In this document: piece by piece, positions 1 through 37,772 of the stretch
Position numbering within the stretch: position 1 is the first letter of the stretch
Layout of the letters: each line of letters begins with the position of its first letter
DNA from: a virus
Lineage: Duplodnaviria; Heunggongvirae; Uroviricota; Caudoviricetes
Length of the DNA stretch: 37,772 nucleotides
IMG/VR virus record: IMGVR_UViG_2563366960_000009
Location: 1 to 37,772 of that record
Reading direction: 5' to 3' (one strand)
The notes under the pieces: model-generated
What the model was told of the DNA's origin: nothing
Databases searched by the model: none
Seen by the model: the letters and a program-made list of their open reading frames with translations, nothing else
Made by a program: the position numbers and the translations under genes

Positions 1-1005
1 TTAATCCCCCGTGGACACTGCGTGGACACTCACGCCACCTTTCAGCGGATTAAGGGCCACCGCATCCTGCAGGTAATCCGGTGCAAAATGTGCATATGCC
101 ATTGTTTGCTGAATGGTTGCGTGACCAAGAATCTTCTGAAGTGCAATAATGTTTCCTCCGTTCATCACAAAATGGCTGGCGAACGTATGCCGCAGCACAT
201 GTGCAGCCTGGCCTTTTGGCAAATCGGGCTTAACTCTTTTCAGCGCCAGACAGAATTCCCGGTACTTCACCTCAAACAAGCTCCCTGTTTCTCTGGTTCT
301 GATCGCCTCACAAACCGCCTGCGAAATTGGCACCGTTCTCTTCCGGCCATTTTTGGTTTCAAGAAACGTTACACGGTTATGAACTATCTGTTCACCACGA
401 AGCTTACAAGCTTCACTCCAGCGCGCCCCTGTGCTTAAACACAAAAGCGCAACACGCCAGTAGTCGCCCTCCAGTGTATCGAGCAATAGCGCTACTTCCT
501 TCTGGGACAGGAAAGCCATCTCTCGTGGGGATACATAAAGAATAGAAATCCCCCTTACCGGATGCTCTGCATCCCAGAGGCCTATTTTCTTCAGTACGGT
601 AAACATTCCGGATAACCGATTCATGTATCTGTTAGCAGATGACGGTTTCAATCCATCAGCTATCTTTTGAGAACGCCACGCGATAATTTTCAGCTTATCA
701 AGATCCACAGCCTGCATATCAGCGCCAAGCTCATTGATTATGTTGCGCAGTTGTTTTCGGTCTTCTTCCGCCTTACGCCTGTGCTGGCCGTGATACATCC
801 ACCACAACTCAAGCAAATCATTTAGCGTTCGACGATCACGGTAGCCCTGTATATATTCCCGCTTTTCAGCGTTCGCCATGATGTAGCGTTCAGTGGCCAC
901 CGCTACCGATTTTTTGTCAAATACCTTACGCACGCGCTTTCCCTTGCGTCCGTTCGGCCTGATGTCCAGCAAATAACGACCATCTTCGAGCTTCTTAATC
1001 GACAT
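1..1005 (-). CDS. int: Phage integrase, tyrosine recombinase (P2 Int-like)
   Basis: ORF 1..1020 on the minus strand; the first codon in the track is a non-ATG start, so the ATG at 1005 is preferred (MSIKKLEDGRY...). C-terminal LRHTFASH...GHATIQQTMAYAH resembles the tyrosine-recombinase catalytic region. Position at the prophage end next to the repressor matches P2 organisation. Confidence 0.9.
   Translation of the reverse strand: MSIKKLEDGRYLLDIRPNGRKGKRVRKVFDKKSVAVATERYIMANAEKREYIQGYRDRRTLNDLLELWWMYHGQHRRKAEEDRKQLRNIINELGADMQAVDLDKLKIIAWRSQKIADGLKPSSANRYMNRLSGMFTVLKKIGLWDAEHPVRGISILYVSPREMAFLSQKEVALLLDTLEGDYWRVALLCLSTGARWSEACKLRGEQIVHNRVTFLETKNGRKRTVPISQAVCEAIRTRETGSLFEVKYREFCLALKRVKPDLPKGQAAHVLRHTFASHFVMNGGNIIALQKILGHATIQQTMAYAHFAPDYLQDAVALNPLKGGVSVHAVSTGD
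11..29. repeat. Putative attL core: gtggacactgcgtggacac, direct-repeat partner of 36592..36610
   Basis: A 19-bp sequence recurs at 36592..36610 with one mismatch (14 bp perfect, cactgcgtggacac). It overlaps the 3' end of int, as is common for att cores. Confidence 0.5.
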
Positions 1006-1101
1006 TGCGAAGCCCTCCAATGAACCGCTCTACAATTTCTCCAGCCTCTTTCCAGCAATAATCAGACCAGACAAAAAGCAGGTCTAACCAGTTTTCTGGC
1101 C

Positions 1102-1689
1102 TCAGCGGGGTAATTTTTGTTTTGTTTCGGTTGAACTCTGATCGCCCTCCAAACTGGAGAAGCCATCAAGAGAGAGAGGCGGAGCAATCTGCCCCGTCGC
1201 AGCATTAGTTTGATTAAACATTACCCAATCCGAATACTTCCGAAAACGGGGATGATTCAAAATCAGGAGTAGCGTTTCTCCAGGTATCATTCTTCCCAAT
1301 ATTTCATAATTTTTGAGATTGTTTTGAGATACCCCTGTCACCTCTTCCATCGCTCTACGCGACAATCCCTCTGCCTCTCGAATCAGGCGGAGTTTTTCTC
1401 CAAGCTCAGATACCACTTCAGATCCACTACCAGCCAATGGCGTGGGTTCAATTTGCCCATTATCTGGAGACACTTGCCCCGTCATAAGCCAAAGCGCGTA
1501 TTTTTTGAACCTATCAACCTGTAAAACTCGCTCAACCAACTCTGCTCTAGCAGGCTGATGACCTGTTTCATATTTCTGAATAGTATTAAGTGGAATCCCT
1601 GTAATATCAGAGAATTGACGTCTGCTTAACTCTTCCGCCTCCCTCATTCTCATGAGTCTTTGCGAATAGTCTATTGACACGTTTCTCAT
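1102..1689 (-). CDS. Immunity repressor (CI/C-like) with two tandem XRE-type helix-turn-helix segments
   Basis: Two similar segments, LSRRQFSDITGIPLNTIQKYETG and LSRRAMEEVTGVSQNNLKNYEILG, look like HTH motifs. ATG at 1689 has an AGGAG ribosome-binding site upstream; the track's 1737 start is a TTG. Divergent from the cox-like gene. Confidence 0.7.
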   Translation of the reverse strand: MRNVSIDYSQRLMRMREAEELSRRQFSDITGIPLNTIQKYETGHQPARAELVERVLQVDRFKKYALWLMTGQVSPDNGQIEPTPLAGSGSEVVSELGEKLRLIREAEGLSRRAMEEVTGVSQNNLKNYEILGRMIPGETLLLILNHPRFRKYSDWVMFNQTNAATGQIAPPLSLDGFSSLEGDQSSTETKQKLPR

Positions 1690-1741
1690 GTGAGAAATAT
1701 ACTCCTTTCTAAATTGAGAAATGCAAGAACAACTCAAATAG

Positions 1742-1779
1742 CCAAAATAAGCCTATATAAGCCATTTTGGGCCATTTGG
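1742..1779. promoter_or_regulatory. Putative operator in the lysis-lysogeny switch region: inverted repeat CCAAAAT/ATTTTGG plus direct repeats GCCATTTGG
   Basis: Read directly: ccaaaataagcctatataagccattttgggccatttgg lies between the divergent repressor and cox-like starts. Confidence 0.4.
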
Positions 1780-1801
1780 ACGAATTAAGGAGATTACCAC
1801 A

Positions 1802-2089
1802 ATGAGCGAATCAGAGCTTGAGGGGTTCATTCAGGTAGCAACATATCCACTTGAAGCGGTGCCATATCAACTATTTGCCAAGATGATTGGTCGCAAAGAA
1901 TCAACCGTCAGAACCATGATTGACGCTGCAAAGTTACCAACGATTGACTTTGTGAAACCAGGTTCAGTGAAGACGCGAGCATCAGAAAACTGGGTATATC
2001 TGCCAGCATTTAACGCAGGTATGCGCAAAGCATTTTTTGATCAGCCGAAAGAGCGCCGCGACGCATGGTTGCTCTGGCTGGGTCTTTGA
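1802..2089 (+). CDS. Cox/Apl-like excisionase and transcriptional regulator (first early gene)
   Basis: 95-aa ORF with AGGAG site, divergent from the repressor, in the position of P2 cox / 186 apl. Assignment is by synteny only. Confidence 0.45.
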   Translation: MSESELEGFIQVATYPLEAVPYQLFAKMIGRKESTVRTMIDAAKLPTIDFVKPGSVKTRASENWVYLPAFNAGMRKAFFDQPKERRDAWLLWLGL

Positions 2090-2100
2090 CGAGGATTTTT

Positions 2101-2442
2101 ATGAGACAACAACGTAATTCACGCTTTCGTAATGGTGCTGAACGCCACGCTAACCGTTTCGCTACCAGTGCATCACGCAGCAACATCCGCTACAGCCTGA
2201 GCGATACACACGCAACGCCGGATGGCTACCCTGTAAAACAAATCGGTGAGCATGCCTGGCTGATTGAAAAAGCTGGAATCGTGGTCCACAAATGCCCACG
2301 CAATCCGTTTACCGGAAACCGCATTTTTGCATTGAGCTGCGGCGACAATCAGTTCGGGCAGGATTTCACATTATACGAAGCACTACGCACGGTTGATCGC
2401 CTGCTTCGTGGGCAAAGTTTTATTAAACAGGCTGATTTATAA
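2101..2442 (+). CDS. Early-operon hypothetical protein
   Basis: ORF 2065..2442, ATG at 2101; co-directional early gene block. Confidence 0.5.
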   Translation: MRQQRNSRFRNGAERHANRFATSASRSNIRYSLSDTHATPDGYPVKQIGEHAWLIEKAGIVVHKCPRNPFTGNRIFALSCGDNQFGQDFTLYEALRTVDRLLRGQSFIKQADL

Positions 2443-2452
2443 CAGGTGCTTT

Positions 2453-2731
2453 ATGACCAAAGAGCATGCACAAGGTGTATTTATCCGTTTTATTGATTTT
2501 CGCGGTGAACTGTTATTACGCGCATCGGCTATTGATGCTGTAGTCCCGGCAGCAAAAGATGTGGCTACTTACCTTTATCTGAACGGCACGCGATTGTTTG
2601 TGGAACTTCCGTACCAGACCGTGCGCGAAATTATTAGCGAAGCTGAAAAAGCACGTCAGGTTAATGGCGATGAACCCTATATCGAAATTATCTGCATGGA
2701 TTCAGAAGCTGAAATTCAAAAGGCAGATTAA
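2453..2731 (+). CDS. Early-operon hypothetical protein
   Basis: In-frame ATG at 2453 within ORF 2393..2731 (MTKEHAQGV...); tightly packed with neighbours. Confidence 0.5.
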   Translation: MTKEHAQGVFIRFIDFRGELLLRASAIDAVVPAAKDVATYLYLNGTRLFVELPYQTVREIISEAEKARQVNGDEPYIEIICMDSEAEIQKAD

Positions 2732-2742
2732 AGGGCGTTGCG

Positions 2743-2985
2743 ATGGATAAAGAATATAAAACTCTCGTCAATAAAGCACCTGAGCGCTTTCATTTTCGCA
2801 TAAGCGCATCAGGCACTCATGCTGAGCTCGCAGCCCGAGAGTCATTGACCAGGGCCATCAAGAGTATATACGACACAGCTTTTTACATTGACGACCCGGA
2901 CGCACTCGACGAGCTTTCCATTCTCGTCTGCGCCGCAGAAAACGGGCATCACATTGAACCGTATAACCTGGAGAGTATCGCATGA
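2743..2985 (+). CDS. Early-operon hypothetical protein
   Basis: 80-aa ORF, co-directional, short intergenic gaps. Confidence 0.5.
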   Translation: MDKEYKTLVNKAPERFHFRISASGTHAELAARESLTRAIKSIYDTAFYIDDPDALDELSILVCAAENGHHIEPYNLESIA

Positions 2986-3187
2986 GCATATTTATCTCAT
3001 GGCTTGTTCTGATTATTTCGGTGACCAGTGCCATTGGAATTATGCGAATTATTCATTCAGTGAAAAAGATTGAGCGTTTTTTCTCTGACGAATAACAGCA
3101 CAAGTAAAACACCGGATTAAATAAGAAAACCTGAAAATTATCCGCACTCGCGGAGGTATTCGTACATCCAAATAACGGAGAAAGAAA

Positions 3188-3556
3188 ATGAACGCAAAAA
3201 CCGAAGACACCCTTATCTCTCTGAAAATGTTATCCGCGATGGAGCGTGAAATGCACGAGCGAGCAACAAAGGTAGGCGCTCACATTCTCAGCGTTCATGC
3301 ACTGATGGTAGCCGGCGTCATAGAAAATGCCGCCGAGCTCATCGAGGAGCAACACAAGGAAATTAGCGACCTTAAAGCTCAGCTCGCAAACGTAACATCT
3401 GCATCCGACAACAAAGGGAGAGCCGTTCGCCTGGCCAACATGGATGCTTGCATTTATGTAATCGTGGGTGAAAACCCGGACCTTTTCCTTCTGAGACGAC
3501 TAACCGAAGACAGGGCATTTGAAGTCCACAAGTCCGAAGTGACCTTCATTAGCTGA
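3188..3556 (+). CDS. Early-operon hypothetical protein
   Basis: 122-aa ORF with GGAG site upstream. Confidence 0.5.
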   Translation: MNAKTEDTLISLKMLSAMEREMHERATKVGAHILSVHALMVAGVIENAAELIEEQHKEISDLKAQLANVTSASDNKGRAVRLANMDACIYVIVGENPDLFLLRRLTEDRAFEVHKSEVTFIS

Positions 3557-3567
3557 CGGGCGATGCA

Positions 3568-3897
3568 ATGGAAAAGCTGAAATACCACATGACTCTGATG
3601 AGTCACATTCTGAAAAGCGCAAGTGGCTTTTATGTATACCCGTTCAGCCCTTCATGGGATTCGGAGCTACAGCAGCTACTGAATGAAGGCATTCTCATCG
3701 CAACGAGCAAGTACAACGCGATTTTTCATCACAACGGCAACGTCGTTGAAGTATGGATTGCTAATCGCTGGTACGGCTACGGCTGGCTGAACCGCGTTAA
3801 CGGACGCGAGACTGACACCCCTTGCACCCGCCCACGCTTTCGCACCATGTACCGCCTGCATCAAATGGTGCAGGCCTTCCAGGCTAAGGAAACGTAA
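3568..3897 (+). CDS. Early-operon hypothetical protein
   Basis: 109-aa ORF; its stop overlaps the next start. Confidence 0.5.
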   Translation: MEKLKYHMTLMSHILKSASGFYVYPFSPSWDSELQQLLNEGILIATSKYNAIFHHNGNVVEVWIANRWYGYGWLNRVNGRETDTPCTRPRFRTMYRLHQMVQAFQAKET

Positions 3898-4100
3898 TGG
3901 CAATTAAGCGATTTACCGTCGTTCGTTTCACTTCCAGAGGACGTGAATACGAAGTTGACGAACGGCTGATTAAAACGCTCGACCGTCACCGTTCGCAACC
4001 TGACGCGCATCACATTTATCTCACTGACGACACTTACTTCTGCGCCACCAACGTGGTGCAGGTGAATCTTATCAGACAGGTACAGGAGTCACGCAGATGA
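3897..4100 (+). CDS. Early-operon hypothetical small protein
   Basis: 67-aa ORF, translationally coupled to neighbours. Confidence 0.45.
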   Translation: MAIKRFTVVRFTSRGREYEVDERLIKTLDRHRSQPDAHHIYLTDDTYFCATNVVQVNLIRQVQESRR

Positions 4101-4342
4101 CCATTCTGGACTACATCGCCGCCAATCCGGGGTGTAGCGGTGGAGAAATCGCCGCAGCACTGAATACCCCAACCACAGCCATTAATGCGGAGTTACGCCG
4201 TCTCTGGCGCAGCGGTTCAGTCATAAGAAAAGAACGCAAAACAGGCGGTCGCTTTTCTTATCAGGTAAACCCGATGCCGTTCGGGTGCGGCAATCCACTT
4301 ACCAACATGTTTAACCAGCTACTGAAGGAAGCCAGAGCATGA
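4097..4342 (+). CDS. Small putative winged-helix DNA-binding protein
   Basis: 81-aa ORF; overlapping stop/start with both neighbours. DNA-binding call is a guess from sequence character. Confidence 0.45.
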   Translation: MTILDYIAANPGCSGGEIAAALNTPTTAINAELRRLWRSGSVIRKERKTGGRFSYQVNPMPFGCGNPLTNMFNQLLKEARA

Positions 4343-4638
4343 GCGCCATCAACCACCAGGAATTACGCGAACTGGCATTTGCCCTGCAACGAATGGCAAC
4401 GCATCAAAAATTACTGGCGTTTCGCGCAATGCTCTCGCCGTCTGCCGTGCTGGCGCTACTGGATGAACTGGAGCACGCCAGAACCACGGCTCCTGCCATT
4501 CGCCTGACGCTCCATCATGAAATCGCTGATTTCTGCGCGACGCTGGAGGCACCAGGCGAACCGGAAACGCCGGAAGCAATGCAGCAGGAGCTGCTGCAAC
4601 GCATCGACAACGTTTTCGATTTTTTCCTTAACCAGTAA
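4339..4638 (+). CDS. Early-operon hypothetical protein
   Basis: 99-aa ORF, start overlaps the previous stop. Confidence 0.45.
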   Translation: MSAINHQELRELAFALQRMATHQKLLAFRAMLSPSAVLALLDELEHARTTAPAIRLTLHHEIADFCATLEAPGEPETPEAMQQELLQRIDNVFDFFLNQ

Positions 4639-4649
4639 AGGACCGCGAC

Positions 4650-4853
4650 ATGAACAAAAAGACCTGGTTTCGCGCATACATGTGGGCGCTGGTATGCGTC
4701 CTCGTCTCTCTCATTCTGTATGCAGGACTACTCCCCCGAATGATTTCATCAGACAGCTCCTTCCTGGTATTGCTGGGAATTTTCATTGCCATGCTGTACC
4801 CGGCAGGCGTTGTTCGCCTTTTCAGTAAGTACATCAAGGAAATCAAACAATGA
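4650..4853 (+). CDS. Small two-helix membrane protein, partner of the SPFH lipoprotein
   Basis: 67 aa with two hydrophobic helices (WALVCVLVSLILYAGLL and FLVLLGIFIAMLYPAGVV); stop overlaps the ATG of the next gene (ATGA). Confidence 0.55.
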   Translation: MNKKTWFRAYMWALVCVLVSLILYAGLLPRMISSDSSFLVLLGIFIAMLYPAGVVRLFSKYIKEIKQ

Positions 4854-5680
4854 AGAAATTCAAACTCTTTCAGATTCTCCCGCTTTTTGCCGCCATCCTG
4901 CTGGTTGGTTGCGATCGCGTTGAGCCAGGTAATGTGGGCATCAAAGTCAACAAACTGGGCGACGACAAAGGCGTCGGTGAAGTGGTTGGCGTTGGCCGCT
5001 ACTGGACAGGCTGGAATACAGAGGTTTACATCTTCCCGACCTTCAAACAAATGAAGACTTACGATGAGCCGTTCAACTTCCAGATGAGTGACGGCACAAC
5101 CATCGGCTATCACATCGGCGTGGCCTACAAAGTTGATCCATCCAAAGTTACCACGGTGTTTCAGACCTACCGCAAAGGCGTGGACGACATTACCGACACT
5201 GACCTGCGCCAGAAGATCGCCGATGCACTCAACCGACTGGCCAGCAAAATGACCACCGATAAGTTTATCGACGGTGGTAAGTCTGAACTGCTGGATTCAG
5301 CACTTAAAGATATTCAGGAAGAGATGACCCCCATCGGTATTCAGGTCATGAGCCTCTCTTATGTCGGTAAACCGGAATATCCGCCAACCGTTATCGACAG
5401 CATTAACGCCAAAGTCACGGCAAACCAGAAAACCCTGCAACGCGAACAGGAAGTCAAGCAACGCGAAGCAGAAGCCAACATGTTGCGCGCAGAAGCTGCC
5501 GGACAGGCCGATGCCATTCGCACAAAAGCCCAGGCTGAAGCCGACGCCATTCGTTTACGCGGCGAAGCTCTGCGCCAGAATCCCGGTGTTATGGAGCTGG
5601 AAGCGATCAACAAATGGAACGGCACGCTGCCGCAATACATGACCAGTAACACCGCTGTTCCGTTCGTTCCCGTGAAGTAA
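4850..5680 (+). CDS. SPFH/band-7 (prohibitin/stomatin-like) lipoprotein
   Basis: 276 aa. N-terminal signal peptide with lipobox LLVGC. C-terminal Ala/Glu/Arg/Gln-rich coiled-coil (QREQEVKQREAEANMLRAEAAGQADAIRTKAQAEADAIRLRGEALRQNP) typical of SPFH proteins. Confidence 0.7.
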   Translation: MKKFKLFQILPLFAAILLVGCDRVEPGNVGIKVNKLGDDKGVGEVVGVGRYWTGWNTEVYIFPTFKQMKTYDEPFNFQMSDGTTIGYHIGVAYKVDPSKVTTVFQTYRKGVDDITDTDLRQKIADALNRLASKMTTDKFIDGGKSELLDSALKDIQEEMTPIGIQVMSLSYVGKPEYPPTVIDSINAKVTANQKTLQREQEVKQREAEANMLRAEAAGQADAIRTKAQAEADAIRLRGEALRQNPGVMELEAINKWNGTLPQYMTSNTAVPFVPVK

Positions 5681-5842
5681 TGACACCCGGCCAGTGCAAA
5701 CCGCTGGCCGGAGCAGTATCAGGATTTTTTAGTATGCCGTTCTCACAAAAAAACCGCTTGCCATGCCGCAATCAGTCAGGTTACATTTTCGCTGCACCTC
5801 ATAAAACGGGTGCCGGGTTTCGCAGCCTGCTGACTACAAGAG

Positions 5843-5874
5843 CGCACAACCGCGCCAGCGGTTTTTTTGTGCGT
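5843..5874 (+). terminator. Putative intrinsic terminator (GC stem followed by a 7-T run) inside a 370-bp non-coding region
   Basis: gcgcacaaccgcgccagcggtttttttgtgcg: stem aaccgc/gcggtt then TTTTTTT. Confidence 0.35.
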
Positions 5875-6047
5875 ACTGTATTGCCACGTTTTTTTCGCGT
5901 CAGAATTATGGCGGGGCGTACGGGGCCGACTTCGGTCGGGCCGGGATCTCTTGTAGCCGGTACTGCGAACCTCGTACGTCTCGCCACCCACAGTTTCGCA
6001 GCTCTGGATGGTGAGTTTTCACAACTTACTACAAGAGGCCACATATC

Positions 6048-6278
6048 ATGGCAAACAGCAAACAGCACCGCGCTATCGCGGAGCGTCGCCACATCCAGAC
6101 TGAAATCGACCGCAGACTCACCCGCGCTGCACACATCGCCTTTATCATGCAATCCAACGCATTGCACAGGCTCAACAGTACTATTTCAGCCGACTACTGC
6201 GCCGCTGTATTCAGCTATCTGGCGGAAGACCTCCTGTCTCTTCAGGATCTCATCCAGCAGCAAAACAAACTCCATTAA
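6048..6278 (+). CDS. Hypothetical protein upstream of the replication gene
   Basis: 76-aa ORF with ATG start. Confidence 0.4.
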   Translation: MANSKQHRAIAERRHIQTEIDRRLTRAAHIAFIMQSNALHRLNSTISADYCAAVFSYLAEDLLSLQDLIQQQNKLH

Positions 6279-6350
6279 TTCCTGTTCCGGGCCTTTCCTG
6301 CACCTTGCGGCGGGAGGCCTTCGCACATCTGTAACAAGAGGATTGCCGCA

Positions 6351-6716
6351 ATGATTCTCGCCAACGACTTTCTTGAATACCTGCTCAACACAGAGCGTGA
6401 TCTTGCCGCTCGCGTACGTGATCGTTATGACATGTATCTGAAATCCCTGCCTGTACCGCAGCTCGCTGACGGAAAAATTGTTATTGATGGTCGCTACATG
6501 ATTGACAGCCACGAGGGGAATTACAGGCTTTACCGCATTGAAGCCGGCACCCCGTCCGTTATTGGCATTTACCAGCGCCCATCCTCTGCGATCGTCGATG
6601 TGATTGCCGACAGCATCCGCATCACACACCACCATGCCGACACAGAAGACACTGTGCTGGAGATTCAGCGGCTGGCTGCCGTTTGCCGTGACACTCTGAA
6701 CGGAATGACGAAGTAA
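6351..6716 (+). CDS. Hypothetical protein immediately upstream of A (position of P2 B / 186 CP8x genes)
   Basis: 121-aa ORF ending 7 bp before the A start. Confidence 0.5.
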   Translation: MILANDFLEYLLNTERDLAARVRDRYDMYLKSLPVPQLADGKIVIDGRYMIDSHEGNYRLYRIEAGTPSVIGIYQRPSSAIVDVIADSIRITHHHADTEDTVLEIQRLAAVCRDTLNGMTK

Positions 6717-6722
6717 ATCAGT

Positions 6723-9545
6723 ATGACGACAGAGTACATCAGGGACTGGCAACAACCGCGCCACACAGTAGGACGTGAAGGAACGGAGATCCCCGCACCT
6801 GAATCCGCACTTTCCTCCTGGCTGGATGCCTACCGGGCAGAGAACGAACGCCGCCAGGAAATGGCTGATGCGGCGTTCTCCGCCACACCGCTGGGCAACC
6901 TGATTAATAAAAGCCTGGACGCACAGGAAAAACAGGACAAAACCATCACACTGGCCAGAGAAGCCAGAAAACAGGCACGCGGCGCGGTGGATGAAGCCAT
7001 GGCCTCGCTGCGCCTGCTGCCATCCTATCTGCGCGATCCGCTTATTCGCCACCTCTCCTTCCTGCGCAAAAAACAGGAAGCCGATCGCCGGAAAGGCAAA
7101 AAGAGCTGGCAGGCGGAACGCTATGCACGCGGAACCCTGCGCAAAATATTCGAACGTCTGGATCGCACTGACGGACGCTGGCTGACACCGGGTTATCGCT
7201 CCCTTGCCGGACGCGAACGCCTGGACGATTTGCTTTACCTGCCGCAGCTCAACAAACACCAGATACAGACGCTGGCCACCATGACGGCGGCGATGTTCAG
7301 CAGCACCTTCGAAAAACTCTGCGATGGCTTTGGCGCGACCGATGGCGAACTGACCATGGATGTAACGCTGAAGGCGTATCAGATGCTGGCCCGCATGGCG
7401 TTACACCTGCACATCATGCCTCCACATTATGACGCACTGACAACAGATAAAGACCGGAGGAACGAACCGGACACGGAGCTGCTGCCGGGCGCAATCCTTC
7501 GCCTGACCTGTGCTGAATGGTGGAAACGCAAACTGTGGCTGTTACGTTGCGAGTGGAGAGAAGAACAACTCCGCGCCGCCTGTCTGGTTTCCAGAAAAAC
7601 ATCGCCCTATCTGAGCCAGGACGCATTAAGCGAGTTTCGCGCACAGCGCGAGAAAACACGCGATTTCCTGAAAAGTTTCATGCTGGAAAACGAAGACGGG
7701 TTCACGATTGATCTCGAGACAGTGTATTACGCGGGAGTAAGTAACCCGGTTCACCGTAAGGCAGAAATGATGGCCACCATGAAGGGGCTGGAACTTCTGG
7801 CCGAAGCCCGTGGCGACAGAGCGGTGTTTCTGACTGTCACCTGCCCGTCAAAATACCATGCCACAACAGAGAACGGTCATCCGAATCCCAAATGGAACGG
7901 GGCCACCATGCGCGACTCCAGCGATTACCTGGTTAACACGTTTTTTGCAGCGGTCCGCAAAAAACTGAACCGCGACGGCCTTCGTTGGTATGGCATCCGC
8001 ACGGTGGAGCCTCACCATGACGGCACTGTGCACTGGCATATGATGGTCTTTGCTCATCCGGAAGAAATCGACAGCATCGTGGCCATCACCCGCGATATTG
8101 CCATTCAGGAAGACCGCCACGAGCTGGGCGATGACATAACTCCGCGTTTTAAAGCGGAGTACGTCGACGGCTCAAAAGGCACGCCAACCAGCTACATCGC
8201 CACCTACATCGGAAAAAACCTGAGCAGCCGCGCCGTGGATGGTATCGACCCAAAAACGGGCAAGCCACGCGTTGACCATGAAACCGGAAAATCAATGGCC
8301 GAGAGCGTGGAGCGCGCTATCGGCTGGGCACGCCTTCACCGGGTCCGCCAGTTCCAGTTCTTTGGCATCCCCTCCCGTCAGGTGTGGCGTGAACTGCGCC
8401 GCCTTGCCAGCCAGATGGCACGCAACCCGGAAGGCCCGCAACGGCTGAAGGATGACGCAATGGATGCGGTTCTTGCTGCCGCTGATGCCGGATGTTTTGC
8501 CACCTACATAGAGAAACAGGGCGGCGTTCTTGTTCCACGCAAAGACTACCTGATTCGCACCGCCTACGACCTCGCAGATGAGCTGAACGATTACGGCGAA
8601 CAGAGCGTACAGATTTACGGGATCTGGTCGCCACTCATCGGGGAATCCTCCCGTGTGTGCACGCATCCGGATAACTGGAAGCTGGTAAGACGTAAACCGG
8701 AAACGGAAGACAGCGCCCGCGAAAATGGTTTTGACCTTCAGGGCGGCCCTGCCGCCCCTTGGACTCGTGGCAATAACTGTCCCCGTGTACAGGAAACGGA
8801 CAACAACGGGACAGAACAGCCGGAAGAACGGCCAGCACCGTGGCCGCAGCTTCCTGACAGCGTTGATGTGGATGAATGGATGCGCTCACTGAAACGGCAC
8901 GAACGCCGGGCGCTGATGCGTTCGCTGCGTGACAAACAGGCAAAAAACAGCAGTGATGAAATGCAGAACTGGACACAGAGCCGCAAACAGCCACAGCCTT
9001 TGCCTGATAACCACGAGTTACTCGCTAAAGAATGGCGGGAGTCTGCTGAATCTCTCGGCCTGCATATCGGTGAACAGCAGATGCAGCACCTGTTACGGGG
9101 CGGCAGCCTGTACGTTGACGGCAGCATCATTGCACCGCAGGGATATGAAATTGTACGTAAACCGGATACCCGCCCGGACAGCCGAATCACGCAGCTCTGG
9201 CAACGCCTGAGCCGTAACCACGGCGTAAGCAGCACGGAGATCCGCCATAACCCGGTCGCCAGCTATCTGGAACAACTAGGGGCATCAGACCCTGAAGCCG
9301 CCGCACGCCTGGCATCCACACTTCAGCAAGACCAGAACACCATGAAAACACCCGTTACCGTACTTTCTGACATGCTGCGCGCCATCCGCGACGCAGAGCA
9401 CGAACAGAGAATCAGTGAAACAACTGAACGCGCCCGCCGCAAAGCAGACCTGCTGCGGGGTGGCCTGACCAGTGGAAACAAAAAACAGACAAAAACGGGA
9501 TTCACAAATCCCGTAAATGAGCAAAAAACGCGCCGCGATATATGA
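6723..9545 (+). CDS. Replication initiation endonuclease (P2 gpA-like rolling-circle initiator), with a long C-terminal extension
   Basis: 940 aa. HUH-like motif TVHWHMMVF and paired tyrosines in SYIATYIGKN match the P2 A family. Longer than P2 A as I recall it (about 760 aa). Confidence 0.85.
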   Translation: MTTEYIRDWQQPRHTVGREGTEIPAPESALSSWLDAYRAENERRQEMADAAFSATPLGNLINKSLDAQEKQDKTITLAREARKQARGAVDEAMASLRLLPSYLRDPLIRHLSFLRKKQEADRRKGKKSWQAERYARGTLRKIFERLDRTDGRWLTPGYRSLAGRERLDDLLYLPQLNKHQIQTLATMTAAMFSSTFEKLCDGFGATDGELTMDVTLKAYQMLARMALHLHIMPPHYDALTTDKDRRNEPDTELLPGAILRLTCAEWWKRKLWLLRCEWREEQLRAACLVSRKTSPYLSQDALSEFRAQREKTRDFLKSFMLENEDGFTIDLETVYYAGVSNPVHRKAEMMATMKGLELLAEARGDRAVFLTVTCPSKYHATTENGHPNPKWNGATMRDSSDYLVNTFFAAVRKKLNRDGLRWYGIRTVEPHHDGTVHWHMMVFAHPEEIDSIVAITRDIAIQEDRHELGDDITPRFKAEYVDGSKGTPTSYIATYIGKNLSSRAVDGIDPKTGKPRVDHETGKSMAESVERAIGWARLHRVRQFQFFGIPSRQVWRELRRLASQMARNPEGPQRLKDDAMDAVLAAADAGCFATYIEKQGGVLVPRKDYLIRTAYDLADELNDYGEQSVQIYGIWSPLIGESSRVCTHPDNWKLVRRKPETEDSARENGFDLQGGPAAPWTRGNNCPRVQETDNNGTEQPEERPAPWPQLPDSVDVDEWMRSLKRHERRALMRSLRDKQAKNSSDEMQNWTQSRKQPQPLPDNHELLAKEWRESAESLGLHIGEQQMQHLLRGGSLYVDGSIIAPQGYEIVRKPDTRPDSRITQLWQRLSRNHGVSSTEIRHNPVASYLEQLGASDPEAAARLASTLQQDQNTMKTPVTVLSDMLRAIRDAEHEQRISETTERARRKADLLRGGLTSGNKKQTKTGFTNPVNEQKTRRDI

Positions 9546-9600
9546 AGCGCGCACAAAACAGGCAAAAACGGGATTTCAGAATCCTGTAACCGATTAATTA
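9470..9600. repeat. Iteron-like array; candidate parC centromere and/or origin-associated repeats
   Basis: Two about 28-bp direct repeats (9489..9516 acaaaaacgggattcacaaatcccgtaa; 9562..9589 gcaaaaacgggatttcagaatcctgtaa), each with an internal inverted repeat (CGGGATT/AATCCCG), plus further CAAAAAC motifs. They span the 3' end of A and the region just upstream of the parM-like gene. Confidence 0.5.
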
Positions 9601-9621
9601 ATCAACATAAGGAAAAGCGAC

Positions 9622-10581
9622 ATGAAAATTTGTATCGACGACGGCTCCACCAACATCAAGCTGGCATGGACTGAGAACGGCGAACACCGCAACGCCATCA
9701 GCCCGAACAGCTTCAAGTCGGAATGGTCTGCGCCGTTCGGTGGCTCGCAGCCTGCGAACTACATGCTTGATGGCGTGCGCTATGGTTTTGATCCGGTCAG
9801 CGATCGCTTTGTCCAGACGACCGACACGCAATACCAGTACAGCGATGTGAATGTAATCGCCATTCACCACGCGCTGGTCAAATCAGGCATCACGCCACAG
9901 GAGGTGGATGTGGTTGTCACCCTGCCACTGAGCGAGTATTTCGACACAAACGCCCAGCCGGATATGACCAACATCAACCGCAAAAAAGCGAACGTTATGC
10001 GCCCGGTGGAGTATCAGAACAGTGAGGCATTCACTATCCGTAACGTGCGGGTTATGCCTGAATCCATTCCGGCTGGCTTTAAAGCACTGGCTGACATGAG
10101 TCCGTTTGAATCCCTGCTGATTGTGGATTTGGGCGGAACCACGCTGGATGTGGCAAAGGTTCAGGGGCAACTGGCAGGTATCAGCCAGGTGTTTTGCGAT
10201 CCACACGTAGGCGTTTCTCTGATGGCCGATGCCGTGCTGTCGGTGATGGCCACCAACGGTATGCGCACCAGTCACCACATCGCCAATACCATTATCGAAC
10301 ATCGCCACGATGAAGCCTGGCTGCGCCAGCACATCCACAATGACGCGCATTACGCCAGCCTGATGGCAGTTATTCGTGAAAAGGAGGAAACACTGAAACA
10401 ACGCGTGATCCGCGCGCTGGCGGGTTTTTCGGGTTACGGGCGGGTGATGGTTGTAGGTGGAGGAGCGGAGATTGTGGCACCCGCTATCCGCGAAGCCTGC
10501 GGAGTTAATGCGACTTTCATCGCGGACGGGGTGCCACAATTTGCTCTGGTTAATGGGCTGTACGCAATGGACAAGGAGTAA
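9622..10581 (+). CDS. parM: ParM/StbA-like actin-family partition ATPase
   Basis: 319 aa. N-terminus MKICIDDGSTNIKLAW closely resembles plasmid R1 ParM (..FIDDGSTNIKLQW, from memory); later LLIVDLGGTTLDV and VMVVGGGAEIV match actin-fold phosphate-binding motifs. Confidence 0.8.
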   Translation: MKICIDDGSTNIKLAWTENGEHRNAISPNSFKSEWSAPFGGSQPANYMLDGVRYGFDPVSDRFVQTTDTQYQYSDVNVIAIHHALVKSGITPQEVDVVVTLPLSEYFDTNAQPDMTNINRKKANVMRPVEYQNSEAFTIRNVRVMPESIPAGFKALADMSPFESLLIVDLGGTTLDVAKVQGQLAGISQVFCDPHVGVSLMADAVLSVMATNGMRTSHHIANTIIEHRHDEAWLRQHIHNDAHYASLMAVIREKEETLKQRVIRALAGFSGYGRVMVVGGGAEIVAPAIREACGVNATFIADGVPQFALVNGLYAMDKE

Positions 10582-10585
10582 ATCA

Positions 10586-10897
10586 ATGACGACACCAACC
10601 AGACGGATAAGTTTCTATCTGAAGCCCGCCGCCGTCAAGAACGAAGGTGAAGCATGCGCCTGGCTGGACAGCCTTACACCAGAAGCGCGCAAAAGCGGCC
10701 AACGCGTGGCTTTTCTGGCCGGGCTGGCACTTCTGAAAATGAATCCGGCAGAGGCTTACCGACTGGCTGCATGGGCTGATGATGAAGCGTTATCAGTGAC
10801 ACAAACCAGGACAGAACGCCCCGCGTCACAGCCAGTATCAACCGCACAGATAACCAGTCAGATGGCCGGAAATATCCGGGCGTTATTTCCCGAATAA
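10586..10897 (+). CDS. parR: ParR-like centromere-binding adaptor
   Basis: 103 aa directly after parM. RRISFYLKP...LDSLTPEARKSGQRVAFLAGLALL and the C-terminal NIRALFPE align by eye with R1 ParR (RRTIAFKLNP...LDSIPQGERSRLNRAALTAGLALY...LRSLFPKE, from memory). Confidence 0.7.
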   Translation: MTTPTRRISFYLKPAAVKNEGEACAWLDSLTPEARKSGQRVAFLAGLALLKMNPAEAYRLAAWADDEALSVTQTRTERPASQPVSTAQITSQMAGNIRALFPE

Positions 10898-10902
10898 CAC
10901 AA

Positions 10903-10926
10903 CATCAGGGCGCATCCGCCCTGATG
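10903..10926. promoter_or_regulatory. Perfect 10-bp inverted repeat (catcagggcg-catc-cgccctgatg) between parR and the ClpX-finger gene
   Basis: Read directly; no T-tract follows, so it is more likely an operator or processing site than an intrinsic terminator. Confidence 0.35.
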
Positions 10927-10960
10927 ACTTTAACCCGGGAACATAAACAAGGGGGACACA

Positions 10961-11296
10961 ATGCAACGCATTGACAGAGAAAAAGCGCAGCGACTGATTG
11001 AGCGGATGGAAGCGCTGGCGAAAGAAGAAAATGTCAACATCCAAAAAATAGCTGAATGTGGCCAGATAGTTCTTCGTCGTGAAAAAGACCTCAAACAACT
11101 GATGTCTGGCGAAACCAGCAAAACATGGACTTCAGGTGAGGAGACGATTTATTGCAGCTTCTGCAATAAATCCCAGTACGAAGTCACAAAGGTGATTGCC
11201 GGACCGTCTGTTTACATCTGCAATGAGTGCGTTGATTTGTGCAATGAAGTTATCAGGAGAGAAGTGACAGACCATGAAGAAAAAACGCATGAATGA
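10961..11296 (+). CDS. Small protein carrying a ClpX-type N-terminal C4 zinc-binding domain and no AAA+ module
   Basis: 111 aa. Residues about 64-100, [35 protein letters not shown], closely match the ClpX zinc-binding domain consensus (CxxC...CxxC). N-terminal half is a predicted helical region. Confidence 0.7.
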
Positions 11297-11462
11297 CGAA
11301 TTTGACGGCTTTTAATTTTATCGGGGCGCACTGTCGCCCTGCATGGAGAAAAACAATAAAAAAGATGAATAACTGCTCATGTCAGACGCGCTGCGGGCAA
11401 GTCTGGCACCCTGCCCTGTCTCCGCAAAGGCTGTTGTCTTAACACGACAGAGTATGCCAGCA

Positions 11463-11870
11463 TTAAATATAATCTTCTTCGTAGTCGCTGATTAATTCAT
11501 TGCCATAATCAGACAGCAATTTCAAAGCAAAGGTAACTTCCTCAAGGGTAGCTATCCCCATTGCTGAAAACACCGTTAATTTAACCAGCAGCAGGGAGTT
11601 TGAAAGTTCGGAAGAGTTCATCATTAAAAATATTGATGCAGCCTGAAAAGCTGTGCGTTTATTCCCATCATGAAAGGCATGAGCCTTGGCTATACCAATC
11701 AAATACATAGCAGCCAGAGCATGAATATCATCAACCCCTTCATAGTAGTGTAGTGTCCTGACGCGATTTAAAGCACCTTCAAGTAGCCCGTCATTGGCAT
11801 TTCCGCTCTGGGGTAAAGTTTCAGCATGGATACGTTCTACTTGTTCTTTTGACAAAAACACTATGTCCAT
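11463..11870 (-). CDS. doc: Doc-family (Fic fold) toxin
   Basis: 135 aa with the Doc motif HAFHDGNKRTA (HxFx[DN]GNKR); start overlaps the stop of the upstream antitoxin (ATGA). Confidence 0.8.
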   Translation of the reverse strand: MDIVFLSKEQVERIHAETLPQSGNANDGLLEGALNRVRTLHYYEGVDDIHALAAMYLIGIAKAHAFHDGNKRTAFQAASIFLMMNSSELSNSLLLVKLTVFSAMGIATLEEVTFALKLLSDYGNELISDYEEDYI

Positions 11871-12226
11871 CAGTTATCCTCAAGCTTTTTAATGATATCC
11901 GCATGTTTTTCTCTTGTACGCTTCATTGCATCTTCAAAAGACAATCCTTTTTTTCTCTGTGCGACAAGAGCTGGATGACGTTTTTCCAGATCTCTCACTG
12001 CATTTATTAAGAGTGGTTGCTTCATTTTGTTTATTTGATCCCGCAGTTTTTTGGTTTTGCCAAGGACAGCCCGTATTTCAGGACTAAGATCAGAACCAGC
12101 AAGAACAACATCCTTCCCTCCCTGCGCCGTGATAACGACACTGCCACCGGAAGAAAGGTAATCCAGAATTTCACTCAGGTTCTCACGAAATTCATCATCA
12201 GTTACAGTTTTCATATTCATTTCCAT
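11870..12226 (-). CDS. phd: Phd/YefM-like antitoxin
   Basis: 118 aa immediately upstream of and translationally coupled to doc; N-terminal region is consistent with a Phd/YefM fold. Confidence 0.65.
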   Translation of the reverse strand: MEMNMKTVTDDEFRENLSEILDYLSSGGSVVITAQGGKDVVLAGSDLSPEIRAVLGKTKKLRDQINKMKQPLLINAVRDLEKRHPALVAQRKKGLSFEDAMKRTREKHADIIKKLEDN

Positions 12227-12288
12227 TATGCACGCCCATAACGTAAGTATAACGGCTTGTTGGGCAGTAATAACACCGCCATATTTTC

Positions 12289-12326
12289 ATTTTATACACC
12301 GCACAATAGTGCACAAATTTGCACAA
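12289..12326 (-). promoter_or_regulatory. Putative phd-doc promoter/operator: three GCACAA (TTGTGC on the coding strand) repeats at exact 10-bp spacing, next to a TATAAA-like -10
   Basis: Plus strand gcacaatagtgcacaaatttgcacaa at 12301..12326; includes GTGCAC palindromes; about 70 bp upstream of the phd start. Confidence 0.45.
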
Positions 12327-12422
12327 TTTTTTTGAACAACTTTTTACCCTTCCGGCCCGCGTGGCGACTGGATCCGTCAAGGATCCGTGCGTGCACAAAA
12401 AAACGCGCTTTTTCTGCGCGCA

Positions 12423-12471
12423 GGTGACGGGGGAACAGCCCGCGTTTCAGGGGGTAAATAGCATCCCCTGA
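12423..12471. other. Putative cos / terminase recognition region
   Basis: ggtgacgggggaacagcc resembles the G-rich P2/186 cohesive-end sequence as I recall it, followed by an 8-bp inverted repeat ttcagggg...cccctgaa. It sits between the hotspot and portal gene Q, where cos lies in P2 prophages. Confidence 0.3.
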
Positions 12472-12692
12472 ACGATGTCGCAGCGACACAACAGAATGGC
12501 TGTATTTCTCACGCTGAGCGTGAAAAAGACGTGAGGGCTTTTGATTTGATGGGGTGAAAGGTAAGGCCGTCAAAATCGCACTGAGACGGCGAGAACATGC
12601 AGTCAACGCGGTGGGATTGCGTAAGAGTCTGACTGTCGATGATGGCAATAAGCAGGAAAGCGTCGTGAAATTATCTGATTGATACAGGAGCT

Positions 12693-12716
12693 GGAGAGTC
12701 GGGGCATAAATTTTTT
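12693..12716 (-). terminator. Stem-loop downstream of Q (ggggcat-aaatttttt-atgcccc); possible terminator of the Q-P operon
   Basis: 7-bp perfect stem read directly; lies about 35 bp after the Q stop on the minus strand. Confidence 0.3.
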
Positions 12717-12750
12717 ATGCCCCGGCGAAGCAGCAGACAAGCGAAGCGCG

Positions 12751-13797
12751 TCAGGATGTGGGCTGGGTGTCTAACAGTGCGTAAGGGTTAAAGCGGATCA
12801 CCTCTTCGCCAAGCCAGTCATTGATGTGCTTTATGGCCTCCATGACAGGCATCAGCTCGTTAATTGCGTAAACCCGCGCGGCCTTCTCCACATCGCCAAA
12901 CGCACTTTTTTCGCCCGGCATCGCCCCCATCAGTTGCGGCGGAACGCGGTGCGCAGCCAGCACATCATCACGGGATGCCGCCTTAACATTCATGAACTCA
13001 TCCTTTGCGGTGATCTGATGGAACGGCAAAATTTGCACCCCCTCTTTGCCCCCGTTGGGCGCATGGATGAGCACGTTTTTAAACGCACCACCACCACGCG
13101 CACCCTGTAACGTTTCTTTCAGGGAGTCCATGCTTTCGCGGTTTACCTGCGCTGCACCGATGTAGATGATGCACCCGGCGTGGGATCCATTGTCGTAATA
13201 CAGTTTTCTGAACATGTCCGCCGAATGAGACAGGCTGGCCGAGAGTAATGCGCCAAGATATTCCGGCATGCCGTAAATTTCCTGGTTAATGTCCGGATTC
13301 ATCAGGTGGCACACTTTGCCAGGGCGAAACTGAAACGCGTCCTTGCCATCCTGCACATACCACCATGATTCAAGATCGCTTCCGCGTCGCATGTATTTCG
13401 CCAGTGCGTGCCGTAATTTAAGTGGTTCGCCGAGCATATTGCTCCGAAGCTCAAGGAATGCGTTACCGAACACAAACCAGTCCAGCGCCAGCGCCGAGAA
13501 ATCCTGCCGGGAAAGCAGCGGGTGCGGGATGTAGCAACCGAGCAATACATTGCGCTTAAAGTAAAGCGCAGACTGATGCCAGGACGTTTGCCGGGCAGCT
13601 CTTGCCAGACCGTACCAGTCCACCGGGGTTTCATACCACCGCCCGTTATCAGCACAGTACATATTGTCCAGCAGGTCATGCCCGGTCAGGCGATAAGGAC
13701 CATCAAATGTGAATGCACTGAGCGATGATTCTTTCCTGAGCGCATCAGCGAGATCAATGCGTGAACTCATGCGCACTTTTTTATTTTTTCTGCTCAT
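12751..13797 (-). CDS. Portal protein (P2 gpQ-like)
   Basis: 348 aa (P2 Q is about 344 aa); leftward with P as in P2; ATGA overlap with P. Confidence 0.85.
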   Translation of the reverse strand: MSRKNKKVRMSSRIDLADALRKESSLSAFTFDGPYRLTGHDLLDNMYCADNGRWYETPVDWYGLARAARQTSWHQSALYFKRNVLLGCYIPHPLLSRQDFSALALDWFVFGNAFLELRSNMLGEPLKLRHALAKYMRRGSDLESWWYVQDGKDAFQFRPGKVCHLMNPDINQEIYGMPEYLGALLSASLSHSADMFRKLYYDNGSHAGCIIYIGAAQVNRESMDSLKETLQGARGGGAFKNVLIHAPNGGKEGVQILPFHQITAKDEFMNVKAASRDDVLAAHRVPPQLMGAMPGEKSAFGDVEKAARVYAINELMPVMEAIKHINDWLGEEVIRFNPYALLDTQPTS

Positions 13798-15548
13798 CAG
13801 AACTCCATAACCGTGAAACGCTCGTTTTCTCCTTCGCCGCCAATCGGTTCGTTAATGACAGCAAGCATGGTTGCCCACGCAAGGTCGCCGTGGCTGATCC
13901 CCCTCGCACGGTCCGTTTCGTAAGTGATAAAGCCGCCCGGTGTTTTCACCTTACGCACGGCGTTAAAGGCCGCGACCAGCTCGCGTTCGGCGCGATCGTA
14001 TTCCCACCGCCCGGCACGCATTATTTGCAGCATTTTCAGTACCAGCGACCGTTTTGATGACAGCGTGAAGGTGTACGGAATAGCAGCAGGGAAAAACCGT
14101 TTCACTATCTGATAAACAGCCTCCCCGTTCCCGCCCGTCACATCAATGCCGATGTGTTCCACGTTGTAGCGATACGTGAACTCTTCAATGACTCTGGCCT
14201 GTTCTTCAAACTCCAGCCCCTGAACGCGTCGCGTCTCCACCGTTCGAAAACGGCCACCAGGAACAGCCGGAGGAACCACCACGGACACAGCGCCGCTGTC
14301 GCCGTTTCCACTGCTGCCGTTTGCGTCATACCCAATCCATACCGGACGATTCCCCATCGGGCGGGGAGCAAAAGGTTTCCAGTCTTTCCAGTCGTCGTAT
14401 CCGTCAACACCGCAGCCAATCAGGATATTCAGGTTAAATGCCGATTCCCCTTCGCGGACAAATTCACACATATAGAGATTGCGGAACTCGTCTTCGGTGT
14501 TTTCATCACGAATTTCGTCGATATCGGTGTGTTTCCAGCCGTGATTAACCACATCTTCCAGCGTGACAATTTGCCGCCACGTCCGGTCAGGGCAGATAAG
14601 CCCGTTATGCAGCGTTTTCCAGTCCACAGAAAAACGCTGGCGTTTATGCGAGGCCTTTTTCTCGTTCCAGCGGTCACCGTTCCAGTAGGCGTATGCCTCG
14701 TGCGTTTCGGTGGATGGCGTGGAGAAGTAGGTGCGCCGCAGTCCGCTGAGGGTTGCCATAGCGCCAGCCACCTTGCGCAGTTCAGCAAAGCGACTGACCC
14801 AGAAGAATTCATCAAAATAAAAATTGCCCGTATAGGACTGTGCCGACGCAGCAGAAGTGCCGAGAAAATGCAGCTCTGCGCCGTTGGAGAGGATGATTTT
14901 ATCGCCCCCTTTCAGCTCCACATCAACTTCAGCCGCGGCCTTCTGAATAATGCTTTTAAACTGGAACGCCTGACGACGCGACGCAGACAAAAAAATCTGG
15001 TTACGCTGGTAAGGTTGCGCCACATCGTCACGCAGCGCCATCAGCAGTGCTTCCTGTGCAAAATACCAGGTCGCCCCAATCTGTCGGGATTTCAGGATCA
15101 TCCTGTTACGTATCCCGGCTTCCCTGCAAAGGGTCAGGGAGTCAAACCAGCCCCGCTGATGCCACTCCAGCCTGCTGATGATTTTTTCCCGCAGTGCGGC
15201 AATCTGTTCCGGCGTGAAATGATTTTTGAGTTTTTTCGCCCGGCCTTTCTTTCCTGTGGCCGTCGCATCCGGCTGGCCATCATGCAGTTTTTTAAGCTGC
15301 CGGGTCAGCAGGTCTATTTCCTTGAAGTCACCACCTGTTTTATTCTGTTTTTCAGTGAGCTGGATGAGGCGCGCATCGATGGACTGCGTGACACGCTGCA
15401 CGGGTGGTGTTTCATCCCACTGGTCGCGTTTTTTCCACGCATAAATCGTGTTCGGGTTTATTCCCATCAGACGTGATATTTCTGCGGGCGGATAACCCTG
15501 CCAGTAAAGTTGTCGCGCACGCTGGCGCACAAAAGCGTCCTGAATCAT
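13797..15548 (-). CDS. Terminase large subunit / ATPase (P2 gpP-like)
   Basis: 583 aa, divergent from the scaffold gene; size and position match P2 P. Confidence 0.85.
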   Translation of the reverse strand: MIQDAFVRQRARQLYWQGYPPAEISRLMGINPNTIYAWKKRDQWDETPPVQRVTQSIDARLIQLTEKQNKTGGDFKEIDLLTRQLKKLHDGQPDATATGKKGRAKKLKNHFTPEQIAALREKIISRLEWHQRGWFDSLTLCREAGIRNRMILKSRQIGATWYFAQEALLMALRDDVAQPYQRNQIFLSASRRQAFQFKSIIQKAAAEVDVELKGGDKIILSNGAELHFLGTSAASAQSYTGNFYFDEFFWVSRFAELRKVAGAMATLSGLRRTYFSTPSTETHEAYAYWNGDRWNEKKASHKRQRFSVDWKTLHNGLICPDRTWRQIVTLEDVVNHGWKHTDIDEIRDENTEDEFRNLYMCEFVREGESAFNLNILIGCGVDGYDDWKDWKPFAPRPMGNRPVWIGYDANGSSGNGDSGAVSVVVPPAVPGGRFRTVETRRVQGLEFEEQARVIEEFTYRYNVEHIGIDVTGGNGEAVYQIVKRFFPAAIPYTFTLSSKRSLVLKMLQIMRAGRWEYDRAERELVAAFNAVRKVKTPGGFITYETDRARGISHGDLAWATMLAVINEPIGGEGENERFTVMEF

Positions 15549-15702
15549 TGCTCCCCCTGAGTAATTACAGGAAGATTACCCGCGCGCGAAACTGTTCTCC
15601 TTAACCCCCTGTTCTGGCCGTTTTCTTACAACAAAAGCCCTTTGTATCAGCCTGTTACGCTTTGCCATCATGACTGAAGAACCAGTCAGAGGGGCAAAAA
15701 CT
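15549..15702. promoter_or_regulatory. Divergent late-promoter region between P and O (expected Ogr-dependent promoters)
   Basis: Position by analogy with P2. I could not find a clean TGT-N12-ACA dyad by eye. Confidence 0.35.
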
Positions 15703-16539
15703 ATGGCTAATGAAAAAAAGACATCCCGCAAAAAGTTTCGCGTGGCTGTCTCCGGATCAACTGTTGATGGCCGTGAAATCAGTCCGGTGCATCTGCGTGA
15801 AGCCGCCGAGAACTTCAACCCGGATGTTTACGCTGCCCGCGTGAACGTTGAGCACTATCTCTCGCCATGCCCATCAAGCGAATTTTCCGCAATGGGCGAT
15901 GTCACCGCACTGAGTACGGAAGACATTACGGAAGGTCCGCTGGCCGGACGTACTGCGCTGTATGCAGAAATCGAACCGACCGAGCGCATGAAGCAGCTTG
16001 TCGCGGACGGCAAGAAAATCTATTCCAGTATCGAACTGCACCCGCAGTTCTCCGTTAACGGGCGCGCCTATCTGGTCGGGCTGGCGATGACCGACACCCC
16101 GGCAAGCCTGGGCACTGAGCGCCTGAAATTCACGGCACAGCAGCGTCAGGCGGTGATGACGTTCAACAGTATCCAGGGTGAAGCACCGCTTATCTCCGAA
16201 GCCATCGAGTCTGAAATCATCGAAATGGCAGAACAACGCCAGGAAGAAGGCACCCAGTGGTTTAACCGCGTAATGGGGATTATTGGTCGTGGCCGCAAAG
16301 CGGATGACGCCAGTTTCTCCCGTATTCAGGAAGCGGTGGAAGGCGTCGCAACGTCACAGGCCGACATTATCGACCGTTTTAATGTGCTGGAAACCCGCCA
16401 TCAGCAGGACCGCCAGAAAATCACGTCACTGACCACAGAGCTGACAGCACTGAAGGAAAAACTGCGCACGCAGGACGGCGATCCGCAGAACCGCTTCACC
16501 GCAACGGGCGCAGCCTCCGACCAGCTGGCTGACTTCTGA
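15703..16539 (+). CDS. Capsid scaffold protein (P2 gpO-like)
   Basis: ATG at 15703 with GAGGGG site; MANEKKTSRKKFRVAVSGSTVDGREIS... aligns with the P2 gpO N-terminus as recalled. Confidence 0.85.
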   Translation: MANEKKTSRKKFRVAVSGSTVDGREISPVHLREAAENFNPDVYAARVNVEHYLSPCPSSEFSAMGDVTALSTEDITEGPLAGRTALYAEIEPTERMKQLVADGKKIYSSIELHPQFSVNGRAYLVGLAMTDTPASLGTERLKFTAQQRQAVMTFNSIQGEAPLISEAIESEIIEMAEQRQEEGTQWFNRVMGIIGRGRKADDASFSRIQEAVEGVATSQADIIDRFNVLETRHQQDRQKITSLTTELTALKEKLRTQDGDPQNRFTATGAASDQLADF

Positions 16540-16562
16540 TAAGACAAAGGAGCAAATTTTTT

Positions 16563-17615
16563 ATGAATCTGGTGATGTCAGATATTACCCGCAACAAGCT
16601 GGGTTGCTATATGGCGCAGCAGGCGTCGCTTAACAATATCCCGGTATCTGCACTGGTATCGCGATTTACCGTGGAACCCGCGGTGCAGCAGCGTTTTGAA
16701 AACGCCTCAAAGGAAAGTACCGAATTTACGAAAAGAATTAACGTGATCGGCGTGACCGACCAGAAAGGCGAAAAAATCCTCCTGGACACCACAGGACCGA
16801 TTGCGCACACGAATACCAGTTATGACGGCACAAAACGCCGTAACCCGAATAACGTGGTTGATCTGAAAAACCGCAAATACCAGTGCGAACAGGTGAACTA
16901 CGACACGTTTATTTCGTATCCGCAGCTTGATGCCTGGTCGGCACACCCTGATTTTCAGTCCCGCATCAGCGCACAGATTGCCCGACAGGTGGCGCTTGAC
17001 CGCATCATGATTGGTTTCAACGGCACGTCTCACACGGATGAGTCCAACTTCAGCACCAACAAGCTGCTTCAGGACGTTAACGTGGGCTGGCTGGAGCACA
17101 TCAGAACCGGCGCCAGAGAACGCGTTATGAATGACGTGACGCTGACCTCCCGCAACATGGACAACACCGTGGCGCACGCGGGTAAGTATGCGAACGCTGA
17201 TGCACTGGTACAGGACGCGCGTTCATCCCTGCTGGATGAATGGCACAAGGAAGCTGACGACCTCGTGGTGATTATGGGGCGCAACCTGTTTAACTCGCTG
17301 CGTCTGCCCGTGCTGAACAGCATCAGCGGCCAGAATCCCAATGCTGAATTACTCGCCGGGCAACTCATCCTGTCATCGCGCACCATTGGCGGGCTGGGCG
17401 TGTTCCTTGCGCCGTTCTTCCCGGATGCAACGATGCTGATCACCTCGTTCAACAACCTGTCGATTTACTGGCAGAAAGGTTCAATGCGTCGCCTGATGAA
17501 AGACGAGCCGGAATACAACCGCATCGCCACCTACCAGTCCATCAATGACGCTTATGTCGTTGAAGACTATGGCAAGTGCGCGATGGTCACTGGCCTGAAG
17601 TTCGCCGACAGCTAA
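16563..17615 (+). CDS. Major capsid protein (P2 gpN-like)
   Basis: 350 aa following the scaffold gene; size and synteny. Confidence 0.85.
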   Translation: MNLVMSDITRNKLGCYMAQQASLNNIPVSALVSRFTVEPAVQQRFENASKESTEFTKRINVIGVTDQKGEKILLDTTGPIAHTNTSYDGTKRRNPNNVVDLKNRKYQCEQVNYDTFISYPQLDAWSAHPDFQSRISAQIARQVALDRIMIGFNGTSHTDESNFSTNKLLQDVNVGWLEHIRTGARERVMNDVTLTSRNMDNTVAHAGKYANADALVQDARSSLLDEWHKEADDLVVIMGRNLFNSLRLPVLNSISGQNPNAELLAGQLILSSRTIGGLGVFLAPFFPDATMLITSFNNLSIYWQKGSMRRLMKDEPEYNRIATYQSINDAYVVEDYGKCAMVTGLKFADS

Positions 17616-17660
17616 TCAACTCACGGCGGGCATCATGCCCGCCTGTAACGGAGAGAAAAA

Positions 17661-18461
17661 ATGATTACTCCTGCACAACAACACTGGCAGAACGTGATGG
17701 CACAGCGCGCAGGTCGGGCGAATGAAGGCGTGGACCACGCCGCGCGTACCGCGCATGAAGAGGTGCTGTATCGTCTGCGTCTGGCACAGGCCCGGCTTAA
17801 GGGCGTACAGGCCAGAAGCGCGAAAGCCGCCATCAAAAAAGAGTTGTTGCCGGATTTTTCCGGCTGGATTGAGGGAACGCTGGAGGCTGACGGCGGGCAG
17901 CAGGATGAAGTGATTGCCACGCTGATGGTGTGGGCGATTGACTGCGGCGATCTTCCGCTTGCGTTGCGTATTGGTGCGTATGTGGTCCGTCATAACCTCA
18001 TTATGCCGGATAACTTTGGCCGTACTGCTGCCACGGTACTGACCGAAGAAATCTGCAACCCGGTACTGACGCAGGCCGGGACGGATGCTGACGCGGATTT
18101 GTCCGCCTTTATCGAACCACTGGACACCCTCCGGGAGATTGTCACAGACCAGGACATGCCGGACGAAGTGCGCGCCAAATTATGCAAGGCGTGCGCCTTT
18201 GCCCGTCGTGGTCTGACCGATGCGGACAGCATGGCCCTGTCACTGAAGCTGCTGCGCGAAGCGATGCACCTGAACCCGAACGCAGGTGTGAAACGCGAGA
18301 TTGCAACCCTTTTCCGCACCCTGAAAAAAGCCGATTCCGCAGCCGCACCAGAAGACGCCAGCACACCGCAGGCGCAGGACGAAAGCAGCAAAAGTAAAAA
18401 GACAACGCGGAAGCCTGCAACACGAAAAACCACCGCGACGCAGAAGGCGAAGCGCGGTTAA
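17661..18461 (+). CDS. Terminase small subunit (P2 gpM-like)
   Basis: 266 aa; MPDEVRAKL and AGVKREI match recalled P2 M; basic C-terminal tail. Confidence 0.8.
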   Translation: MITPAQQHWQNVMAQRAGRANEGVDHAARTAHEEVLYRLRLAQARLKGVQARSAKAAIKKELLPDFSGWIEGTLEADGGQQDEVIATLMVWAIDCGDLPLALRIGAYVVRHNLIMPDNFGRTAATVLTEEICNPVLTQAGTDADADLSAFIEPLDTLREIVTDQDMPDEVRAKLCKACAFARRGLTDADSMALSLKLLREAMHLNPNAGVKREIATLFRTLKKADSAAAPEDASTPQAQDESSKSKKTTRKPATRKTTATQKAKRG

Positions 18462-18562
18462 CGACTGACCCCGTCAGCGGGCGGCGTGCGCGGTGTTCCG
18501 GTTTGACTCCGTGACCGTTTACACCGCGCACCCACCGCCCGATTTTTTCAGGAGTGAACCCC

Positions 18563-19057
18563 ATGAGTATGGTTGCCAGAACCAACCCCGGCCCCGCAGA
18601 GGACGACATCACCGATACCGATGATGGTGATACCCGTATTTCAGCGGGTGCATTCTGGCCGGATATTGTGCTGCGTGAGCTGCGTCTGGCGATACGACTG
18701 CCGGGCCGTGTGACCACCTCCCGCCTGCTGCATACCGCCACCGGGGCCGTGGCACACGTTACCCGCGAGCTGGAAGCGTGGCAGCAGGAACAGCAGGCGG
18801 CTGGCCATCAGACGCTGGCCGATGTTCCGGCCCCCGTAATTAACGGAGAAAGCGTCAATCTCTGGCACTGGCGCAATGCTGTTTATACCGCCACACGCGC
18901 CCTGATTCTGGAGCGTTACCGCGATGCGGACACAACGGATAAGGGCGACCGCCGGGCGGACGCACTGGATATACAGACATCGGATTTGTGGCGCGATGTG
19001 AGCTGGGCCATCTCTGACATTCTGCGCCGCCCGCGAATTTTTGCGGAGTTGTGCTGA
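18563..19057 (+). CDS. Head completion / stabilisation protein (P2 gpL-like)
   Basis: ATG at 18563 with AGGAG site (the track start at 18554 is GTG); about 165 aa; synteny. Confidence 0.8.
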   Translation: MSMVARTNPGPAEDDITDTDDGDTRISAGAFWPDIVLRELRLAIRLPGRVTTSRLLHTATGAVAHVTRELEAWQQEQQAAGHQTLADVPAPVINGESVNLWHWRNAVYTATRALILERYRDADTTDKGDRRADALDIQTSDLWRDVSWAISDILRRPRIFAELC

Positions 19058-19311
19058 TGAAAGTGAAGGCACTGGAAGGCGACACCGTAGATTCGCTCTG
19101 TTTCCGGTACTACGGCACGACGCAGGGCGTCACCGAAAAGGTGCTGGATGCCAACCCCGGACTCTGTCAGCAGGTATTTCTGGACGCCGGGCAGGAAGTG
19201 GAGATGCCGGAGCCGGAGAAGAAGAAACGAGAAATGATTCAGTTGTGGGGGGGTAGCAGTGAGCACCATTCAAACAGGGATCACAGAGCAGGTTATTGCG
19301 TGGCTCTTTGA
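19057..19311 (+). CDS. Tail protein X-like
   Basis: MKVKALEGDTVDSLCFRYYGTTQGVTEKVLDANPGL resembles P2 gpX; ATG overlaps the L stop. Confidence 0.75.
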   Translation: MKVKALEGDTVDSLCFRYYGTTQGVTEKVLDANPGLCQQVFLDAGQEVEMPEPEKKKREMIQLWGGSSEHHSNRDHRAGYCVAL

Positions 19312-19582
19312 CCACCTGCCAACGGTGTATGCAGTAGGCGCGGCGGTCAGCATTTCCGCGCTGATGAGTCTTTATGACGGGCGGACACTGGTTCAGACCG
19401 TAACGGGATCGCTGGCGTGCGGCGTTCTTGCCATGGCCGTGGCCGGGTCGTTGCGCTTCTTCGGGTTTCCTGAAGATGCCGTGACGTTTATCGGCGCATC
19501 AATCGGTTTTATGGGCGCAGAGAAAGCACGCGACAAGGTTATTGCGGCCTTTAATCGCAGGGTGAAGGAGAAGGACGAATGA
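19259..19582 (+). CDS. Putative holin (two transmembrane helices)
   Basis: Two hydrophobic segments (VYAVGAAVSISALMSLY, GSLACGVLAMAVAGSL) and a charged C-terminus; directly upstream of the endolysin. Start is GTG and uncertain; overlaps the X 3' end. Confidence 0.6.
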   Translation: MSTIQTGITEQVIAWLFDHLPTVYAVGAAVSISALMSLYDGRTLVQTVTGSLACGVLAMAVAGSLRFFGFPEDAVTFIGASIGFMGAEKARDKVIAAFNRRVKEKDE

Positions 19583-19971
19583 GCAACACATTTAAATTCA
19601 GCAGCCGGAGCGAAAAGAATTTGCAGGGCGTAAATCCTGATCTGGTGAAAGTGACCCGACGGGCACTGGAAATCTCGGCAGTGGATTTTGGTATCACCGA
19701 AGGGTTGCGCAGCCGTTACCGCCAGAAGCAACTTGTGGCCACAGGTAAGAGCCAGACCATGAACAGCCGCCACCTTACGGGGCATGCCGTGGATGTTGTG
19801 GCTTATATCGGCAGCCAGGTGTCATGGGAATGGCCGCTGTACGAAAAAATCGCAGCAGCATTCAGACAGGCCAGCCGGGAACTGAATATTCCGGTGGAAT
19901 GGGGCGGCGACTGGAAGACCCTGAAAGACGGACCGCATTTTCAGTTACCACACGGAGCCTATCCGGCATGA
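19579..19971 (+). CDS. Endolysin, peptidase M15 family (L-alanyl-D-glutamate endopeptidase type)
   Basis: 130 aa with SRHLTGHAVD and a downstream GGDW...PHFQ motif typical of zinc peptidase M15 endolysins. Occupies the slot of the P2 K lysozyme. Confidence 0.8.
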   Translation: MSNTFKFSSRSEKNLQGVNPDLVKVTRRALEISAVDFGITEGLRSRYRQKQLVATGKSQTMNSRHLTGHAVDVVAYIGSQVSWEWPLYEKIAAAFRQASRELNIPVEWGGDWKTLKDGPHFQLPHGAYPA

Positions 19972-20375
19972 AGCTCTGGCCCACGCTGGGCGTCGCTTTC
20001 CTTCTGATTGCCGCATGGGGAACATCCATGCGTCTGTCGTGGTCGCTGGGCCGGGAGAACGCCAGAAACGAAGCGCAGGCCAGCGCCCTGAAAAGTACCG
20101 TCGACACCCTGAATATCATCAGCACCGGGGTACAGGATATGCAGCAGGTGCTGGCGCAACTCCGCGTGGAAAATCAACAGCGAAATCAGGACGGAGAGGC
20201 CAGACGTGAACAGCTACGCAACGATATTGCAAAAGATGAATGCGCCCACGCTTTGCCTGACGCTCGTTTTACTGACAGGTTGCGCAGGCACGCAGAACGC
20301 GCCACGGCCAGCGCCGTCAGTCCGGCTTATACCGCAGACGCTGACCATACCGGTAACGCCTCCCCCCTTCCCTGA
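19968..20375 (+). CDS. Inner-membrane spanin (LysB / Rz-like)
   Basis: ATG at 19968 overlaps the endolysin stop; N-terminal TM helix LWPTLGVAFLLIAAW followed by a coiled-coil region. Confidence 0.7.
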   Translation: MKLWPTLGVAFLLIAAWGTSMRLSWSLGRENARNEAQASALKSTVDTLNIISTGVQDMQQVLAQLRVENQQRNQDGEARREQLRNDIAKDECAHALPDARFTDRLRRHAERATASAVSPAYTADADHTGNASPLP

Positions 20376-20526
20376 TACTCCCACATGGGGAAATCTCGGT
20401 ATATGGGGCGACCGCCTTCTGGATGCACTGGAAACCTGTAACGCGGATAAACGGGCCATTGAATTACTGGAACAGCGCAGGCTGCAACGACTGAACAACG
20501 AGGATAACAACCATGCTGAAAACTGA
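20206..20526 (+). CDS. Outer-membrane lipoprotein spanin (LysC / Rz1-like), overlapping LysB in another frame
   Basis: Lipobox LLTGC after a short signal peptide; proline-rich (PPPFPDTP); alternative start at 20236; overlapping arrangement typical of Rz/Rz1. Confidence 0.65.
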   Translation: MNSYATILQKMNAPTLCLTLVLLTGCAGTQNAPRPAPSVRLIPQTLTIPVTPPPFPDTPTWGNLGIWGDRLLDALETCNADKRAIELLEQRRLQRLNNEDNNHAEN

Positions 20527-20980
20527 TTCCCTGCGTGAAGCCATGACCCGTTCATGCCGATGGTGTCAGGCCAACCCGGAAAAATTCACCATTTTCGTGG
20601 AGAGCGGCAACATTGAAACGACCGGAGAAACTCCCTCGTTTGTTTACCGCTATCAGATGGTGATGTTTGTCATGGATTACGCCGGGGAGCTGGACGACCT
20701 CACGCTGCCGCTGCTGGCGTGGTTATCCGAAAATCAGCCACAGTTGTTGCTCAATCCGGAGCGTAATCAGGACATCAAATTTTCTGCCGTTATCAATGAC
20801 GATGACAGCGCCGATCTCCTGTTTACGCTCCCCCTGCGGGAACGCGTTCGCATCACGCGCAGCAGTCAGGGTACACCGCAGGCAGAACACCTGCCGGAGC
20901 CAAAACCCCGCCTGCCCTCTTCCGAAGGCGACTGGTCGCATGTATTCCAGGATGTGACGTGGGGTGAAAGCGATGGATAA
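20513..20980 (+). CDS. Tail completion protein (P2 gpR-like)
   Basis: 155 aa, same length as P2 R; synteny. Confidence 0.75.
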   Translation: MLKTDSLREAMTRSCRWCQANPEKFTIFVESGNIETTGETPSFVYRYQMVMFVMDYAGELDDLTLPLLAWLSENQPQLLLNPERNQDIKFSAVINDDDSADLLFTLPLRERVRITRSSQGTPQAEHLPEPKPRLPSSEGDWSHVFQDVTWGESDG

Positions 20981-21608
20981 GGCATTCACCCGCGTGGATG
21001 AAACCTTTGAGGCCATCCGCGACAGCCTGAATCAGCAGGCCATCAATAACATCGCCAGAAAGCTGGCACAGGATTTACGCCGCGCCCAGCAGGCGCGCAT
21101 CCGGTCACAGAAAGCGCCGGACGGGACCGCATGGACACCACGCAGACGCCGCGTAACCCGGATACAGGAGCGCATTCGCTTTATCTGGAATAACGAAGCA
21201 CGCACGCTGAAAAACTGGCATCACGACACGGGGAAATACGGGCGAACCATCACCGGGTGGGATGAGGATAAAAACACCATCCGCACGTTTTACCGGGATG
21301 ACATCGACCGCTTTCTGGAAATACGCACCCGGCGCATCAACCAGGACAGCACAAAGCGCGTCCCCATGTTCGTAAAACTGCGCACCGCCCGCTACCTGAA
21401 AGCCCGTGCAGATGCTTCCGGTGTGACGGTGGGTTACAGCGGCGTGGCCGCACGTATTGCACGCGTTCATCAGTTCGGTGAGCGCGATCAGGTTGCGCCG
21501 GGCATTTTCACCGATTACCCGGTACGTGAGCTGCTGGGCATCAGTCAGGCAGATGAACGCCTGATTTATAACACGGTGCTGGGCCGGATTGCGGAGGCTG
21601 TACGGTGA
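20973..21608 (+). CDS. Virion morphogenesis / tail completion protein (P2 gpS-like)
   Basis: ARKLAQDLRRAQQARIRSQKAPDGTAWTPRRRR resembles P2 gpS; ATG at 20973 overlaps the R stop (alternative GTG at 20964). Confidence 0.75.
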   Translation: MDKAFTRVDETFEAIRDSLNQQAINNIARKLAQDLRRAQQARIRSQKAPDGTAWTPRRRRVTRIQERIRFIWNNEARTLKNWHHDTGKYGRTITGWDEDKNTIRTFYRDDIDRFLEIRTRRINQDSTKRVPMFVKLRTARYLKARADASGVTVGYSGVAARIARVHQFGERDQVAPGIFTDYPVRELLGISQADERLIYNTVLGRIAEAVR

Positions 21609-22186
21609 GCGCAGAACTCATGCGACTGCTGAGCAACATCATCCGCACCGGGATCATCTCTGAAGTTGATGAGAAGTCCTGGCGCGTGCGCGTTCGCAGC
21701 GGCGAACTGGAAACAGGCTGGCTGCGCTGGAACACCACGCGCGCGGGAGCCTTCAATGTGTGGCTGCCGCCATCACCCGGCGAACAGGTGGTAATTGCCT
21801 GCATTGGCGGCAACCCGGAAACCGCCATGATAATTGGCAGCCTGTGGAGTGATGCCAGTCCGGCCCCCGGCAAAAGCCTGAAAGAAATCGTGGTCAGCGC
21901 GCCGGATGGCGCGGTGTTCCGCTACGACGCGGACGCTGGCGCACTGAGCGCCAGCGGCATGAAAACAGCCACCCTGCAGGCATCCGTCAGCGTGACACTG
22001 GATACGCCCGTCGTGGAATGCACAGACCTTCTGAGAACAGCGACGCTTGACGTCACAAAAGGGGGAAAGATGAGCGGCAATATCACGCACAGCGGCGGCG
22101 ATTTCACCTCAAACGGCATCACAGTGCATACGCATAAGCACGGTGGCGTTAAAGGTGGCAGCGATTCGACAGGAGGCCCGCAGTGA
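21605..22186 (+). CDS. Baseplate spike / assembly protein (P2 gpV-like)
   Basis: LLSNIIRTGII...TLDTPVVECT...KGGKMSGNITHSGG...HTHKH aligns with recalled P2 gpV. Confidence 0.85.
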   Translation: MSAELMRLLSNIIRTGIISEVDEKSWRVRVRSGELETGWLRWNTTRAGAFNVWLPPSPGEQVVIACIGGNPETAMIIGSLWSDASPAPGKSLKEIVVSAPDGAVFRYDADAGALSASGMKTATLQASVSVTLDTPVVECTDLLRTATLDVTKGGKMSGNITHSGGDFTSNGITVHTHKHGGVKGGSDSTGGPQ

Positions 22187-22533
22187 CAACCCGCTACACA
22201 GGAATGAATCCGGACGGGACGGGAAACCTGAACGATACGGAGCACCTGAAACAGTCAGTCAGGGACATCCTGACCACCCCGCTGGCAAGCCGGGTTATGC
22301 GACGGGAATATGGCAGCCTTGTGCCTGATTTAATTGACGAACCCATGAATAACACCACGCGTCTGCAATGCATGAGTGCTGCCGTGATTGCGCTGACACG
22401 ATGGGAACCCCGCATTGCCCTGGACGCCATCGACGTTGTCTGGAAGGCAGGAGGCCGCGCCGGGGTGACGCTGTCGGGCACTGTCATGCAGACCATGCAG
22501 AATGTTGAATTAACCATCACGCTAAGGGAGTAA
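22183..22533 (+). CDS. Baseplate wedge protein (P2 gpW-like, gp25/lysozyme-like fold)
   Basis: MTTRYTGMNPDG...RVMRREYGSL resembles P2 gpW (MTARYLGMN...RVMRRDYGSL); GTG start overlapping the V stop. Confidence 0.85.
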   Translation: MTTRYTGMNPDGTGNLNDTEHLKQSVRDILTTPLASRVMRREYGSLVPDLIDEPMNNTTRLQCMSAAVIALTRWEPRIALDAIDVVWKAGGRAGVTLSGTVMQTMQNVELTITLRE

Positions 22534-22536
22534 ATC

Positions 22537-23433
22537 ATGCCTGCTGTTGACCTTTCCCAGTTACCGGAAACCGCCATCATCGCGGAGCCTGATTTTGAGG
22601 CAATTCTGGCTGACACAAAGGCCATGATGATTGCGTCCTATCCTGCCGAACAGCGTGAAGCCGTCTCCGCCGCGCTGGAGCTGGAATCGGAACCCCTGAA
22701 CGTTATCGCTCAAACCATGTCTTTTCGTGAAATGCTGTTACGCCAGCGGGTCAATGAGGGTGCACGCGCCTGCATGCTAAGCCACAGCGCCGGGACAGAC
22801 CTGGACAACCTCGCGGGCAATATGAACACAAAGCGCCTGGTTATCACTCCGGCAACGGATACCACCGACGCAGTGATGGAAAGTGACACCTCGCTGAGAC
22901 TACGGGCGCAACGGGCATATGACGGTCTGAGTGTTGCTGGCCCGTCAGGTGCATACGAGTATTTTGCACGCAGCGCCAGCGGTCTGGTACGCGATGCGCG
23001 GGCCATCAGCCCGTCTCCGGCCAACGTGACGGTTTCCATCCTGTCCACTGAGGGCGACGGCACAGCAACGGAGGCGTTGCTTAATACCGTTCGCGCCGTT
23101 CTGAATGCAGAGGATACCCGCCCGGTGGCCGACCGCCTGACCGTACAGAGTGCCAGAATCGTGACATGGCGGCTGAATGCAAAACTGTACTTTTACCCCG
23201 GCCCGGAATCCGAACCTATTCTGGCCGCGGCAGAATCGTCGTTCAGGAAGTGGCTGTCTGAGCAGGGGCTTATCGGTCAGGACGTGGCGTTGTCAGCCAT
23301 TGCTGCCGCACTGCATGTGCACGGTGTGCAACGCGTGGAGATAATCGAACCCACACAAAATATGGCCATCAGCGACATACAGGCGGCGCGCTGTGAGTCA
23401 TTCACCATCAGCGAAGGTGGGCGTAATGAGTAA
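22537..23433 (+). CDS. Baseplate protein (P2 gpJ-like)
   Basis: 298 aa (P2 J is about 302 aa); synteny. Confidence 0.8.
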   Translation: MPAVDLSQLPETAIIAEPDFEAILADTKAMMIASYPAEQREAVSAALELESEPLNVIAQTMSFREMLLRQRVNEGARACMLSHSAGTDLDNLAGNMNTKRLVITPATDTTDAVMESDTSLRLRAQRAYDGLSVAGPSGAYEYFARSASGLVRDARAISPSPANVTVSILSTEGDGTATEALLNTVRAVLNAEDTRPVADRLTVQSARIVTWRLNAKLYFYPGPESEPILAAAESSFRKWLSEQGLIGQDVALSAIAAALHVHGVQRVEIIEPTQNMAISDIQAARCESFTISEGGRNE

Positions 23434-23953
23434 TTCACTGTTACCGCCATCAGCCAGCAATTTCATGCGTTGTGCCGAAGCTGTCGGAACGCGCATTACA
23501 GACATTCCGGTAGACCTCAACACGCTGTGGTCGCCGGACACCTGCCCGGTGCATCTGCTGCCTTATCTCGCCTGGGCATTTTCCGTTGACCGCTGGGATC
23601 GCAACTGGCCGGAAGAGACAAAGCGACAGGTGATTCGTGATGCATGGCTGATACACCGACACAAGGGAACCATCAGCGCACTGCGCCGGGCCATTGAGCC
23701 GCTGGGATACCTCATTCGTGTGTCTGAGTGGTGGGAGTTCGGCGGAGAACCTGGAACATTCAAGGTTGATGTTGGCACGCTGGACAGTGGTGTGACCGAG
23801 GAAATGTATCTGGAAATGGAACGGCTGATTGCCGACGCCAAACCCGCAAGTCGCCACCTTATCGGCCTGAACATTATCCAGGACATTCCTGGCTATCTGT
23901 ATACAGGCGGTGTGGTCTGTGATGGTGATGTTATTACTGTTTATCCCGGATAA
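23426..23953 (+). CDS. Baseplate / tail protein (P2 gpI-like)
   Basis: ATG at 23426 overlaps the J stop; about 175 aa like P2 I. Confidence 0.75.
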   Translation: MSNSLLPPSASNFMRCAEAVGTRITDIPVDLNTLWSPDTCPVHLLPYLAWAFSVDRWDRNWPEETKRQVIRDAWLIHRHKGTISALRRAIEPLGYLIRVSEWWEFGGEPGTFKVDVGTLDSGVTEEMYLEMERLIADAKPASRHLIGLNIIQDIPGYLYTGGVVCDGDVITVYPG

Positions 23954-23963
23954 GTGAGAAACA

Positions 23964-26744
23964 ATGAGCACGAAATTTAAAACCGTTATCACTACTGCCG
24001 GAGCCGCAAAGCTGGCAGCTGCCACTGTCCCCGGCGGGAAAAAAGTAACCCTGTCTGCAATGGCCGTGGGTGACGGTAATGGCAAATTGCCGGTGCCGGA
24101 TGCCGGTCAGACGAAACTGGTGCATGAGGTCTGGCGTCACGCTCTGAATAAAGTCAGCGTGGATAATAAGAATAAAAACTATATCGTGGCTGAACTGGTT
24201 GTACCGCCCGAAGTGGGCGGCTTCTGGATGCGTGAGCTTGGTCTGTATGACGATGCCGGAACACTGATTGCGGTCGCCAACATGGCGGAAAGCTATAAGC
24301 CTGAACTGGCTGAAGGCTCCGGGCGTGCGCAGACCTGCCGCATGGTTATTATTGTCAGTAACGTGGCGTCCGTTGAGCTGAGTATTGATGCCAGCGCAGT
24401 GATGGCGACGCAGGATTACGTCGATGACAAAATCGCAGAACATGAGCAGTCCCGCCGCCATCCTGACGCCACGCTGACAGAAAAAGGTTTTACTCAGTTA
24501 AGCAGTGCAACAAACAGCACCAGTGAAAAGCTGGCGGCAACGCCAAAAGCGGTCAAGGCAGCAAATGACAACGCAAATTCACGTCTGGCGAAAAATCAGA
24601 ACGGTGCAGATATCCAGGATAAATCAGCTTTTCTGGACAATATTAGTGTTACCAGCCTGACGTTTATGAAAAACAACGGCGAAATGCCGGTTGATGCTGA
24701 TCTGAATACATTTGGTCCTGTTAAGGCTTATTCAGGTATCTGGTCTAAAGCAACGTCCACCAACGCAACACTGGAGAAAAATTTCCCGGAAGATAATGCT
24801 GTCGGTGTGCTTGAGGTTTTTGCTGGCGGCAATTTTGCAGGCACGCAACGCTATACCACACGTGACGGAAATTTGTATATCCGCAAACTCATTGGAACAT
24901 GGAATGGTAATGATGGACCATGGGGAGCATGGCGCCATGTTCAGGCTGTAACGCGTGCTCTAAGTACGACCATTGACCTTAACTCTCTCGGTGGCGCAGA
25001 ACATTTAGGTCTATGGAGAAACAGCAGTTCAGCAATAGCTTCTTTTGAACGACATTACCCCGAGCAGGGAAGAGACGCGCAGGGCATTCTGGAAATTTTC
25101 GAAGGTGGGCTATATGGACGCACACAGCGTTATACAACCCGTAACGGGACTATGTATATTCGCGGCCTGACAGCCAAATGGGATGCAGAAAATCCACAGT
25201 GGGAAGACTGGATCCAAATTGGTTATCAGACCAGTAGTACCTTCTATGAGGATGACCTGGATGATTTGATGTCTCCGGGTATTTACAGTGTGACAGGCAA
25301 AGCGACCCACACCCCAATCCAGGGGCAGTCTGGTTTTCTGGAAGTCATCAGGCGCAAGGATGGTGTCTATGTTTTGCAACGTTACACGACCACAGGAACC
25401 AGCGCAGCTACAAAAGACCGTTTATATGAGCGAGTGTTTCTTGGTGGCTCATTTAACGCGTGGGGGGAGTGGCGACAGATTTATAACTCAAACTCTTTGC
25501 CGTTAGAGTTGGGTATCGGTGGCGCAGTGGCAAAACTCACCAGCCTGGACTGGCAGACATACGATTTTGTGCCGGGCAGTCTGATAACCGTTCGGCTGGA
25601 TAACATGACCAACATTCCCGACGGTATGGACTGGGGCGTCATTGATGGCAACCTGATAAACATCGCAGTTGGTCCGAGTGATGATTCCGGTACGGGACGC
25701 TCAATGCATGTATGGCGCAGCACTGTAAGTAAGGCCAACTACCGCTTTTTTATGGTGCGTATTTCAGGAAATCCCGGAAGCCGCACGATTACAGCAAGAC
25801 GAGTACCAATCATTGACGAAGCCCAGACATGGGGCGCGAAACAGACATTCAGTGCTGGCCTTTCTGGTGAACTGTCCGGCAATGCGGCGACAGCAACAAA
25901 GCTGAAAACAGCCCGTAAAATTAATAACGTTTTGTTTGATGGAACATCAGATATTAACCTGACGCCGAAAAATATTGGTGCATTGCCAATAACGGGAGGA
26001 ACTCTTACTGGCGGTTTAACGGCTGATGGCGAGATTATTTCCAAATCGGCGAATGGTCTGCGTATTGCCTATGGCAACTATGGATTCTTTATCCGAAACG
26101 ATGGTTCAAACACATACTTCATGTTGACCAATTCGGGAGACAGCCTGGGAACATGGAGTAGTTTAAGGCCGTTTGCCATTAATAACGCCAATGGCGATGT
26201 TTCTATCGGTAATGGACTCAATGTTACTGGTGATATAGGAACCAATGCTTGGGTATATGCAAATCGTTTGGCAATTAATAGCAGTAGCGGCATGTGGATA
26301 AATATGCGTGACCAGAATGTTATTTTCGGACGTAATGCGGTATCCACCGATGGTGCTCAGGCATTGTTACGTCAGGACCATGCTGATCGCAAATTTATGA
26401 TTGGTGGTCTGGGGAATAAGCAATTTGGCATCTACATGATTAATAATTCAAGGACAGAAAATGGCACCGATGGTCAGGCGTACATGGATAATAACGGGAA
26501 TTGGCTTTGCGGTGCGCAAGTTATTCCCGGCAATTATGGTAATTTTGACTCACGCTATGTGAGAGATGTCAGACTTGGCACACGTGTTGTTCAGACCATG
26601 CAAAGAGGCGTGATGTATGAGAAATCAGGCCATGTAATTACTGGGCTTGGCATTGTCGGCGAAGTTGATGGCGACGATCCGGCAGTATTCAGACCAATAC
26701 AAAAGTTAATTAACGGAACGTGGTACAACGTGTCACAGGTGTAA
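23964..26744 (+). CDS. Tail fibre protein (P2 gpH-like) with three tandem internal repeats and a divergent distal region
   Basis: N-terminus MSTKFKTVITTAGAAKLAAA... is the conserved P2 H baseplate-attachment region. 926 aa is longer than P2 H (about 670 aa). Confidence 0.85.
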   Translation: MSTKFKTVITTAGAAKLAAATVPGGKKVTLSAMAVGDGNGKLPVPDAGQTKLVHEVWRHALNKVSVDNKNKNYIVAELVVPPEVGGFWMRELGLYDDAGTLIAVANMAESYKPELAEGSGRAQTCRMVIIVSNVASVELSIDASAVMATQDYVDDKIAEHEQSRRHPDATLTEKGFTQLSSATNSTSEKLAATPKAVKAANDNANSRLAKNQNGADIQDKSAFLDNISVTSLTFMKNNGEMPVDADLNTFGPVKAYSGIWSKATSTNATLEKNFPEDNAVGVLEVFAGGNFAGTQRYTTRDGNLYIRKLIGTWNGNDGPWGAWRHVQAVTRALSTTIDLNSLGGAEHLGLWRNSSSAIASFERHYPEQGRDAQGILEIFEGGLYGRTQRYTTRNGTMYIRGLTAKWDAENPQWEDWIQIGYQTSSTFYEDDLDDLMSPGIYSVTGKATHTPIQGQSGFLEVIRRKDGVYVLQRYTTTGTSAATKDRLYERVFLGGSFNAWGEWRQIYNSNSLPLELGIGGAVAKLTSLDWQTYDFVPGSLITVRLDNMTNIPDGMDWGVIDGNLINIAVGPSDDSGTGRSMHVWRSTVSKANYRFFMVRISGNPGSRTITARRVPIIDEAQTWGAKQTFSAGLSGELSGNAATATKLKTARKINNVLFDGTSDINLTPKNIGALPITGGTLTGGLTADGEIISKSANGLRIAYGNYGFFIRNDGSNTYFMLTNSGDSLGTWSSLRPFAINNANGDVSIGNGLNVTGDIGTNAWVYANRLAINSSSGMWINMRDQNVIFGRNAVSTDGAQALLRQDHADRKFMIGGLGNKQFGIYMINNSRTENGTDGQAYMDNNGNWLCGAQVIPGNYGNFDSRYVRDVRLGTRVVQTMQRGVMYEKSGHVITGLGIVGEVDGDDPAVFRPIQKLINGTWYNVSQV

Positions 26745-26747
26745 TTT

Positions 26748-27275
26748 ATGCAGCATTTAAAAAACATTGTCGCCGGCAATCCAAAAACCGTTGAGCAATA
26801 TCAGCTAACAAAAAATTTTAATGTTGCCTGGCTGTGGTCAGAAGACGGAAAAAACTGGTATGAGGAAGTGAAGAACTTTCAGCCGGACACAATAAAAATT
26901 CTTTACGACGAGAACAATATTATTGTGGCCGTAACCAGAGACGCTTCAACACTGGACCCTACAGGCTACAGCGTTGTCGAAGTTCCCGATATCACCGCCA
27001 ATCGTCGCGCCGACGATTCAGGAAAGTGGCTGTTTAAGGACGGAGCTGTGGTTAAACGGATTTATACGGCAGACGAGCAGCAACAGCAGGCCGAATTACA
27101 AAAGGCCGCATTGCTTTCCGAAGCTGAATCAGTCATCCAGCAGCTGGAACGCGCTGTCAGGCTGAATATGGCGACGGATGAGGAGCGCACACGACTGGAA
27201 GCCTGGGAACGCTACAGCGTTCTGGTCAGCCGTGTGGATACAGCAAAGCCCGAATGGCCACAAAAGCCTGAGTAA
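26748..27275 (+). CDS. Tail fibre assembly chaperone (P2 gpG-like)
   Basis: 175 aa, same length as P2 G; immediately downstream of H. Confidence 0.8.
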
Positions 27276-27490
27276 AAATTAAGCTCCGATATCGGGCCTT
27301 CTCTCATTCTGGTTGTTCGGGAAACGTTACTGGCAGGCCGGAGGTGTCTGTGGATTCGACTTTCTACGCGTAGAGCATCCATTCGGTTAATTTTTGTTTA
27401 TTCTCGTCGGAAATGATGCCCAGCCGTAGCTGTGAGCCCCATAGGCGATATACAGACTGAAGAAACAACCAGGCAGATCCAGGAAAAAGA

Positions 27491-27522
27491 AAACCGCTAA
27501 TCTGAACATTAGCGGTTTTTTG
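27491..27522. terminator. Bidirectional intrinsic terminator between G (+) and U (-)
   Basis: aaccgctaat-ctgaac-attagcggtt with TTTTT on the plus side and a T-rich tract on the minus side. Confidence 0.6.
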
Positions 27523-27529
27523 CGTTAAT

Positions 27530-28024
27530 TCAGAACAGCCCTTTAACTGAACTGGTTGCGCTGTTAAGAGATGATGTCACCTTATCTTTGAAGCCGGACA
27601 GCATATCGCTGAACGATGAGGATTGCAGGCGCTCCCGCAAATCCTCATCACAGCGTTCAAGGGTCAGTGAAAATTCTATCTTTTTCGCCTTACCGTAGCG
27701 ATCAAACTCGGAACGGGTCGTATTCGTTTCGGTCAGAACATACATGCCGTAAATCTGCCCGACGCCATCAATAAGAGGCCAGGGGCGTCCTGTATACGCC
27801 TGCGTGGTCAGCAGCGACAGCGACACTTCACCACCTGTAATTTCAGGATAAAGCACACCAGAAAGAACAATACGATCATCGCCTGCCCCGATATACTGCC
27901 AGCTTGCTGAACGGTTAACGCGTTCATTTTTCACATGTCGCCAGCTTTTATTTTGCTGTAACTGCTGATGCGGCAATGTGCGCAGCTCAAAAACAAACAT
28001 GCCGTAGATCATCATCATGGCCAT
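27530..28024 (-). CDS. Tail protein (P2 gpU-like)
   Basis: NKSWRHVKNERVNRSASWQYIGAGDD...GVLYPEITGG resembles recalled P2 gpU. Confidence 0.85.
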   Translation of the reverse strand: MAMMMIYGMFVFELRTLPHQQLQQNKSWRHVKNERVNRSASWQYIGAGDDRIVLSGVLYPEITGGEVSLSLLTTQAYTGRPWPLIDGVGQIYGMYVLTETNTTRSEFDRYGKAKKIEFSLTLERCDEDLRERLQSSSFSDMLSGFKDKVTSSLNSATSSVKGLF

Positions 28025-28030
28025 GACTCC

Positions 28031-30874
28031 TCAATCTTTATCGTAAAAACTGCCACGTCCGGCACGGGCGCGCCGTTCCACCTCTGCCCTGACCATTTCA
28101 CCGACCAGTTTCGCCAGTTCGCGGGGATTCTGCGTAACAACGTTATGCAGATGAACATGAATTTCACCACCAAATCCGGAGGCAACAGGCTCCCGGTTAC
28201 GGGAAGTTACAGGAACTGATGCCACTGGCGATCGTATGGCCTCCGCCACCGGGCGGGAGCTGGCCGCAACAACAGGGACCAGCGCCGGAGGCAGCGGAGC
28301 CGGGACCACGGGTGTGATATTAATTGCGGGGGCAGGCTTACTGACATGCGCAATCTTCCGCTCCTGCCACTCCCCACGAACAGCAAGTGCGCGGGGCAGG
28401 TTCTTAAAGACAATATCGCCGGGGCCAATGCGTTTTTTCGTCTCATCAACCAGCTTACCTGTGTTATCAGCAATTTTGCTGAGTCTGCGTAGCGTCCCGG
28501 TATTGCTGTCTGTGAGCGGTTTGTTGTCTTTGGGTTTATCACCTCCGGTGCCATTGCCATTTTCCACAGGCTTCGGCGGATTGATTTTCGCCAGGTCCCC
28601 CTGAAGCAAGGCAACCTTGTCCTGAAGAATGGCCGCACGCTGTGCGTCTTCGATTTTCTTTCTCGCCCTTTCCGCTTCATCCGGAAGCACACCGAGTTTT
28701 TCAAGTATCCACGCCAGCGTATCCAGCAACATTTTTGCAGGTGTCAGAACAAGCTGTAACGCGCCGCCAAGAACGTTACCGAATATCTCGCCAGCACTGG
28801 TACATTTATCCAGCGTTTCCTTGCTGGACTCCATCGGTGACAACAGCGATTTAAACCAGTTAAACACCTGACTGATCCCGCTTCCGATTGCGTCAAAAAC
28901 AGGACCAAACCGTTCAAAGGTTTCGCGCAACGGGGTCAGCCTTTCCATAATCCCGCTGAACACCCCGGCAAAAAATGCCCTGATGGGATCCCAGTATTTC
29001 CAGATGAGAACCGCCGCAGCCACAAACGCAGCAGCAATCAATCCGACCGGACTGAACAACGCCCCGATAGCGCCCCCCAGTAACGAAACGGAACCCGTCA
29101 CCATTCCCCATAGTGCTGGCAGAACCCTGACAGCATTCATTGATCCGGTCAGGAGGGAAAAACCAAGACGCAGTTTTGCCAGCGGGCCAGCAAGCACACC
29201 AATAGCCAGCGACAACGAGCCAACCGTTGCAGTCATTGCCAGCAGTGCACCGCCTGCTATCAGTAGCTGGCGCGTCAGTACCGGATGGGCCTGCGCCAGC
29301 GCCGTCACCTTTGATACCACACGCGTGAGCCACTGCGTGACAGAACGCAGCGGACCGTCAATCAGATCTGCAATGCGGATGCGCAACCCTTCCCATGCAC
29401 TGCTGAGTGATTTCAGATCGCCGTCAAGGTTGTTGGCCATAACCTTTGCCGTGCGTTCAGCCTCACCGCGCGCGCCTTCAAGTTCTTTTCTCAGTTTGGG
29501 TAAGGAGCCGTCACCTGCCGCATCAACGAGGGCCATAAATGATGTGAAAGCCTCTTCTCCGGCAATGTCCTTAAAGAACGATACCCGGTCAACTTCCCCG
29601 TATTTGCGGGTAGCTTTATAAAGGTCAGCCAGCACATCCTCCATCGGGCGCATTTTGCCCCCGGCATCCGAGACAGACACGCCAAGCTCTTTCAGCGCCT
29701 CTGCTGCCGCCTTTGGCGGTGATGCCAGACGAGCCAGGCTGGCACGCATTGCCGTACCAGCATCACTCCCCCTGATACCCATATTCGCCAGCACGCCCGC
29801 CATCGCTGCGGCCTGCTCCAGCGATATTCCCAGCTTACCCGCCACCGGACCTGCATATTTCATGGTTTCACCCAGTGCGCGAAGGTCAGTGTTGGTACGG
29901 GTAAACGCTGCGGTGAGTGTGTCGCCGACCCGGTCCATCTGGTCAGCAGAAAGACCGAACTGCGTCAGAATATTTGAGCCAATATCCGCCGTCTCACCGA
30001 GGTCCATACCGCCAGCCGTTGCCATGCTCAGTACGCCAGGGAGCGCAGCCTGAATGGCCTGTGGTGTAAAGCCAGCCATTGCAAGAAATGCCTGCCCACT
30101 GGCGGCATCGCCTGCGGTGAACTGCGTTTCAGAGCCCAGTTTTAACGCCTGCTCACGCAGCGCCTTAAACTGCGGGCTGTTTTTGTCGATTCGCGTCAGT
30201 GCCTGAACGCGGGACATCTCTTTCCCGAACCCGATCGCAGGCTGCAAAAAACGCCCGGCAGCATAGCCGCCCGCCGCTGCCGCACCAATTGCCAGCGCAC
30301 CACCTGTTTTCAGTTTTCCCGCTGTTTCCTGCGCGCGCGAATACCGCTCACGCGCCCGCGTTACACGCGCAAGCGCCTGCCGTTCGCGTTCAAGCTGGTT
30401 GTTGTACTGTTCGGTGCGTCTGATGGCCTGCTGGATGGTGTTATCGCTGCCTGTCAGGGAAATGCCGTGGCGTTTCAGCTCTCCGCCAAGCTCCCGCATT
30501 TTCTGAATTTCCCGTGTGCGCGATTCATTCAGGCGTTCAAGCCGGGTGCTTAACTGCTGCATCAGCTTTTGTTGTTTTTCGCTGAGCACTGTACCCGTGC
30601 GTTGTAACTGATTAAGGGCGTTAAGCTGGCGTCGTGCTTTCACGATACCCGCATCCGCTTTACTGACAGCGTCGCGGGCGCGCTCAAATGAACGCGCCTG
30701 ACGCTCGAGATTTTTGATCGCCCCCTGCGTTCGCTGGATGGAGTCACCAAACTGCCCCATCAGGCGGCGGGCGTTTTCGGCAGGCCGGGTCAGCCTGTCA
30801 ACGGCGCTGAAAGCGACCCGGATGTCAAGAGTCTTCATTGTCTGCATTCCCGCTGCGAAGTGCCGCCCGCTCAC
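28031..30874 (-). CDS. Tail tape-measure protein (P2 gpT-like)
   Basis: 947 aa, coiled-coil N-terminal part and Gly/Ala-rich hydrophobic middle; between E/E' and U. Start uncertain (GTG 30874, ATG at 30847 or 30838). Confidence 0.85.
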   Translation of the reverse strand: MSGRHFAAGMQTMKTLDIRVAFSAVDRLTRPAENARRLMGQFGDSIQRTQGAIKNLERQARSFERARDAVSKADAGIVKARRQLNALNQLQRTGTVLSEKQQKLMQQLSTRLERLNESRTREIQKMRELGGELKRHGISLTGSDNTIQQAIRRTEQYNNQLERERQALARVTRARERYSRAQETAGKLKTGGALAIGAAAAGGYAAGRFLQPAIGFGKEMSRVQALTRIDKNSPQFKALREQALKLGSETQFTAGDAASGQAFLAMAGFTPQAIQAALPGVLSMATAGGMDLGETADIGSNILTQFGLSADQMDRVGDTLTAAFTRTNTDLRALGETMKYAGPVAGKLGISLEQAAAMAGVLANMGIRGSDAGTAMRASLARLASPPKAAAEALKELGVSVSDAGGKMRPMEDVLADLYKATRKYGEVDRVSFFKDIAGEEAFTSFMALVDAAGDGSLPKLRKELEGARGEAERTAKVMANNLDGDLKSLSSAWEGLRIRIADLIDGPLRSVTQWLTRVVSKVTALAQAHPVLTRQLLIAGGALLAMTATVGSLSLAIGVLAGPLAKLRLGFSLLTGSMNAVRVLPALWGMVTGSVSLLGGAIGALFSPVGLIAAAFVAAAVLIWKYWDPIRAFFAGVFSGIMERLTPLRETFERFGPVFDAIGSGISQVFNWFKSLLSPMESSKETLDKCTSAGEIFGNVLGGALQLVLTPAKMLLDTLAWILEKLGVLPDEAERARKKIEDAQRAAILQDKVALLQGDLAKINPPKPVENGNGTGGDKPKDNKPLTDSNTGTLRRLSKIADNTGKLVDETKKRIGPGDIVFKNLPRALAVRGEWQERKIAHVSKPAPAINITPVVPAPLPPALVPVVAASSRPVAEAIRSPVASVPVTSRNREPVASGFGGEIHVHLHNVVTQNPRELAKLVGEMVRAEVERRARAGRGSFYDKD

Positions 30875-31363
30875 GCCAGCTAACCACTTCGCCGGGCGTC
30901 ATCATGAAGATTTCGGCGGGCGACCAGTTAAAAATGGCGGCAATATCCGCCACCAGATCTTCGATGTGCTCAAAGCACACCAGGGTGATTACGCTGCCGT
31001 CTCCTGCACGCTCTTCGCGCCAGAGTCTGGCTCGCTCATAAAATTTACAGCCACAGCGCACAACTGAATAAAATCGCGTGACGACATTTTTTTAATCATC
31101 ACTTCATCCAGTCGTGGCGAAGTCACGCGAGGCAACAGCGTGAACATGGTATCCGCTTTCAGATTCAGCACATCAGACAGCGACAGACCACGCAGGGATC
31201 CCGCCTGCTCAATAGCCCCGGTGATCTCCACATACGTGATTTTTTCGCCACCACGCTCAATTGGTCGGGTCAGTTTTACGCCACGTTCGACAGCCATATC
31301 CTCACCTGCCGTCACATCATCCGCCACGGTGTTATTCCGGGTTTCAGTATCGATGTCTTTCAT
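30825..31363 (-). CDS. Predicted E+E' fusion made by programmed -1 frameshifting at an A7 slippery run (plus-strand T7 at 31087..31093)
   Basis: The -1 frame is open from the A7 run to a stop at 30825 and overlaps the tape-measure start, matching the conserved chaperone frameshift known from P2 E/E' and lambda G/GT. Confidence 0.55.
30989..31363 (-). CDS. Tail assembly chaperone (P2 gpE-like)
   Basis: ATG at 31363 with AAGGAG site; lies between the tube gene and the tape-measure gene. Confidence 0.7.
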   Translation of the reverse strand: MKDIDTETRNNTVADDVTAGEDMAVERGVKLTRPIERGGEKITYVEITGAIEQAGSLRGLSLSDVLNLKADTMFTLLPRVTSPRLDEVMIKKMSSRDFIQLCAVAVNFMSEPDSGAKSVQETAA

Positions 31364-31418
31364 CAGTTGTCTCCTTTTCAGTCAGAGGCGACGCACTGCG
31401 CCGCCTGCATATTACTTA

Positions 31419-31931
31419 TCAGCCAAGCCCAAGCGCGGAACGGATACGGTCAGGCACAATGTCCTTGCCGTCCTTCCGGTAGATGTGGTTCAACAGGTCG
31501 ATTTCCCACAGCGGGCGATCGTTAACGCTCAGCTTGTAGTAGGTGTTTTTGACAGCGTAAGTGTGTGATGTGGCTTCGCCCTGTTTGGCTTCCCCCATAT
31601 CAATTTCCGTCACACGTCCGCGCATCTCGATTTCATACAGATCGCTTTCTGCATCGGTGTAGTATTCACCCGCAAAACGCAGCAGCGTGCCGTCAATCGT
31701 GCCGCCATATTTAAGGAACAGCGCACGAACAGCTCCCCCCATAACAAAACTCGCATCAAGCGCGGAGTCGTCCAGACCGAGATCAATACTTACCGCCCCC
31801 ATCATGCCACCACCACGATAGCTGTCGGTTTTGCGCGTCAGTTTGGGCGGCGTGACGGATGTCACTTTACCCACTTCGTTTTCACCATCCACAAACAACG
31901 TAAAAAAGCGAAGATGTTTTGGTACAGCCAT
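31419..31931 (-). CDS. Tail tube protein (P2 gpFII-like)
   Basis: KLTRKTDSYRGGGMMGAVSIDLGLDD resembles P2 FII (KLTRKLENYRGAGMNGSAPVDLGLDD, recalled). Confidence 0.85.
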   Translation of the reverse strand: MAVPKHLRFFTLFVDGENEVGKVTSVTPPKLTRKTDSYRGGGMMGAVSIDLGLDDSALDASFVMGGAVRALFLKYGGTIDGTLLRFAGEYYTDAESDLYEIEMRGRVTEIDMGEAKQGEATSHTYAVKNTYYKLSVNDRPLWEIDLLNHIYRKDGKDIVPDRIRSALGLG

Positions 31932-33115
31932 CAGGCACCTCCCAGCACCGCAAATGCGGGACCAAAGAATTCATCAGTAAACGTCTGGTAAAGCTCCATG
32001 TCTTCCAGTGGCGGAACGGGCGTATATTTGTAGCGAATACGCACACGTCCCTGACGTAAATTCGTGGTGCCGTTATCCACCACGTCATACCAGCACTCCG
32101 CACCAATCAGTTTCCCGGCAGTAACCAGCGAATCCAGTTTTGCCCTGATGGCACTGATAACATCCTTCACGTTCGCAGGCGTCAGTGGACTGTCGATGGT
32201 TTCAAACTGCGCTTCCGCAATTGAATCAGCCAGCACCTGTGCGGTTCGGGTATACACCTCAAAGATGTAGGCGTTCGTTTCCGGTGTGCGGTTGCCCCAG
32301 AAGCGGAACCCGTTGCGACGAATAATGGTCGTGATTTCTTTGTTATTGAGGCTGTTGGCATCACTGTCTTCGGCCTGCAACGACCAGAACACATGCCTGG
32401 ACATTCCCAGCACATTTTTAACCGGAACGTTGGACAGCGATTTGTGCCAGCCCTGCTCATGGTCAATGTACGCACGAAGGCCGCACGCATAAGCAGGCGC
32501 GGGGAACGTTTCGTTTTTGCCACTTTTCGGGTTGTAGGCGATGAAGTCAGGCCATAAGAGCATCACCTCACGTTCGTTGAATTTCTGGCGGTAGGTAATC
32601 GCCTCAGCCATCGTGTTACAACCATGACATGTGGCATACACAAACGCGCGCAGTTTACCCGCAATCACGCACAGGGATTTTGTCACCGCCTCCGTGTCCA
32701 GCTCCGGCGCGGCCAGAATACGCGGACGGTATCCGATGCTTTCATCCTGCTCTGCAACAAGCAGCGCATACATCCCCGTATAGCTGCCGTCAGATTCAGA
32801 ACCACCGATAACCAGTTGATCCTGCGTCTTTCCGTTTTCTTCTTTGTGTTCAGCCACGCGAACGACGATCACCTTTGTGCTCACCTGGTCTGCGATGGCC
32901 TTAAGCGCACGATAAAGCGTCCCCGTTGTTCCGCATTTTCCCAGCACGTCATTGACGCGGGTCAGCAGTGTGGGCTTGTTCAGCGGGAACAGCTCCGCAT
33001 CCGCATCATCCGCCGTTGCCACGATACCGATAACACTGGAATCAACATCATTAATCGCCGTTACCAGGTCGGTACTTTCCGTAACACGGGCACCATGAAA
33101 ACGAGTTTCACTCAT
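31931..33115 (-). CDS. Contractile tail sheath protein (P2 gpFI-like)
   Basis: 394 aa; ETFPLNKP, KLRAF, WPDF, EQGWHK, GFRFWGNRT and YTPVPPLE motifs match recalled P2 FI. Confidence 0.9.
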   Translation of the reverse strand: MSETRFHGARVTESTDLVTAINDVDSSVIGIVATADDADAELFPLNKPTLLTRVNDVLGKCGTTGTLYRALKAIADQVSTKVIVVRVAEHKEENGKTQDQLVIGGSESDGSYTGMYALLVAEQDESIGYRPRILAAPELDTEAVTKSLCVIAGKLRAFVYATCHGCNTMAEAITYRQKFNEREVMLLWPDFIAYNPKSGKNETFPAPAYACGLRAYIDHEQGWHKSLSNVPVKNVLGMSRHVFWSLQAEDSDANSLNNKEITTIIRRNGFRFWGNRTPETNAYIFEVYTRTAQVLADSIAEAQFETIDSPLTPANVKDVISAIRAKLDSLVTAGKLIGAECWYDVVDNGTTNLRQGRVRIRYKYTPVPPLEDMELYQTFTDEFFGPAFAVLGGA

Positions 33116-33272
33116 AGCTTCAGCCCCTTGTATCCGTTAAATGATTCGGCAACAATCATCACCCACCACGCGCGTAATCTCACCCCTGCGCCGTTCTCCC
33201 GACCCGGCGACAACAAAAAGCAGTAACCCCCTCCGCACGCACATGCGACCATGCCGCACAGGGAGGGAACAG

Positions 33273-34382
33273 ATGACCGATACCACCATGCAATTGCTCA
33301 GTCAGGGCACAGACCCCGTGAAAATGCCGGATTTTGATATTCTCGCGGAGGGTAAAACGCTGTCAGGCGTGGCAGAGCGCCTGATGAGCCTGTCACTGAC
33401 CGACAACCGGGGATTTGACGCGGACCAGCTCACCATCACGCTGGATGATGCGGATGGTCAGTTGCAGCTACCGCCACGGGGCGCGCGCCTGACGGTTCTC
33501 ATTGGCTGGAAAGGAGAACCGCTGACAGAAAAAGGCACTTACATTGTTGATGAAATCGCTCACGAAGGACCGCCGGACAGGCTGACTGTTTCAGCCAGAA
33601 GCGCAGATTTTCGGGATGAATTTAACGTTAAACGTGAGGTGTCCTGGCATGATGTGACCGTTGAGCGTGTGGTATCCGCCATCGCTCATCGGTATGGTCT
33701 GAAACCGCAAATCAGCGAAATGCTGATTGATATCGAAATCGACCACGCCGACCAGACCGAAGAAAGCGACATATCCTTCCTTACGCGCATGGCGGAAATG
33801 CTGGGCGCAATCACCACGGTAAAAAGCGGCAATCTGTTATTCATCATGCCAGGTGGTGGCGTGAACGCACAGGGCCAGCCGTTGCCCTCATTCGCCATTA
33901 CACGCAGCAGCGGCGATCGCCATCAGTTCCGCATTGCTGACCGCGAGGCGTATACGGGGGTACGCGCCTACTGGCTTGATCTTAATTACGGGAAAAAGAA
34001 AAAAGTCAGCGTGAAACGCCGTAAACCGCCAAAACCCAAAAAGGAGAAAAGCAGCAGCCGTGAAGGTGATTATATGGAAGGCGCGGAAGGCAATGTGTTT
34101 GTGTTACGCAAGACTTATCAGAACGAGCAGGCAGCAAGACGCGCAGCGGCGGCAAAGTGGCAGCAACTACAACGCGGAGCCGCATCATTCTCCATCACGC
34201 TGGCGCGTGGACGTGCAGAACTCTACCCCGAAATGCATGGCACGGTAACAGGATTTAAAAGCGAGATTGATAATCAGGACTGGATCATTGCAAAAGCCGA
34301 GCACACCATTGATAATAGCGGCTTTACCACGCAGCTTGAGCTTGAGGCAAAAATCCCGGAATGGATAGCGGAAACAGAGTGA
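33273..34382 (+). CDS. Tail protein D-like (late gene D)
   Basis: ATG at 33273 with GGGAGG site (the longer track ORF from 33141 is Pro/Arg-rich and lacks a site); about 370 aa; followed by ogr as in P2. Confidence 0.8.
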   Translation: MTDTTMQLLSQGTDPVKMPDFDILAEGKTLSGVAERLMSLSLTDNRGFDADQLTITLDDADGQLQLPPRGARLTVLIGWKGEPLTEKGTYIVDEIAHEGPPDRLTVSARSADFRDEFNVKREVSWHDVTVERVVSAIAHRYGLKPQISEMLIDIEIDHADQTEESDISFLTRMAEMLGAITTVKSGNLLFIMPGGGVNAQGQPLPSFAITRSSGDRHQFRIADREAYTGVRAYWLDLNYGKKKKVSVKRRKPPKPKKEKSSSREGDYMEGAEGNVFVLRKTYQNEQAARRAAAAKWQQLQRGAASFSITLARGRAELYPEMHGTVTGFKSEIDNQDWIIAKAEHTIDNSGFTTQLELEAKIPEWIAETE

Positions 34383-34422
34383 GCAACTTAGAATAGGCAG
34401 CACCACGTTAAGGGAGGTCGCT

Positions 34423-34683
34423 ATGTTCCGTTGTCCGCTTTGTGGCGCATCTGCCCGTATCCGCACCAGTCGTCCGGAAAATGATTCAAACACCGTGCGG
34501 CAAAAGTATTACCAGTGTAACAATCTGGAATGCGGCGTATGCTTCTCAACACTGGAAGCTTTCCATAAATTCACATCAAAACACGCCTCCGGCGTTCACT
34601 CTTCAGAAGGTATCCCGTGGCATGATCTGCCAGCTTCACACAGGGGAAACAATCAGATGAGTTTGCCTTTATCTCAGAATTAA
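34423..34683 (+). CDS. ogr: Ogr/Delta-type zinc-finger late-gene transcriptional activator
   Basis: MFRCPLCGASARIRTSR...YYQCNNLECGVCFSTLE resembles P2 Ogr (MFHCPLC...HQCQNVNCSATF, recalled); CxxC...CxxC zinc finger. Confidence 0.85.
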   Translation: MFRCPLCGASARIRTSRPENDSNTVRQKYYQCNNLECGVCFSTLEAFHKFTSKHASGVHSSEGIPWHDLPASHRGNNQMSLPLSQN

Positions 34684-34771
34684 CAGGCAGAATTGCCGGA
34701 GTAACAAAAAAGCGATAGATTACGTGCGGGTGCCTTTCGGCTGATGGTCGGAGGGAATACCCGAAGGCCAG

Positions 34772-34957
34772 ATGTGGAAAGGCCCCGAGTCAACTTTAAC
34801 GTTAACCCGAGGCCCTAACCATCTACCCTTAGCAAGTGATAGGTTAGCGCCTCCCCGAAAAAGGAGCAAGCGCTATGTCGCAAAAATCGCTTACGGCCAT
34901 CACATTCTGCGTGACGGCAATCCTCATCATCTGGATGCTGCACGGTTCGCTGTGTGA
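34772..34957 (+). CDS. Possible mok-like overlapping reading frame of a hok-type locus
   Basis: 61-aa ORF starting about 100 bp upstream of the hok-like ATG and overlapping it in a different frame, as in hok/mok/sok loci. The protein itself has no recognisable features. Confidence 0.3.
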   Translation: MWKGPESTLTLTRGPNHLPLASDRLAPPRKRSKRYVAKIAYGHHILRDGNPHHLDAARFAV

Positions 34958-35015
34958 AATACGGATGAGCTTCTGGGGAGCGGAGTTTGCGGCGTTCTTA
35001 CAGTGTAAGCAGTAA
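34875..35015 (+). CDS. Hok/Gef-family type I toxin peptide
   Basis: 46 aa, below the ORF-track cutoff: MSQKSLTAITFCVTAILIIWMLHGSLCEIRMSFWGAEFAAFLQCKQ. N-terminal TM helix and the SLCEIR...AAF signature shared with Hok; AAGGAG site upstream. Confidence 0.6.
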   Translation: MSQKSLTAITFCVTAILIIWMLHGSLCEIRMSFWGAEFAAFLQCKQ

Positions 35016-35024
35016 GGAAACCGC

Positions 35025-35046
35025 GACGGGGGAGTAATCCCCCGTC
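35025..35046 (+). terminator. Perfect 9-bp stem-loop (gacggggga-gtaa-tcccccgtc) just after the hok-like stop
   Basis: Read directly; could be the 3' structural element of a hok mRNA or a terminator, though no U-tract follows. Confidence 0.4.
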
Positions 35047-35277
35047 AATCGGTTGCTAGGGTAAGGTCGATAAGGCACCCTATCTCACAGCTCTAAATGC
35101 AAAAATTCCATGAAACTGTGGGATTTTTGCATCACATACTGATACAGACCAGCCCTTCTATATGCCTCACTCTATACCAGCTAATCAATTGACACTTATC
35201 AATAAAAATAAATCTGATAAAATCAAAATGTTTTGTAACAAATATCAACTCGTATTAATCCAAAGGAGGCGGATTAC

Positions 35278-35610
35278 ATGGCATTAATCAAATGTCCTGA
35301 ATGCCAGAAAGAGGTGAGCGATTCAGCATTGTATTGCCCTGCTTGTGGTAAACAACTGCAAAAACTTAAGCGTTCATTTTTTGGACGGATCATTAAGTGG
35401 GTTTTTATATTATTTAATATTTTTATGATCTATACGCTTTTAGTTGGACTAGGAGGCACTAGTGAAATAATAAATAATGCCACATCCGATGCCGAAAAAG
35501 CCGGTGCAGTTATTGGTACAGGCTTAGGTTTAATTACCATTGGAAGCTTATGGGTTATTGGCGATATCATTATCGGAATTTTAGTATTTCTTACTAAACC
35601 AAAGGGATAA
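35278..35610 (+). CDS. Zinc-ribbon membrane protein (N-terminal CxxC-x10-CxxC, two transmembrane helices)
   Basis: 110 aa; CPECQKEVSDSALYCPACG then two long hydrophobic helices; AAGGAGG site; markedly AT-rich codon usage. Confidence 0.7.
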   Translation: MALIKCPECQKEVSDSALYCPACGKQLQKLKRSFFGRIIKWVFILFNIFMIYTLLVGLGGTSEIINNATSDAEKAGAVIGTGLGLITIGSLWVIGDIIIGILVFLTKPKG

Positions 35611-35614
35611 TAAA

Positions 35615-36508
35615 ATGAAAAATATAATTTTTTCTATAGGTGCATCATTTATATCAATTAGTGTACTGCCTGTTCACGCAGCAACTGAACATAAGAACTT
35701 CAATGCAGTACTCCAGTGCCGAGCAATAGAAAATAATAAAGACAGACTTTCTTGTTACGATAAGTCAATACAACCGACTCGAACGAAAGTTGCTGAAAAA
35801 TTCGAAAGCAGAGATCAATGCCCTGATGAGAAAGATGATGATAGACGTTTATCTTGTTATGATCGTTTCTTTTCTCCAACATTTACTCCATCTGTAAACT
35901 CAAAATCTAAAACGGAAAAGCCAGTAACAACAGAGGCTCAGCAACCAAATCTTTCTGAGATATCTAAATGTCGTGCAGAAAATGATAAAGAAGCCAGACT
36001 AAACTGCTACGATAAACTATTCCCACAGGATAAAATCGCTCAAGCTGAATCAAAATTAGAGAAAGCCACAGATGTAGGAAAATGGCACACATCCATTACT
36101 ACATCGCCAATTGATGATTCGAAAAATGTAATTTTATCGTTAGAAAGTGATGATTATATCAGAACTCCATTTGGAGAAGCGGTTACTCCTACTCTTTTTA
36201 TAGCTTGCCGAGAAAAGAAAACCGAAGTATTTCTTAGTTGGGATGTATATTTAGGCCTTGAACAAACCAGCATGCTTTATCGCCTTGATAAACAGAAAGC
36301 AGTTGAGCGAAACTGGCTAGTATCTACAGATACAAAGGCTGTTTTTTATAAAGGTAATGACATTGATTTCATCCGAAAACTAGCCAACTCAAGCAAAATG
36401 TATACAAAAATAACGCCTTATAATGAGAGCCCCGTAAGTGCAACTTTCAATTTAAACGGCCTGTCAAACGCGCTAAAACCGCTTCAAGCTGCTTGTAACT
36501 GGAAATAG
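35615..36508 (+). CDS. Secreted protein with three Cys-pair repeats and an uncharacterised C-terminal domain
   Basis: 297 aa; signal peptide ending VHA; repeats CRAIENNKDRLSCYDK, CPDEKDDDRRLSCYDR, CRAENDKEARLNCYDK; AT-rich; 4 bp downstream of the zinc-ribbon gene. Confidence 0.7.
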   Translation: MKNIIFSIGASFISISVLPVHAATEHKNFNAVLQCRAIENNKDRLSCYDKSIQPTRTKVAEKFESRDQCPDEKDDDRRLSCYDRFFSPTFTPSVNSKSKTEKPVTTEAQQPNLSEISKCRAENDKEARLNCYDKLFPQDKIAQAESKLEKATDVGKWHTSITTSPIDDSKNVILSLESDDYIRTPFGEAVTPTLFIACREKKTEVFLSWDVYLGLEQTSMLYRLDKQKAVERNWLVSTDTKAVFYKGNDIDFIRKLANSSKMYTKITPYNESPVSATFNLNGLSNALKPLQAACNWK

Positions 36509-36536
36509 TATTAAATCATGTGGCTTAGCCACAATC

Positions 36537-36580
36537 ACAGATAACACAAAGCCCGTGAAAACGGGCTTTGTGTTATCTGT
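36537..36580. repeat. 19-bp perfect inverted repeat (acagataacacaaagcccg-tgaaaa-cgggctttgtgttatctgt) after the cassette
   Basis: Read directly; no flanking U-tract on either strand; 12 bp from the right att repeat. Confidence 0.5.
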
Positions 36581-36591
36581 AACTCGAAAAT

Positions 36592-36610
36592 GTGGTCACT
36601 GCGTGGACAC
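36592..36610. repeat. Putative attR core: gtggtcactgcgtggacac, direct-repeat partner of 11..29
   Basis: 18 of 19 positions identical to 11..29. Confidence 0.5.
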
Positions 36611-36776
36611 GCGCTGACATAAATCCTTTTAAATCAATAAATTAAGTCATCATTTTTTTCATCAACAAGGATTTTCACGTTTGTGTTACCTGTATGAGAC
36701 GAGAGTTAACCAGACAAGTGTGCCATAATCTCGCGGCCAGGCATACTTGCGAAGATTTCAGGTATAAGGATACGTA

Positions 36777-37772
36777 ATGATACAACCTATTTCCGGCCCT
36801 CCTCCTGGGCAACCACCAGGTCAGGGAGATAACCTGCCGTCTGGCGCAGGCAATCAGCCTTTATCCAGTCAGCAACGTACTTCGCTGGAAAGCTTAATGA
36901 CGAAAGTGACCTCACTGACGCAACAACAAAGAGCAGAACTGTGGGCGGGTATCAGGCACGATATTGGTCTGTCGGGAGATTCACCGCTGCTTTCGCGTCA
37001 CTTCCCTGCCGCTGAGCATAATCTGGCGCAACGTCTGTTGGCCGCGCAAAAAAGCCATTCTGCCCGCCAGCTTTTAGCGCAATTAGGGGAGTATTTACGT
37101 CTGGGGAATAATCGTCAGGCGGTCACGGATTATATCCGTCATAACTTTGGTCAGACGCCGCTGAATCAGCTCTCACCGGAGCAATTAAAAACCATTCTCA
37201 CCCTGTTGCAGGAAGGGAAGATGGTTATTCCGCAACCACAGCAGCGCGAGGCGACCGACCGTCCTTTATTACCGGCGGAGCACAATGCGCTCAAACAGTT
37301 GGTGACCAAACTTGCGGCAGCAACGGGGGAACCCAGCAAACAGATCTGGCAATCGATGCTGGAACTTTCCGGGGTGAAAGATGGCGAGTTAATTCCAGCG
37401 AAACTGTTTAACCATCTGGTGACCTGGCTACAGGCGCGTCAGACGCTAAGCCAGCAAAATACGCCGACACTGGAATCACTACAGATGGCGCTAAAACAAC
37501 CTTTAGATGCCAGTGAACTGGCGGCGTTATCGGCATATATCCAGCAAAAATATGGCCTTTCTGCGCAATCATCGCTTTCTTCTGCCCAGGCCGAGGATAT
37601 TCTTAACCAGCTTTATCAACGGCGGGTTAAAGGGATTGAGCCGCGTGATATGCAACCGCTGCTTAATCCTTTTCCACCGATGATGGACACGTTGCAAAAT
37701 ATGGCAACGCGTCCCGCGCTGTGGATACTGTTAGTCGCGATTATCCTGATGCTGGTCTGGCTGGTTCGTTAA
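36777..37772 (+). CDS. flk: Host-flank membrane-anchored regulator, possibly the flagellar regulator Flk
   Basis: 331 aa; Pro/Gln-rich N-terminus MIQPISGPPPGQPPGQ and a single C-terminal TM anchor (ALWILLVAIILMLVWLV). Length and architecture match my recollection of enterobacterial Flk; the name is unverified. Lies outside the att repeat. Confidence 0.45.
   Translation: MIQPISGPPPGQPPGQGDNLPSGAGNQPLSSQQRTSLESLMTKVTSLTQQQRAELWAGIRHDIGLSGDSPLLSRHFPAAEHNLAQRLLAAQKSHSARQLLAQLGEYLRLGNNRQAVTDYIRHNFGQTPLNQLSPEQLKTILTLLQEGKMVIPQPQQREATDRPLLPAEHNALKQLVTKLAAATGEPSKQIWQSMLELSGVKDGELIPAKLFNHLVTWLQARQTLSQQNTPTLESLQMALKQPLDASELAALSAYIQQKYGLSAQSSLSSAQAEDILNQLYQRRVKGIEPRDMQPLLNPFPPMMDTLQNMATRPALWILLVAIILMLVWLVR

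Follow-up and report, generated by a model that had tools for sequence, protein, structure and literature searches.

The 37,772-nucleotide stretch of DNA analysed here (the window) very probably represents a P2-like prophage of the PhiSM/P88 type (Xuanwuvirus) inserted in the 5' end of pdxB, with the 19-bp direct repeats near its two ends as the putative P and P' arm-type integrase-binding sites of its attachment apparatus. This repeat pair is an already known and ordinary kind of feature: it matches the arm sites of phage P2, and the crossover site lies elsewhere, in 20 bp at the start of pdxB. The assignment of the arm sites rests on homology to P2 sites taken from the annotation of NC_001895, the reference genome, and the comparisons below draw on 5,426 complete E. 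coli genomes and on GenBank phage records for examples of attP.

The terminal repeats and their likeness to P2 arm sites

The repeat occurs as an exact copy at 11-29 (GTGGACACTGCGTGGACAC) and with a single mismatch, A to T at the fifth base, at 36592-36610 (GTGGTCACTGCGTGGACAC). A search of both strands that tolerated up to 3 mismatches found no further copy in the window, and 100 dinucleotide-preserving shuffles gave none at all; the terminal direct repeat reported by the first-pass annotation is therefore real. The internal tandem that it described is likewise present: each 19-mer consists of two 8-mer units whose starts are 11 bp apart, namely GTGGACAC at 11-18 and 22-29 on the left, and GTGGTCAC at 36592-36599 followed by GTGGACAC at 36603-36610 on the right; the exact 8-mer GTGGACAC was found nowhere in the window outside the two 19-mers. 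As also proposed, the left copy lies in the 3' end of int, a gene on the minus strand (1..1005, stop codon at 1-3) encoding a P2-type tyrosine integrase of 334 aa with Pfam Int_N and Phage_integrase domains, where it encodes part of the C-terminal sequence ...SVHAVSTGD*. That the 19-mer is the sole long repeat pairing both ends holds within the window, because the window begins at the int stop codon without the real attL; the claim does not extend beyond it, as the real attL lies outside.

In the annotated attP of P2 (NC_001895) an Int P arm (24293-24320), an IHF region (24324-24357), the core (24356-24383), a Cox region (24399-24472) and an Int P' arm (24470-24496) follow one another. The P2 P arm, GATGTGGTCAATGTGTGGAC, aligns with a conserved block of the window, CTCGAAAATGTGGTCAYTGCGTGGACA (36583..36610), which contains the right 19-mer and is the putative P arm-type site, part of attR in the prophage. 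The P2 P' arm, TGTGGACACTGTGTGGACAC, lies 8 nt inside the 3' end of P2 int, and the putative P' arm-type site of the window (11..29, two GTGGACAC units, part of attL in the prophage) is likewise in the 3' end of its int; P2 TGTGGTCAATGTGTGGAC and TGTGGACACTGTGTGGACAC align with the window's 19-mers. The two phages agree further in that each arm is made up of a pair of direct TGGACA-type repeats spaced by about 11 bp, that SVHxVST is encoded by the P' arm, and that hairpin, P arm, IHF site and core succeed one another, the P' arm in turn overlapping int at its 3' end. Between the P arm and the core the window has a match to the IHF consensus (AATCAATAAATTA = WATCAANNNNTTR; 36632..36644, plus strand), a predicted binding site, and the segment AAATCCTTTTAnnTCAA aligns with the IHF-protected region 24324-24357 of P2. 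The arm consensus given for P2-type integrases is tgTGGaCa (PMC3448106), and all four units of the window (tGTGGTCA and three copies of cGTGGACA) fit it; the arrangement of two units per side with starts 11 bp apart is held in the reconstructed attP and in phage genomes.

The two systems differ in the core, which corresponds to pdxB codons 2-7 in the window and is AAAAAATAAGCCCGTGTAAGGGAGATT in P2, with a different host target; in the distance from core to P' arm, which at about 192 bp versus about 89 bp is some 100 bp longer in the window and, unlike that of P2, holds a phage-borne replacement start for pdxB; and in the interval between ogr and the P arm, with about 1.9 kb of cargo in the window versus a terminator only in P2.

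The integrase itself is 50% identical to P2 Int overall. Its N-terminus, MSIKKLEDGRYLLDIRP, aligns with P2 MAIKKLDDGRYEVDIRP, about 40 N-terminal residues resembling the arm-binding region of P2 Int, and the C-terminal SVHAVST aligns with P2 SVHTVST. Comparison of GRYLLDIR in the window with GRYEVDIR in P2 shows that Y11, D14 and R16 are identical; by their equal spacing they would correspond to the Y/D/R discriminator residues at alignment positions 16, 19 and 21 of PMC3448106.

We considered it doubtful in the extreme, though the least so of the alternatives, that the repeats are bound not by Int but by another phage protein, for instance the C repressor or the excisionase Cox. The phage does encode a Cox, 56% identical to that of P2, and directionality factors too bind direct repeats one helical turn apart (PMC7498355). 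However, the 19-mer motif misfits the cox-box consensus TTAAA(G/C)NC(A/C) and is absent from the Pe-Pc switch region, at which both proteins act, whereas it fits the arm consensus of P2-type integrases and aligns with P2 sites annotated as Int-bound. A search of the 182-bp interval on the P' side for Cox repeats, as k-mers shared with the Pe-Pc switch region, gave a result equalled by 11-15 of 200 shuffles, and the two one-mismatch matches of the P2 cox-box consensus (TTAAASNCM) in this interval were equalled by 91 of 500; neither scan located Cox sites there, which counts against a complete P2-like layout.

Slightly less credible still is that the right 19-mer is a functionless scar, left either by an older integrase gene of which a degraded 3' end would persist or by a tandem prophage. 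As the left copy is int coding sequence, one can imagine the second as a piece of a gene, but similarity to int ends with the 19-mer, and the same arrangement is present in P2, where the sites are annotated as bound by Int. Moreover, the right copy is near-invariant and fixed at 45 bp from the core in phages and prophages with four cargo sets, while the spacer varies: in an alignment of nine sequences with these four cargo sets, the arm block has 2 variable columns among 28 and the adjoining spacer 20 among 45 (Fisher p 6e-4, a value that overstates independence, the nine sequences being related by descent). The P' 19-mer is identical in the eight contigs and the related phage genomes examined, bar one C to A in Chuche, but it lies in coding sequence and its conservation is therefore not independent evidence.

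The crossover core and the empty site

The right boundary of the prophage is a 20-bp sequence, TTTTCATCAACAAGGATTTT (36656..36675), the attR copy of the att core, which is the reverse complement of pdxB codons 2-7 and has a single match in the window. The site is empty in about 5,100 of the 5,426 E. coli genomes, whose homology to the window begins at 36656, not at 36611, leaving 45 bp between it and the right 19-mer. K-12 has such an empty attB, in which pdxB directly neighbours flk and TTTTCATCAACAAGGATTTT occurs once. In BCE049, which is 100% identical to the window over 1-1100 and 36560-36700, TTTTCATCAACAAGGATTTT occurs exactly twice, 35.8 kb apart, at the pdxB-int and cargo-flk junctions. 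The same 20-mer is thus shared by the attB of K-12, attL and attR of BCE049 and the attP of phage Chuche. In all eight examined contigs with an identical Int the core lies 182 bp past the int stop codon and is followed by pdxB; one contig, DBFKVM010000003.1, is 100% identical to the window over the int region. Judging from relatives with identical int DNA, the attL of the window's own element would lie at about the same distance past the int stop codon, outside the window. The P arm, core and flk flank occur together in 312 of the 5,426 genomes, and 305 carry the window's int; an IMG/VR scan anchored on the core and P' flank, an anchor without bias towards the arm, returned two loci only.

Phage records provide the complementary picture of the undivided site. 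In the genomes of P88_4B11, Chuche and PhiSM the 19-mer, the core and the second 19-mer are contiguous with the same spacing, so that both repeats stand on one molecule, 257 bp apart, with the 20-bp core between them. Citrobacter phage PhiSM (OR565851) and Escherichia phage P88/P88_4B11 show 97-98% DNA identity to the window in int and about 200 bp downstream (97% for PhiSM), and PhiSM and P88_4B11 have identical 19-mers at the same positions and the same core. The att site of PhiSM was determined experimentally as the 17-bp sequence ATCCTTGTTGATGAAAA, 6 bp inside pdxB (Magaziner et al. 2019, PMC6456863). The whole of ATCCTTGTTGATGAAAA, in the 5' end of pdxB, is contained in TTTTCATCAACAAGGATTTT; the shared identity is 17 bp in the PhiSM paper versus 20 bp common to attB, attP, attL and attR here, and arm sites are not mentioned in the accessible text of that paper (PMC6456863).

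These comparisons reduce almost to nothing the probability that the 19-mers are themselves the attL and attR crossover cores and the ends of a 36.6-kb element, as the first-pass annotation had supposed from their being the only long direct repeat pairing both ends within the window and from the left copy adjoining int. A core is expected exactly at both host-prophage junctions, once in attB and once in the free phage genome. The right 19-mer falls 45 bp short of host homology, and the left one is kept from pdxB by the int stop codon, 182 bp of further phage DNA and the real core. No match to the 19-mer with up to 3 mismatches was found in the truA-mnmC region of K-12, which spans pdxB and flk, where the annotation had anticipated one repeat copy beside the flk-like gene and where one TTTTCATCAACAAGGATTTT stands instead. 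In free phage genomes both 19-mers flank a single, different core, and the experimentally determined site of PhiSM is also a different sequence (PMC6456863). The empty-site and phage-genome comparisons thus refute the 19-mer as att core; another repeat pair, TTTTCATCAACAAGGATTTT, bounds the element in related genomes, an outcome that the first-pass annotation had itself named as refuting. What survives of the earlier proposal is the association of the repeats with the attachment apparatus, probably as the two arm sites of attP, one of which ends up in attL and the other in attR. Equally little credence goes to chance or to coding constraint as the source of the similarity. Short repeats are common in 38 kb, and the Int C-terminus does limit variation in the left copy, but the shuffles gave no match at 3 mismatches, the right copy is non-coding yet conserved, and the pairing recurs in P2.

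Fate of pdxB at the junctions

Insertion leaves an orphaned native pdxB start at attR (36634..36678, minus strand), in which the GTG and six native codons run into phage DNA as a 14-codon ORF, VKILVDEKNDDLIY*. At attL in relatives with an identical Int, outside the window, AAGGAG is followed by a TTG that opens the frame LSETEKGL-KILVDENMPY... (the TTG is given as L by the translation tool and would be Met if it initiates), and gene callers give a 385-aa PdxB at this position. In these relatives a phage-borne TTG start with a Shine-Dalgarno sequence hence restores the pdxB frame at attL, as expected of a pdxB-integrating prophage of the PhiSM/P88 type; PhiSM lysogens are reported to grow on minimal medium (PMC6456863). 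About 300 E. coli genomes agree with the PhiSM experiment in that the insertions of this phage lineage lie in the first codons of pdxB and carry a replacement start codon with them.

Proposed mechanism and its bearing on prophage delimitation

In lambda-type heterobivalent integrase systems attP has the arm sites P1, P2 and P'1-3 together with sites for IHF, Xis and Fis; the integrase contacts distant arm sites through its N-terminal domain, and a bending protein brings these and the core together, a logic common to P2-type systems. P2-type attP differs in the consensus, number and layout of its arms, has one IHF site, and uses Cox for Xis. Based on the likeness to P2 we propose that the 19-mers would be bound, through their TGGACA-type units one helical turn apart, by the phage's tyrosine integrase, a heterobivalent enzyme, with its N-terminal domain. 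On the circular phage molecule the predicted order is cargo, hairpin, P arm with its 19-mer, a 45-bp spacer with the IHF site, the 20-bp core, a 192-bp P' arm region, the int stop codon and the second 19-mer in the 3' end of int. As in P2, IHF would bend the DNA so that Int molecules link the arm sites to the core in an intasome, with Cox probably in its P2 role, and strand exchange would take place within the 20 bp common to phage and pdxB. Integration would then part the arms, P' going to attL (11-29) and P to attR (36592-36610), and it is for this reason that the 19-mers look like terminal direct repeats.

Our current understanding of P2-type site-specific recombination is unchanged by this arrangement. 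Direct repeats at the termini of a prophage with a P2-type int beside them need not be att cores and may instead be arm sites. Taking them as limits puts both prophage ends in the wrong place; in this case the error is about 200 bp at the left end and 45-65 bp at the right. The real attL can also go unseen when the edge of a window coincides with a gene boundary, as it does here.

A variable cargo slot between ogr and attP

The last core P2-type gene before the cargo is an ogr/Delta-type late activator (34423..34683, plus strand; Pfam Ogr_Delta). It is followed by a Hok/Gef family toxin gene (34875..35015, plus strand; Pfam HOK_GEF) and an AT-rich cassette (35278..36508, plus strand) encoding a zinc-ribbon protein (35278-35610; Pfam Zn_Ribbon_1) and a VasI/TagO-like protein (35615-36508; Pfam VasI), GC being 0.32-0.39 at about 35100-36600 versus 0.50-0.58 around. 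The prophage includes both the hok locus and the cassette, as had been suggested earlier, because the true attR core lies still further right; free phage genomes likewise have cargo, 19-mer, core and int in one contiguous run. PADLOC, applied to the cargo proteins and to part of the early-region proteins, gave no hit to defence systems, and an Rfam search of 34300-36800 gave no match to hok/sok RNAs at gathering thresholds.

The cassette is closed by a strong hairpin (36535..36580, plus strand; -37 kcal/mol, z-score -9.4) directly upstream of the P arm. The equivalent position in P2 is occupied by the ogr/F-operon terminator (24265-24288), which adjoins the P arm; our scan for promoters and terminators did not call the hairpin of the window as one, since it lacks a run of T downstream.

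According to RefSeq/GenBank annotations, hok is present in all nine relatives considered (Z1323HEC0475, AVS0283, BCE049, P88_4B11, Chuche, ATCC 43896, AR_0085, M6 and GF60). The zinc-ribbon/VasI cassette is found in 240 of the 5,426 E. coli genomes and in phages PhiSM and P88_4B11, the cargo of PhiSM being the same as that of the window, and other relatives have different genes or none between ogr and attP, making this interval a variable cargo slot. It is a rather improbable but conceivable extension of these observations that the interval from hok to the arm block (36583) is a cassette-exchange hot spot, whose commonest occupant would be the zinc-ribbon and VasI/TagO-like pair as a lysogenic-conversion module (envelope or T6SS-related), and that the orphaned pdxB promoter, reading antisense through the P arm and on into the cassette, might make expression of the cargo, or excision, depend on its activity. 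What is observed is that the slot varies and where the orphaned start of pdxB lies; the pdxB promoter is assumed to stay with the start codon. Early-region genes of relatives also differ from those of the window's element, BCE049 being without about 1.1 kb of this region, and an SPFH/Band 7 gene is present in the window and not in BCE049.

Direct repeats and the integration site

The first-pass annotation took a pair of 19-bp direct repeats as the attL and attR cores delimiting a 36.6-kb element. The repeats are where it placed them (GTGGACACTGCGTGGACAC at 11-29 and GTGGTCACTGCGTGGACAC at 36592-36610), and a search of both strands allowing up to 3 mismatches recovered only these two matches in the window and 0 in shuffled sequences. 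Each copy is built from two 8-mers that begin 11 bp from one another, and the exact 8-mer GTGGACAC is absent elsewhere in the window. The repeat is very likely to be functional, but the pair is best explained, on the sequence comparisons described below, as P2-type Int arm sites and not as an att core. The left copy falls within the 3' end of the minus-strand integrase gene (int), whose stop codon occupies bases 1-3; hence the window starts exactly at the end of int, with nothing to its left.

Every complete E. coli genome has a match to the window's right end (36400-37772), in most cases only from about base 36656. With 36560-36700 as the query, matches were recovered in 5,425 of 5,426 complete E. 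coli genomes, at least 80% of the query being covered in only 312 of these; in genomes sampled from the remainder the alignment begins at query base 97, i.e. window base 36656. The pdxB (minus strand) and flk (plus strand) genes are neighbors in K-12, where the junction reads ...ggcatatTTTTCATCAACAAGGATTTTcacgtttg..., the corresponding right-end stretch of the window being ...tcatcatttTTTTCATCAACAAGGATTTTcacgtttg.... Over 1-1100 and 36560-36700 the window is matched at 100% identity by strain BCE049, in which int is followed by 182 bp of phage DNA, then by ...TTTTCATCAACAAGGATTTT... and then by the body of pdxB; this 20-mer is found exactly twice in the 44-kb BCE049 stretch, once per junction. 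All eight contigs selected for an Int protein exactly identical to that of the window likewise show an arm site in the int 3' end and the 20-mer 182 bp past the stop codon, followed by pdxB. The empty site, BCE049 and these contigs together imply that attB, attL and attR have TTTTCATCAACAAGGATTTT in common, which on the opposite strand constitutes pdxB codons 2-7. It is this 20-bp core, and not the 19-mer, that bounds the prophage, with one copy outside the window: the attR copy is at 36656-36675, and by extrapolation from the relatives the attL core of this element is expected at about -201 to -182, the element measuring about 36.86 kb from core to core. Both the type of site represented by the 19-mers and the pdxB target have been described before.

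Relationship to the arm sites of phage P2

The P2 reference record shows the order ogr, terminator, Int P arm, IHF, core, Cox and Int P' arm, with annotated features for the 'Int P arm' (24293-24320), IHF (24324-24357), the attP core (24356-24383), Cox (24399-24472) and the 'Int P' arm' (24470-24496), the last starting 8 nt within the 3' end of int. The right 19-mer of the window aligns with the P2 P arm gaTGTGGTCAaTGTGTGGAC and the left one with the P2 P' arm cTGTGGACACTGTGTGGACAC; the adjoining AAATCCTTTTAnnTCAA segment, which lies beneath the P2 IHF footprint, can be aligned too. The P2-type arm consensus tgTGGaCa (PMC3448106) is fitted by all 4 units of the window. The Int protein of the window is 50% identical to P2 Int, with a very similar N-terminus, and displays Y, D and R as in P2 Int, spaced like the arm-type discriminator positions of PMC3448106; we infer that they correspond to the residues numbered in that paper. 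Its C-terminal tail, for which the P' arm units code, is SVHAVST, matching SVHTVST in P2. A predicted IHF site with a perfect match to the consensus (AATCAATAAATTA, 36632-36644) is situated between the P arm and the core. Directly upstream of the P arm is a perfect, very stable hairpin (36535-36580; -37 kcal/mol, z-score -9.4), which is devoid of a run of T on either strand and occupies the place of the ogr/F-operon terminator in P2.

We aligned nine pdxB-type attP/attR sequences, which are flanked on the left by four different gene sets, namely zinc-ribbon and TagO; RES, zinc-ribbon and TagO; Com and methyltransferase; and nothing beyond hok. Homology across the differing cargo starts at 36583. 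In the arm block (36583-36610) 2 of 28 columns are variable, compared to 20 of 45 in the spacer (36611-36655) and 14 of 23 upstream (36560-36582); the difference between arm block and spacer (Fisher p = 6e-4) is indicative only, the sequences being related by descent.

The int of the window was found in five phage records at 92-98% identity, and the three examined in detail (P88_4B11, Chuche and PhiSM) have one common contiguous attP structure. In P88_4B11 and Chuche the cargo is followed by the hairpin, CTCGAAAATGTGGTCAyTGCGTGGACA, a 45-bp spacer and the core, and then by TAACCC and about 180 bp more, up to the stop codon of int and the second 19-mer. PhiSM, whose circular record was opened inside the core, has both 19-mers identical to those of the window, and likewise the same cargo. 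These phage genomes are equivalent to the excised junctions by which the 19-mers were to be checked as cores, and in them both 19-mers flank a single core, the P arm at a distance of 45 bp and the P' arm at 192 bp. P88_4B11 and the AVS0283 prophage contain a core variant TTTTCCTC... (TTTTCCTCAACAAGGATTTT; copies in the relatives' stretches L002 and L005). Because the TTTTCCTCAACAAGGATTTT variant of P88_4B11 is kept in the attR of AVS0283, this one attR suggests that strand exchange occurs to the right of core position 6.

By the paradigm of P2 and lambda, the four arm units would be bound by the N-terminal domain of Int and the P arm bent by IHF, with strand exchange inside the 20-bp core catalyzed by the core-binding and catalytic domains of Int, and Cox (1802-2089; 56% identical to P2 Cox) would act from the side of the P' arm to direct excision. 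A search for Cox boxes in the 182-bp P' arm interval did not locate them.

Consequences for pdxB

Magaziner et al. 2019 (PMC6456863) describe integration of PhiSM in E. coli K-12, as determined by random-primed PCR and Sanger sequencing, at a 17-bp att site (ATCCTTGTTGATGAAAA) 6 bp inside the pdxB 5' end. They also report that a TTG start and an AAGGAG Shine-Dalgarno sequence, both phage-borne, lead into pdxB, and that the lysogens grew on minimal medium. The 17-mer so reported is contained within the 20-mer core. The TTG and Shine-Dalgarno sequence are also present in the identical-Int relatives, yielding LSETEKGL-KILVDENMPY... (TTG is displayed as L by the translation tool and would be Met if it initiates), in agreement with the published PhiSM account. 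The native start codon is lost from pdxB on integration and phage DNA gives AAGGAG and TTG instead (L004 3799-3870, to the left of window base 1; L017-L024 3664-3710, all in relatives' own coordinates). At attL some gene callers predict a 385-aa PdxB from the TTG, and RefSeq PGAP one of 370 aa from the internal Met9. The native GTG start stays at attR (36634-36678, minus strand), presumably along with the native promoter, and reads into phage DNA as a 14-codon ORF, VKILVDEKNDDLIY*, pointing toward the IHF site and the P arm and, in antisense orientation, toward the cargo cassette.

Cargo genes and related elements

The hok-like locus and the AT-rich cassette do lie inside the prophage, as the first-pass annotation had it, being genes between ogr and the P arm and within the phage genome: hok (34875-35015), a zinc-ribbon gene (35278-35610) and a VasI/TagO-like gene (35615-36508). 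The cassette is present in 240 of 5,426 E. coli genomes, compared to 312 with this attR, and the content of the slot differs among other relatives. From hok to the arm block (35016-36582) the slot contains, depending on the relative, zinc-ribbon and VasI/TagO genes, an added RES-domain gene, Com with a DNA methyltransferase, or nothing (L002 3538-4365; L012 2032-2965; L006 2450-3392; L011 2815-3000), and in every variant homology restarts at window base 36583.

In E. coli GF60 (NZ_CP172185.1; L013 3009-3100) the P arm and spacer are the same, the core after them is degenerate (TTTTCATCAACAAtGATTT), and unrelated sequence on the serS side takes the place of flk; this locus could represent secondary-site integration or a rearrangement. 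Nine plasmid places were found among the matches to the right-end and cassette queries. The 142-kb ETEC plasmid NZ_LR883008.1 (L014 5664-8277) harbors a right-end remnant of this type of prophage, comprising a partial (pseudogene) CDS at the place of gene D, ogr, hok, zinc-ribbon, TagO (annotated as two separate CDSs), P arm and core, and homology ends with the end of the core.

This integrating P2-like phage encodes three plasmid-type stability modules, namely ParM with a small partner gene (9622-10897), Phd/Doc (11463-12226) and Hok (34875-35015). Two further proteins are encoded in its early region (4650-6354), one of the SPFH/Band 7 type (4850-5680) and one weakly Ash-like (5680-6354); their genes lie in a segment of about 1.1 kb that is absent from the BCE049 prophage, which is otherwise nearly identical to the element in the window.

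Follow-up and report, generated by a model that had tools for sequence, protein, structure and literature searches.

An optional two-gene phage module encoding a predicted helical hairpin and an SPFH lipoprotein in the early operon of a P88-like prophage

The DNA analysed here, referred to as the window, is a stretch of 37,772 nucleotides that covers positions 1 to 37,772 of the Caudoviricetes virus record IMGVR_UViG_2563366960_000009. In this P88-like prophage of the P2 type, two open reading frames follow each other on the + strand within the Cox-to-gene-A early operon, separated by 12 nt from the early gene before them. The first (4650..4853) encodes a 67 amino acid protein, predicted to be an inner-membrane helical hairpin and called the partner in the following, and the second (4850..5680) encodes an SPFH/Band_7 lipoprotein of 276 amino acids. 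Stop and start of the two frames overlap by four nucleotides, ATGA, in the context caATGAag at 4850-4853. The original prediction of a two-helix partner of 67 residues that is translationally coupled to an SPFH lipoprotein is supported by the coordinates of both frames, their 4-nt overlap, a Band_7 match of the larger product and the hairpin modelled by AlphaFold for the smaller one.

The assignment of the larger product is based on profile searches and on its modelled fold. Pfam Band_7 (PF01145) matches residues 23-209 with an E-value of 3e-31 and 109.2 bits, compared to a cut-off of 23.6, and phrog_200, a family labelled as lipoprotein, is matched with an E-value of 2.6e-112. The N-terminus, MKKFKLFQILPLFAAILLVG-C21-D22, is a lipoprotein signal peptide (4850..4915, + strand), as read from the lipobox L-V-G-C21 and the following Asp22; G20, C21 and D22 are near-invariant among 32 relatives. 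The SPFH domain begins two residues past the acylated cysteine. By the +2 rule of E. coli, Asp22 predicts that the protein is retained in the inner membrane with its SPFH domain in the periplasm. In some relatives, the +2 residue is not Asp but Tyr (Moo19), Glu (KNP2) or Ser, Ala or Gly, and therefore inner-membrane retention is not certain for the family as a whole.

The single-chain AlphaFold model of the SPFH protein (pLDDT 74) consists of strands between residues 20 and 95, helices between residues 97 and 162, a 65-residue helix (residues 179-243) and a C-terminal tail that is modelled at low confidence. The best Foldseek matches of this model are prohibitin, HflK/C, erlin, stomatin, flotillin and QmcA-YbbJ, with E-values from 1e-13 to 1e-8; the probability is 1.00 for the first five, and QmcA is matched with an E-value of 4e-8. 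On the sequence level, the closest proteins of solved structure are HflK (E 1e-4) and prohibitin-2 (E 4e-3). In NCBIfam, the best matches are likewise HflC/HflK, all below their cut-offs (TIGR01932, 25.7 bits versus 134.4; TIGR01933, 23.5 bits versus 159.4). The product thus passes the profile threshold of the SPFH/Band 7 superfamily and contains both the alpha/beta domain and the long coiled-coil helix. According to the model, it appears to have every part that makes up a cage-forming SPFH protein, and it is tethered to the membrane through a lipoprotein signal rather than a transmembrane helix. The label 'serine protease', which is carried by L05 of phiP27 and by the copies in Stx phages, was considered and dropped, because Band_7 was the sole domain detected and no protease domain was found.

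For the partner, AlphaFold (pLDDT 85) predicts a helix from residue 3 to 32, a turn at residues 33-36 and a second helix from residue 37 to 66. It matches phrog_1130 (E 1.3e-22), a family labelled as membrane protein. Basic residues are present at both ends (K3, K4 and R8; R56, K60, K63 and K66), and the positive-inside rule predicts an N-in/C-in topology with a periplasmic turn of four residues, S33-S-D-S36. Searches of the partner against Pfam, with E-values up to 5, returned noise and neither NfeD nor any other family; no match was found in NCBIfam or PADLOC, and a profile of the partner family compared to the PDB, including YbbJ of 8z5g, also returned noise. An identity as NfeD (OB-fold) is ruled out by the lack of a Pfam or PDB match and by a length of 67 residues that is hairpin throughout. 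The profile search thereby agrees with the original prediction, which had set the partner apart from the NfeD-like proteins that usually accompany SPFH proteins. The partner family comprises about 950 clusters of small unnamed proteins without an NfeD domain and with a turn signature P-x-L-[IV]-S...G, in which Pro29 is invariant and Ser33 and Gly43 are conserved in at least 90%. The smaller product is thus modelled as a tight hairpin of helices and belongs to a large family without a name that is associated with phages. The conserved turn of the partner may be purely structural, serving helix capping, rather than an interface.

The same two genes, or clear homologues of them, are found in many phages. 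Gp12 of phage P88 is 99.6% identical to the SPFH product, and the pair in the window corresponds to P88 gp11/gp12 in both order and overlap. Pairs of the N4 gp19/gp20 type, such as Moo19 gp30/gp31, and L05 of phiP27 also belong here, and the pairing is found in lambdoid, N4-like, Vequintavirinae, jumbo, Pseudomonas, Stenotrophomonas, Agrobacterium and Burkholderia phages, holding across 12 phage types. The partner was present at all 93 loci surveyed, and at each of the 13 places located from the partner side, the next gene was a Band_7 gene with a 4-nt overlap. In phiP27 and Stx phages, the same SPFH gene lies beside xis/int, and close relatives of the pair occur in strictly virulent phages as well as in temperate ones. 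A natural frameshift fusion of partner and SPFH protein was observed in P0001. Existing labels of the homologues ('lipoprotein', 'membrane protein', 'serine protease', 'transposase fusion protein') are descriptive or wrong, and the partner is often not annotated at all, e.g. in phiP27, Pokken and P12620-1.

Both frames are real genes and not chance open reading frames, because the pair recurs with its order and overlap kept at dozens of independent loci, and because the SPFH gene differs from its phiP27 counterpart at 4 nonsynonymous versus 61 synonymous positions. For the mature SPFH protein, dN/dS is 0.013-0.016 (about 0.014) at dS values of 0.1-0.8, compared to approx. 0.25 for a neighbouring gene, which points to extreme purifying selection. 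Partner sequences diverge, with identities of 22-46%. Recent horizontal transfer was considered as the reason why the protein is 97-99% identical to the copies in phiP27 and Stx phages, and rejected in view of a synonymous divergence of 0.5-0.8.

Alignment by blastn places the genes on a cassette of 1,087 bp (4657..5743) that some P88-like phages have and others, collinear with them in all other respects, lack. Positions 3880-4656 of the window align with 2542-3318 of L002, and positions 5744-7000 with 3319-4575 of L002; the two halves abut in P884B11, and the empty junction is identical in E. coli B7A. The cassette is flanked by two copies of a direct repeat of 7 nt, ACAAAAA, on the + strand: the left one (4654..4660) covers codons 2-4 of the partner gene and the right one is located at 5745..5751. 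The empty sites retain the ribosome-binding site and the ATG, which are followed by a single copy of ACAAAAA. The cassette is absent from the other Xuanwuvirus records. Complete E. coli genomes contain P88-like prophages with the pair in 141 cases and with the empty site in 955, so that about 13% carry it and the pair is accessory. This is in line with the original prediction, which had placed the module outside the canonical P2/186 early region; the occurrence in every P2-like phage at this site that would have contradicted it was not seen in the survey of related prophages. At the same insertion site, E. coli AST20 contains a different cargo that encodes a double winged-helix protein of 183 amino acids, which offered no clue to the function of the site.

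A consensus scan for sigma-70-like promoters on the + strand between 3100 and 5750 detected no promoter-like site, although such a scan still allows for a weak internal promoter that is active in lysogens. With morons, which are prophage cargo expressed autonomously, the cassette shares the presence or absence between collinear phages; it has no sigma-70-like site upstream in the consensus scan, and the hairpin behind the SPFH stop codon is not a canonical terminator. Overall, the two genes form a phage module that is optional and horizontally mobile, equals P88 gp11/gp12 and is of the same type as N4 gp19/gp20.

The hairpin is GC-rich (CCGGCCAGTG...CGCTGGCCGG; 5687..5711, + strand), starts 7 nt past the SPFH stop inside the cassette and has a predicted folding energy of -22 kcal/mol (z -2.5). 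It was not called by the terminator scan because its U-run follows only after 13 nt; possibly, it acts as a weak terminator or as an RNA-stabilising stem. Outside the cassette, a promoter-like site at 5758-5787 precedes an isrK-type RNA with its own terminator (5794..5868, + strand; Rfam RF01394, 66.7 bits versus a gathering score of 50), which is followed by a C4 antisense RNA (5904..5991, + strand; Rfam RF01695, 81.1 bits versus 45). The C4 loop CUCUUGUAG is the exact complement of 5834-5842 and of 6029-6037, the latter being the ribosome-binding site of the next open reading frame. This frame (6048..6278, + strand) encodes an antirepressor-type 'derepression protein' of 76 amino acids according to the P88 annotation, matches Pfam Derepression with an E-value of 1.6e-4, which is below the family cut-off, and is probably under the control of the C4 RNA. 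Both RNAs, isrK and C4, are resident in the backbone of the phage and are part of an immI-like antirepressor switch. Of the terminator-like structures that had been noted downstream of the module, the hairpin at 5687-5711 is thus present but not called as a terminator, and the remainder is mainly accounted for by the isrK and C4 RNAs. An open reading frame at 5680-6354 (224 amino acids), which starts over the SPFH stop, was considered as a third coupled gene and rejected because its frame crosses isrK and C4; its counterparts are a dubious 205 amino acid 'transcriptional regulator' in P884B11 and a pseudogene of the 'ash family' in PGAP annotations.

What SPFH genes do in phages is described as unclear in several papers (PMC13239085, PMC8540360), and the literature that we found on these genes consists of genome notes and a report on the Pasteurella protein PM0222, with no functional study of the pair. 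PADLOC-DB 2.0 contained no significant match for the pair in the window or for its homologues in Moo19, Pseudomonas 5400 and phiP27. Superinfection exclusion and membrane remodelling, two of the roles suggested in the original prediction, both remain candidates.

Tentatively, the best explanation in our view is that the SPFH protein forms a cage which faces the periplasm, that the hairpin is its partner, and that the two are produced early and control the access to an inner-membrane client. After induction or infection, the lipoprotein would be acylated and, by virtue of its Asp at +2, held in the inner membrane, where it would oligomerise into a dome on the periplasmic face, in the orientation of HflK/C and topologically also in that of prohibitin. 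The hairpin, presumably produced in equal amounts, would either supply the membrane-spanning part that the SPFH protein lacks or be itself the caged client, and together they could fence off a patch of the inner membrane. The likeliest consequence would be an HflK/C-like gating of access to an inner-membrane client, with the host quality-control protease FtsH as the leading candidate or, alternatively, another conserved host component. The membrane would thereby be conditioned for the phage's own early development, and the module would not be a conversion factor expressed in the lysogen. Carriage by both virulent and temperate phages fits such a role in lytic development, and a dN/dS of 0.013-0.016 corresponds to a level of constraint that is typical for large shells that assemble themselves or for a conserved host target. 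On the other hand, there is a single SPFH gene and not an HflK/HflC pair, the identity to HflK is about 17%, the NCBIfam scores for HflK and HflC are far below their cut-offs, and to our knowledge, no FtsH-sensitive switch exists in P2-type phages. With 87% of the close relatives lacking the module, it cannot be essential.

A more general version, possible but doubtful, is a phage-specific 'split' SPFH cage that would serve phages of many families as a general device. A lipid-anchored shell and a separate hairpin would bring part of the host's inner membrane under phage control, either as an HflK/C mimic that traps FtsH or another conserved host machine or as a generic barrier to incoming phage DNA or to membrane-attacking abortive-infection effectors. 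If this were true, the near-frozen SPFH protein and the diverging partner would correspond to a conserved host target and a variable adaptor, respectively.

Superinfection exclusion, where cage and hairpin would alter the periplasmic face of the inner membrane and block the DNA of a secondary phage, is an unlikely explanation, despite several features that fit. The cargo is accessory, patchy and horizontally exchanged, it is located in an early operon, the lipobox would place its action at the membrane face of genome entry, and temperate and virulent phages would benefit alike. Moreover, a gene of Pfam GP17 ('superinfection exclusion gene product 17') is located directly upstream of the small membrane ORF and the SPFH gene in Kuttervirus PhiSH19 and in the N4-like Moo19, which represent two virulent lineages that are not related to each other; however, the window contains no GP17 gene. 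Near-complete conservation of the SPFH protein (dN/dS about 0.014) is unusual for arms-race or route-specific proteins, and the same protein is found across the unrelated entry routes of P2-type, lambdoid, N4-like and jumbo phages. In addition, no PADLOC model was matched and no exclusion by such a pair was reported in the literature that we found.

A device for lysis timing or membrane integrity is improbable. Here, the hairpin would act like a holin or antiholin, or the membrane would be stressed otherwise, and the cage would corral or stabilise it, maintaining the proton-motive force until programmed lysis; a related reading is that of a shield against membrane-attacking abortive-infection effectors. 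With two helices and a basic C-terminus, the partner has features resembling class II holins and its topology fits this class, but its neighbours are early regulatory and replication genes and not lysis genes, the module is part of the early operon and has no lysis gene beside it for about 4 kb, and the conserved residues of the partner cluster in the turn, whereas those of holins are found in the helices. Support comes from Staphylococcus Kayvirus, where MbpS, which is distantly homologous to the SPFH protein, and MbpV, a small membrane protein that the authors liken to holins, are encoded between the endolysin gene lysK and tgl (PMC7150955), and from B. subtilis, where PspA, which is involved in membrane repair, is recruited by SPFH proteins that have small membrane partners (PMC8581546).

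Lysogenic conversion, by which a lipoprotein made in the lysogen would reach the surface or outer-membrane vesicles and change the envelope or immune signalling, is very improbable and the least likely of the three roles suggested in the original prediction. A possible precedent is the HflK/C-like prophage protein PM0222 of Pasteurella multocida, which was reported to be present in vesicles, to activate TLR1/2 and to influence capsule, adhesion, serum sensitivity and virulence (PMC9872710). The module, however, resides in a repressed early operon, 12 nt behind an early gene and with no promoter-like site in the consensus scan, its Asp at +2 predicts inner-membrane retention, and close relatives of it are carried by strictly virulent phages that have no lysogen to convert.

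High-resolution views of SPFH cages, such as HflK/C, prohibitin, stomatin, flotillin and erlin, have become available recently, and the biological sense of these cages is still under debate. A viral version as small as this one, composed of a single shell gene, a lipid anchor and a 67-residue hairpin, could serve as a tractable model for how cages select and isolate their clients. Roughly 800 phage records contain an SPFH gene. The pair is present in hundreds of temperate and virulent phages, apparently under extreme purifying selection of its SPFH gene, and would add a widespread early phage function that is currently unlabelled or mislabelled as 'serine protease' or 'transposase fusion'.

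Among known systems, the HflK/HflC cage on FtsH in E. coli (PDB 7vhp, 7vhq, 7wi3, 9cz2) and the mitochondrial prohibitin PHB1/2 (8rrh) share the SPFH domain, the long helix and the C-terminal cap region with the phage protein and are its best sequence and fold matches among solved structures. In both, the SPFH domain is extracytoplasmic and next to the membrane anchor, as is predicted for the phage protein. Different from the phage locus, with its one SPFH gene, lipid anchor and separate 67-residue hairpin, HflK/HflC consists of two paralogous subunits with N-terminal transmembrane helices; the phage protein is about 17% identical to them, phage-borne and optional, and contact with FtsH is a proposal in its case.

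The SPFH-NfeD operons, exemplified by QmcA-YbbJ of E. coli (PDB 8z5g) and PH1511-PH1510 of Pyrococcus, also contain an adjacent gene for a small membrane protein on the same strand. Their partner is an NfeD/OB-fold protein, in contrast to the phage partner, which has no NfeD domain, Pfam family or PDB relative and is encoded upstream, overlapping the SPFH start. The orientation differs as well: the SPFH domain of QmcA is cytoplasmic and that of the phage protein is predicted to face the periplasm.

A possible functional analogy exists to Imm and Sp of T4, gp15 of HK97 and SieA of P22, which are small inner-membrane or periplasmic proteins that are produced early or from morons and act at genome entry. 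No homology to the phage pair was detected, and we know of no SPFH domain in these proteins. In B. subtilis, the reports on YdjG/YdjH-YdjI (SamGHI) and PspA describe an SPFH protein that relies on small membrane proteins encoded next to it and is involved in handling membrane stress (PMC8581546; bioRxiv 10.64898/2026.02.06.704340). Unlike the phage pair, this SPFH system is cytosolic, host-encoded and linked to pspA, and we found no sequence relation between the partners. The closest counterparts are P88 gp11/gp12, the N4 gp19/gp20-type pairs, phiP27 L05 and the families PHROG 1130 and PHROG 200, from which the pair in the window does not differ in kind. Thus, the locus is an accessory cargo pair of a P88-like prophage rather than a new class of element.

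The two genes are a genuine pair in a P88-like prophage and have been annotated before. Both ORFs lie on the + strand exactly where the original prediction had placed them, a 67 amino acid long membrane partner at 4650-4853 and a 276 amino acid long SPFH lipoprotein at 4850-5680, and the presumed translational coupling is visible as the overlap of the partner stop with the SPFH start in caATGAag. The surrounding genome places the phage among the P2-type Xuanwuvirus (P88) group, with an integrase (1-1020, -), a double-HTH repressor (1102-1737, -), Cox (1802-2089, +), then + strand ORFs that follow one another without interruption, barely spaced or slightly overlapping, from Cox to the SPFH gene, and replication gene A at 6723-9545. 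P88 is 94% identical to the window over 3880-7000 and its annotation lists the pair as gp11 'membrane protein' and gp12 'lipoprotein', the latter 99.6% identical to the SPFH protein described here. The partner start codon is located 12 nt behind the preceding stop, and a consensus scan revealed no sigma-70-like promoter on the + strand from approximately 3100 to 5750; in the simplest reading, the pair would be expressed from the early lytic promoter.

The module had been claimed to lie outside the canonical P2/186 early region, and comparison with related phages and prophages bears this out: it is optional cargo. In Xuanwuvirus P884B11, the matches to window positions 3880-4656 and 5744-7000 directly abut, and 4657-5743 (1,087 bp) therefore represents a clean indel. 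The 7-nt repeat ACAAAAA is found at both cassette ends (4654-4660 and 5745-5751), and at empty sites the ATG with its ribosome-binding site remains, together with a single ACAAAAA copy; the event may have been an insertion or a deletion. P88 is the only carrier among the phage records that share the flanks. The cassette occupies this site in 141 of the 5,426 complete E. coli genomes, and in 955 a junction-spanning 'empty' query found a match covering 80% or more of its length; a few of the 955 contain other small inserts. This corresponds to a carriage of about 13%, and the module is thus not present in all P2-like phages. At the same position, E. coli AST20 encodes a 183 amino acid long double winged-helix/HTH protein (854-1405 of locus L109). 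The site lies between an Ead/Ea22-like gene and the isrK/C4 region, its contents vary among prophages, and because of this differing cargo it behaves as a small cargo hotspot. A second indel of 713 bp (3167-3879), which P88 lacks by joining 3166 directly to 3880, is another variable cargo site of the early operon and contains two ORFs of 122 (3188-3556, phrog_9338) and 109 amino acids (3568-3897, phrog_16975). The Cox-adjacent repressor has 211 amino acids and two HTH domains, and P88 encodes a 93 amino acid long C protein in its place (1098-1379 of locus L001); the window phage therefore differs from it in immunity type, although further downstream the two are about 94% identical.

Terminator-like structures had also been proposed behind the module, which holds only in part. 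A structured hairpin is present within the cassette at 5687-5711 (RNA fold -22 kcal/mol, z -2.5), but a terminator scan revealed that it is not a canonical terminator. The remaining structures are phage backbone features, namely an isrK-type RNA (5794-5868, 66.7 bits), which has a terminator of its own and a promoter-like site, as well as a C4 antisense RNA (5904-5991, 81.1 bits); promoter-like sites are located at 5758-5787 and 5881-5909. The C4 loop CUCUUGUAG is the exact complement of 5834-5842 and of 6029-6037, and the latter stretch spans the AAGAGG ribosome-binding site of a 76 amino acid long 'derepression protein' ORF (6048-6278). Such complementarity matches the logic of the c4/ant switch of P1 immI, with the C4 loop facing the ribosome-binding site of the downstream ORF, and judged by sequence 5758-6278 would be an immI-like secondary immunity switch directly 3' of the cassette. 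An ORF of 224 amino acids (5680-6354) that crosses both RNAs can almost certainly be dismissed as a gene. A long ORF over these RNAs is called a 205 amino acid 'transcriptional regulator' in phage P884B11 (3312-3929 of locus L002), and in E. coli genomes PGAP lists it as an 'ash family protein' pseudogene (1415-1678 of L109); these look like protein labels over non-coding RNA genes.

The SPFH assignment of the larger product was upheld by a profile search, in which residues 23-209 matched Pfam Band_7/SPFH with an E-value of 3e-31 and 109 bits (cut-off 23.6). Its N-terminus carries a typical lipoprotein signal consisting of MKKFK, a hydrophobic stretch and the lipobox L-V-G-C21, followed by Asp22; the SPFH domain begins at the second residue behind C21. 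According to the '+2 rule' of E. coli, Asp at this position keeps a lipoprotein in the inner membrane, and the protein would therefore be retained there; G20, C21 and D22 are near-invariant among 32 close relatives. In the AlphaFold model (pLDDT 74), the SPFH alpha/beta domain is followed by a 65-residue helix (179-243) and a tail of low confidence. When this model was compared with the PDB by Foldseek, the matches were full-length subunits of membrane cages (E-values 1e-13 to 1e-8): human prohibitin (8rrh), HflK/C with or without FtsH (7vhq, 7wi3, 9cz2), erlin1/2, stomatin, flotillin and QmcA-YbbJ (8z5g). The only sequence relatives with a solved structure are HflK (E-value 1e-4) and the prohibitin-2 coiled coil, and the NCBIfam HflC and HflK models scored far under their cut-offs. 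Because of these cage-subunit matches and low family scores, the protein is predicted to work like cage-forming SPFH proteins but does not belong to the HflK/C family. The lipoprotein is widely named 'serine protease', as in phiP27 (L05; 3447-4274 of locus L003) and Stx2 phage records; Burkholderia and Pseudomonas phages list it as 'transposase fusion protein'. With Band_7 as the only domain detected, both labels appear to be propagated errors.

For the partner, AlphaFold (pLDDT 85) reproduced the expected two helices (3-32 and 37-66), connected by the four-residue turn S33-S-D-S36. It has no relative in Pfam, NCBIfam or the PDB, and is thus a non-NfeD hairpin. Its basic residues cluster at the two ends, and by the positive-inside rule both termini would lie in the cytoplasm and the turn in the periplasm. 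When 1.84 billion proteins were searched with a profile built from 25 partners, it retrieved 953 clusters (50% identity representatives) at E <= 1e-3, with members of 47-88 amino acids and without Pfam domains. All source names seen were 'hypothetical' or 'membrane protein', except for an evidently stray 'glycosyltransferase family 4, partial'. In 140 of 141 representatives a signature is anchored on an invariant Pro that closes helix 1: Gly at -4 (91%), Leu at +2 (83%), Ile or Val at +3, Ser at +4 (100%), Asp/Ser then Thr/Asp at +7 and +8, Val at +11 (85%) and Gly at +14 (97%). In the window it reads G26-L-L-P29-R-M-I-S33-S-D-S-S-F-L-V40-L-L-G43 and coincides with the predicted periplasmic turn; the signature may form a contact surface for the SPFH protein or just be needed to cap the helices. 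A 347 amino acid long protein (P0001) joins a Stx-type partner in frame to the SPFH lipoprotein, probably through a frameshift or sequencing error; its order of hairpin, signal-peptide helix and SPFH domain is topologically consistent with the orientations predicted for the separate proteins.

Conservation of the pair as a unit extends well past the P2-like phages. SPFH relatives were detected by tblastn in 798 of 50,697 phage records, temperate and virulent, and are encoded by 402 IMG/VR viral contigs. A small hairpin ORF is located directly upstream, usually overlapping the SPFH start, in phiP27 and Stx2-converting phages, Klebsiella P12620-1, jumbo phage 7t3, N4-like Moo19 (annotated as similar to N4 gp19/gp20), Pseudomonas phage 5400, Stenotrophomonas Pokken (ORF unannotated), Agrobacterium OLIVR5 and Burkholderia PhiBt-E264.1; in Vequintavirinae KNP2, one ORF lies between the two genes. 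Starting from three different partner proteins, a Band_7 gene was found adjacent with a 4-nt overlap in all 13 genomic places reached, and the partner was present at 93 of 93 additional loci surveyed. In lambdoid prophages, the pair lies between the cI-type repressor and xis/int, on the same strand. Erwinia Panisse has an SPFH gene without a membrane partner, and the partner position is taken by a 3-helix protein in Caulobacter CcrBL10, an unrelated 2-helix ORF in Kuttervirus PhiSH19 and the one-helix MbpV, adjoining lysK, in Staphylococcus Kayvirus. The order GP17 (PF17420), small two-helix membrane ORF and SPFH lipoprotein occurs in two unrelated virulent families, the Ackermannviridae (Salmonella phage PhiSH19, 641-1958 of locus L111) and the Schitoviridae (Shigella phage Moo19, 891-2337 of locus L084). 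Their GP17 proteins are 61% identical to each other, and the small ORF of PhiSH19 is of a different family with a basic loop.

Across unrelated temperate phages, the SPFH protein is 97-99% identical. Over its mature part (codons 22-266), we counted 4 nonsynonymous and 61 synonymous changes against phiP27 (dN/dS 0.014, dS 0.51), 6 and 82 against the Stx-type copy (0.013, 0.82) and 1 and 17 against P88 (0.016, 0.11). The synonymous divergence rules out recent transfer, and the low dN/dS values attribute this identity to very strong constraint. In contrast, identity among the partners from these phages is only 22-46%, and within the P88 type their dN/dS is roughly 0.2-0.7, on small counts; the neighbouring Ead-like gene has about 0.25. 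A frozen SPFH protein with a free partner would fit a large self-assembling structure, or a host target that is conserved, paired with a membrane adaptor under loose constraint.

With pairing, coupling, architecture, accessory status, breadth and constraint of the module established, we tentatively favor client caging of the HflK/C or prohibitin kind, in which the likeliest client would be FtsH or some other conserved component of the host. The lipoprotein would be retained in the inner membrane and form a periplasm-facing dome, the hairpin would supply its transmembrane part or be its client, and a membrane patch could be fenced off early in lytic development. A generic barrier to superinfection or entry appears rather doubtful. 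It is hinted at by GP17, the Pfam 'superinfection exclusion gene product 17', which directly precedes the small ORF and SPFH gene in PhiSH19 and Moo19; a frozen SPFH protein with a free partner is less typical of arms-race proteins, and PADLOC models gave no defence-system match for the window pair. Control of lysis timing or membrane integrity, in line with the Kayvirus gene order lysK-mbpV-mbpS (PMC7150955), is unlikely. Lysogenic conversion or virulence is quite improbable. The sole prophage SPFH protein with an experimental report in the literature found is Pasteurella PM0222, a possible homologue described as vesicle-associated, TLR1/2-activating and required for virulence (PMC9872710).

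Authors who encountered phage SPFH genes considered their role unclear or speculated on lysogeny control through FtsH (PMC13239085, PMC8540360, PMC10269572, PMC4936722), and the literature searched contained no functional or structural study of the SPFH-partner pair. Taken as a system, the module is a phage-borne SPFH-partner operon with a lipid-anchored, predicted periplasm-facing SPFH protein and a non-NfeD hairpin.

Follow-up and report, generated by a model that had tools for sequence, protein, structure and literature searches.

A type II ParM/ParR segregation locus with a candidate centromere in the replication module of P88-like P2-type prophages of Escherichia coli

The element analyzed here is a P88-like (P88-type) Xuanwuvirus, a P2-like E. 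coli prophage. The window, i.e., the whole stretch of 37,772 nts, carries a tyrosine integrase together with other P2-type genes (Cox, gpA and portal), and its last gene is the host gene flk, present in 5426 out of 5426 E. coli genomes. Because the window ends in flk, this copy is integrated, in agreement with the integrase-carrying P2-like prophage proposed in the initial annotation. The genes and sites relevant to this work are the following:

1-1020, minus strand: tyrosine integrase
6723-9545, plus strand: replication gene A (gpA), 940 aa, HUH rolling-circle initiator; its 3′ end holds parC repeat 1
9470-9603, no strand assigned: whole candidate centromere (parC), palindromic boxes and phased A-tracts
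9479-9516, plus strand: parC repeat 1, 38 nts, A-tract leader and box 1 (CGGGATTCACAAATCCCG, 9496-9513), within the gpA coding sequence
9552-9589, plus strand: parC repeat 2, 38 nts, A-tract leader and box 2 (CGGGATTTCAGAATCCTG, 9569-9586), intergenic
9592-9603, plus strand: box 3, perfect 12-bp palindrome GATTAATTAATC with the core GATT-N4-AATC, 19-30 nts upstream of the parM ATG
9622-10581, plus strand: parM, 319 aa, actin-like segregation ATPase
10586-10897, plus strand: parR, 103 aa, candidate centromere-binding adaptor, with its ATG 4 nts past the parM stop
10903-10926, no strand assigned: 10-bp perfect inverted repeat (CATCAGGGCG/CGCCCTGATG) directly after the parR stop, where the conserved block ends and the variable hotspot begins

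ParM matches two Pfam domains, each over its full length (StbA_N, 6.6e-82, and ParM C-terminal, 1.2e-68), and aligns from residue 2 to 316 with the solved R1 ParM (1mwk, E 5e-92), with which it shares 46% identity over 317 aligned columns. Nucleotide binding and hydrolysis by ParM involve the phosphate 1 (DDGSTN), MPES, phosphate 2 (DLGGTT) and adenosine (GGGA) motifs. In a residue-by-residue alignment with R1 ParM, the segments DDGSTNIK, MPESIPAG, DLGGTTLD and GGGAE were found to be kept, as identical or conservative residues. The ORF is intact in 81 out of 81 loci and its dN/dS of 0.053 indicates that parM is under strong purifying selection. ParM sequences from related loci share 97-99% identity, in contrast to gpA, ParR and even the portal, all of which are variable. 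Its nearest relatives are plasmid ParMs, with 1646 PLSDB records matching at 60-80% nt identity.

ParR belongs to the ParR/StbB family by its match to Pfam Plasmid_stab_B (PF10784, E 1.6e-24), and hhalign relates it to the ParRs of the plasmid pEL60 (97% probability) and of phage D6 (85%). The initial designation of the two genes as an R1-type (type II) pair is thus confirmed, as are their coordinates, and the alignment to R1 that it recommended holds for ParM but not for ParR, for which a sequence search against solved PDB chains returned no match. Alignment of the ParR alleles, which fall into divergent classes (52-58% identity) next to a near-invariant ParM, revealed that a hypervariable linker separates two conserved parts, an N-terminal domain including an invariant RRISFYLKP and a C-terminal tail whose NIxxxFP motif is invariant across divergent alleles. 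The dN/dS follows the same division (N-terminal part, 0.13; linker, 0.58; tail, 0.045), and this apparent modular conservation fits the known design of ParR proteins. An AF2 monomer model (pLDDT 56) contains helices at residues 20-29 and 32-52 that are compatible with an RHH fold and leaves the N-terminal strand unmodelled; the RHH fold normally needs a dimer.

The two 38-nt repeats upstream of parM are 82% identical and lie 73 nts apart, start to start. Each contains an 18-bp palindrome, CGGGATT-N4-AATCCYG, which is absent elsewhere in the 37.8-kb window and whose count was reached by none of 100 shuffles, and all three occurrences of the GATT-N4-AATC core in the window fall within 9499-9603, a stretch of 105 bp that precedes parM. 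Repeat 2 and box 3 occupy the spacer of 76 nts that separates the end of gene A from the start of parM. Boxes 1 and 2, with conserved arms and a variable central N4, are both present in 83 out of 84 related loci, and the spacing between them is 73 ± 1 bp in each of the 80 scored loci with two sites (box 1 lies at -125 from the parM ATG among the loci listed; box 2 lies at -52/-51); box 3 is nearly invariant in an alignment of 59 sequences; since the related loci are close relatives, this conservation is barely above background. Five A4-6 tracts with 3′ ends at 9485, 9495, 9528, 9558 and 9568 are phased at approximately 10.5 bp and form the strongest such cluster of the window (first among 7530 windows of 131 nts, both strands included; reached by 5 of 20,000 shuffles), hence the DNA is predicted to be intrinsically curved. 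Together, the palindromes and A-tracts make a plausible centromere, in which box 3 may serve as a ParR operator covering the 5′ region of parM; binding of ParR to the boxes is suggested by their symmetry, position and conservation. The iterons that had been described as overlapping gene A are therefore real repeats, the first of which lies within the gene, but the term “iteron array” overstates two to three palindromic sites, a layout unlike that of characterized parC sites with many direct iterons.

The gpA protein matches Pfam Phage_GPA over aa 179-501 (2.1e-130). Among 50,697 phage records, its last ~140 codons were found only in the 14 that also carry ParM. A sigma-70 consensus scan of positions 9300-9700 returned no promoter match and no plus-strand terminator is predicted between gene A and parM; consequently, the cassette is most likely co-transcribed with the early Cox-B-A operon, which would restrict its activity to extrachromosomal phases. 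A promoter embedded in parC, as in R1-type systems, was likewise not found by the consensus scan, which favors co-transcription with gene A and says nothing against partition activity. A weak promoter candidate, TTTCAG-17-ATTAAT, was noticed by eye and overlaps boxes 2 and 3. As a simple scan may miss a weak or ParR-regulated promoter, the cassette could also be expressed in lysogens.

The gpA-parC-parM-parR block is conserved in every one of approximately 84 related loci, with an invariant position of parMR, and it is kept across phages that differ in gpA, ParR and even the portal. The IMG/VR sample consists of the best 80 of 248 matches and is consequently skewed to close relatives. The distance from parR to gene Q ranges from 995 to 4174 nts, and the variable A-to-Q hotspot begins only past parR, at the 10903-10926 hairpin, which has a terminator-like score on the minus strand only. 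The initial annotation had placed the pair inside this hotspot, as cargo of the type found at old/tin in P2. This placement was rejected on account of the fixed position in all ~84 loci, and the proposed link to defense failed as well, neither ParM nor ParR matching the PADLOC anti-phage defense models. The locus does border a defense/TA hotspot, with Doc/Phd at 11463-12226.

The same locus is found in phage P88 (NC_026014), with 96.8% nt identity over 9400-11300 and the same gpA-parM-parR order, and in other Xuanwuvirus prophages including PhiSM, P884B11 and 520873. P88 differs only in the cargo past parR, which consists of a ZnF protein and small hypothetical ORFs instead of the ClpX-zinc-finger protein and Doc/Phd found here. 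Its gp17 and gp18 are annotated as “plasmid segregation protein ParM” and “partition protein”, and RefSeq/PGAP names both parM and parR, which it annotates in about 24% of the complete genomes of E. coli. The cassette is real, yet it had been annotated and discussed in print before.

Comparison with R1 ParMRC (PDB 1mwk, 4a62) extends from the full-length ParM identity and the kept motifs to the parC-parM-parR order and the small size of the ParR adaptor. In R1, a promoter is flanked by the roughly ten direct iterons of 11 bp that make up parC. In contrast, the locus described here has two to three palindromes with A-tracts, no clear internal promoter, a ParR too diverged for a sequence match to solved chains, and an integrative phage as its replicon. 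The closest plasmid relatives are the parM/parR of the IncL/M plasmid pEL60 (52% identity for ParM, with an alignable ParR N-terminal domain), which differ by T-rich direct repeats upstream of parM in place of palindromes and by a ParR of 147 aa instead of 103 aa. The StbA/StbB pair of the P1-like phage-plasmid D6 also comprises an R1-type ParM (47.5% identity) and a downstream ParR-like gene, but D6, at 91 kb, exists obligately as a plasmid prophage, unlike the present element, which integrates.

Two precedents concern normally integrated elements. The best functional analogue is srpMRC of the SXT/R391 ICEs, a type II partition system expressed only upon activation, which stabilizes the transient rolling-circle-replicating excised form (PMC4489591). 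It differs in that SrpM is distant from R1 ParM, SrpR has no recognizable domain, the element is conjugative and not a phage, and the operon includes int instead of a replication initiator (PMC4489591). In the Corynebacterium prophage CGP3, AlpAC and alpS likewise provide an integrated prophage with a filament-forming actin-like protein and an adaptor that binds DNA; they are induced early, tie circular phage DNA to filaments and AlpAC is needed for efficient replication of the excised DNA (PMC4446434). This system, compared by description, belongs to another actin-like lineage, has its adaptor gene first and operates in a Gram-positive host (PMC4446434). In light of these two systems, the suggestion of the initial annotation that the phage is maintained as an episome after excision appears reasonable for a transient phase.

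How the cassette serves an integrative phage can be read in several ways. Plasmid-like (episomal) maintenance was suggested earlier (Pfeifer 2021, PMC7969092) and again later (Rousset 2022, PMC9122126), and in this reading of the literature the role of ParMRC would be to let the entire phage persist stably as a low-copy plasmid prophage instead of integrating. A complete 34,461-bp P88-like genome with integrase was indeed deposited as the circular plasmid pZ1323PEC0009-2, hence a free circular form of these phages can exist, and D6, the only further phage with an R1-type ParM among the 50,697 records, is a plasmid prophage. However, of the 1455 cassette copies found in complete E. coli genomes, 1453 lie in the chromosome, and this circle, which could be replicative DNA from spontaneous induction, is the only phage-sized one among seven PLSDB records of at least 90% identity, the others being one linear IS-ridden fragment and replicons of 0.23-1.4 Mb. 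In addition, all copies retain the integrase, and gpA, the rolling-circle initiator of the early lytic operon, is the only replication gene identified, no plasmid-type replicon having been recognized. With the flk junction, these observations speak against autonomous extrachromosomal lysogeny, save for the one 34.5-kb exception; stable plasmid carriage looks rare and a facultative phage-plasmid is a possible but unlikely explanation.

It is less likely still that the cassette acts from the integrated prophage, by incompatibility or exclusion of relatives or of plasmids with the same centromere, or by segregating the surrounding region of the host chromosome. The palindromes nearest to parM overlap its 5′ region, as in an autoregulated and constitutively expressed par operon, the defense/TA hotspot is adjacent, and the ParR allele classes could reflect diversifying interactions. 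On the other hand, a consensus promoter was not found, PADLOC recognizes neither protein, the ParR allele classes share the boxes and the N-terminus that putatively reads DNA, giving no sign of specificity diversification, and a tblastn search found no ParR relatives on true plasmids, hence no obvious plasmid target. The repeats might instead function as intrinsic terminators, or form RNA- or origin-related structures, with ParR binding elsewhere or nowhere, since they lie at the end of gpA, positions 9514-9495 on the minus strand scored as terminator-like and T-rich tracts follow both palindromes on that strand; the P2 origin lies within the A gene. We consider this improbable, as no upstream minus-strand gene or promoter needs termination, the 10903-10926 hairpin already parts the convergent units, box 3 has the same core without a T-run, and arm variants (GGGAC.../...ATCCC) break the pairing, so that the hairpin is not strictly conserved. 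The location directly upstream of parM, the 73-bp (seven-turn) spacing and the phased A-tracts are rather what is predicted of a ParR-wrapped centromere. The plasmid affinity of ParM is also compatible with a decaying, now functionless relic of past recombination with a plasmid, which is very hard to reconcile with intact ParM ORFs, with the low dN/dS of ParM (0.05) and of the functional parts of ParR (0.13 and 0.045), and with a conserved architecture in 1307 of 5426 complete E. coli genomes (about 24%).

The reading we prefer, with a probability of roughly 0.55, is that of a functional type II (ParMRC) segregation cassette, fixed in the replication module of P88-like (Xuanwuvirus) P2-type phages and with a transient extrachromosomal role. 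ParR dimers would attach to the palindromic boxes within the curved parC region, which straddles the end of gene A, the C-terminal tail of ParR would capture the ends of ATP-dependent ParM filaments, and the growing filaments would push parC-bearing DNA molecules apart. A gain from segregation is not obvious in a lytic cycle that kills the cell, which is a point against this reading. The gene identities, their conservation, the architecture of the site and the chromosomal location are direct observations; the binding of the boxes, co-transcription with gene A, the timing and the benefit are what we infer. According to this transient-role model, long-term plasmid lysogeny would not be the primary purpose of the cassette, which would be active only while the phage genome exists outside the chromosome, as a circle replicated by gpA, i.e., after infection and before integration, or after excision or derepression. 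During these phases, the cassette may distribute or position the phage circles, thereby avoiding their loss at cell division or allowing their efficient replication.

The element in the window is a P2-type prophage, in which the integrase, Cox, gpA and portal were all identified, in line with its initial annotation as a P2-like, integrase-carrying prophage. The partition cassette (ParMRC), which comprises parM, parR and the candidate centromere parC, the last overlapping the 3′ end of gpA, lies among the following features:

1-1020, minus strand: tyrosine integrase
1802-2089: Cox
6723-9545: replication protein gpA (gene A)
9592-9603: box 3, a perfect 12-bp palindrome, GATTAATTAATC, with a GATT-N4-AATC core in common with boxes 1 and 2 (the palindromes of the two upstream repeats)
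9622-10581, plus strand: parM, 319 aa, matching Pfam StbA_N (6.6e-82) and ParM C-terminal (1.2e-68), both end to end
10586-10897, plus strand: parR, 103 aa, starting 4 nt past the parM stop, Pfam PF10784 (Plasmid_stab_B), 1.6e-24
12751-13797, minus strand: portal
13797-15548, minus strand: ORF corresponding to the P88 large terminase
36777-37772: host gene flk, the last gene of the window, matched in 5426/5426 complete E. coli genomes

Escherichia phage P88 (Peduoviridae, Xuanwuvirus), obtained by mitomycin C induction of an integrated prophage (PMC5285337), is 96.8% identical to the window over 9400-11300. Because the terminal gene is the host flk, this copy is chromosomally integrated. The published 14-mer core of the P88 attP, GCCACCCGAAGGTG, was not found in the window, whose ends fall on gene boundaries; the att site of this copy differs from that of P88 and adjoins flk. 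The att-proximal end probably carries moron cargo: genes at 35278-36508 (plus strand), flanked by the phage Hok/Gef gene (about 34876-35016) and flk, encode a zinc-ribbon membrane protein and a T6SS VasI/TagO-like protein. The early region encodes an SPFH/Band-7 family protein (4850-5680, plus strand, 3.1e-31) and a small ORF (6048-6278, plus strand) that matches the “Derepression protein” family below threshold and whose P88 counterpart is annotated as a derepression protein. The immunity-repressor position (1102-1737, minus strand) is occupied by a 211-aa ORF with two HTH domains, whereas the C protein of P88 has about 93 aa (1170-1451 in P88); the difference may reflect another immunity type, or the ORF may have been called too long.

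ParM aligns with the solved R1 ParM over residues 2-316 (E 5e-92) at 46% identity, with conservation of the phosphate-1 DDGSTNIK, MPESIPAG, phosphate-2 DLGGTTLD and GGGAE motifs, which, with the two Pfam domains, bears out the assignment of an R1-type ParM at this locus. Its identity reaches 52% with ParM of the IncL/M plasmid pEL60 and 47.5% with StbA of the phage-plasmid D6. Among 50,697 phage records, R1-type ParM was found in 14 P88-like records and D6 only.

The initial annotation had also called the second gene ParR-like, which the Pfam and profile comparisons confirm; a sequence search of ParR against solved structures gave no match at E ≤ 1. At the profile level, the N-terminal 60-65 residues align with ParR of pEL60 (97% probability) and of D6 (85% probability), and homology to plasmid ParRs is detectable at this level only. 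A tblastn search of 72,556 plasmids with ParR gave matches only in records that themselves carry a P88-like prophage and none on genuine plasmids. An AF2 monomer model, built from a 17-sequence alignment, had a pLDDT of 56, too poor for a fold search. The mechanical ORF list also has a longer ORF that starts with GTG at 10457 and overlaps parM; this is not parR.

Related loci were compared in a sample composed of 80 IMG/VR loci (the best 80 of 248 matches), three loci from a scan of species-representative genomes (E. albertii, Salmonella and a “Vagococcus” assembly), P88 and one plasmid record. The “Vagococcus sp.” locus (L086, NZ_JBQPOM010000071.1), with a 97%-identical P88-like ParM on a contig labelled as a Gram-positive genus, most likely reflects contamination or wrong labelling of the assembly. 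With the best 80 of 248 IMG/VR matches included, dN/dS in ParR is 0.13 for the N-terminal domain, 0.58 for a hypervariable linker and 0.045 for the C-terminal tail. The motifs RRISFYLKP, near the N-terminus, and N-I-x-x-x-F-P, at the C-terminus, are invariant among aligned alleles that are 52-58% identical overall. Such a modular pattern would be expected of a DNA-binding adaptor with a ParM-docking tail.

Upstream of parM, two copies of a 38-nt unit (9479-9516 and 9552-9589) are 82% identical and 73 nt apart. The proposed “iteron array” was right as to repeats but overstated, with two copies only; their overlap with the 3′ end of gene A was correctly described, repeat 1 lying inside its final 67 nt. 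Repeat 2 and box 3 fall in the 76-nt spacer between A and parM. In each unit an A-rich leader precedes an 18-bp palindrome, CGGGATT-N4-AATCCYG (boxes 1 and 2), which has two sites only in 37.8 kb, a count reached by none of 100 shuffles. The GATT-N4-AATC core occurs three times in the window, each time inside the 105 bp that precede parM. Between 9480 and 9570, five A4-6 tracts with spacings of 10, 33, 30 and 10 nt form a helically phased cluster, the strongest of 7530 131-nt segments scored on both strands (a level reached by 5 of 20,000 shuffles), which predicts curved DNA, as would be expected for a ParR-wrapped centromere. In pEL60, T-rich direct repeats are found upstream of parM, and the layout of parC is unlike both these and the R1 centromere arrangement.

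Boxes 1 and 2 are present 73 ± 1 bp apart in 83 of 84 loci (the best 80 of 248 IMG/VR matches among them). In the loci scored, box 2 is fixed at -52/-51 relative to the parM ATG, and the arms of both boxes are conserved around four variable central bases; general conservation is high because the loci are close relatives. L019 (IMGVR_UViG_2657245439_000011) has a single hybrid palindrome upstream of parM in place of two, which fits a deletion by recombination between the 38-nt repeats; its gpA C-terminus is altered too.

The pair had been placed among the cargo of the variable gpA-gpQ hotspot described by Rousset et al. 2022 (PMC9122126), a placement that the comparison contradicts: parMR is fixed beside gpA in all loci, and the variable hotspot starts after parR. 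Throughout the sample, again with the best 80 of 248 IMG/VR matches, identity is 97-99% for ParM, 52-100% for ParR and 81-98% for gpA among full-length matches; portal identity falls to 30% in some of these phages, and the parR-to-portal distance varies from 995 to 4174 nt with differing cargo. With ParM constant amid variable flanks and downstream cargo, parC-parM-parR is a fixed extension on the right-hand side of gene A. In ten loci (L013, L020, L023, L038, L050, L053, L067, L069, L072 and L085), a near-identical ParM (98-99%) accompanies a portal about 30% identical to that of the window, which implies that the replication-partition module has been paired with another type of head module. 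In the 940-aa gpA, the final ~140 residues (aa ~800-940; 9120-9545) occur, among the 50,697 phage records, in exactly the 14 P88-like records carrying ParM, and the preceding part is shared with Fels-2, SEN8 and Klebsiella P2-likes. It may be that the gpA tail came in, or evolved, as a single unit with parC and parMR.

The suggestion of defence cargo was also set aside, as PADLOC gave no match for ParM, ParR or the zinc-finger protein encoded downstream, and weak Fic-domain matches for the Doc toxin only. This zinc-finger protein (10961-11296, plus strand; 111 aa) consists of a ~60-aa N-terminal region and a stand-alone ClpX C4 zinc finger (Pfam zf-C4_ClpX, 3.1e-17) without the AAA+ module, and could mimic or titrate the substrate/adaptor-binding domain of ClpX. 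Its gene directly follows parR in the window and in about a fifth of the loci (best 80 of 248 IMG/VR matches included), and its P88 counterpart is annotated as “carboxylate-amine ligase”. The hotspot also contains, at 11463-12226 (minus strand), a 135-aa Doc/Fic toxin and a 118-aa Phd/YefM-like antitoxin just under the Pfam cut-off, a pair found in 2 of ~84 loci (same IMG/VR limit, the best 80 of 248).

Taken together, the sequence evidence strongly supports a working ParMRC-type machine, which is very probable. That the cassette is a relic is scarcely credible: the ParM ORF is intact at 319 aa in 81 of 81 loci scored and its dN/dS is 0.053 (both including the best 80 of 248 IMG/VR matches). 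It is also quite improbable that the repeats are terminators or origin structures and not a centromere. A search with the P2 ori nick sequence, meant to place the origin, gave no match at ≤3 mismatches. Neither a plus-strand terminator nor a consensus promoter lies between gene A and parM. No consensus promoter was found in parC. Given that the 76-nt gap lacks both elements and that parC reaches into gene A, the simplest reading is that parMR is transcribed as part of the early operon.

The 1428-nt locus is present in 1307 of 5426 complete E. coli genomes, and 1453 of its 1455 copies are chromosomal. This near-total chromosomal location argues against plasmid lysogeny as a routine state, and we regard facultative plasmid lysogeny as unlikely. 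Seven PLSDB records carry the locus at ≥90% identity. One of these (L002, NZ_CP148288.1) was deposited as a circular plasmid of an E. coli strain isolated from a cat; at 34,461 bp it is a complete P88-like genome that includes integrase, Cox, gpA and parMR, and may represent either a genuine episome or replicative DNA arising by spontaneous induction. The 26.7-kb Shigella boydii “plasmid” record is a linear, IS-ridden contig and was rejected as an episome, and the other carriers are very large replicons. A role exerted from the integrated prophage is still less probable. We favour, at roughly 55%, a ParMRC acting transiently on extrachromosomal circles after infection or excision, its timing and purpose being the inferred parts: parMR would be transcribed together with the early operon, downstream of gene A, and its target would be the gpA-replicated phage circles.

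Two systems offer a functional precedent: srpMRC of SXT/R391, a type II system expressed only on activation, stabilises the excised, replicating ICE (PMC4489591), and the early-induced actin-like/adaptor pair AlpAC is needed for efficient replication of excised CGP3 prophage DNA (PMC4446434). We suggest more tentatively that the cassette could be an integral part of the replication module, not a plasmid-maintenance device, the module being made up of gpA with its lineage-specific C-terminal tail, parC and ParMR. By means of actin-like filaments it would separate or position phage monomers that replicate by rolling circle, and would thereby control lysogenisation efficiency or productive replication. 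It would then be a Gram-negative, tailed-phage counterpart of AlpAC, carried by roughly one E. coli genome in four.

The cassette is real and was accurately located by the initial annotation (9470-10897). It is also already known, since PGAP names its genes “plasmid segregation protein ParM” and “plasmid partitioning/stability family protein” and the same interpretation is in print (Pfeifer 2021, PMC7969092; Rousset 2022, PMC9122126). The PhiSM paper lists a gene of this locus as a “fitness” factor (PMC6456863), and our literature search for the function of the cassette found no functional study. The present analysis adds a description of how the candidate centromere is built, shows that selection on ParR is modular, gives evidence for the pair as a conserved extension of the replication module and not as hotspot cargo, and argues from genome state for a transient, not stable, episomal role.

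About 1 in 4 complete E. coli genomes carry the cassette within a chromosomal prophage, under strong purifying selection. If this plasmid-type segregation motor of an integrating phage does act on transient circles of phage DNA, the idea drawn from srpMRC and AlpAC, that integrative elements need active partition in brief extrachromosomal phases, would reach a very common enterobacterial phage family and bear on views of lysogenisation efficiency, prophage stability and curing. Were it instead to sustain real plasmid lysogeny, phages of the P88 type would amount to a switch-hitting phage-plasmid of wide distribution.

What the first reader, a model, noticed from the sequence alone, without database searches (positions are those of the whole stretch)
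10899..11296. Stand-alone ClpX zinc-finger domain protein preceded by a perfect palindrome
The C-terminal 40 residues are a near-consensus ClpX N-terminal zinc-binding domain, the part that docks adaptors and substrates, but there is no AAA+ ATPase. A free domain of this kind could titrate ClpX adaptors or substrates, acting as a protease modulator, anti-repressor helper or defence/anti-defence factor. A 10-bp perfect inverted repeat lies just upstream.
Basis: partly seen in the sequence, partly recalled or inferred. Interest (0 to 1): 0.5.

Follow-up and report, generated by a model that had tools for sequence, protein, structure and literature searches.

The report
Phage-borne copy of ClpX's docking domain
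A small accessory gene of a P2-like E. coli prophage encodes a free-standing copy of the zinc-binding docking domain of the host protease motor ClpX, joined to a helical domain found nowhere else; it most likely acts as a decoy for ClpX's adaptors or substrates, but this has never been tested.

Summary
Window 10961-11296 (+) encodes a 111-aa protein. Residues 62-100 are a ClpX zinc-binding domain (ZBD): Pfam zf-C4_ClpX E=3e-17, about 75% identical to E. coli ClpX, model superposes at 0.7 A. There is no AAA+ module. A perfect 10-bp inverted repeat lies at 10903-10926.

The window is a P88-like (P2-family) prophage. The gene equals P88 gp19, mis-named "carboxylate--amine ligase". It sits in the known gpA-gpQ variable hotspot, after parM/parR.

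The palindrome does not belong to this gene. It marks the 3' end of parR, persists where other cargo follows, and is absent upstream of homologues elsewhere.

The protein belongs to an uncharacterised two-domain family: a family-specific N-terminal helical hairpin, a flexible linker, then the ZBD. It occurs in P2-like prophages of E. coli and Salmonella and in D6/P1-like phage-plasmids. 112 of 5426 complete E. coli genomes carry this allele. Both domains are under purifying selection, and the ZBD is the more constrained.

Published in-vitro work shows that free ZBD added in trans blocks RssB-dependent sigma-S degradation by ClpXP. The best reading is a ClpX N-domain mimic or decoy (confidence about 0.4). 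This is a new variant of a known kind, of moderate interest.

The parts
10961..11296 (+). Gene for the 111-aa stand-alone ClpX-ZBD family protein (equals P88 gp19; PHROG 6797)
   Evidence: ORF. Pfam zf-C4_ClpX E=3e-17. PHROG 6797, E=2e-57, unknown function. 95% identical to P88 gp19. dN/dS 0.07-0.5 in both domains.
10950..10956 (+). Shine-Dalgarno AGGGGGA, 4 nt before the ATG
   Evidence: Read directly from the sequence. Conserved in the 39 parR-linked loci.
10961..11104 (+). N-terminal domain (residues 1-48): predicted helical hairpin, specific to this family
   Evidence: AlphaFold helices 6-22 and 27-48, pLDDT 83-90. Residues 1-59 searched alone against 1.8 billion representative proteins gave 11 hits. 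Ten are family members or fragments and one (P0124) is a spurious eukaryotic repeat protein. No Pfam hit.
11105..11143 (+). Flexible linker (residues 49-61)
   Evidence: pLDDT below 50 for residues 52-59. Length and sequence vary between subgroups.
11144..11260 (+). ClpX-type zinc-binding domain (residues 62-100). Zinc ligands are C65, C68, C87 and C90. F67 and V97 correspond to ClpX F16 and I46.
   Evidence: F16 and I46 lie in the hydrophobic pocket whose region overlaps the lambda-O site and is also bound by TF, SspB and RssB, per PMC7804408.
10903..10926 (.). Perfect 10-bp stem, 4-nt loop hairpin, starting 5 nt after the parR stop codon. It marks the 3' boundary of the parMR module and is not specific to the ZBD gene.
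   Evidence: Present in 38 of the 39 parR-linked loci whose full upstream flank could be read; the exception, L013, has one stem mismatch. Retained with a 7-bp stem and a different loop in P88_4B11, which lacks the ZBD gene. Homology in some E. coli genomes ends exactly at 10926, and a DUF4760 gene on the opposite strand follows. No U-tract on the + strand; flagged as terminator-like only on the - strand.
9622..10581 (+). parM (actin-like plasmid segregation ATPase); upstream context
   Evidence: Pfam StbA_N and ParM, E=7e-82.
10586..10897 (+). parR / StbB-type partition protein (103 aa from the ATG at 10586); upstream context
   Evidence: Pfam Plasmid_stab_B E=4e-24. Start taken from the P88 annotation.
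11290..11316 (+). Eight-codon mini-[11 protein letters not shown] overlapping the ZBD stop codon
   Evidence: Conserved in L007, L015 and L017 with only synonymous differences, and in D6-like L062.
11323..11340 (+). Downstream hairpin GGGGCG-CACTGT-CGCCCT, which travels with the 3' flank of the gene
   Evidence: The same module is found in L007 and in D6-like L062.
11358..11438 (+). Remnant (aa 2-28) of a 174-aa gene that follows the ZBD gene intact in other prophages; truncated here
   Evidence: tblastn 70% identity over residues 2-28 only. The gene is intact in L007, L008, L015, L017, L018, L021, L032 and L052.
11463..12226 (-). Doc (Fic-family toxin, 11463-11870) and Phd-like antitoxin (11870-12226): a separate cargo cassette of the hotspot that replaced the downstream gene
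   Evidence: Pfam Fic E=4e-11 and PhdYeFM E=8e-7; PHROG Doc-like and Phd-like. Present only in the window-type loci (window, L013, L014, L016) and, independently, in L068.

Best explanation
The gene encodes a phage-made mimic of the N-terminal docking domain of the host unfoldase ClpX.

Shown. It is a real gene under purifying selection. It has two domains: a family-specific helical hairpin, a disordered linker, and a ClpX-type zinc-binding domain that keeps all four zinc ligands and the F16/I46 hydrophobic pocket. It has no ATPase and no ClpP-docking part. It is carried as a self-contained single-gene module, on the early/replication strand, by unrelated temperate phages of enterobacteria.

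Inferred. Like the isolated ClpX ZBD, the protein dimerises through its ZBD. The N-terminal hairpins may add stability or valency. The dimer then competes with the ZBD dimers on ClpX hexamers for things that must dock there, such as the tails of adaptors (SspB, RssB, UmuD) and N-domain-dependent substrates (lambda-O type, MuA type). The predicted result is selective inhibition of N-domain-dependent ClpXP proteolysis or remodelling, while direct pore-recognised substrates such as ssrA tags are spared.

The benefit to the phage is not established. It could be protection of phage or host proteins from ClpXP during early lytic growth or induction.

The upstream palindrome is not part of this device. 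It is the terminal hairpin of the parMR module.
For: Domain identity and fold.

No ATPase.

Precedent for the mechanism. Purified ZBD added in trans inhibits RssB-mediated sigma-S turnover by ClpXP and cross-links to RssB as a dimer (PMC7226468). The ZBD is required for lambda-O degradation, and F16 and I46 lie in the hydrophobic pocket. That region overlaps the lambda-O site, and TF, SspB and RssB bind it too (PMC7804408). F16 is invariant and I46 is I or V in every family member examined.

Stronger constraint on the ZBD than on the rest. Across subgroups the ZBD stays 70-88% identical to E. coli ClpX, while the N-domain falls to 20-25% identity. ZBD dN is 0.14-0.29 against 0.54-0.81 for the N-domain, and dN/dS is below 0.5 wherever dS is not saturated. 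At the DNA level the ZBD is only about 72% identical to E. coli clpX, so this reflects long-term selection on the protein and not a recent capture.

Host-directed rather than phage-specific. The same two-domain protein occurs in P88/P2-like prophages, in Salmonella P2-like prophages and in D6/P1-like phage-plasmids. Its flanking genes differ between these contexts.

Early-operon setting. It is on the same strand as gpA-parMR, has a strong SD and no sigma-70-like promoter of its own. In D6-like plasmids it overlaps its neighbours within long arrays of small early accessory genes (Ea22-like, DUF4752, ASCH).
Against: There is no direct binding or activity data for this family. No paper was found.

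A pure decoy needs to be in stoichiometric excess over ClpX ZBDs, and the expression level and timing are unknown.

A simple decoy does not explain why a second, conserved N-terminal domain is always present.

The D6-like subgroup has non-conservative changes in the ZBD (P31S32 to DN/ED, D41L42 to KD/DA), and several P88-like alleles carry Y34C. The ClpX-like surface is therefore not strictly preserved.

The pattern in which each ZBD is closest to ClpX is also what independent divergence from a ClpX-like ancestor would give. By itself it does not prove mimicry.

The gene lies in a hotspot known mainly for anti-phage systems (PMC9122126).
Confidence: 0.4

Rival explanations
1. Hijacker or poison subunit. 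The phage ZBD forms mixed dimers with the ZBD of newly made ClpX subunits, or docks on the ClpX ring through its N-terminal hairpin. This plants a foreign domain on the hexamer. That would either recruit a specific target to ClpXP for destruction (adaptor-like) or block the N-domain movements needed for substrate hand-over.
For: The ZBD is a dimerisation domain: rapid dimer cross-linking of free ZBD (PMC7226468) and dimers in ClpX (PMC7804408). The core of the domain is nearly identical to host ClpX. The always-present, selected N-terminal domain would have a clear role as the cargo-binding or ring-binding part. There is precedent for phage adaptor-like proteins on Clp machines: SPO1 Gp53 on ClpCP (PMC6873191, listed).
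Against: The N-domain is about 40-50% conserved between P2-like and D6-like phages, whose repressors and replication proteins are unrelated. This argues against a phage-specific cargo. ZBD dimers are described as constitutive, so exchange with assembled ClpX may be slow (established knowledge, not tested here). No partner gene is conserved next to it.
Confidence: 0.2
2. Lysogenic-conversion or exclusion gene. The protein is expressed from the prophage, for example by read-through from the autoregulated parMR promoter. It uses the same ZBD-mimic chemistry to benefit the lysogen. It could block phages that need the ClpX N-domain (Mu-type transposable phages), or raise RpoS by interfering with RssB delivery.
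For: It lies in the gpA-gpQ hotspot, where old, tin, retrons and other exclusion systems reside (PMC9122126). The arrangement 'StbA + Plasmid_stab_B + zf-C4_ClpX' is listed in that paper's tables. 15-32% of unknown P2 proteins are predicted to be antiviral (PMC13586616). In L068 the gene is divergent from its neighbour, with a weak promoter-like site upstream and a hairpin downstream that I read as terminator-like but the terminator scan did not flag; L053/L054 likewise have a hairpin after the gene that the scan flagged only on the opposite strand. This resembles a moron. The ClpX N-domain is needed for MuA recognition (PMC5415555).
Against: No PADLOC model matches. In the window and in D6-like plasmids it has no promoter of its own and is embedded in early-operon gene arrays rather than being a stand-alone moron. 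It was never among the systems tested. In this window the recognisable defence-type cargo is the adjacent Phd/Doc pair.
Confidence: 0.15
3. Function unrelated to ClpX. The zinc ribbon has been re-used as a generic small zinc-finger module, for example for nucleic-acid binding or transcriptional control as in Ogr/Delta.
For: Treble-clef and zinc-ribbon folds are versatile. Weak structural echoes of ZZ, LIM and RING fingers appear below the ZBD hits. Many other phage proteins carry a ZBD with unrelated extensions (L080-L092; Cr30 and phage G).
Against: Identity to ClpX (70-88%) is far above what fold retention alone needs, and it includes the adaptor/substrate pocket residues. The protein does not match Ogr_Delta, and the prophage has its own Ogr-like gene. 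Nothing in the sequence indicates a DNA-binding function.
Confidence: 0.1
4. The palindrome is an operator or regulatory site for the ZBD gene, as the title of the finding implies.
For: It lies 35 nt upstream of the ATG and is perfectly symmetric.
Against: It is absent upstream of every homologue not preceded by parR: L007, L053/54, the D6-like loci and L003/L068. It is present after parR where the ZBD gene is replaced by an Ea22-like gene or by an opposite-strand DUF4760 gene. Homology breakpoints fall exactly at its 3' end. L069 has a different hairpin in the same place after parR.
Confidence: 0.05
5. Decaying fragment of a captured clpX gene with no function.
For: It is short and clpX-derived.
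Against: The domain order is rearranged: the ZBD is C-terminal, behind a novel domain. dN/dS is 0.07-0.5 in both domains. The gene is intact in more than 50 loci from three phage backgrounds and in 112 complete E. coli genomes. It has a strong SD.
Confidence: 0.02

Closest known systems
[quoted passage not shown]
   Same: Same domain: C4 zinc site, about 75% identity, 0.6-0.7 A superposition, F16/I46 pocket retained.
   Different: There is no AAA+ ring, IGF loop or ClpP docking. The domain sits at the C-terminus, after a novel helical hairpin and linker, instead of at the N-terminus. It is encoded by phages and not by the host clpP-clpX locus.
Isolated recombinant ClpX ZBD used as a competitor in vitro (PMC7226468)
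   Same: A free ZBD dimer without the ATPase. It inhibits RssB-dependent sigma-S degradation by ClpXP when added in trans. This is exactly the activity proposed here.
   Different: It is a laboratory construct, whereas this is a natural, selected gene with an extra domain. No activity has been measured for the phage protein.
Phage inhibitors of host ATP-dependent proteases: lambda RexB (ClpP-dependent proteolysis), T4 PinA and T7 Gp4.5 (Lon)
   Same: They are phage-encoded small proteins that dampen a host AAA+ protease. The review PMC10286901 presents this as an anti-toxin-antitoxin strategy.
   Different: No sequence relationship: Pfam finds only zf-C4_ClpX. The mechanism proposed here is mimicry of the protease's own recognition domain, which is not known for those proteins.
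Mycobacterial ClpC2, a free-standing partial homologue of the ClpC1 N-terminal region
   Same: It is a stand-alone copy of a Clp unfoldase's ligand-binding domain that binds the same ligand as the full enzyme and so protects it (PMC10030653 abstract). It is conceptually the closest natural 'N-domain decoy'.
   Different: It is a host gene and not a phage gene. It belongs to a different Clp family and fold, and its ligand is an antibiotic.
Anti-adaptors IraD, IraM and IraP of E. coli
   Same: They would have the same physiological outcome, blocking RssB delivery of sigma-S to ClpXP. IraD's site on RssB is proposed to overlap the ZBD docking site (PMC7226468 abstract).
   Different: They are unrelated proteins that bind RssB without resembling ClpX. 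They are host stress-regulated genes.
Cargo of the P2-family gpA-gpQ hotspot (old, tin, retrons and others; Rousset et al. 2022, PMC9122126)
   Same: Same genomic slot, and the zf-C4_ClpX arrangement is catalogued in that paper's tables.
   Different: It matches no defence model and was not tested. It is oriented and packed like an early-operon accessory gene among Ea22-like genes. It also occurs outside this hotspot, in D6-like phage-plasmids.

Membership tests
ClpX-type zinc-binding domain (Pfam PF06689 zf-C4_ClpX) | Profile score above the curated gathering threshold | tested here: met
   62.6 bits against 27, E=3.1e-17, residues 64-99 covering profile positions 2-38 of 39.
ClpX-type zinc-binding domain (Pfam PF06689 zf-C4_ClpX) | Four Cys zinc ligands in CxxC...CxxC spacing (ClpX C14, C17, C36, C39) | tested here: met
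   C65, C68, C87 and C90. They are conserved in the intact family members aligned; the column as a whole is about 90% because truncated sequences were included.
ClpX-type zinc-binding domain (Pfam PF06689 zf-C4_ClpX) | Treble-clef ZBD fold | tested here: met
   The AlphaFold model superposes on 2DS5, 2DS6, 2DS7 and 2DS8 at 0.6-0.7 A with TM(target) 0.87-0.91. This is a prediction only.
ClpX-type zinc-binding domain (Pfam PF06689 zf-C4_ClpX) | Zinc binding, constitutive dimerisation, and binding of SspB, RssB or lambda-O tails | not testable with these tools
   Needs purified protein. Only the pocket residues F16 and I46(V) could be checked, and they are conserved.
ClpX unfoldase (NCBIfam TIGR00382 / NF003745) | AAA+ ATPase module, pore loops and IGF loop; full-length equivalog score | tested here: not met
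   49 bits against cut-offs of 371 and 359. Only the first ~50 positions of the 414-418-position ClpX models (positions 3-53) are matched, and the protein ends 11 residues after the ZBD.
Known anti-phage defence systems (PADLOC-DB v2) | Match to a defence-protein model | tested here: not met
   0 families at E<=0.1.
Known anti-phage defence systems (P2 gpA-gpQ hotspot cargo) | Location between gpA and gpQ in a P2-like prophage | tested here: met
   Window order is gpA 6723-9545, parMR, ZBD gene, Phd/Doc, portal 12751-13797. The same slot is used in L003-L007, L068 and L069. The hotspot is defined in PMC9122126.
Known anti-phage defence systems (P2 gpA-gpQ hotspot cargo) | Measured protection against phage | not testable with these tools
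   It was not among the systems cloned by Rousset et al..
Ogr/Delta zinc-finger late activators of P2-like phages | Pfam Ogr_Delta (PF04606) signature; the single late activator of the phage | tested here: not met
   No Ogr_Delta hit. A separate Ogr-like ORF lies at window 34423-34581, 42% identical to P2 Ogr.
Phage protease inhibitors RexB, PinA, Gp4.5 | Sequence homology to any of them | tested here: not met
   Pfam, PHROG and NCBIfam scans return only ClpX-ZBD-related families. Functional equivalence is not testable here.
Rho-independent terminator (for the palindrome) | GC-rich stem-loop followed by a U-tract on the transcribed strand | tested here: inconclusive
   The stem is 10 bp (7 GC) at -18.4 kcal/mol. 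The + strand tail is ACTTTAAC, with no U-run. The scan flags it only on the - strand, tail TTGTGTTATT. No Rfam family matches.

The most novel reading that the evidence does not exclude
The family is a phage counter-measure against protease-triggered suicide systems. By mimicking the ClpX docking domain, it would stabilise ClpXP-labile antitoxins (Phd-type and others) or other ClpXP-controlled switches during the phage's own induction or lytic growth. That would make it the first natural ClpX-specific anti-protease that works by mimicking the enzyme's recognition domain. It would also explain why Phd/Doc cassettes lie next to the gene in two independent lineages: the window, and L068 with only 35% protein identity.
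Probability: 0.12. Interest if true: 0.75.

Novelty: new variant of a known kind. Interest (0 to 1): 0.5.

Why it matters
ClpXP controls many switches that matter to temperate phages and their hosts. These include RpoS levels, SOS mutagenesis proteins, antitoxin turnover, lambda-O and MuA, and (in S. aureus) removal of cleaved repressor fragments.

A natural, widespread phage protein that copies only ClpX's docking domain would be a new way for a virus to re-programme a host protease. It would imitate the receptor for adaptors and substrates rather than blocking the active site.

The gene is in about 2% of complete E. coli genomes as this allele. These include well-studied strains such as UTI89, O55:H7 CB9615 and ST131 isolates. 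About 100 more copies lie on D6/P1-like phage-plasmids. It is currently mis-annotated as 'carboxylate--amine ligase'.

The gene is small and self-contained, and the phages P88, PhiR44_2 and D6 are in culture. The hypothesis can therefore be tested directly. The protein might also serve as a selective tool for switching off N-domain-dependent ClpXP functions.

Tried and rejected
Things that led nowhere:
- PADLOC defence models gave no hit.
- NCBIfam gave only far-sub-threshold ClpX equivalogs.
- Rfam on 10400-12800 gave nothing.
- The sigma-70 promoter scan found no site upstream of the gene.
- Remote homology of the N-terminal 59 residues against 1.8 billion representatives found only the family itself, plus one spurious eukaryotic repeat protein, P0124.
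- Structure searches of PDB and BFVD matched only the ZBD part. The helical hairpin has no informative match.
- The genome-contig scan was swamped by genuine clpX genes of Betaproteobacteria and returned no family member.
- Literature searches for stand-alone zf-C4_ClpX proteins, phage ClpX inhibitors or decoys found no study of this family.
- The original ZBD papers (Wojtyra 2003; Thibault 2006) are not held in the library.

Ideas considered and rejected:
- A third component of the parMR partition system. Homologues occur without parMR, and about 85-90% of parR-bearing prophages lack the gene.
- A two-gene system with a fixed partner. At least four different downstream neighbours were seen.
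- A recent capture from, or gene conversion with, host clpX. DNA identity is only about 72%.
- The 49-aa ORF at 11293-11442 as a real gene. It spans the mini-ORF, the hairpin and the truncated remnant of the 174-aa gene.
Full report
WHAT IS THERE. The window carries an ORF at 10961-11296 on the + strand. It has an ATG start, encodes 111 aa, and has a Shine-Dalgarno AGGGGGA four bases upstream. Pfam assigns residues 64-99 to zf-C4_ClpX at 62.6 bits (threshold 27, E=3e-17) and finds nothing else of note. Against PDB sequences the best hits are the E. coli ClpX zinc-binding domain (ZBD) entries 1OVX and 2DS5, at E about 1e-19. 30 of the 40 core residues are identical to E. coli ClpX, including all four zinc ligands. 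ClpX equivalog models score only 49 bits against cut-offs near 360-370, because nothing beyond the first ~50 positions of ClpX is present. An AlphaFold model (mean pLDDT 79) shows two helices (6-22 and 27-48), a disordered linker (52-59, pLDDT below 50), and then the ZBD with its C-terminal helix. The ZBD part superposes on the crystal structures at 0.6-0.7 A. The 10-bp perfect inverted repeat is at 10903-10912 and 10917-10926. As RNA it would fold at -18.4 kcal/mol, better than all 200 shuffles.

WHERE IT SITS. The region is 93-97% identical to Escherichia phage P88 and its relatives (genus Xuanwuvirus, P2 family). The gene is P88 gp19, annotated there as 'carboxylate--amine ligase', and the equivalent hypothetical protein of PhiR44_2. 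The gene order in the window is: gpA replication endonuclease (6723-9545), parM (9622-10581), parR (10586-10897), hairpin, ZBD gene, a truncated gene remnant, a Phd/Doc toxin-antitoxin pair on the opposite strand (11463-12226), and the portal gene gpQ (12751-13797, - strand). This gpA-gpQ interval is the known variable hotspot of P2-like phages. Rousset et al. describe it, note that about a quarter of these phages carry a partition system there, and list 'StbA + Plasmid_stab_B + zf-C4_ClpX + hypothetical' arrangements in their supplementary tables. They did not test them (PMC9122126). The prophage has its own Ogr-like late activator at 34423-34581, so the ZBD protein is not a replacement for a core zinc-finger factor.

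THE PALINDROME BELONGS TO parR, NOT TO THIS GENE. 39 viral-contig loci (all but one of which could be read across the full upstream flank) have the gene following parR. All but one of those carry the hairpin, and the exception has a single stem mismatch. The hairpin is also present, with a 7-bp stem and a different loop, in phage P88_4B11, where an Ea22-like gene replaces the ZBD gene. It is again present in E. coli RM8082, where the next gene is a DUF4760 gene on the opposite strand. A search with parR plus the intergenic region across 5426 complete E. coli genomes showed discrete homology end-points. One of them falls exactly at the 3' end of the hairpin, query position 341, which is window 10926. 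Conversely, no such hairpin precedes homologues that are not downstream of parR: L007, L053/54, the Salmonella loci and the D6-like plasmids. A divergent allele after parR in L069 is preceded by a different hairpin. On the + strand there is no U-tract. The consensus scan flags the hairpin as terminator-like only on the - strand, and Rfam has nothing. I read it as the terminal stem-loop and module boundary of the parMR unit. Its possible role as a transcript 3' stabiliser, partial terminator or bidirectional terminator is undetermined.

A TWO-DOMAIN FAMILY IN SEVERAL TEMPERATE PHAGES. A search of 5.8 billion proteins found full-length relatives only in Escherichia and Salmonella, at 41-99% identity. 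Everything more distant was ordinary ClpX or fragments of it. The first 59 residues, searched alone and exhaustively against 1.8 billion representatives, found only this family plus one spurious eukaryotic repeat protein. The N-terminal helical hairpin is thus family-specific and was found only in this family, never with any other domain. In IMG/VR and GenBank phages the family appears in three backgrounds:
- P88-like and other P2-like prophages, always between gpA and gpQ on the gpA strand, with or without parMR.
- Salmonella-type P2-like prophages, with alleles only 35-43% identical.
- 45-110-kb phage-plasmids of the D6/P1 type, where it sits in a long array of small early accessory genes (Ea22-like, DUF4752, DUF551, ASCH) near ref, icd, hot and humD homologues.

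112 of 5426 complete E. coli genomes carry this allele, with 121 of 122 copies chromosomal. About 105 further copies of the D6-type allele are on plasmids. By comparison, 1278 genomes carry the parR type. Many other phages encode unrelated short proteins built around a ZBD (L080-L092, Caulobacter phage Cr30, Bacillus phage G). PHROGs files this family as 6797, 'unknown function'.

A SINGLE-GENE MODULE. The downstream neighbour differs between contexts:
- In P88 it is a 112-aa protein starting at an overlapping ATGA.
- In other P2-likes it is an 8-codon mini-ORF, a hairpin and a 174-aa protein. The window keeps only residues 2-28 of that protein (11358-11438) before the Phd/Doc cassette.
- In D6-like plasmids it is an Ea22-related 199-259-aa protein.
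- In L053/54 and L068/69 it is a hairpin that I read as terminator-like; the consensus scan flagged it only on the opposite strand in L053 and not at all in L068.

Upstream neighbours differ as well. The gene is itself mosaic. Between the window and L007 the N-domain is saturated at synonymous sites (pS 0.79), while the ZBD and its 3' flank are not (pS 0.26). The L011 allele combines a D6-type N-domain with a P88-type ZBD segment. No partner is conserved, so the protein most likely acts on something supplied by the host.

SELECTION. Nei-Gojobori estimates give dN/dS of 0.07-0.5 for both domains wherever dS is not saturated. The gene is therefore expressed and selected and is not a decaying clpX fragment. 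The ZBD changes much more slowly than the N-domain: dN 0.14-0.29 against 0.54-0.81 between subgroups. Every subgroup's ZBD stays 70-88% identical to E. coli ClpX, while the N-domains drop to 20-25% identity. At the DNA level the ZBD is only about 72% identical to E. coli clpX and barely detectable by blastn. The resemblance is therefore old and maintained at the protein level. A caveat applies. A pattern in which each ZBD is closest to ClpX is also expected from independent divergence away from a slowly evolving ClpX-like ancestor, so it supports mimicry but does not prove it.

HOW IT MOST LIKELY WORKS. The ClpX ZBD is the platform on which adaptors and some substrates dock.
- RssB (delivering sigma-S) and SspB bind it.
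- Lambda-O degradation requires it.
- F16 and I46 lie in a hydrophobic pocket of the ZBD dimer, in a region that overlaps the lambda-O binding site and that TF, SspB and RssB also bind (PMC7804408).
- MuA and FtsZ recognition also need the N-domain (PMC5415555).
- Purified ZBD added in trans inhibits RssB-mediated sigma-S degradation by ClpXP in a dose-dependent way, and cross-links to RssB as a ZBD dimer (PMC7226468).

The phage protein keeps F16 (invariant) and I46 (I, or V in the window allele). My best explanation, at confidence about 0.4, is a natural N-domain mimic that dimerises and competes with ClpX for adaptor tails and N-domain-dependent degrons. This would selectively dampen that branch of ClpXP activity. 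The steps that are shown are domain identity, predicted fold, selection, modularity and genomic setting. The steps that are inferred are zinc binding, dimerisation, ligand binding, inhibition, and any benefit to the phage.

The setting is the gpA/parMR strand, with a strong SD and no promoter of its own, and with overlapping neighbours in early-gene arrays of D6-like plasmids. This points to co-transcription with early or replication genes, but timing has not been measured. The constant presence of a conserved second domain is the main thing a simple decoy does not explain. The domain could add valency or stability, or it could be the business end of a hijacker that plants itself on ClpX (rival, about 0.2).

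OTHER RIVALS. A lysogenic-conversion or exclusion role using the same chemistry fits the hotspot address (about 0.15), but no defence model matches. Examples would be blocking Mu-type phages or raising RpoS. A ClpX-unrelated zinc-finger role (about 0.1) is hard to square with 70-88% identity to ClpX. The palindrome as operator (about 0.05) and a dead clpX fragment (about 0.02) are essentially refuted by the comparative and selection data.

COMPARISON WITH WHAT IS KNOWN. At the domain level the protein is a member of PF06689. It is not a ClpX, because the AAA+ module was tested for and is absent. Functionally, the nearest things are:
- the recombinant ZBD competitor;
- phage inhibitors of host proteases (lambda RexB for ClpP-dependent proteolysis, T4 PinA and T7 Gp4.5 for Lon), which a review presents as anti-toxin-antitoxin devices (PMC10286901);
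- the host anti-adaptors IraD, IraM and IraP;
- mycobacterial ClpC2, a free partial homologue of ClpC1 that binds the same ligand as ClpC1 (PMC10030653).

None is homologous to the N-domain. I found no report of a virus copying the recognition domain of ClpX.

A lead worth noting: Phd/Doc cassettes lie next to the gene in two independent lineages, the window and L068. From my own knowledge (Lehnherr and Yarmolinsky 1995, cited within), P1 Phd is a ClpXP substrate. Two occurrences in a hotspot rich in toxin-antitoxin modules could be chance.

VERDICT. The gene is already in the databases, mis-named, and is catalogued in hotspot tables, but its function is unknown. I rate it a new variant of a known kind, namely phage modulators of host proteases and free N-domain decoys. 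Interest is moderate (0.5): it is not categorically new, but it is widespread, cleanly testable, and would be the first ClpX docking-domain mimic if confirmed.

Noticed in passing
window 11463-12226 (- strand); L068 4825-5630: A Doc (Fic-family) toxin and Phd-like antitoxin pair lies immediately downstream of the ZBD gene, convergent with it. It replaced most of a 174-aa gene. A second Phd/Doc pair (Doc 58% identical) lies immediately upstream of a ZBD allele that is only 35% identical, in L068. The association arose twice. P1 Phd is a known ClpXP substrate (own knowledge), so this may or may not be chance.
   Followed up: partly
L004 7891-7961 and 8390-8460; L003 7909-7961 and 8391-8460; related element at L068 ~5705-5745: In Salmonella P2-like prophages the ZBD gene is bracketed by a 71-nt direct repeat, 97% identical with 499-bp spacing. 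Each copy has an internal inverted repeat (CTCGCCG/CGGCGAG). This looks like a cassette boundary or recombination element of the hotspot.
   Followed up: partly
window 11290-11316 and 11323-11340: An 8-codon mini-ORF (MNDEFDGF*) overlaps the ZBD stop codon and is followed by a hairpin. In L007, L015 and L017 it differs only by synonymous changes (4 of 4). It also occurs after a D6-like allele in L062 (MNDEFDRFEF*). It may be a leader or coupling element for the 174-aa downstream gene.
   Followed up: partly
window 11146-11172: A 12-bp perfect inverted repeat with a 3-nt loop (GATTTATTGCAG CTT CTGCAATAAATC) lies inside the ZBD gene, across the first CxxC knuckle (IYCSFCNKS). It is the longest perfect short-loop palindrome in the window. 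It is conserved in P88-type alleles and only partly in L007. It may be a by-product of codon choice.
   Followed up: no
window 12700-12724: An 11-bp perfect hairpin (CGGGGCATAAA ... TTTATGCCCCG) lies just beyond the 3' end of the portal gene. All three perfect short-loop hairpins in the 37.8-kb window lie within the 10.9-12.7 kb hotspot.
   Followed up: no
window 9622-10897; E. coli genomes: A ParM/ParR plasmid-partition module sits inside an integrated P2-like prophage. The parR type is present in 1278 of 5426 complete E. coli genomes and is almost always chromosomal (1415 of 1417 places). Its role in an integrated prophage is unclear.
   Followed up: partly
L011 5776-6138 versus L062 5279-5980: The L011 ZBD protein begins with MKSEGLTPAQLAE, which closely matches the N-terminus (MKSEGLTPEQLAE) of the Ea22-like gene that lies upstream in L062. 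This implies a deletion fusion. Its ZBD segment ([13 protein letters not shown]) is identical to the P88-type allele, so alleles recombine between D6-like plasmids and P2-like prophages.
   Followed up: partly
P88 gp19 (NC_026014 10195-10527), D6 (NC_050154 78798-79082), many RefSeq proteins: The family is widely annotated as 'carboxylate--amine ligase' or as 'ATP-dependent Clp protease ATP-binding subunit ClpX'. Both names are wrong for a 107-128-aa protein with only a ZBD.
   Followed up: yes
L019, L020, L039-L041, L045, L049; P0003: There are natural polymorphisms at ZBD positions. Y34C (SVCICNEC) occurs in at least seven loci, and the non-ligand Cys43 is replaced by Tyr or Phe in others. 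These could be neutral or could mark inactivated alleles.
   Followed up: no
window 6723-9545: The gpA-type replication endonuclease is unusually long here (940 aa, against 763-838 aa in the Salmonella and other P2-like loci). Its C-terminal region is rich in charged and Gln residues.
   Followed up: no

Follow-up and report, generated by a model that had tools for sequence, protein, structure and literature searches.

We consider it likely that the locus is an ordinary two-gene Phd/Doc-type type II toxin-antitoxin pair, carried as hotspot cargo by a P88-like prophage, and that the three phased TTGTGC repeats beside it are phage backbone, probably concerned with packaging. The window, meaning the whole 37,772-nucleotide stretch of DNA analysed here, had received a first-pass annotation in which these repeats were the operator of the antitoxin; that claim arose because a backbone element of the phage was read as cargo, and it did not survive comparison with other genomes. 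Judged by sequence comparison, the prophage is integrated and P88-like (Xuanwuvirus, P2 family), and the pair is exchangeable cargo (about 11324–12300) in its cos-proximal hotspot. It is correctly annotated in RefSeq, and both the arrangement and the hotspot have already been described.

The toxin gene doc (11463–11870, minus strand) encodes a protein of 135 amino acids (RefSeq WP_001561009.1). The product matched the Pfam family Fic/DOC PF02661 (E 3.5e-11, 44.2 bits against a cutoff of 24), TIGR01550 DOC_P1 (53.6 bits, cutoff 38.65) and the Doc-like toxins of phrog_577 (E 2.9e-26), together with the P1 Doc structures 3k33, 3dd7 and 3kh2 (E 6e-13), and comparison with P1 Doc gave 35% identity (E 3e-18). 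The motif HAFHDGNKR had been called intact, and the translation bears this out: the catalytic residues run from H64 through AFHDGN to K71 and R72 (HxFxDxNKR; encoded at 11681–11655, minus strand) and align with HIFNDANKR of P1 Doc. The protein has the Doc-type active-site motif HxFx(D/N)(A/G)NKR, with Lys at the position of the Gly in AMPylating Fic proteins. From its family, Doc would be a Fic-fold kinase that phosphorylates EF-Tu and stops translation, as P1 Doc does.

The Phd-like antitoxin gene (11870–12214, minus strand; RefSeq WP_001561011.1, with the start called by PGAP) encodes 114 amino acids. The earlier statement that the antitoxin is longer than P1 Phd holds, whereas the length of 118 amino acids given for it is that of the longest open reading frame (12226–11870). 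The third ATG, at 12214 (MKTVTD), is the RefSeq start and also the start in most homologues, and residue 1 of P1 Phd aligns to the Met encoded there; translation most likely begins at this codon, giving the 114-residue form.

RefSeq names the protein a Phd/YefM family antitoxin, and it matched the Phd-like family phrog_375. Against profile models its scores fell short of the cutoffs, narrowly so with 29.2 bits for residues 5–42 and PhdYeFM PF02604 (gathering cutoff 29.8), and with 16.6 bits for TIGR01552 (cutoff 20.8). The AlphaFold2 (AF2) model had a pLDDT of about 74–86 over residues 1–50; a Foldseek search of this model against the PDB ranked P1 Phd and YefM best, and its N-terminus superposed on the DNA-binding domain of P1 Phd (4zlx_A) with an rmsd of 0.8 Å over 39 columns at 33% identity. 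At the sequence level, the N-terminal domain was 34% identical to P1 Phd over 38 amino acids. In BLASTP and phmmer comparisons with P1 Phd the alignment was confined to residues 5–45, leaving the Doc-binding helix unmatched, and a sequence search of the PDB with the antitoxin gave coiled-coil noise and, at E about 1, weak matches to the N-terminus of Phd. The C-terminal 73 amino acids found three related cluster representatives in all among 1.84 billion; by these searches the C-terminal ~70 residues are an orphan sequence, restricted to a tiny Enterobacterales lineage. The final 24 residues (LSFEDAMKRTREKHA.IIK.LEDN) are invariant among the homologues. The Phd-fold N-terminal domain would thus provide dimerisation and DNA binding, the lineage-specific region of ~70 amino acids is predicted to be helical, and the invariance of the last 24 residues suggests that these most likely bind and neutralise Doc. 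An antitoxin built of a Phd-fold domain and an orphan, predicted neutralisation domain would add one more variant to the known modes of Doc inhibition.

The family and structure matches agree with the earlier reading of the locus as a Phd/Doc-type pair with overlapping genes. The TGA stop of the antitoxin gene and the ATG of doc overlap by one base at 11870 (TGATG), indicating that the two genes are co-expressed. The module's own promoter most likely lies within the cargo, with a −10 element TATACT at 12251–12246 inside a module-proximal block, CGTTATACTTACG (12242–12254, minus strand), that is conserved in nine of nine pair-carrying loci. This upstream alignment comprised at least six named genera and two sequences without genus assignment; the −10 block appears in it as TATACT, TATATT, TATAAT and TACATT, with T1, A2 and T6 kept. 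The −35 proposed for the promoter is weak. The best-conserved upstream columns of the nine loci form another block, GGTGTTATTACTG (12265–12277, minus strand), which may be the −35 region and/or a candidate antitoxin binding site, and the two blocks, 21 bp apart, have a GTTAT(T)AC core in common. From their conservation, the blocks at 12242–12277 are the best operator candidates; we call them candidates and not the operator because the search for a palindrome common to the nine loci found no convincing one in them. A sigma-70 consensus scan of the minus strand from 11250 to 12760 reported no promoter, that with TATACT included.

Between these blocks and the repeats lies a variable junction of cargo and backbone (12278–12300, minus strand), poorly conserved even in pair-carrying loci. 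It contains the −10-like element that had been described beside the repeats, a TATAAA at 12296–12291 that begins 4 bp past the third repeat; the element is present and is unconserved among the pair-carrying loci. A sigma-70 promoter using the repeats or TATAAA was considered and rejected, as the scan gave no match and manual inspection gave poor spacings.

The placement of the pair in a prophage hotspot was confirmed: the site is the variable hotspot already known from P2-like phages, which adjoins cos and has the replication gene A (gpA) to one side and the portal gene Q (gpQ) to the other. P88, Chuche, 569R5 and Shae_phiSM carry other genes in the position of the pair, and the content varies among otherwise near-identical phages; old and tin of P2 are cargo of the same hotspot. 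The exact gene arrangement with WP_001561011 is already in Table S5A of Rousset et al. 2022. That table counts ParM/StbB in the locus, whereas ParM/StbB is semi-conserved in P88-like phages. A second, canonical Phd/Doc pair was found in the same hotspot, bringing to two the independent Phd/Doc lineages present there. The neighbouring gene for a ClpX zinc-finger protein was discarded as an obligate partner of the pair: it is absent from at least three other pair loci and occurs in P88 without the pair. Among the pair loci that were checked, it was seen in the window and in locus L024 only.

The repeats themselves are as first described. Three copies of TTGTGC, read on the minus strand (GCACAA on the plus strand), lie at exactly 10-bp spacing in 12301–12326 (12326–12321, 12316–12311 and 12306–12301), and the window has this triple pattern once, where shuffles gave an expectation of 0.01. 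The hexamer by itself is not enriched (27 observed, 36 expected). Reading of the sequence revealed a fourth copy, TTGTGCAC, at 12391–12398 (minus strand), on the far side of the putative cos core, which the first-pass annotation did not have. An A7/T7 tract (12327–12333) touches the first repeat and belongs to the backbone. It is conserved in an alignment with phages carrying other cargo (A1) and nearly invariant in an alignment of the window with P88, a PS3T phage and a satellite-like element (A2), where three of the four elements have seven T and the satellite-like element has six T followed by A. The sequence GTGCACAAAAAA is invariant in all four members of A2.

To follow the repeats beyond the pair, we compared them across phages and prophages. 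P88, Chuche, 569R5 and Shae_phiSM have them in invariant form despite unrelated cargo (alignment A1), and homology to the phages with other cargo stops exactly at the third repeat, at 12300/12301; nearly all of 40 listed E. coli alignments, sampled across the ranking, begin at 12301. Of 5,426 complete E. coli genomes, about 1,137 had the 135-bp flank containing the repeats and 20 had the toxin-antitoxin pair. A pattern scan of IMG/VR gave 120 matches; about 30 of these, being 10-bp tandem (iteron-like) repeats of other viruses without relation to the present ones, were excluded. The exact triple repeat was present in 85 IMG/VR contigs, one of which carries this pair. In these 85 contigs the distance from the repeats to the portal gene was 350–430 bp, or about 1,050 bp in six with an insertion, and the portals near the repeats were 68–99% identical, against 31–97% for gpA. 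A divergent P2-like phage and the satellite-like element have the repeats as well. Conversely, in the Serratia, Symbiopectobacterium and GCA_902845405 loci (two to three of nine) they are degenerate or partly deleted and the pair is still present. Because they are independent of the cargo, lie in so many more genomes than the pair, stand beside diverged portals and recur in the satellite-like element, the three repeats are phage backbone flanking cos and not part of the toxin-antitoxin module. Ten loci carry this lineage of the pair, namely the window, eight homologous loci and one identical IMG/VR contig; since in all ten the pair is the first gene past the repeats, in the same orientation, it may be functionally coupled to the repeat flank in some way.

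The other side of the repeats has the features of a cos region. A putative cos core, or cleavage region, can be placed approximately at 12345–12390; the repeats are on one side of it and the terminator of the terminase-portal (P-Q) operon on the other, which is also the position of cos in P2. P88_4B11 (LR595891) is a linear record whose break falls between the bases equivalent to 12344 and 12345, 18 bp past the first repeat, and the central region differs among the elements that have the repeats (A2). The intrinsic terminator, flagged by the terminator scan at 12403–12421 (minus strand; GCGCGC-AGAAAAA-GCGCGT, then T7), corresponds in position to tQ of P2. The satellite-like element, L011, keeps all four repeat copies at 77% overall identity, and these copies and a right-hand block are invariant both there and in the divergent P2-like phage; no portal or terminase gene was found in the stretch of L011 that was examined, and we class it as satellite-like from gene content alone. 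The genome search returned twenty further flank matches at 60–80% identity. The small terminase subunit gpM, encoded at 17661–18461, is 59% identical to gpM of the PS3T phage, which has the same repeats, and 36% identical to gpM of P2, where the motif is TGCAT. Across A1, A2 and the IMG/VR contigs, conservation of the repeats follows the packaging module, whatever the modules for cargo and replication. By analogy with known cos regions, the repeats with the fourth copy and the phased A/T tracts are most likely part of a packaging signal for the terminase (small subunit gpM).

Other functions for the repeats were weighed against packaging. As the operator of phd/doc, they would be bound cooperatively on one helix face by antitoxin dimers, with or without Doc, which would repress a promoter at TATAAA. 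The repeats do exist and are no chance pattern, all ten loci of this lineage have them upstream of the operon, and the middle copy, TTGTGCAC, resembles the P1 operator half-site TTGTGTACAC. We nevertheless regard this reading as very improbable, given that more than 1,100 E. coli prophages, as well as phages lacking the pair, have the repeats in invariant form, that the satellite-like element has them too, and that they have decayed in the pair-carrying loci of Serratia, Symbiopectobacterium and GCA_902845405. Moreover, TATAAA is unconserved among the pair loci, whereas the module-proximal block is kept in nine of nine; the repeats are direct and lie about 50–80 bp upstream of the conserved −10, whereas Phd binds promoter-overlapping palindromes; and the canonical Phd/Doc pair in the same hotspot is oriented so that about 700 bp separate its promoter from the repeats.

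The backbone could also supply a transcriptional element, either an UP/−35 region or a site for a phage or host regulator, to any cargo reading away from cos, a role that would be compatible with packaging. In P2, the third ATGCAA repeat overlaps the likely −35, and the mapped starts of the old-tin mRNA are 27–29 bp downstream of that repeat; TATAAAATG stands 4 bp past the third repeat in both P2 and the window; and cargo genes beside the repeats often read away from cos. A TGT-N12-ACT within the repeats, which we take to resemble the Ogr-type dyad TGT-N12-ACA, was counted on the same side. This function seems unlikely, however, in view of P4 and 186, where the repeats follow psu or a terminator and have no gene reading leftward from them, away from cos, and of P88 and 569R5, whose adjacent cargo is on the opposite strand. 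Within 785 bp leftward of the repeats in the satellite-like element, unannotated small ORFs (at most 67 amino acids) alone read leftward; the sequence just past the third repeat is unconserved, and the sigma-70 consensus scan gave no match there. A plus-strand rho-independent terminator (GTGCA-N6-TGCAC, then T7), halting transcription of the early operon or cargo before cos, has less still to recommend it and is in our estimate extremely unlikely. The terminator scan does flag 12309–12324 followed by AATTTTTTTG, the T7 run is (nearly) invariant, and the t95b terminator of 186 shortly precedes the repeats of that phage. Yet the hairpin has 5 bp and an energy of −6.1 kcal/mol (z −1.4), which 18 of 200 shuffled sequences at least equalled; a match by 9% of shuffles led us to reject the terminator as the main explanation. 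It would also leave the three phased copies and the fourth copy across cos unexplained, and the repeats of P2, P4 and 186 have no such hairpin. Packaging remains our preferred function for the repeats.

What the pair does for the prophage is more tentative. It could act in anti-phage abortive infection, in which host shutoff or antitoxin loss would free Doc and translation would be arrested before the phage cycle ends; prophage addiction or retention is the alternative. The two independent Phd/Doc lineages in the hotspot are consistent with defence, as are the weak matches of Fic-domain proteins to the candidate defence models PDC-S23 and PDC-M59B. Retention or selfish persistence explains the data equally well, though, and PADLOC gave no system-level match for the pair and none for the antitoxin; the arrangement was listed, not tested, by Rousset et al. 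2022, and a literature search for Phd/Doc in phage defence found no specific paper. We hold abortive infection to be possible but somewhat doubtful, and speculate that the role in the hotspot is exclusion of other phages, prophage retention, or both. The occurrence of this Phd/Doc lineage beside cos in 10 of 10 loci, from six named genera, may reflect specialisation for that site in P2-like prophages. There is perhaps a slight chance that the orphan C-terminal domain is a sensor of phage or packaging activity, or that the TTGTGC repeats are a further binding site of the antitoxin, so that Doc release or the exclusion of cos-sharing P2-like phages and satellites would be coupled to packaging or superinfection.

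As found, with a known pair in a known hotspot, the locus matters little; the boundary and the variant antitoxin are modest by-products. The right-hand boundary of the hotspot in P88-like phages is placed to the base (12300/12301), which aids delimitation of cargo, design of cos vectors and recognition of satellites. If the pair defends against phage, Doc kinases would join the list of abortive-infection effectors.

The pair in the window and that of P1 are alike in having the antitoxin gene before the toxin gene, the same 1-nt TGATG overlap and a Doc with conserved HxFxDxNKR. Each is carried by a temperate phage, which for P1 is a plasmid prophage and for the window an integrated P2-like prophage. 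The antitoxins differ in length (114 amino acids in the window, 73 in P1 Phd), and the two palindromes that P1 has between the −10 and the Shine-Dalgarno site are without a counterpart in the window. P1 Phd-type repressors use palindromes beside or overlapping the promoter −10, in contrast to the direct repeats of the window, which lie 60–85 bp upstream.

The repeats compare more closely with the cos regions of P2 relatives, for which the P2/P4 literature states a "55-bp conserved cos". P2, P4 and 186 have three (T/G/A)TGCAT repeats, 10–13 bp apart, to the left of cos. As in the window, the three repeats are direct, contain a TGCA core, stand on the side of cos that faces gene A and the hotspot, and are conserved between elements that have only the packaging system in common. 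The motif differs (GCACAA/TGCACAA in the window, TGCAT in P2, P4 and 186), as does the distance from the repeats to the end, which is about 20–45 bp to the putative end in the window and 90–140 bp in the others, and the fourth copy across cos is a feature of the window, unlike P2, P4 and 186. In lambda, cosB and cosQ likewise have short repeated sites and phased A/T tracts beside the nicking site, conserved with the terminase lineage; the likeness of the window repeats to these is by analogy alone. The phased repeats thus look like a lineage-specific packaging signal that parallels the TGCAT repeats of P2, P4 and 186.

The doc gene and the antitoxin gene upstream of it are cargo of a P2-family prophage that is integrated beside pdxB; the window was 100% identical to E. 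coli BCE049 across the 1.4 kb searched. Its genes run in the order integrase, repressor, Cox, replication endonuclease A, ParM, StbB, ClpX zinc-finger protein, doc, antitoxin, a non-coding region, portal Q, and terminase P. The interval from A to Q is the published cos-proximal hotspot of P2-like phages, occupied in P2 by tin and old and followed by cos. In P88, Chuche, 569R5, and Shae_phiSM, all close relatives, it holds unrelated genes. The Phd/Doc arrangement of the window was already catalogued by Rousset et al. (2022); Phd had no match in the further supplementary files consulted from that study, so the pair was apparently not among the systems tested. A second Phd/Doc pair (L037, 8101-8765, and also L091), with a canonical Phd of ~73 aa and a 127-aa Doc (motif HIFNDGNKR, 42% identical to the window Doc), occupies the same hotspot in other P2-like phages; it is oriented the opposite way, and its end lies 74 bp from the TTGTGC repeats discussed below. 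Cargo at the cos-proximal site thus includes Doc pairs recurrently.

The doc ORF (11870..11463, minus strand) encodes 135 aa. In profile searches Doc scored above the cutoffs of the Fic/DOC and DOC_P1 models, and it matched P1 Doc structures (E 6e-13). Alignment to P1 Doc (35% identity) confirmed that all HxFxDxNKR residues of the motif, previously described as intact, are present (H64-AFHDGNKR-72). The two genes overlap: the doc ATG and the antitoxin TGA share one base (TGATG), exactly as in P1 phd/doc. The longest antitoxin ORF (12226..11870, minus strand) does encode the 118 aa attributed to it; the most likely start is instead the third ATG at 12214, giving 114 aa, because the RefSeq call, the start of most homologues, and the alignment of P1 Phd residue 1 all agree on this position, and one homologue lacks the upstream ATG. 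Antitoxin residues 5-42 matched the PhdYeFM model at 29.2 bits, marginally below the gathering score of 29.8, as well as a Phd-like PHROG. The best PDB matches of the N-terminus were P1 Phd and YefM, and 4zlx_A superposed on it with an rmsd of 0.8 A over 39 columns. The C-terminal ~70 residues are predicted, at lower confidence, to be helical; no similarity was found between them and the Doc-binding C-terminus of P1 Phd, and among 1.84 billion cluster representatives, scanned in full with HMMER, only three entries were related. The antitoxin family is small (16 proteins with at least 53% identity, Enterobacterales only), and its final 24 residues are almost invariant, for which reason they are proposed as the neutralizing segment. 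RefSeq names the two genes Phd/YefM antitoxin and death-on-curing toxin. The locus is a genuine Phd/Doc pair, annotated and catalogued before, with a divergent antitoxin C-terminus.

Three TTGTGC repeats at exactly 10-bp spacing (12326-12321, 12316-12311, and 12306-12301, minus strand) are present as the first-pass annotation described, and the composite pattern occurs once in the window against 0.01 expected by chance; the hexamer on its own is not enriched there. TATAAA lies 4 bp past the third repeat, and doc, the antitoxin gene, the repeats, and TATAAA are all on the minus strand. The repeats had been read as the antitoxin operator. In a megablast comparison, homology to every P88-like phage begins at window 12298-12301, and in an alignment with four phages carrying different cargo the three repeats are invariant, as are the A7 tract and all sequence to the portal gene, and similarity ends directly past the third repeat. 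Among 5,426 complete E. coli genomes, 1,147 matched a 135-bp query (12296-12430), and in 1,137 the match covered at least 80% of the query. Of 40 listed alignments drawn from across the ranking, nearly all begin at query base 6 (window 12301); the pair is present in just 20 complete E. coli genomes. At least 120 IMG/VR contigs contain the exact triple repeat. A portal homologue (68-99% identity) lies on the same side and in the same orientation in 85 of these, at a near-constant 350-430 bp (~1,050 bp with an insertion). In the 85, gpA identity ranges from 31% to 97%, and the pair occurs in one contig; ~30 others of the 120 matches are unrelated tandem 10-mers of other viruses.

Nine loci with homologues of the pair, the window included, were compared (E. 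coli, Enterobacter, Klebsiella, Citrobacter, Symbiopectobacterium, Serratia, Edwardsiella, and two others). In the Serratia and GCA_902845405 loci the middle repeat is degenerate, and in the Symbiopectobacterium locus it is deleted; TATAAA, a -10-like element in the window, is not conserved among the nine. Invariant in phages with other cargo, and with the middle copy degenerate or deleted in three loci that carry the pair, the repeats belong to the phage backbone and not to the toxin-antitoxin module; the supposed three-repeat operator of an already annotated and catalogued pair is a misattributed backbone element flanking the putative cos. Two gene-proximal blocks, GGTGTTATTACTG (12277-12265, minus strand) and CGTTATACTTACG (12254-12242, minus strand), are kept in 9/9 loci, and the latter includes a -10-like hexamer (TATACT, TATATT, TATAAT, or TACATT) that retains the critical positions. 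From this conservation we place the module promoter and a candidate operator at these blocks. The P1 Phd operator is a palindrome pair between the -10 and the ribosome-binding site; no palindrome common to the nine loci was found in the two blocks. The promoter of the canonical, oppositely oriented Phd/Doc pair of this hotspot lies ~700 bp from the repeats.

As a member of its family, the window Doc would be a kinase that targets EF-Tu for phosphorylation and arrests translation. A dimer of the antitoxin, presumably co-expressed with doc given the TGATG overlap, is predicted to neutralize Doc through its C-terminal segment and would repress the operon through its Phd-fold N-terminus at putative sites near the operon's own -10. 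The pair could serve abortive infection or exclusion, like much other cargo at the site, or could equally serve selfish retention; PADLOC matched the Fic domain only weakly, and to candidate systems, and a literature search found no report of Phd/Doc-based phage defense.

Convergent with doc, a gene at 10961-11296 (+) encodes a 111-aa protein made up almost entirely of a C4 zinc finger of the ClpX type (PF06689, E 3e-17; phrog_6797, function unknown). This variable cargo, also in P88 and L024, is missing from three or more of the remaining pair-bearing loci (all but four were checked) and is not an obligate partner. Since P1 Phd is a ClpXP substrate, a free ClpX N-domain beside the pair could modulate antitoxin turnover. 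A ParM (StbA) and StbB/ParR-like plasmid partition pair (9622-10897, +), a segregation system of the actin type that is semi-conserved among P88-like phages, resides in this chromosomally integrated prophage; 1,320 of 1,321 cos-flank matches in E. coli are chromosomal. Just past ogr at the far prophage end, a Hok/Gef family type I toxin gene (~34874-35014, +; NZ_CP042250.1 3467133-3467273) forms a second toxin module. A small pseudogene fragment precedes the gpD-equivalent tail gene (~33528-34381), itself annotated as a short 266-aa VgrG/Pvc8-family protein; tail assembly may be defective in this prophage.

Reading the minus strand, the portal gene is followed by a good intrinsic terminator (12421-12403), a fourth copy TTGTGCAC (12398-12391), a GC-rich region, an A/T tract, and the three repeats; in P2, the equivalent position, bounded by the tQ terminator and old, is that of cos. 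The linear GenBank record of P88_4B11 breaks 18 bp from the first repeat, at the junction corresponding to 12344/12345, and this may be the physical genome end. The putative cos core contains a direct and inverted repeat, GGATCC-GTCAA-GGATCC (12359-12385, +), shared with P88 and replaced by unrelated sequence in two elements that share the flanking repeats. These are a divergent P2-like prophage of E. coli PS3T (TerL 78%, gpM 59% identical) and a ~9-kb satellite-like element beside hpt in E. coli DLI.6n (NZ_CP103974.1 4029038-4039167). The latter encodes a toprim primase, an integrase, an Ogr/Delta zinc finger, a 423-aa P2-family major capsid protein, and MazEF; neither a portal nor a terminase gene is annotated in the 10 kb examined. 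Its cos-like flank (5001-5130 of that stretch) is of the P88 type and has the full set of four TTGTGC copies. All four copies and a right-hand block are invariant in both elements, and the center varies. Another 20 E. coli records match this P88-type flank at just 60-80% identity and may be similar elements.

From their position, their conservation outside P88-like phages, and the parallel with P2, P4, and 186, we infer that the repeats are part of the packaging signal. A backbone promoter or UP element is an unlikely alternative reading: the mapped P2 old-tin transcription starts, 27-29 bp past the third P2 repeat, lend it some support; against it, the repeats of P4 and 186 have no gene reading leftward from them, away from cos. 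A plus-strand terminator was rejected as the main explanation, its hairpin being weak. The pair is the first gene past the repeats, in the same orientation, in 10/10 loci found with its lineage, across genera and at protein identities as low as 53%. This placement is most simply read as long residence of the pair and its co-divergence with the phage head module; a functional link between the pair and cos has a low probability.

The window repeats have parallels in known phages. P2 (L007, 4453-4482), P4 (L009, 11500-11530), and 186 (L017, 2502-2532) each carry three (T/G/A)TGCAT repeats 10-13 bp apart, 90-140 bp left of the cohesive ends (measured from the right cohesive end), with a further TGCAT adjoining the conserved cos core. 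P2 and P4 reportedly lack general homology except for the 55-bp cos site. After the third repeat, P2 has CGAC-TATAAAATG and the window has GGTG-TATAAAATG. The terminase small subunits (gpM) of the two share only 36% identity, which is consistent with a different recognition motif.

Follow-up and report, generated by a model that had tools for sequence, protein, structure and literature searches.

The window, by which we mean the whole 37,772-nucleotide stretch of DNA that was analysed, comes from a P2-like prophage of E. coli in which the tail genes FI-FII-E/E'-T-U (27530-33115) lie on the minus strand, flanked by G and by D and ogr on the plus strand. This layout is the normal one for the P88-type clade of the Peduoviridae, Xuanwuvirus and its neighbouring genera, and it is neither an assembly artefact nor a recent event. 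The original prediction offered a choice between an artefact and a genuine inversion that created a divergent promoter. The inversion stands as an old, clade-wide character, and not as anything peculiar to the window. We consider the account as a whole likely to be correct, namely that the layout is the clade norm, that it goes back to an ancestral inversion that became fixed, that FI-U is a separate late operon, and that one Ogr dyad serves both divergent promoters.

Layout of the tail module

The genes in and around the inverted block were called as ORFs and identified with PHROGs and Pfam (Table 1). The contractile-tail module is P2-like (Peduoviridae), with FI, FII, E/E', T, U, D, and an Ogr/Delta activator, and its proteins are 33-49% identical to those of P2 by tblastn. 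The product of G is 87% identical in amino acid sequence to P2 G. Written with strands, the order is I+ H+ G+, U- T- E- FII- FI-, D+ ogr+, as in the P88-type clade. G closes the rightward O...V...H-G late transcription unit, while FI is the opening gene and U the final gene of the leftward F operon. E and E' are a tail chaperone pair, and their frames, which are offset by -1, are predicted to be linked by a -1 frameshift. The ORF layout bears out the original prediction that FI through U are encoded on the minus strand, with G on one side and D on the other, and that FI and D diverge from a 157-bp gap (33116-33272). The start of D is an ATG which, together with its Shine-Dalgarno sequence, is aligned in 32 relatives.

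Table 1. Features of the inverted tail block and its surroundings, in window coordinates.
Feature	Position	Strand	Basis or remark
H	23964-26744	+	ORF
G, tail-fibre assembly protein	26748-27275	+	ORF; phrog_136; Caudo_TAP
Scar of deleted invertible tail-fibre segment	27276-27479		alignment to P88
3' end of alternative assembly gene G'	27304-27444	-	alignment to P88
Bidirectional intrinsic terminator	27490-27519	both	12-14 bp hairpin and U-runs
U, tail (tube initiator) protein	27530-28024	-	Phage_P2_GpU, 133 bits; phrog_76
T, tape measure protein	28031-30874	-	phrog_28; PGAP start 30838
E' extension frame	30825-30980	-	Phage_P2_GpE
E	30989-31363	-	weak Phage_TAC_7 match
FII, tail tube	31419-31931	-	Phage_tube, 154.9 bits
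FI, tail sheath	31931-33115	-	sheath domains (Pfam); phrog_23
Predicted leftward FI -10, GATGAT	33155-33160	-	predicted start near 33148
Candidate activator site, Ogr-type dyad TCT-N12-ACA	33195-33212		centre 33203.5
Predicted rightward D extended -10, TG-C-GACCAT	33244-33252	+	predicted start near 33259
D, baseplate hub protein	33273-34382	+	Phage_GPD; phrog_52
ogr, late-gene activator (Ogr/Delta zinc finger)	34423-34683	+	Ogr_Delta, 52.4 bits (cut-off 26.3)

The F operon of P2 (FI-FII-E-E'-T-U-D, with the promoter pF) and that of Fels-2 match the window in tail gene content and internal order, down to the E/E' frameshift pair, although the proteins of the window are only 33-53% identical to theirs. 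These phages likewise have an Ogr-type activator, and their activator site lies about 55 bp upstream of where FI transcription starts, as does the candidate site of the window relative to its predicted start. However, the operon in P2 and Fels-2 is co-directional with G and includes D, whereas in the window FI-U runs the other way and D-ogr forms a divergent unit by itself. In P2 the stop codon of U overlaps the ATG of D, while in the window FI and D diverge. A canonical P2 F operon is a single transcription unit running in the direction of H-G, in which translation of U and D is coupled; with FI-U on the minus strand, D on the plus strand and a 157-bp divergent gap, the window does not contain one.

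Distribution of the inverted layout

The co-directional order that had been expected from P2, 186 and their relatives is indeed found in P2 and Fels-2, but it does not hold for the P88-type clade, to which the prophage in the window belongs. The window is 94% identical in nucleotide sequence to P88 across 97% of positions 26000-35000, with the same strands. P88, P884B11, phiSM, PhiR44_2 and others match over 26-35 kb of the window at 93-97% nucleotide identity in one co-linear place, and the annotation of P88 and its relatives gives the same strands as in the window. The gene order and strands of P88 and the other Xuanwuvirus phages (P884B11, Citrobacter phage phiSM and PhiR44_2) are identical to those of the window, and these relatives have the same 157-bp FI-D gap and the same terminator hairpin. 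Isolates from three ICTV genera have the inverted layout, namely Reipivirus ST16-OXA48phi5.4, Novemvirus phiT5282H and, in Xuanwuvirus, P88. P88 can be induced and is lytic, while phiSM shows spontaneous activity (PMC6456863).

By its own terms the original prediction would be refuted if close relatives routinely showed this orientation, and they do. Besides the isolated phages, the orientation FI- D+ is shared by 46 of 46 prophage loci, these being the GTDB species-representative loci that contain both genes, and by 80 of 80 IMG/VR loci. The 46 prophage loci come from more than 20 genera of Enterobacterales. The D proteins of the 46 loci are 65-98% identical to that of the window. The co-linear order is retained by P2, Fels-2 and a distant Roseospira locus, whose D proteins are 49%, 53% and 32% identical to window D, respectively.

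Predicted promoter elements in the FI-D gap

The original prediction proposed a search for Ogr sites of the form TGT-N12-ACA in the divergent region. The FI-D gap lacks the strict motif, of which the whole window has six matches, compared with nine expected by chance. With one mismatch, the search does find a site, the dyad TCT-N12-ACA. Its extended form is GTTCT-N12-ACACAAAA-like, i.e. GTTCT-N12-ACAACAAAA at 33193-33218; the latter has two matches in the window, one in the FI-D gap and one in the P-O gap, versus 0.01 expected, and nearly all relatives have the extended motif in the corresponding position. We note that the informative motif is the clade's own variant, rather than the strict TGT-N12-ACA. 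The Ogr protein of the window, which is encoded next to D, is only 36% identical to that of P2; this low identity and the non-canonical TCT half-site count against control by Ogr. No sigma-70-type promoter was found in the FI-D gap.

Thirty-two distinct FI-D gaps of relatives were used as a footprint sample. In the right half of the dyad, ACAAC is nearly invariant (29/32; ACAAT in locus L008), and the left half is TGT in about half of the relatives, TCT, or, in three relatives, CCT. The predicted FI -10 element has A2, A5 and T6 invariant in all 32 and lies 43 nt from the dyad centre in every one of them. The predicted D -10 element has A2 and T6 invariant and is preceded by an invariant TG (32/32); it lies 43 nt from the dyad centre in 30 relatives and 44 nt from it in 2. 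These 43-nt spacers are fixed despite variable spacer sequence and variable leader length. With their constant distance from the dyad and no sigma-70 consensus promoter in the gap, the predicted -10 elements fit the pattern of an Ogr-dependent P2-type late promoter. An alternating CG tract at 33234-33247 is also strongly conserved, beyond what a spacer needs.

The predicted start sites of the window are 111 nt apart. The same geometry is annotated in P2: divergent starts at 3016 and 3127, also 111 nt apart, flank one 'activator binding site; pO, pP promoters' in the record. In both cases a single site is midway, as annotated in P2 and as predicted here. P2 uses this common-site divergent architecture for the P/O pair only, whereas the window has a predicted second copy for FI and D, and the dyad of its FI-D gap recurs in its P-O gap. 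By comparison with P2 pF, the dyad-to-(-10) spacing is 43 nt in the window and 45 nt in P2, and the P2 pF dyad reads TGT-N12-CCA.

Proposed transcription of FI-U and D-ogr

In our model, the FI-U block would be its own late operon, transcribed leftward from the FI-D gap and ending at a bidirectional terminator that it has in common with the convergent H-G unit. Rightward transcription from the FI-D gap would cover D and ogr as a second, short unit. The dyad, midway between the two predicted -10 elements and centred about 55 bp upstream of each predicted start, would allow Ogr bound at this single site to switch on both promoters. From the sequence and the analogy with P2 pP/pO, we infer that one Ogr site drives FI through U leftward and D-ogr rightward; the start sites and the dependence on Ogr are predictions.

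It is also conceivable, though unlikely, that the two divergent promoters work independently within a layout that is still the clade norm, with FI expressed from the Ogr site and D-ogr expressed otherwise. The rightward -10, GACCAT, is weak and, with its invariant TG, could be an activator-independent extended -10 promoter; alternatively, another factor might recognise the conserved CGCGCGCG tract. Both the TG ahead of this -10 and the conservation of the CG tract are consistent with independence, as are the sigma-70 promoter that P2 ogr has of its own and the orientation of the good half-site, which fits P2 pF on the FI side only. However, an independent promoter would not require the rightward -10 to stay at a fixed 43 nt from the dyad centre, as it does in nearly all relatives, and the geometry matches P2 pP/pO, a pair annotated with one common site. 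Furthermore, constitutive expression of D-ogr would tend to activate late genes in the lysogen.

A broader proposal can be made, for which we see about an even chance. All late transcription in the P88-type clade may come from two bidirectional single-dyad Ogr units, P/O and FI/D, the separate pV promoter having been lost, since S and V abut. The inversion would have given D-ogr direct Ogr control on a short transcript, with tight positive feedback on ogr, and the CG tract might couple the two promoters through supercoiling.

The G-U junction

The bidirectional terminator that had been predicted after U is present, and we place it at 27490-27519. Its hairpin has UUUUUUGCGUU when the plus strand is read and UUUUCUUUUU when the minus strand is read, with dG of -16.6 and -15.8 kcal/mol and z of about -2.8. 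It is common to the convergent G and U transcription units. The same hairpin is found in P88, PhiR44_2 and locus L005. An intrinsic terminator was detected downstream of U in 15 of 40 relatives by a crude hairpin-plus-T-run scan, which is too simple to prove absence in the others.

P88, P884B11 and phiSM carry an invertible tail-fibre segment of about 2 kb and a DNA invertase gene between G and U, both of which the window has lost. In the alignment, window 26204-27444 corresponds to positions 2993-4233 of the P88 sequence (L001) and window 27480-28100 to 6227-6847; because these flanking alignments skip P88 4234-6226, that stretch, with the N-terminal part of G', H' and the invertase, is the one deleted. 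Window 27445-27479 has no counterpart in P88. PGAP annotates a partial pseudogene at 27364-27447. The G-U gap of PhiR44_2 is 254 bp, the same as in the window.

Origin of the inversion

How did this layout arise? The uniform inverted order among relatives points to an inversion that is old and became fixed in a single clade, and because the co-linear order persists outside the clade, in P2, Fels-2 and the Roseospira locus, the inverted order is best read as the derived state, evolution having probably gone from co-linear to inverted. In the ancestor of the clade, a segment with the F promoter and FI-FII-E/E'-T-U would have flipped and then stayed fixed. One breakpoint would have been upstream of the activator site of the F promoter, and the other between U and D, two genes whose ends overlap in P2. 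Acquisition of the block in reverse from another phage is less parsimonious: D is as far from P2 (49%) as FI is (45%), and this similar divergence suggests that the whole FI-D module comes from one lineage.

A recent, strain-specific or reversible inversion, either a flip by a Gin/Cin-type invertase or a programmed on/off switch of tail genes, is very improbable. It has to be considered since the invertase gene of P88 directly adjoins the left junction and the co-linear Fels-2 has an invertase directly upstream of FI, positions which indicate that the left breakpoint abuts an invertase gene. The crossover site of Gin/Cin-type invertase systems is at the 5' end of the invertase gene. The breakpoint here, however, is at the 3' end. 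Moreover, the window lacks an invertase, D is preceded by a conserved Shine-Dalgarno sequence and predicted promoter of its own, and the other orientation is absent from all the clade loci examined, both GTDB and IMG/VR. This uniformity rules out a current reversible switch. The gix/hix-type crossover core AAACCNNGGTTT, searched as the central pattern with one mismatch allowed, gave no match, so crossover sites lend no support to an invertase-mediated origin. The original prediction reported no clear inverted repeats at the junctions, and our search of 23900-34700 agrees, giving none that link the two junctions and only short chance pairs of 71-93% complementarity. Known invertible tail-fibre segments, those of Mu (G), P1 (C) and Fels-2 (Gin/Cin/Pin), do have a counterpart beside the left junction in relatives, of which the window keeps the G' fragment. 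The FI-U block is unlike these segments, with no flanking inverted repeats, no crossover sites found and a single orientation in relatives, and with the invertase deleted it does not qualify as a site-specific invertible segment of the Gin/Cin/Hin type.

The suggestion that the block was mis-oriented when the genome was assembled, which draws only on the departure from the P2 map and the lack of inverted repeats at the junctions, has practically no chance of being right and is excluded by the comparative data: a 1.6-kb stretch across the left junction is 100% identical to the complete chromosome of E. coli BCE049, 14 complete E. coli genomes have the same junction, independently sequenced isolates such as P88 and phiSM and every related locus examined have the same order, and the conserved promoter elements and D start suit the present orientation.

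Implications

Annotated public genomes of working phages have shown the layout ever since P88, and it marks the whole clade. That it is known rests on deposited annotations, because the literature searched, including PMC5285337, PMC6456863 and PMC3091744, nowhere explicitly describes the inversion or the FI/D promoter. The layout is a useful correction to the textbook map of the P2 tail genes, which is not valid throughout the Peduoviridae. Tail gene order is described as conserved across the family in a recent preprint (10.64898/2026.09.14.750843). Annotation and synteny pipelines should not count the inverted orientation as an error. As for the promoters, the dyad symmetry of the activator site apparently let the inversion make a second bidirectional late promoter with the geometry of P2 pP/pO. 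If so, the FI/D design would be a simple example of an operon rearrangement that reuses an existing regulatory site.

Results

The original prediction was that the FI–U block (sheath FI, tube FII, the chaperone pair E/E', tape measure T, and U) is inverted, either genuinely, with a divergent promoter region, or through an assembly artefact. The ORF map and family searches agree with the gene and strand description given there, and the sign of the GC skew flips along with the coding strand over the block. The 157-bp divergent gap between FI and D was likewise confirmed by the ORF map, and the D start is aligned with an ATG and a Shine-Dalgarno sequence in 32 relatives. The hairpin found after U, as expected, has U-runs on both strands, making it a bidirectional terminator of the two convergent units, G and U. 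No inverted repeats joining the two junctions of the block were found, also as originally reported.

Features of the late region in the window
Feature	Positions	Strand	Basis or sequence
H	23964-26744	+	ORF map, family searches
G	26748-27275	+	ORF map, family searches
Terminator hairpin	27490-27519	both	U-runs on each strand
U	27530-28024	-	ORF map, family searches
T	28031-30874	-	ORF map, family searches
E/E'	30825-31363	-	ORF map, family searches
FII	31419-31931	-	ORF map, family searches
FI	31931-33115	-	ORF map, family searches
Predicted leftward -10	33155-33160	-	GATGAT; A2, A5, T6 invariant
Dyad	33195-33212		TCT-N12-ACA
Alternating CG tract	rightward spacer		conserved block
Predicted rightward extended -10	33244-33252	+	TG-C-GACCAT; TG, A2, T6 invariant
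D	33273-34382	+	ORF map, family searches
ogr	34423-34683	+	Ogr_Delta, 52.4 bits

For D in E. coli BCE049 (NZ_CP042250, 3465840-3466640), RefSeq/PGAP gives a truncated 266-aa protein starting at window position 33582, accompanied by a small pseudogene. The ORF is intact over its full 369 aa, with 98% identity to P88 D, and the truncation looks like an annotation error, not a lesion. Between ogr and the host gene flk lies low-GC cargo (34875-36508, GC about 0.37) with a Hok/Gef toxin gene, a zinc-ribbon protein, and what PGAP names a 'type VI secretion system-associated TagO'.

The complete BCE049 chromosome is 100% identical to window 26600-28200, a 1.6-kb stretch spanning the left junction, and this junction is common to 14 complete E. 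coli genomes. With window 26000-35000 as the Megablast query against phage records, Escherichia phage P88, Xuanwuvirus P884B11, Citrobacter phage phiSM, PhiR44_2, 520873, and 500465-2 each matched in one co-linear piece (93-97% identity), and their deposited annotation has the same strands. The FI/D divergent junction is also present, at 67-72% nucleotide identity, in Novemvirus phiT5282H, Reipivirus ST16-OXA48phi5.4, and many Klebsiella phages. A D-protein scan of one genome per GTDB species yielded 48 loci, and FI is on the minus strand and D on the plus strand in all 46 having both genes, as in 80 of the 80 IMG/VR loci retrieved. The GTDB loci, whose D proteins are 65-98% identical to that of the window, come from more than 20 host genera, including Salmonella, Serratia, Erwinia, Pantoea, Klebsiella, Pectobacterium, Brenneria, and Edwardsiella. 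Two related loci, L005 (Vagococcus sp. WN89Y, with the whole tail block) and L046 (Planococcaceae bacterium UBA3378), are on Firmicutes contigs with D 97-99% identical to the prophage's, which is likely due to enterobacterial DNA contamination.

A stretch of 1993 bp in P88 (locus 4234-6226) is absent from the window. It holds a Mu-G/P1-C-like invertible tail-fibre segment (H', an alternative fibre end, and most of G', an alternative assembly gene) and a DNA invertase. Within 27276-27479, G' survives only as its 3' end (27304-27444, minus strand), where PGAP calls a partial pseudogene; 35 unmatched bases follow, and then the terminator. PhiR44_2 has the same 254-bp G–U gap, and it shares the deletion state with 14 complete E. 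coli genomes. With the segment and invertase lost, the tail fibre is fixed in a single form. The loss has no connection with the inversion of the FI–U block. All of G and the N-terminal part of H have 87-88% protein identity to P2, and FI, FII, T, U, and D only 33-49%. In its distal part, H is similar to the S fibre of Mu/P1/D108 (80-84% nucleotide identity). Window 23964-27275 is a clear tail-fibre mosaic.

Alignment of 32 distinct FI–D gaps showed four conserved blocks. The search for an Ogr site did find a dyad, but it reads TCT-N12-ACA rather than the strict TGT-N12-ACA. Its right half is ACAAC in 29 of the 32 gaps and ACAAT in the related locus L008, and the left half, twelve bases leftward, is TGT, TCT, or, in three relatives, CCT. 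The distance from dyad centre to -10 is 43 nt in every gap leftward and in 30/32 rightward, although the spacer sequences vary and so do the leader lengths (32-40 and 18-22 nt). Start sites are thereby predicted at about 33148 and 33259, each 55.5 bp from the dyad centre and 111 nt from one another. No sigma-70 consensus promoter was found in the gap. The extended motif GTTCT-N12-ACAACAAAA occurs exactly twice in the window (0.01 expected by chance), once in the FI–D gap and once in the P–O gap, and at the same place in almost all relatives.

The conserved tract in the predicted D promoter spacer (33234-33247) is 14 nt of strictly alternating pyrimidine-purine (CGCACGCACATGCG; CGCGCGCGCATG in relatives), with a similar CGCGCGCG at 15581-15588, next to the -10 predicted for the P promoter. 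The tract may serve as a promoter element or may be sensitive to supercoiling.

Discussion

An assembly artefact is ruled out by the 100% match of the 1.6-kb stretch over the left junction to the BCE049 chromosome and by the same strands in phage records and related loci. The original interpretation is partly right, in that the inversion of the FI–U block is real, though old, and comes with a divergent late promoter region; the orientation is found throughout the P88-type clade (Xuanwuvirus and neighbouring Peduoviridae genera). It is not unusual for this phage group; the relatives are routinely so oriented, which counts against the original prediction by its own standard. P88 is inducible and lytic on E. 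coli strains, and phiSM shows spontaneous activity (PMC6456863), showing that the inverted layout is functional. The order is co-linear in P2 (D 49% identical), Fels-2 (53%), and a Roseospira prophage (32%), and U and D adjoin on one strand in Burkholderia KS5 (PMC3091744). Thus, the inverted order, uniform within the clade, is derived, and it is fixed in one Enterobacterales-infecting clade. According to a recent preprint on the structure of P2 (10.64898/2026.09.14.750843), the order of the tail genes is conserved throughout Peduoviridae. Among the papers covered by literature searches, none was found to describe the inversion or the FI/D promoter pair. The inverted layout is already known, being plain in annotated public records, and the predicted shared-site promoter would be a small addition.

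The simplest history would be inversion of the segment from pF and FI through U, with breaks upstream of the activator site and between U and D. The U stop and D start of P2 overlap (ATAATG), and its F promoter and activator site are directly upstream of FI. Fels-2 has a DNA invertase gene immediately upstream of the F promoter; in P88 the 3' end of U comes straight after this same gene. The better half-site is promoter-distal in both P2 pF (GTTGT-N12-CCAAC) and the leftward promoter of the window (GTTGT-N12-AGAAC), which fits an activator site that travelled with FI.

The P2 GenBank record has a single 'activator binding site; pO, pP promoters' between divergent starts 3016 and 3127, also 111 nt apart, and in P2 pF the -10 element is 45 nt from the dyad centre, compared with 43 nt in the window. 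From the conserved dyad, the fixed spacing, the match to P2 pP/pO, the motif pair, and the lack of a sigma-70 promoter, we infer that one dyad in the FI–D gap, bound by Ogr, would activate both the FI→U operon leftward and the D–ogr unit rightward, as at P2 pP/pO.

In the P–O divergent gap (15549-15702), the same dyad is at 15611-15636, with -10-like hexamers 43-44 nt to each side. As in the P88 annotation, O probably begins at 15703 (MANEKK...) and not at 15670, where the ORF has its first ATG. Between the S stop at 21608 and the V start at 21620 there is no space for a V promoter of its own, and no dyad with up to one mismatch was found near S–V (21600-21625); S and V overlap in P88. A single late transcript of roughly 12 kb may run from O through G, in which case two activator sites would be all that the phage has for its four late units.
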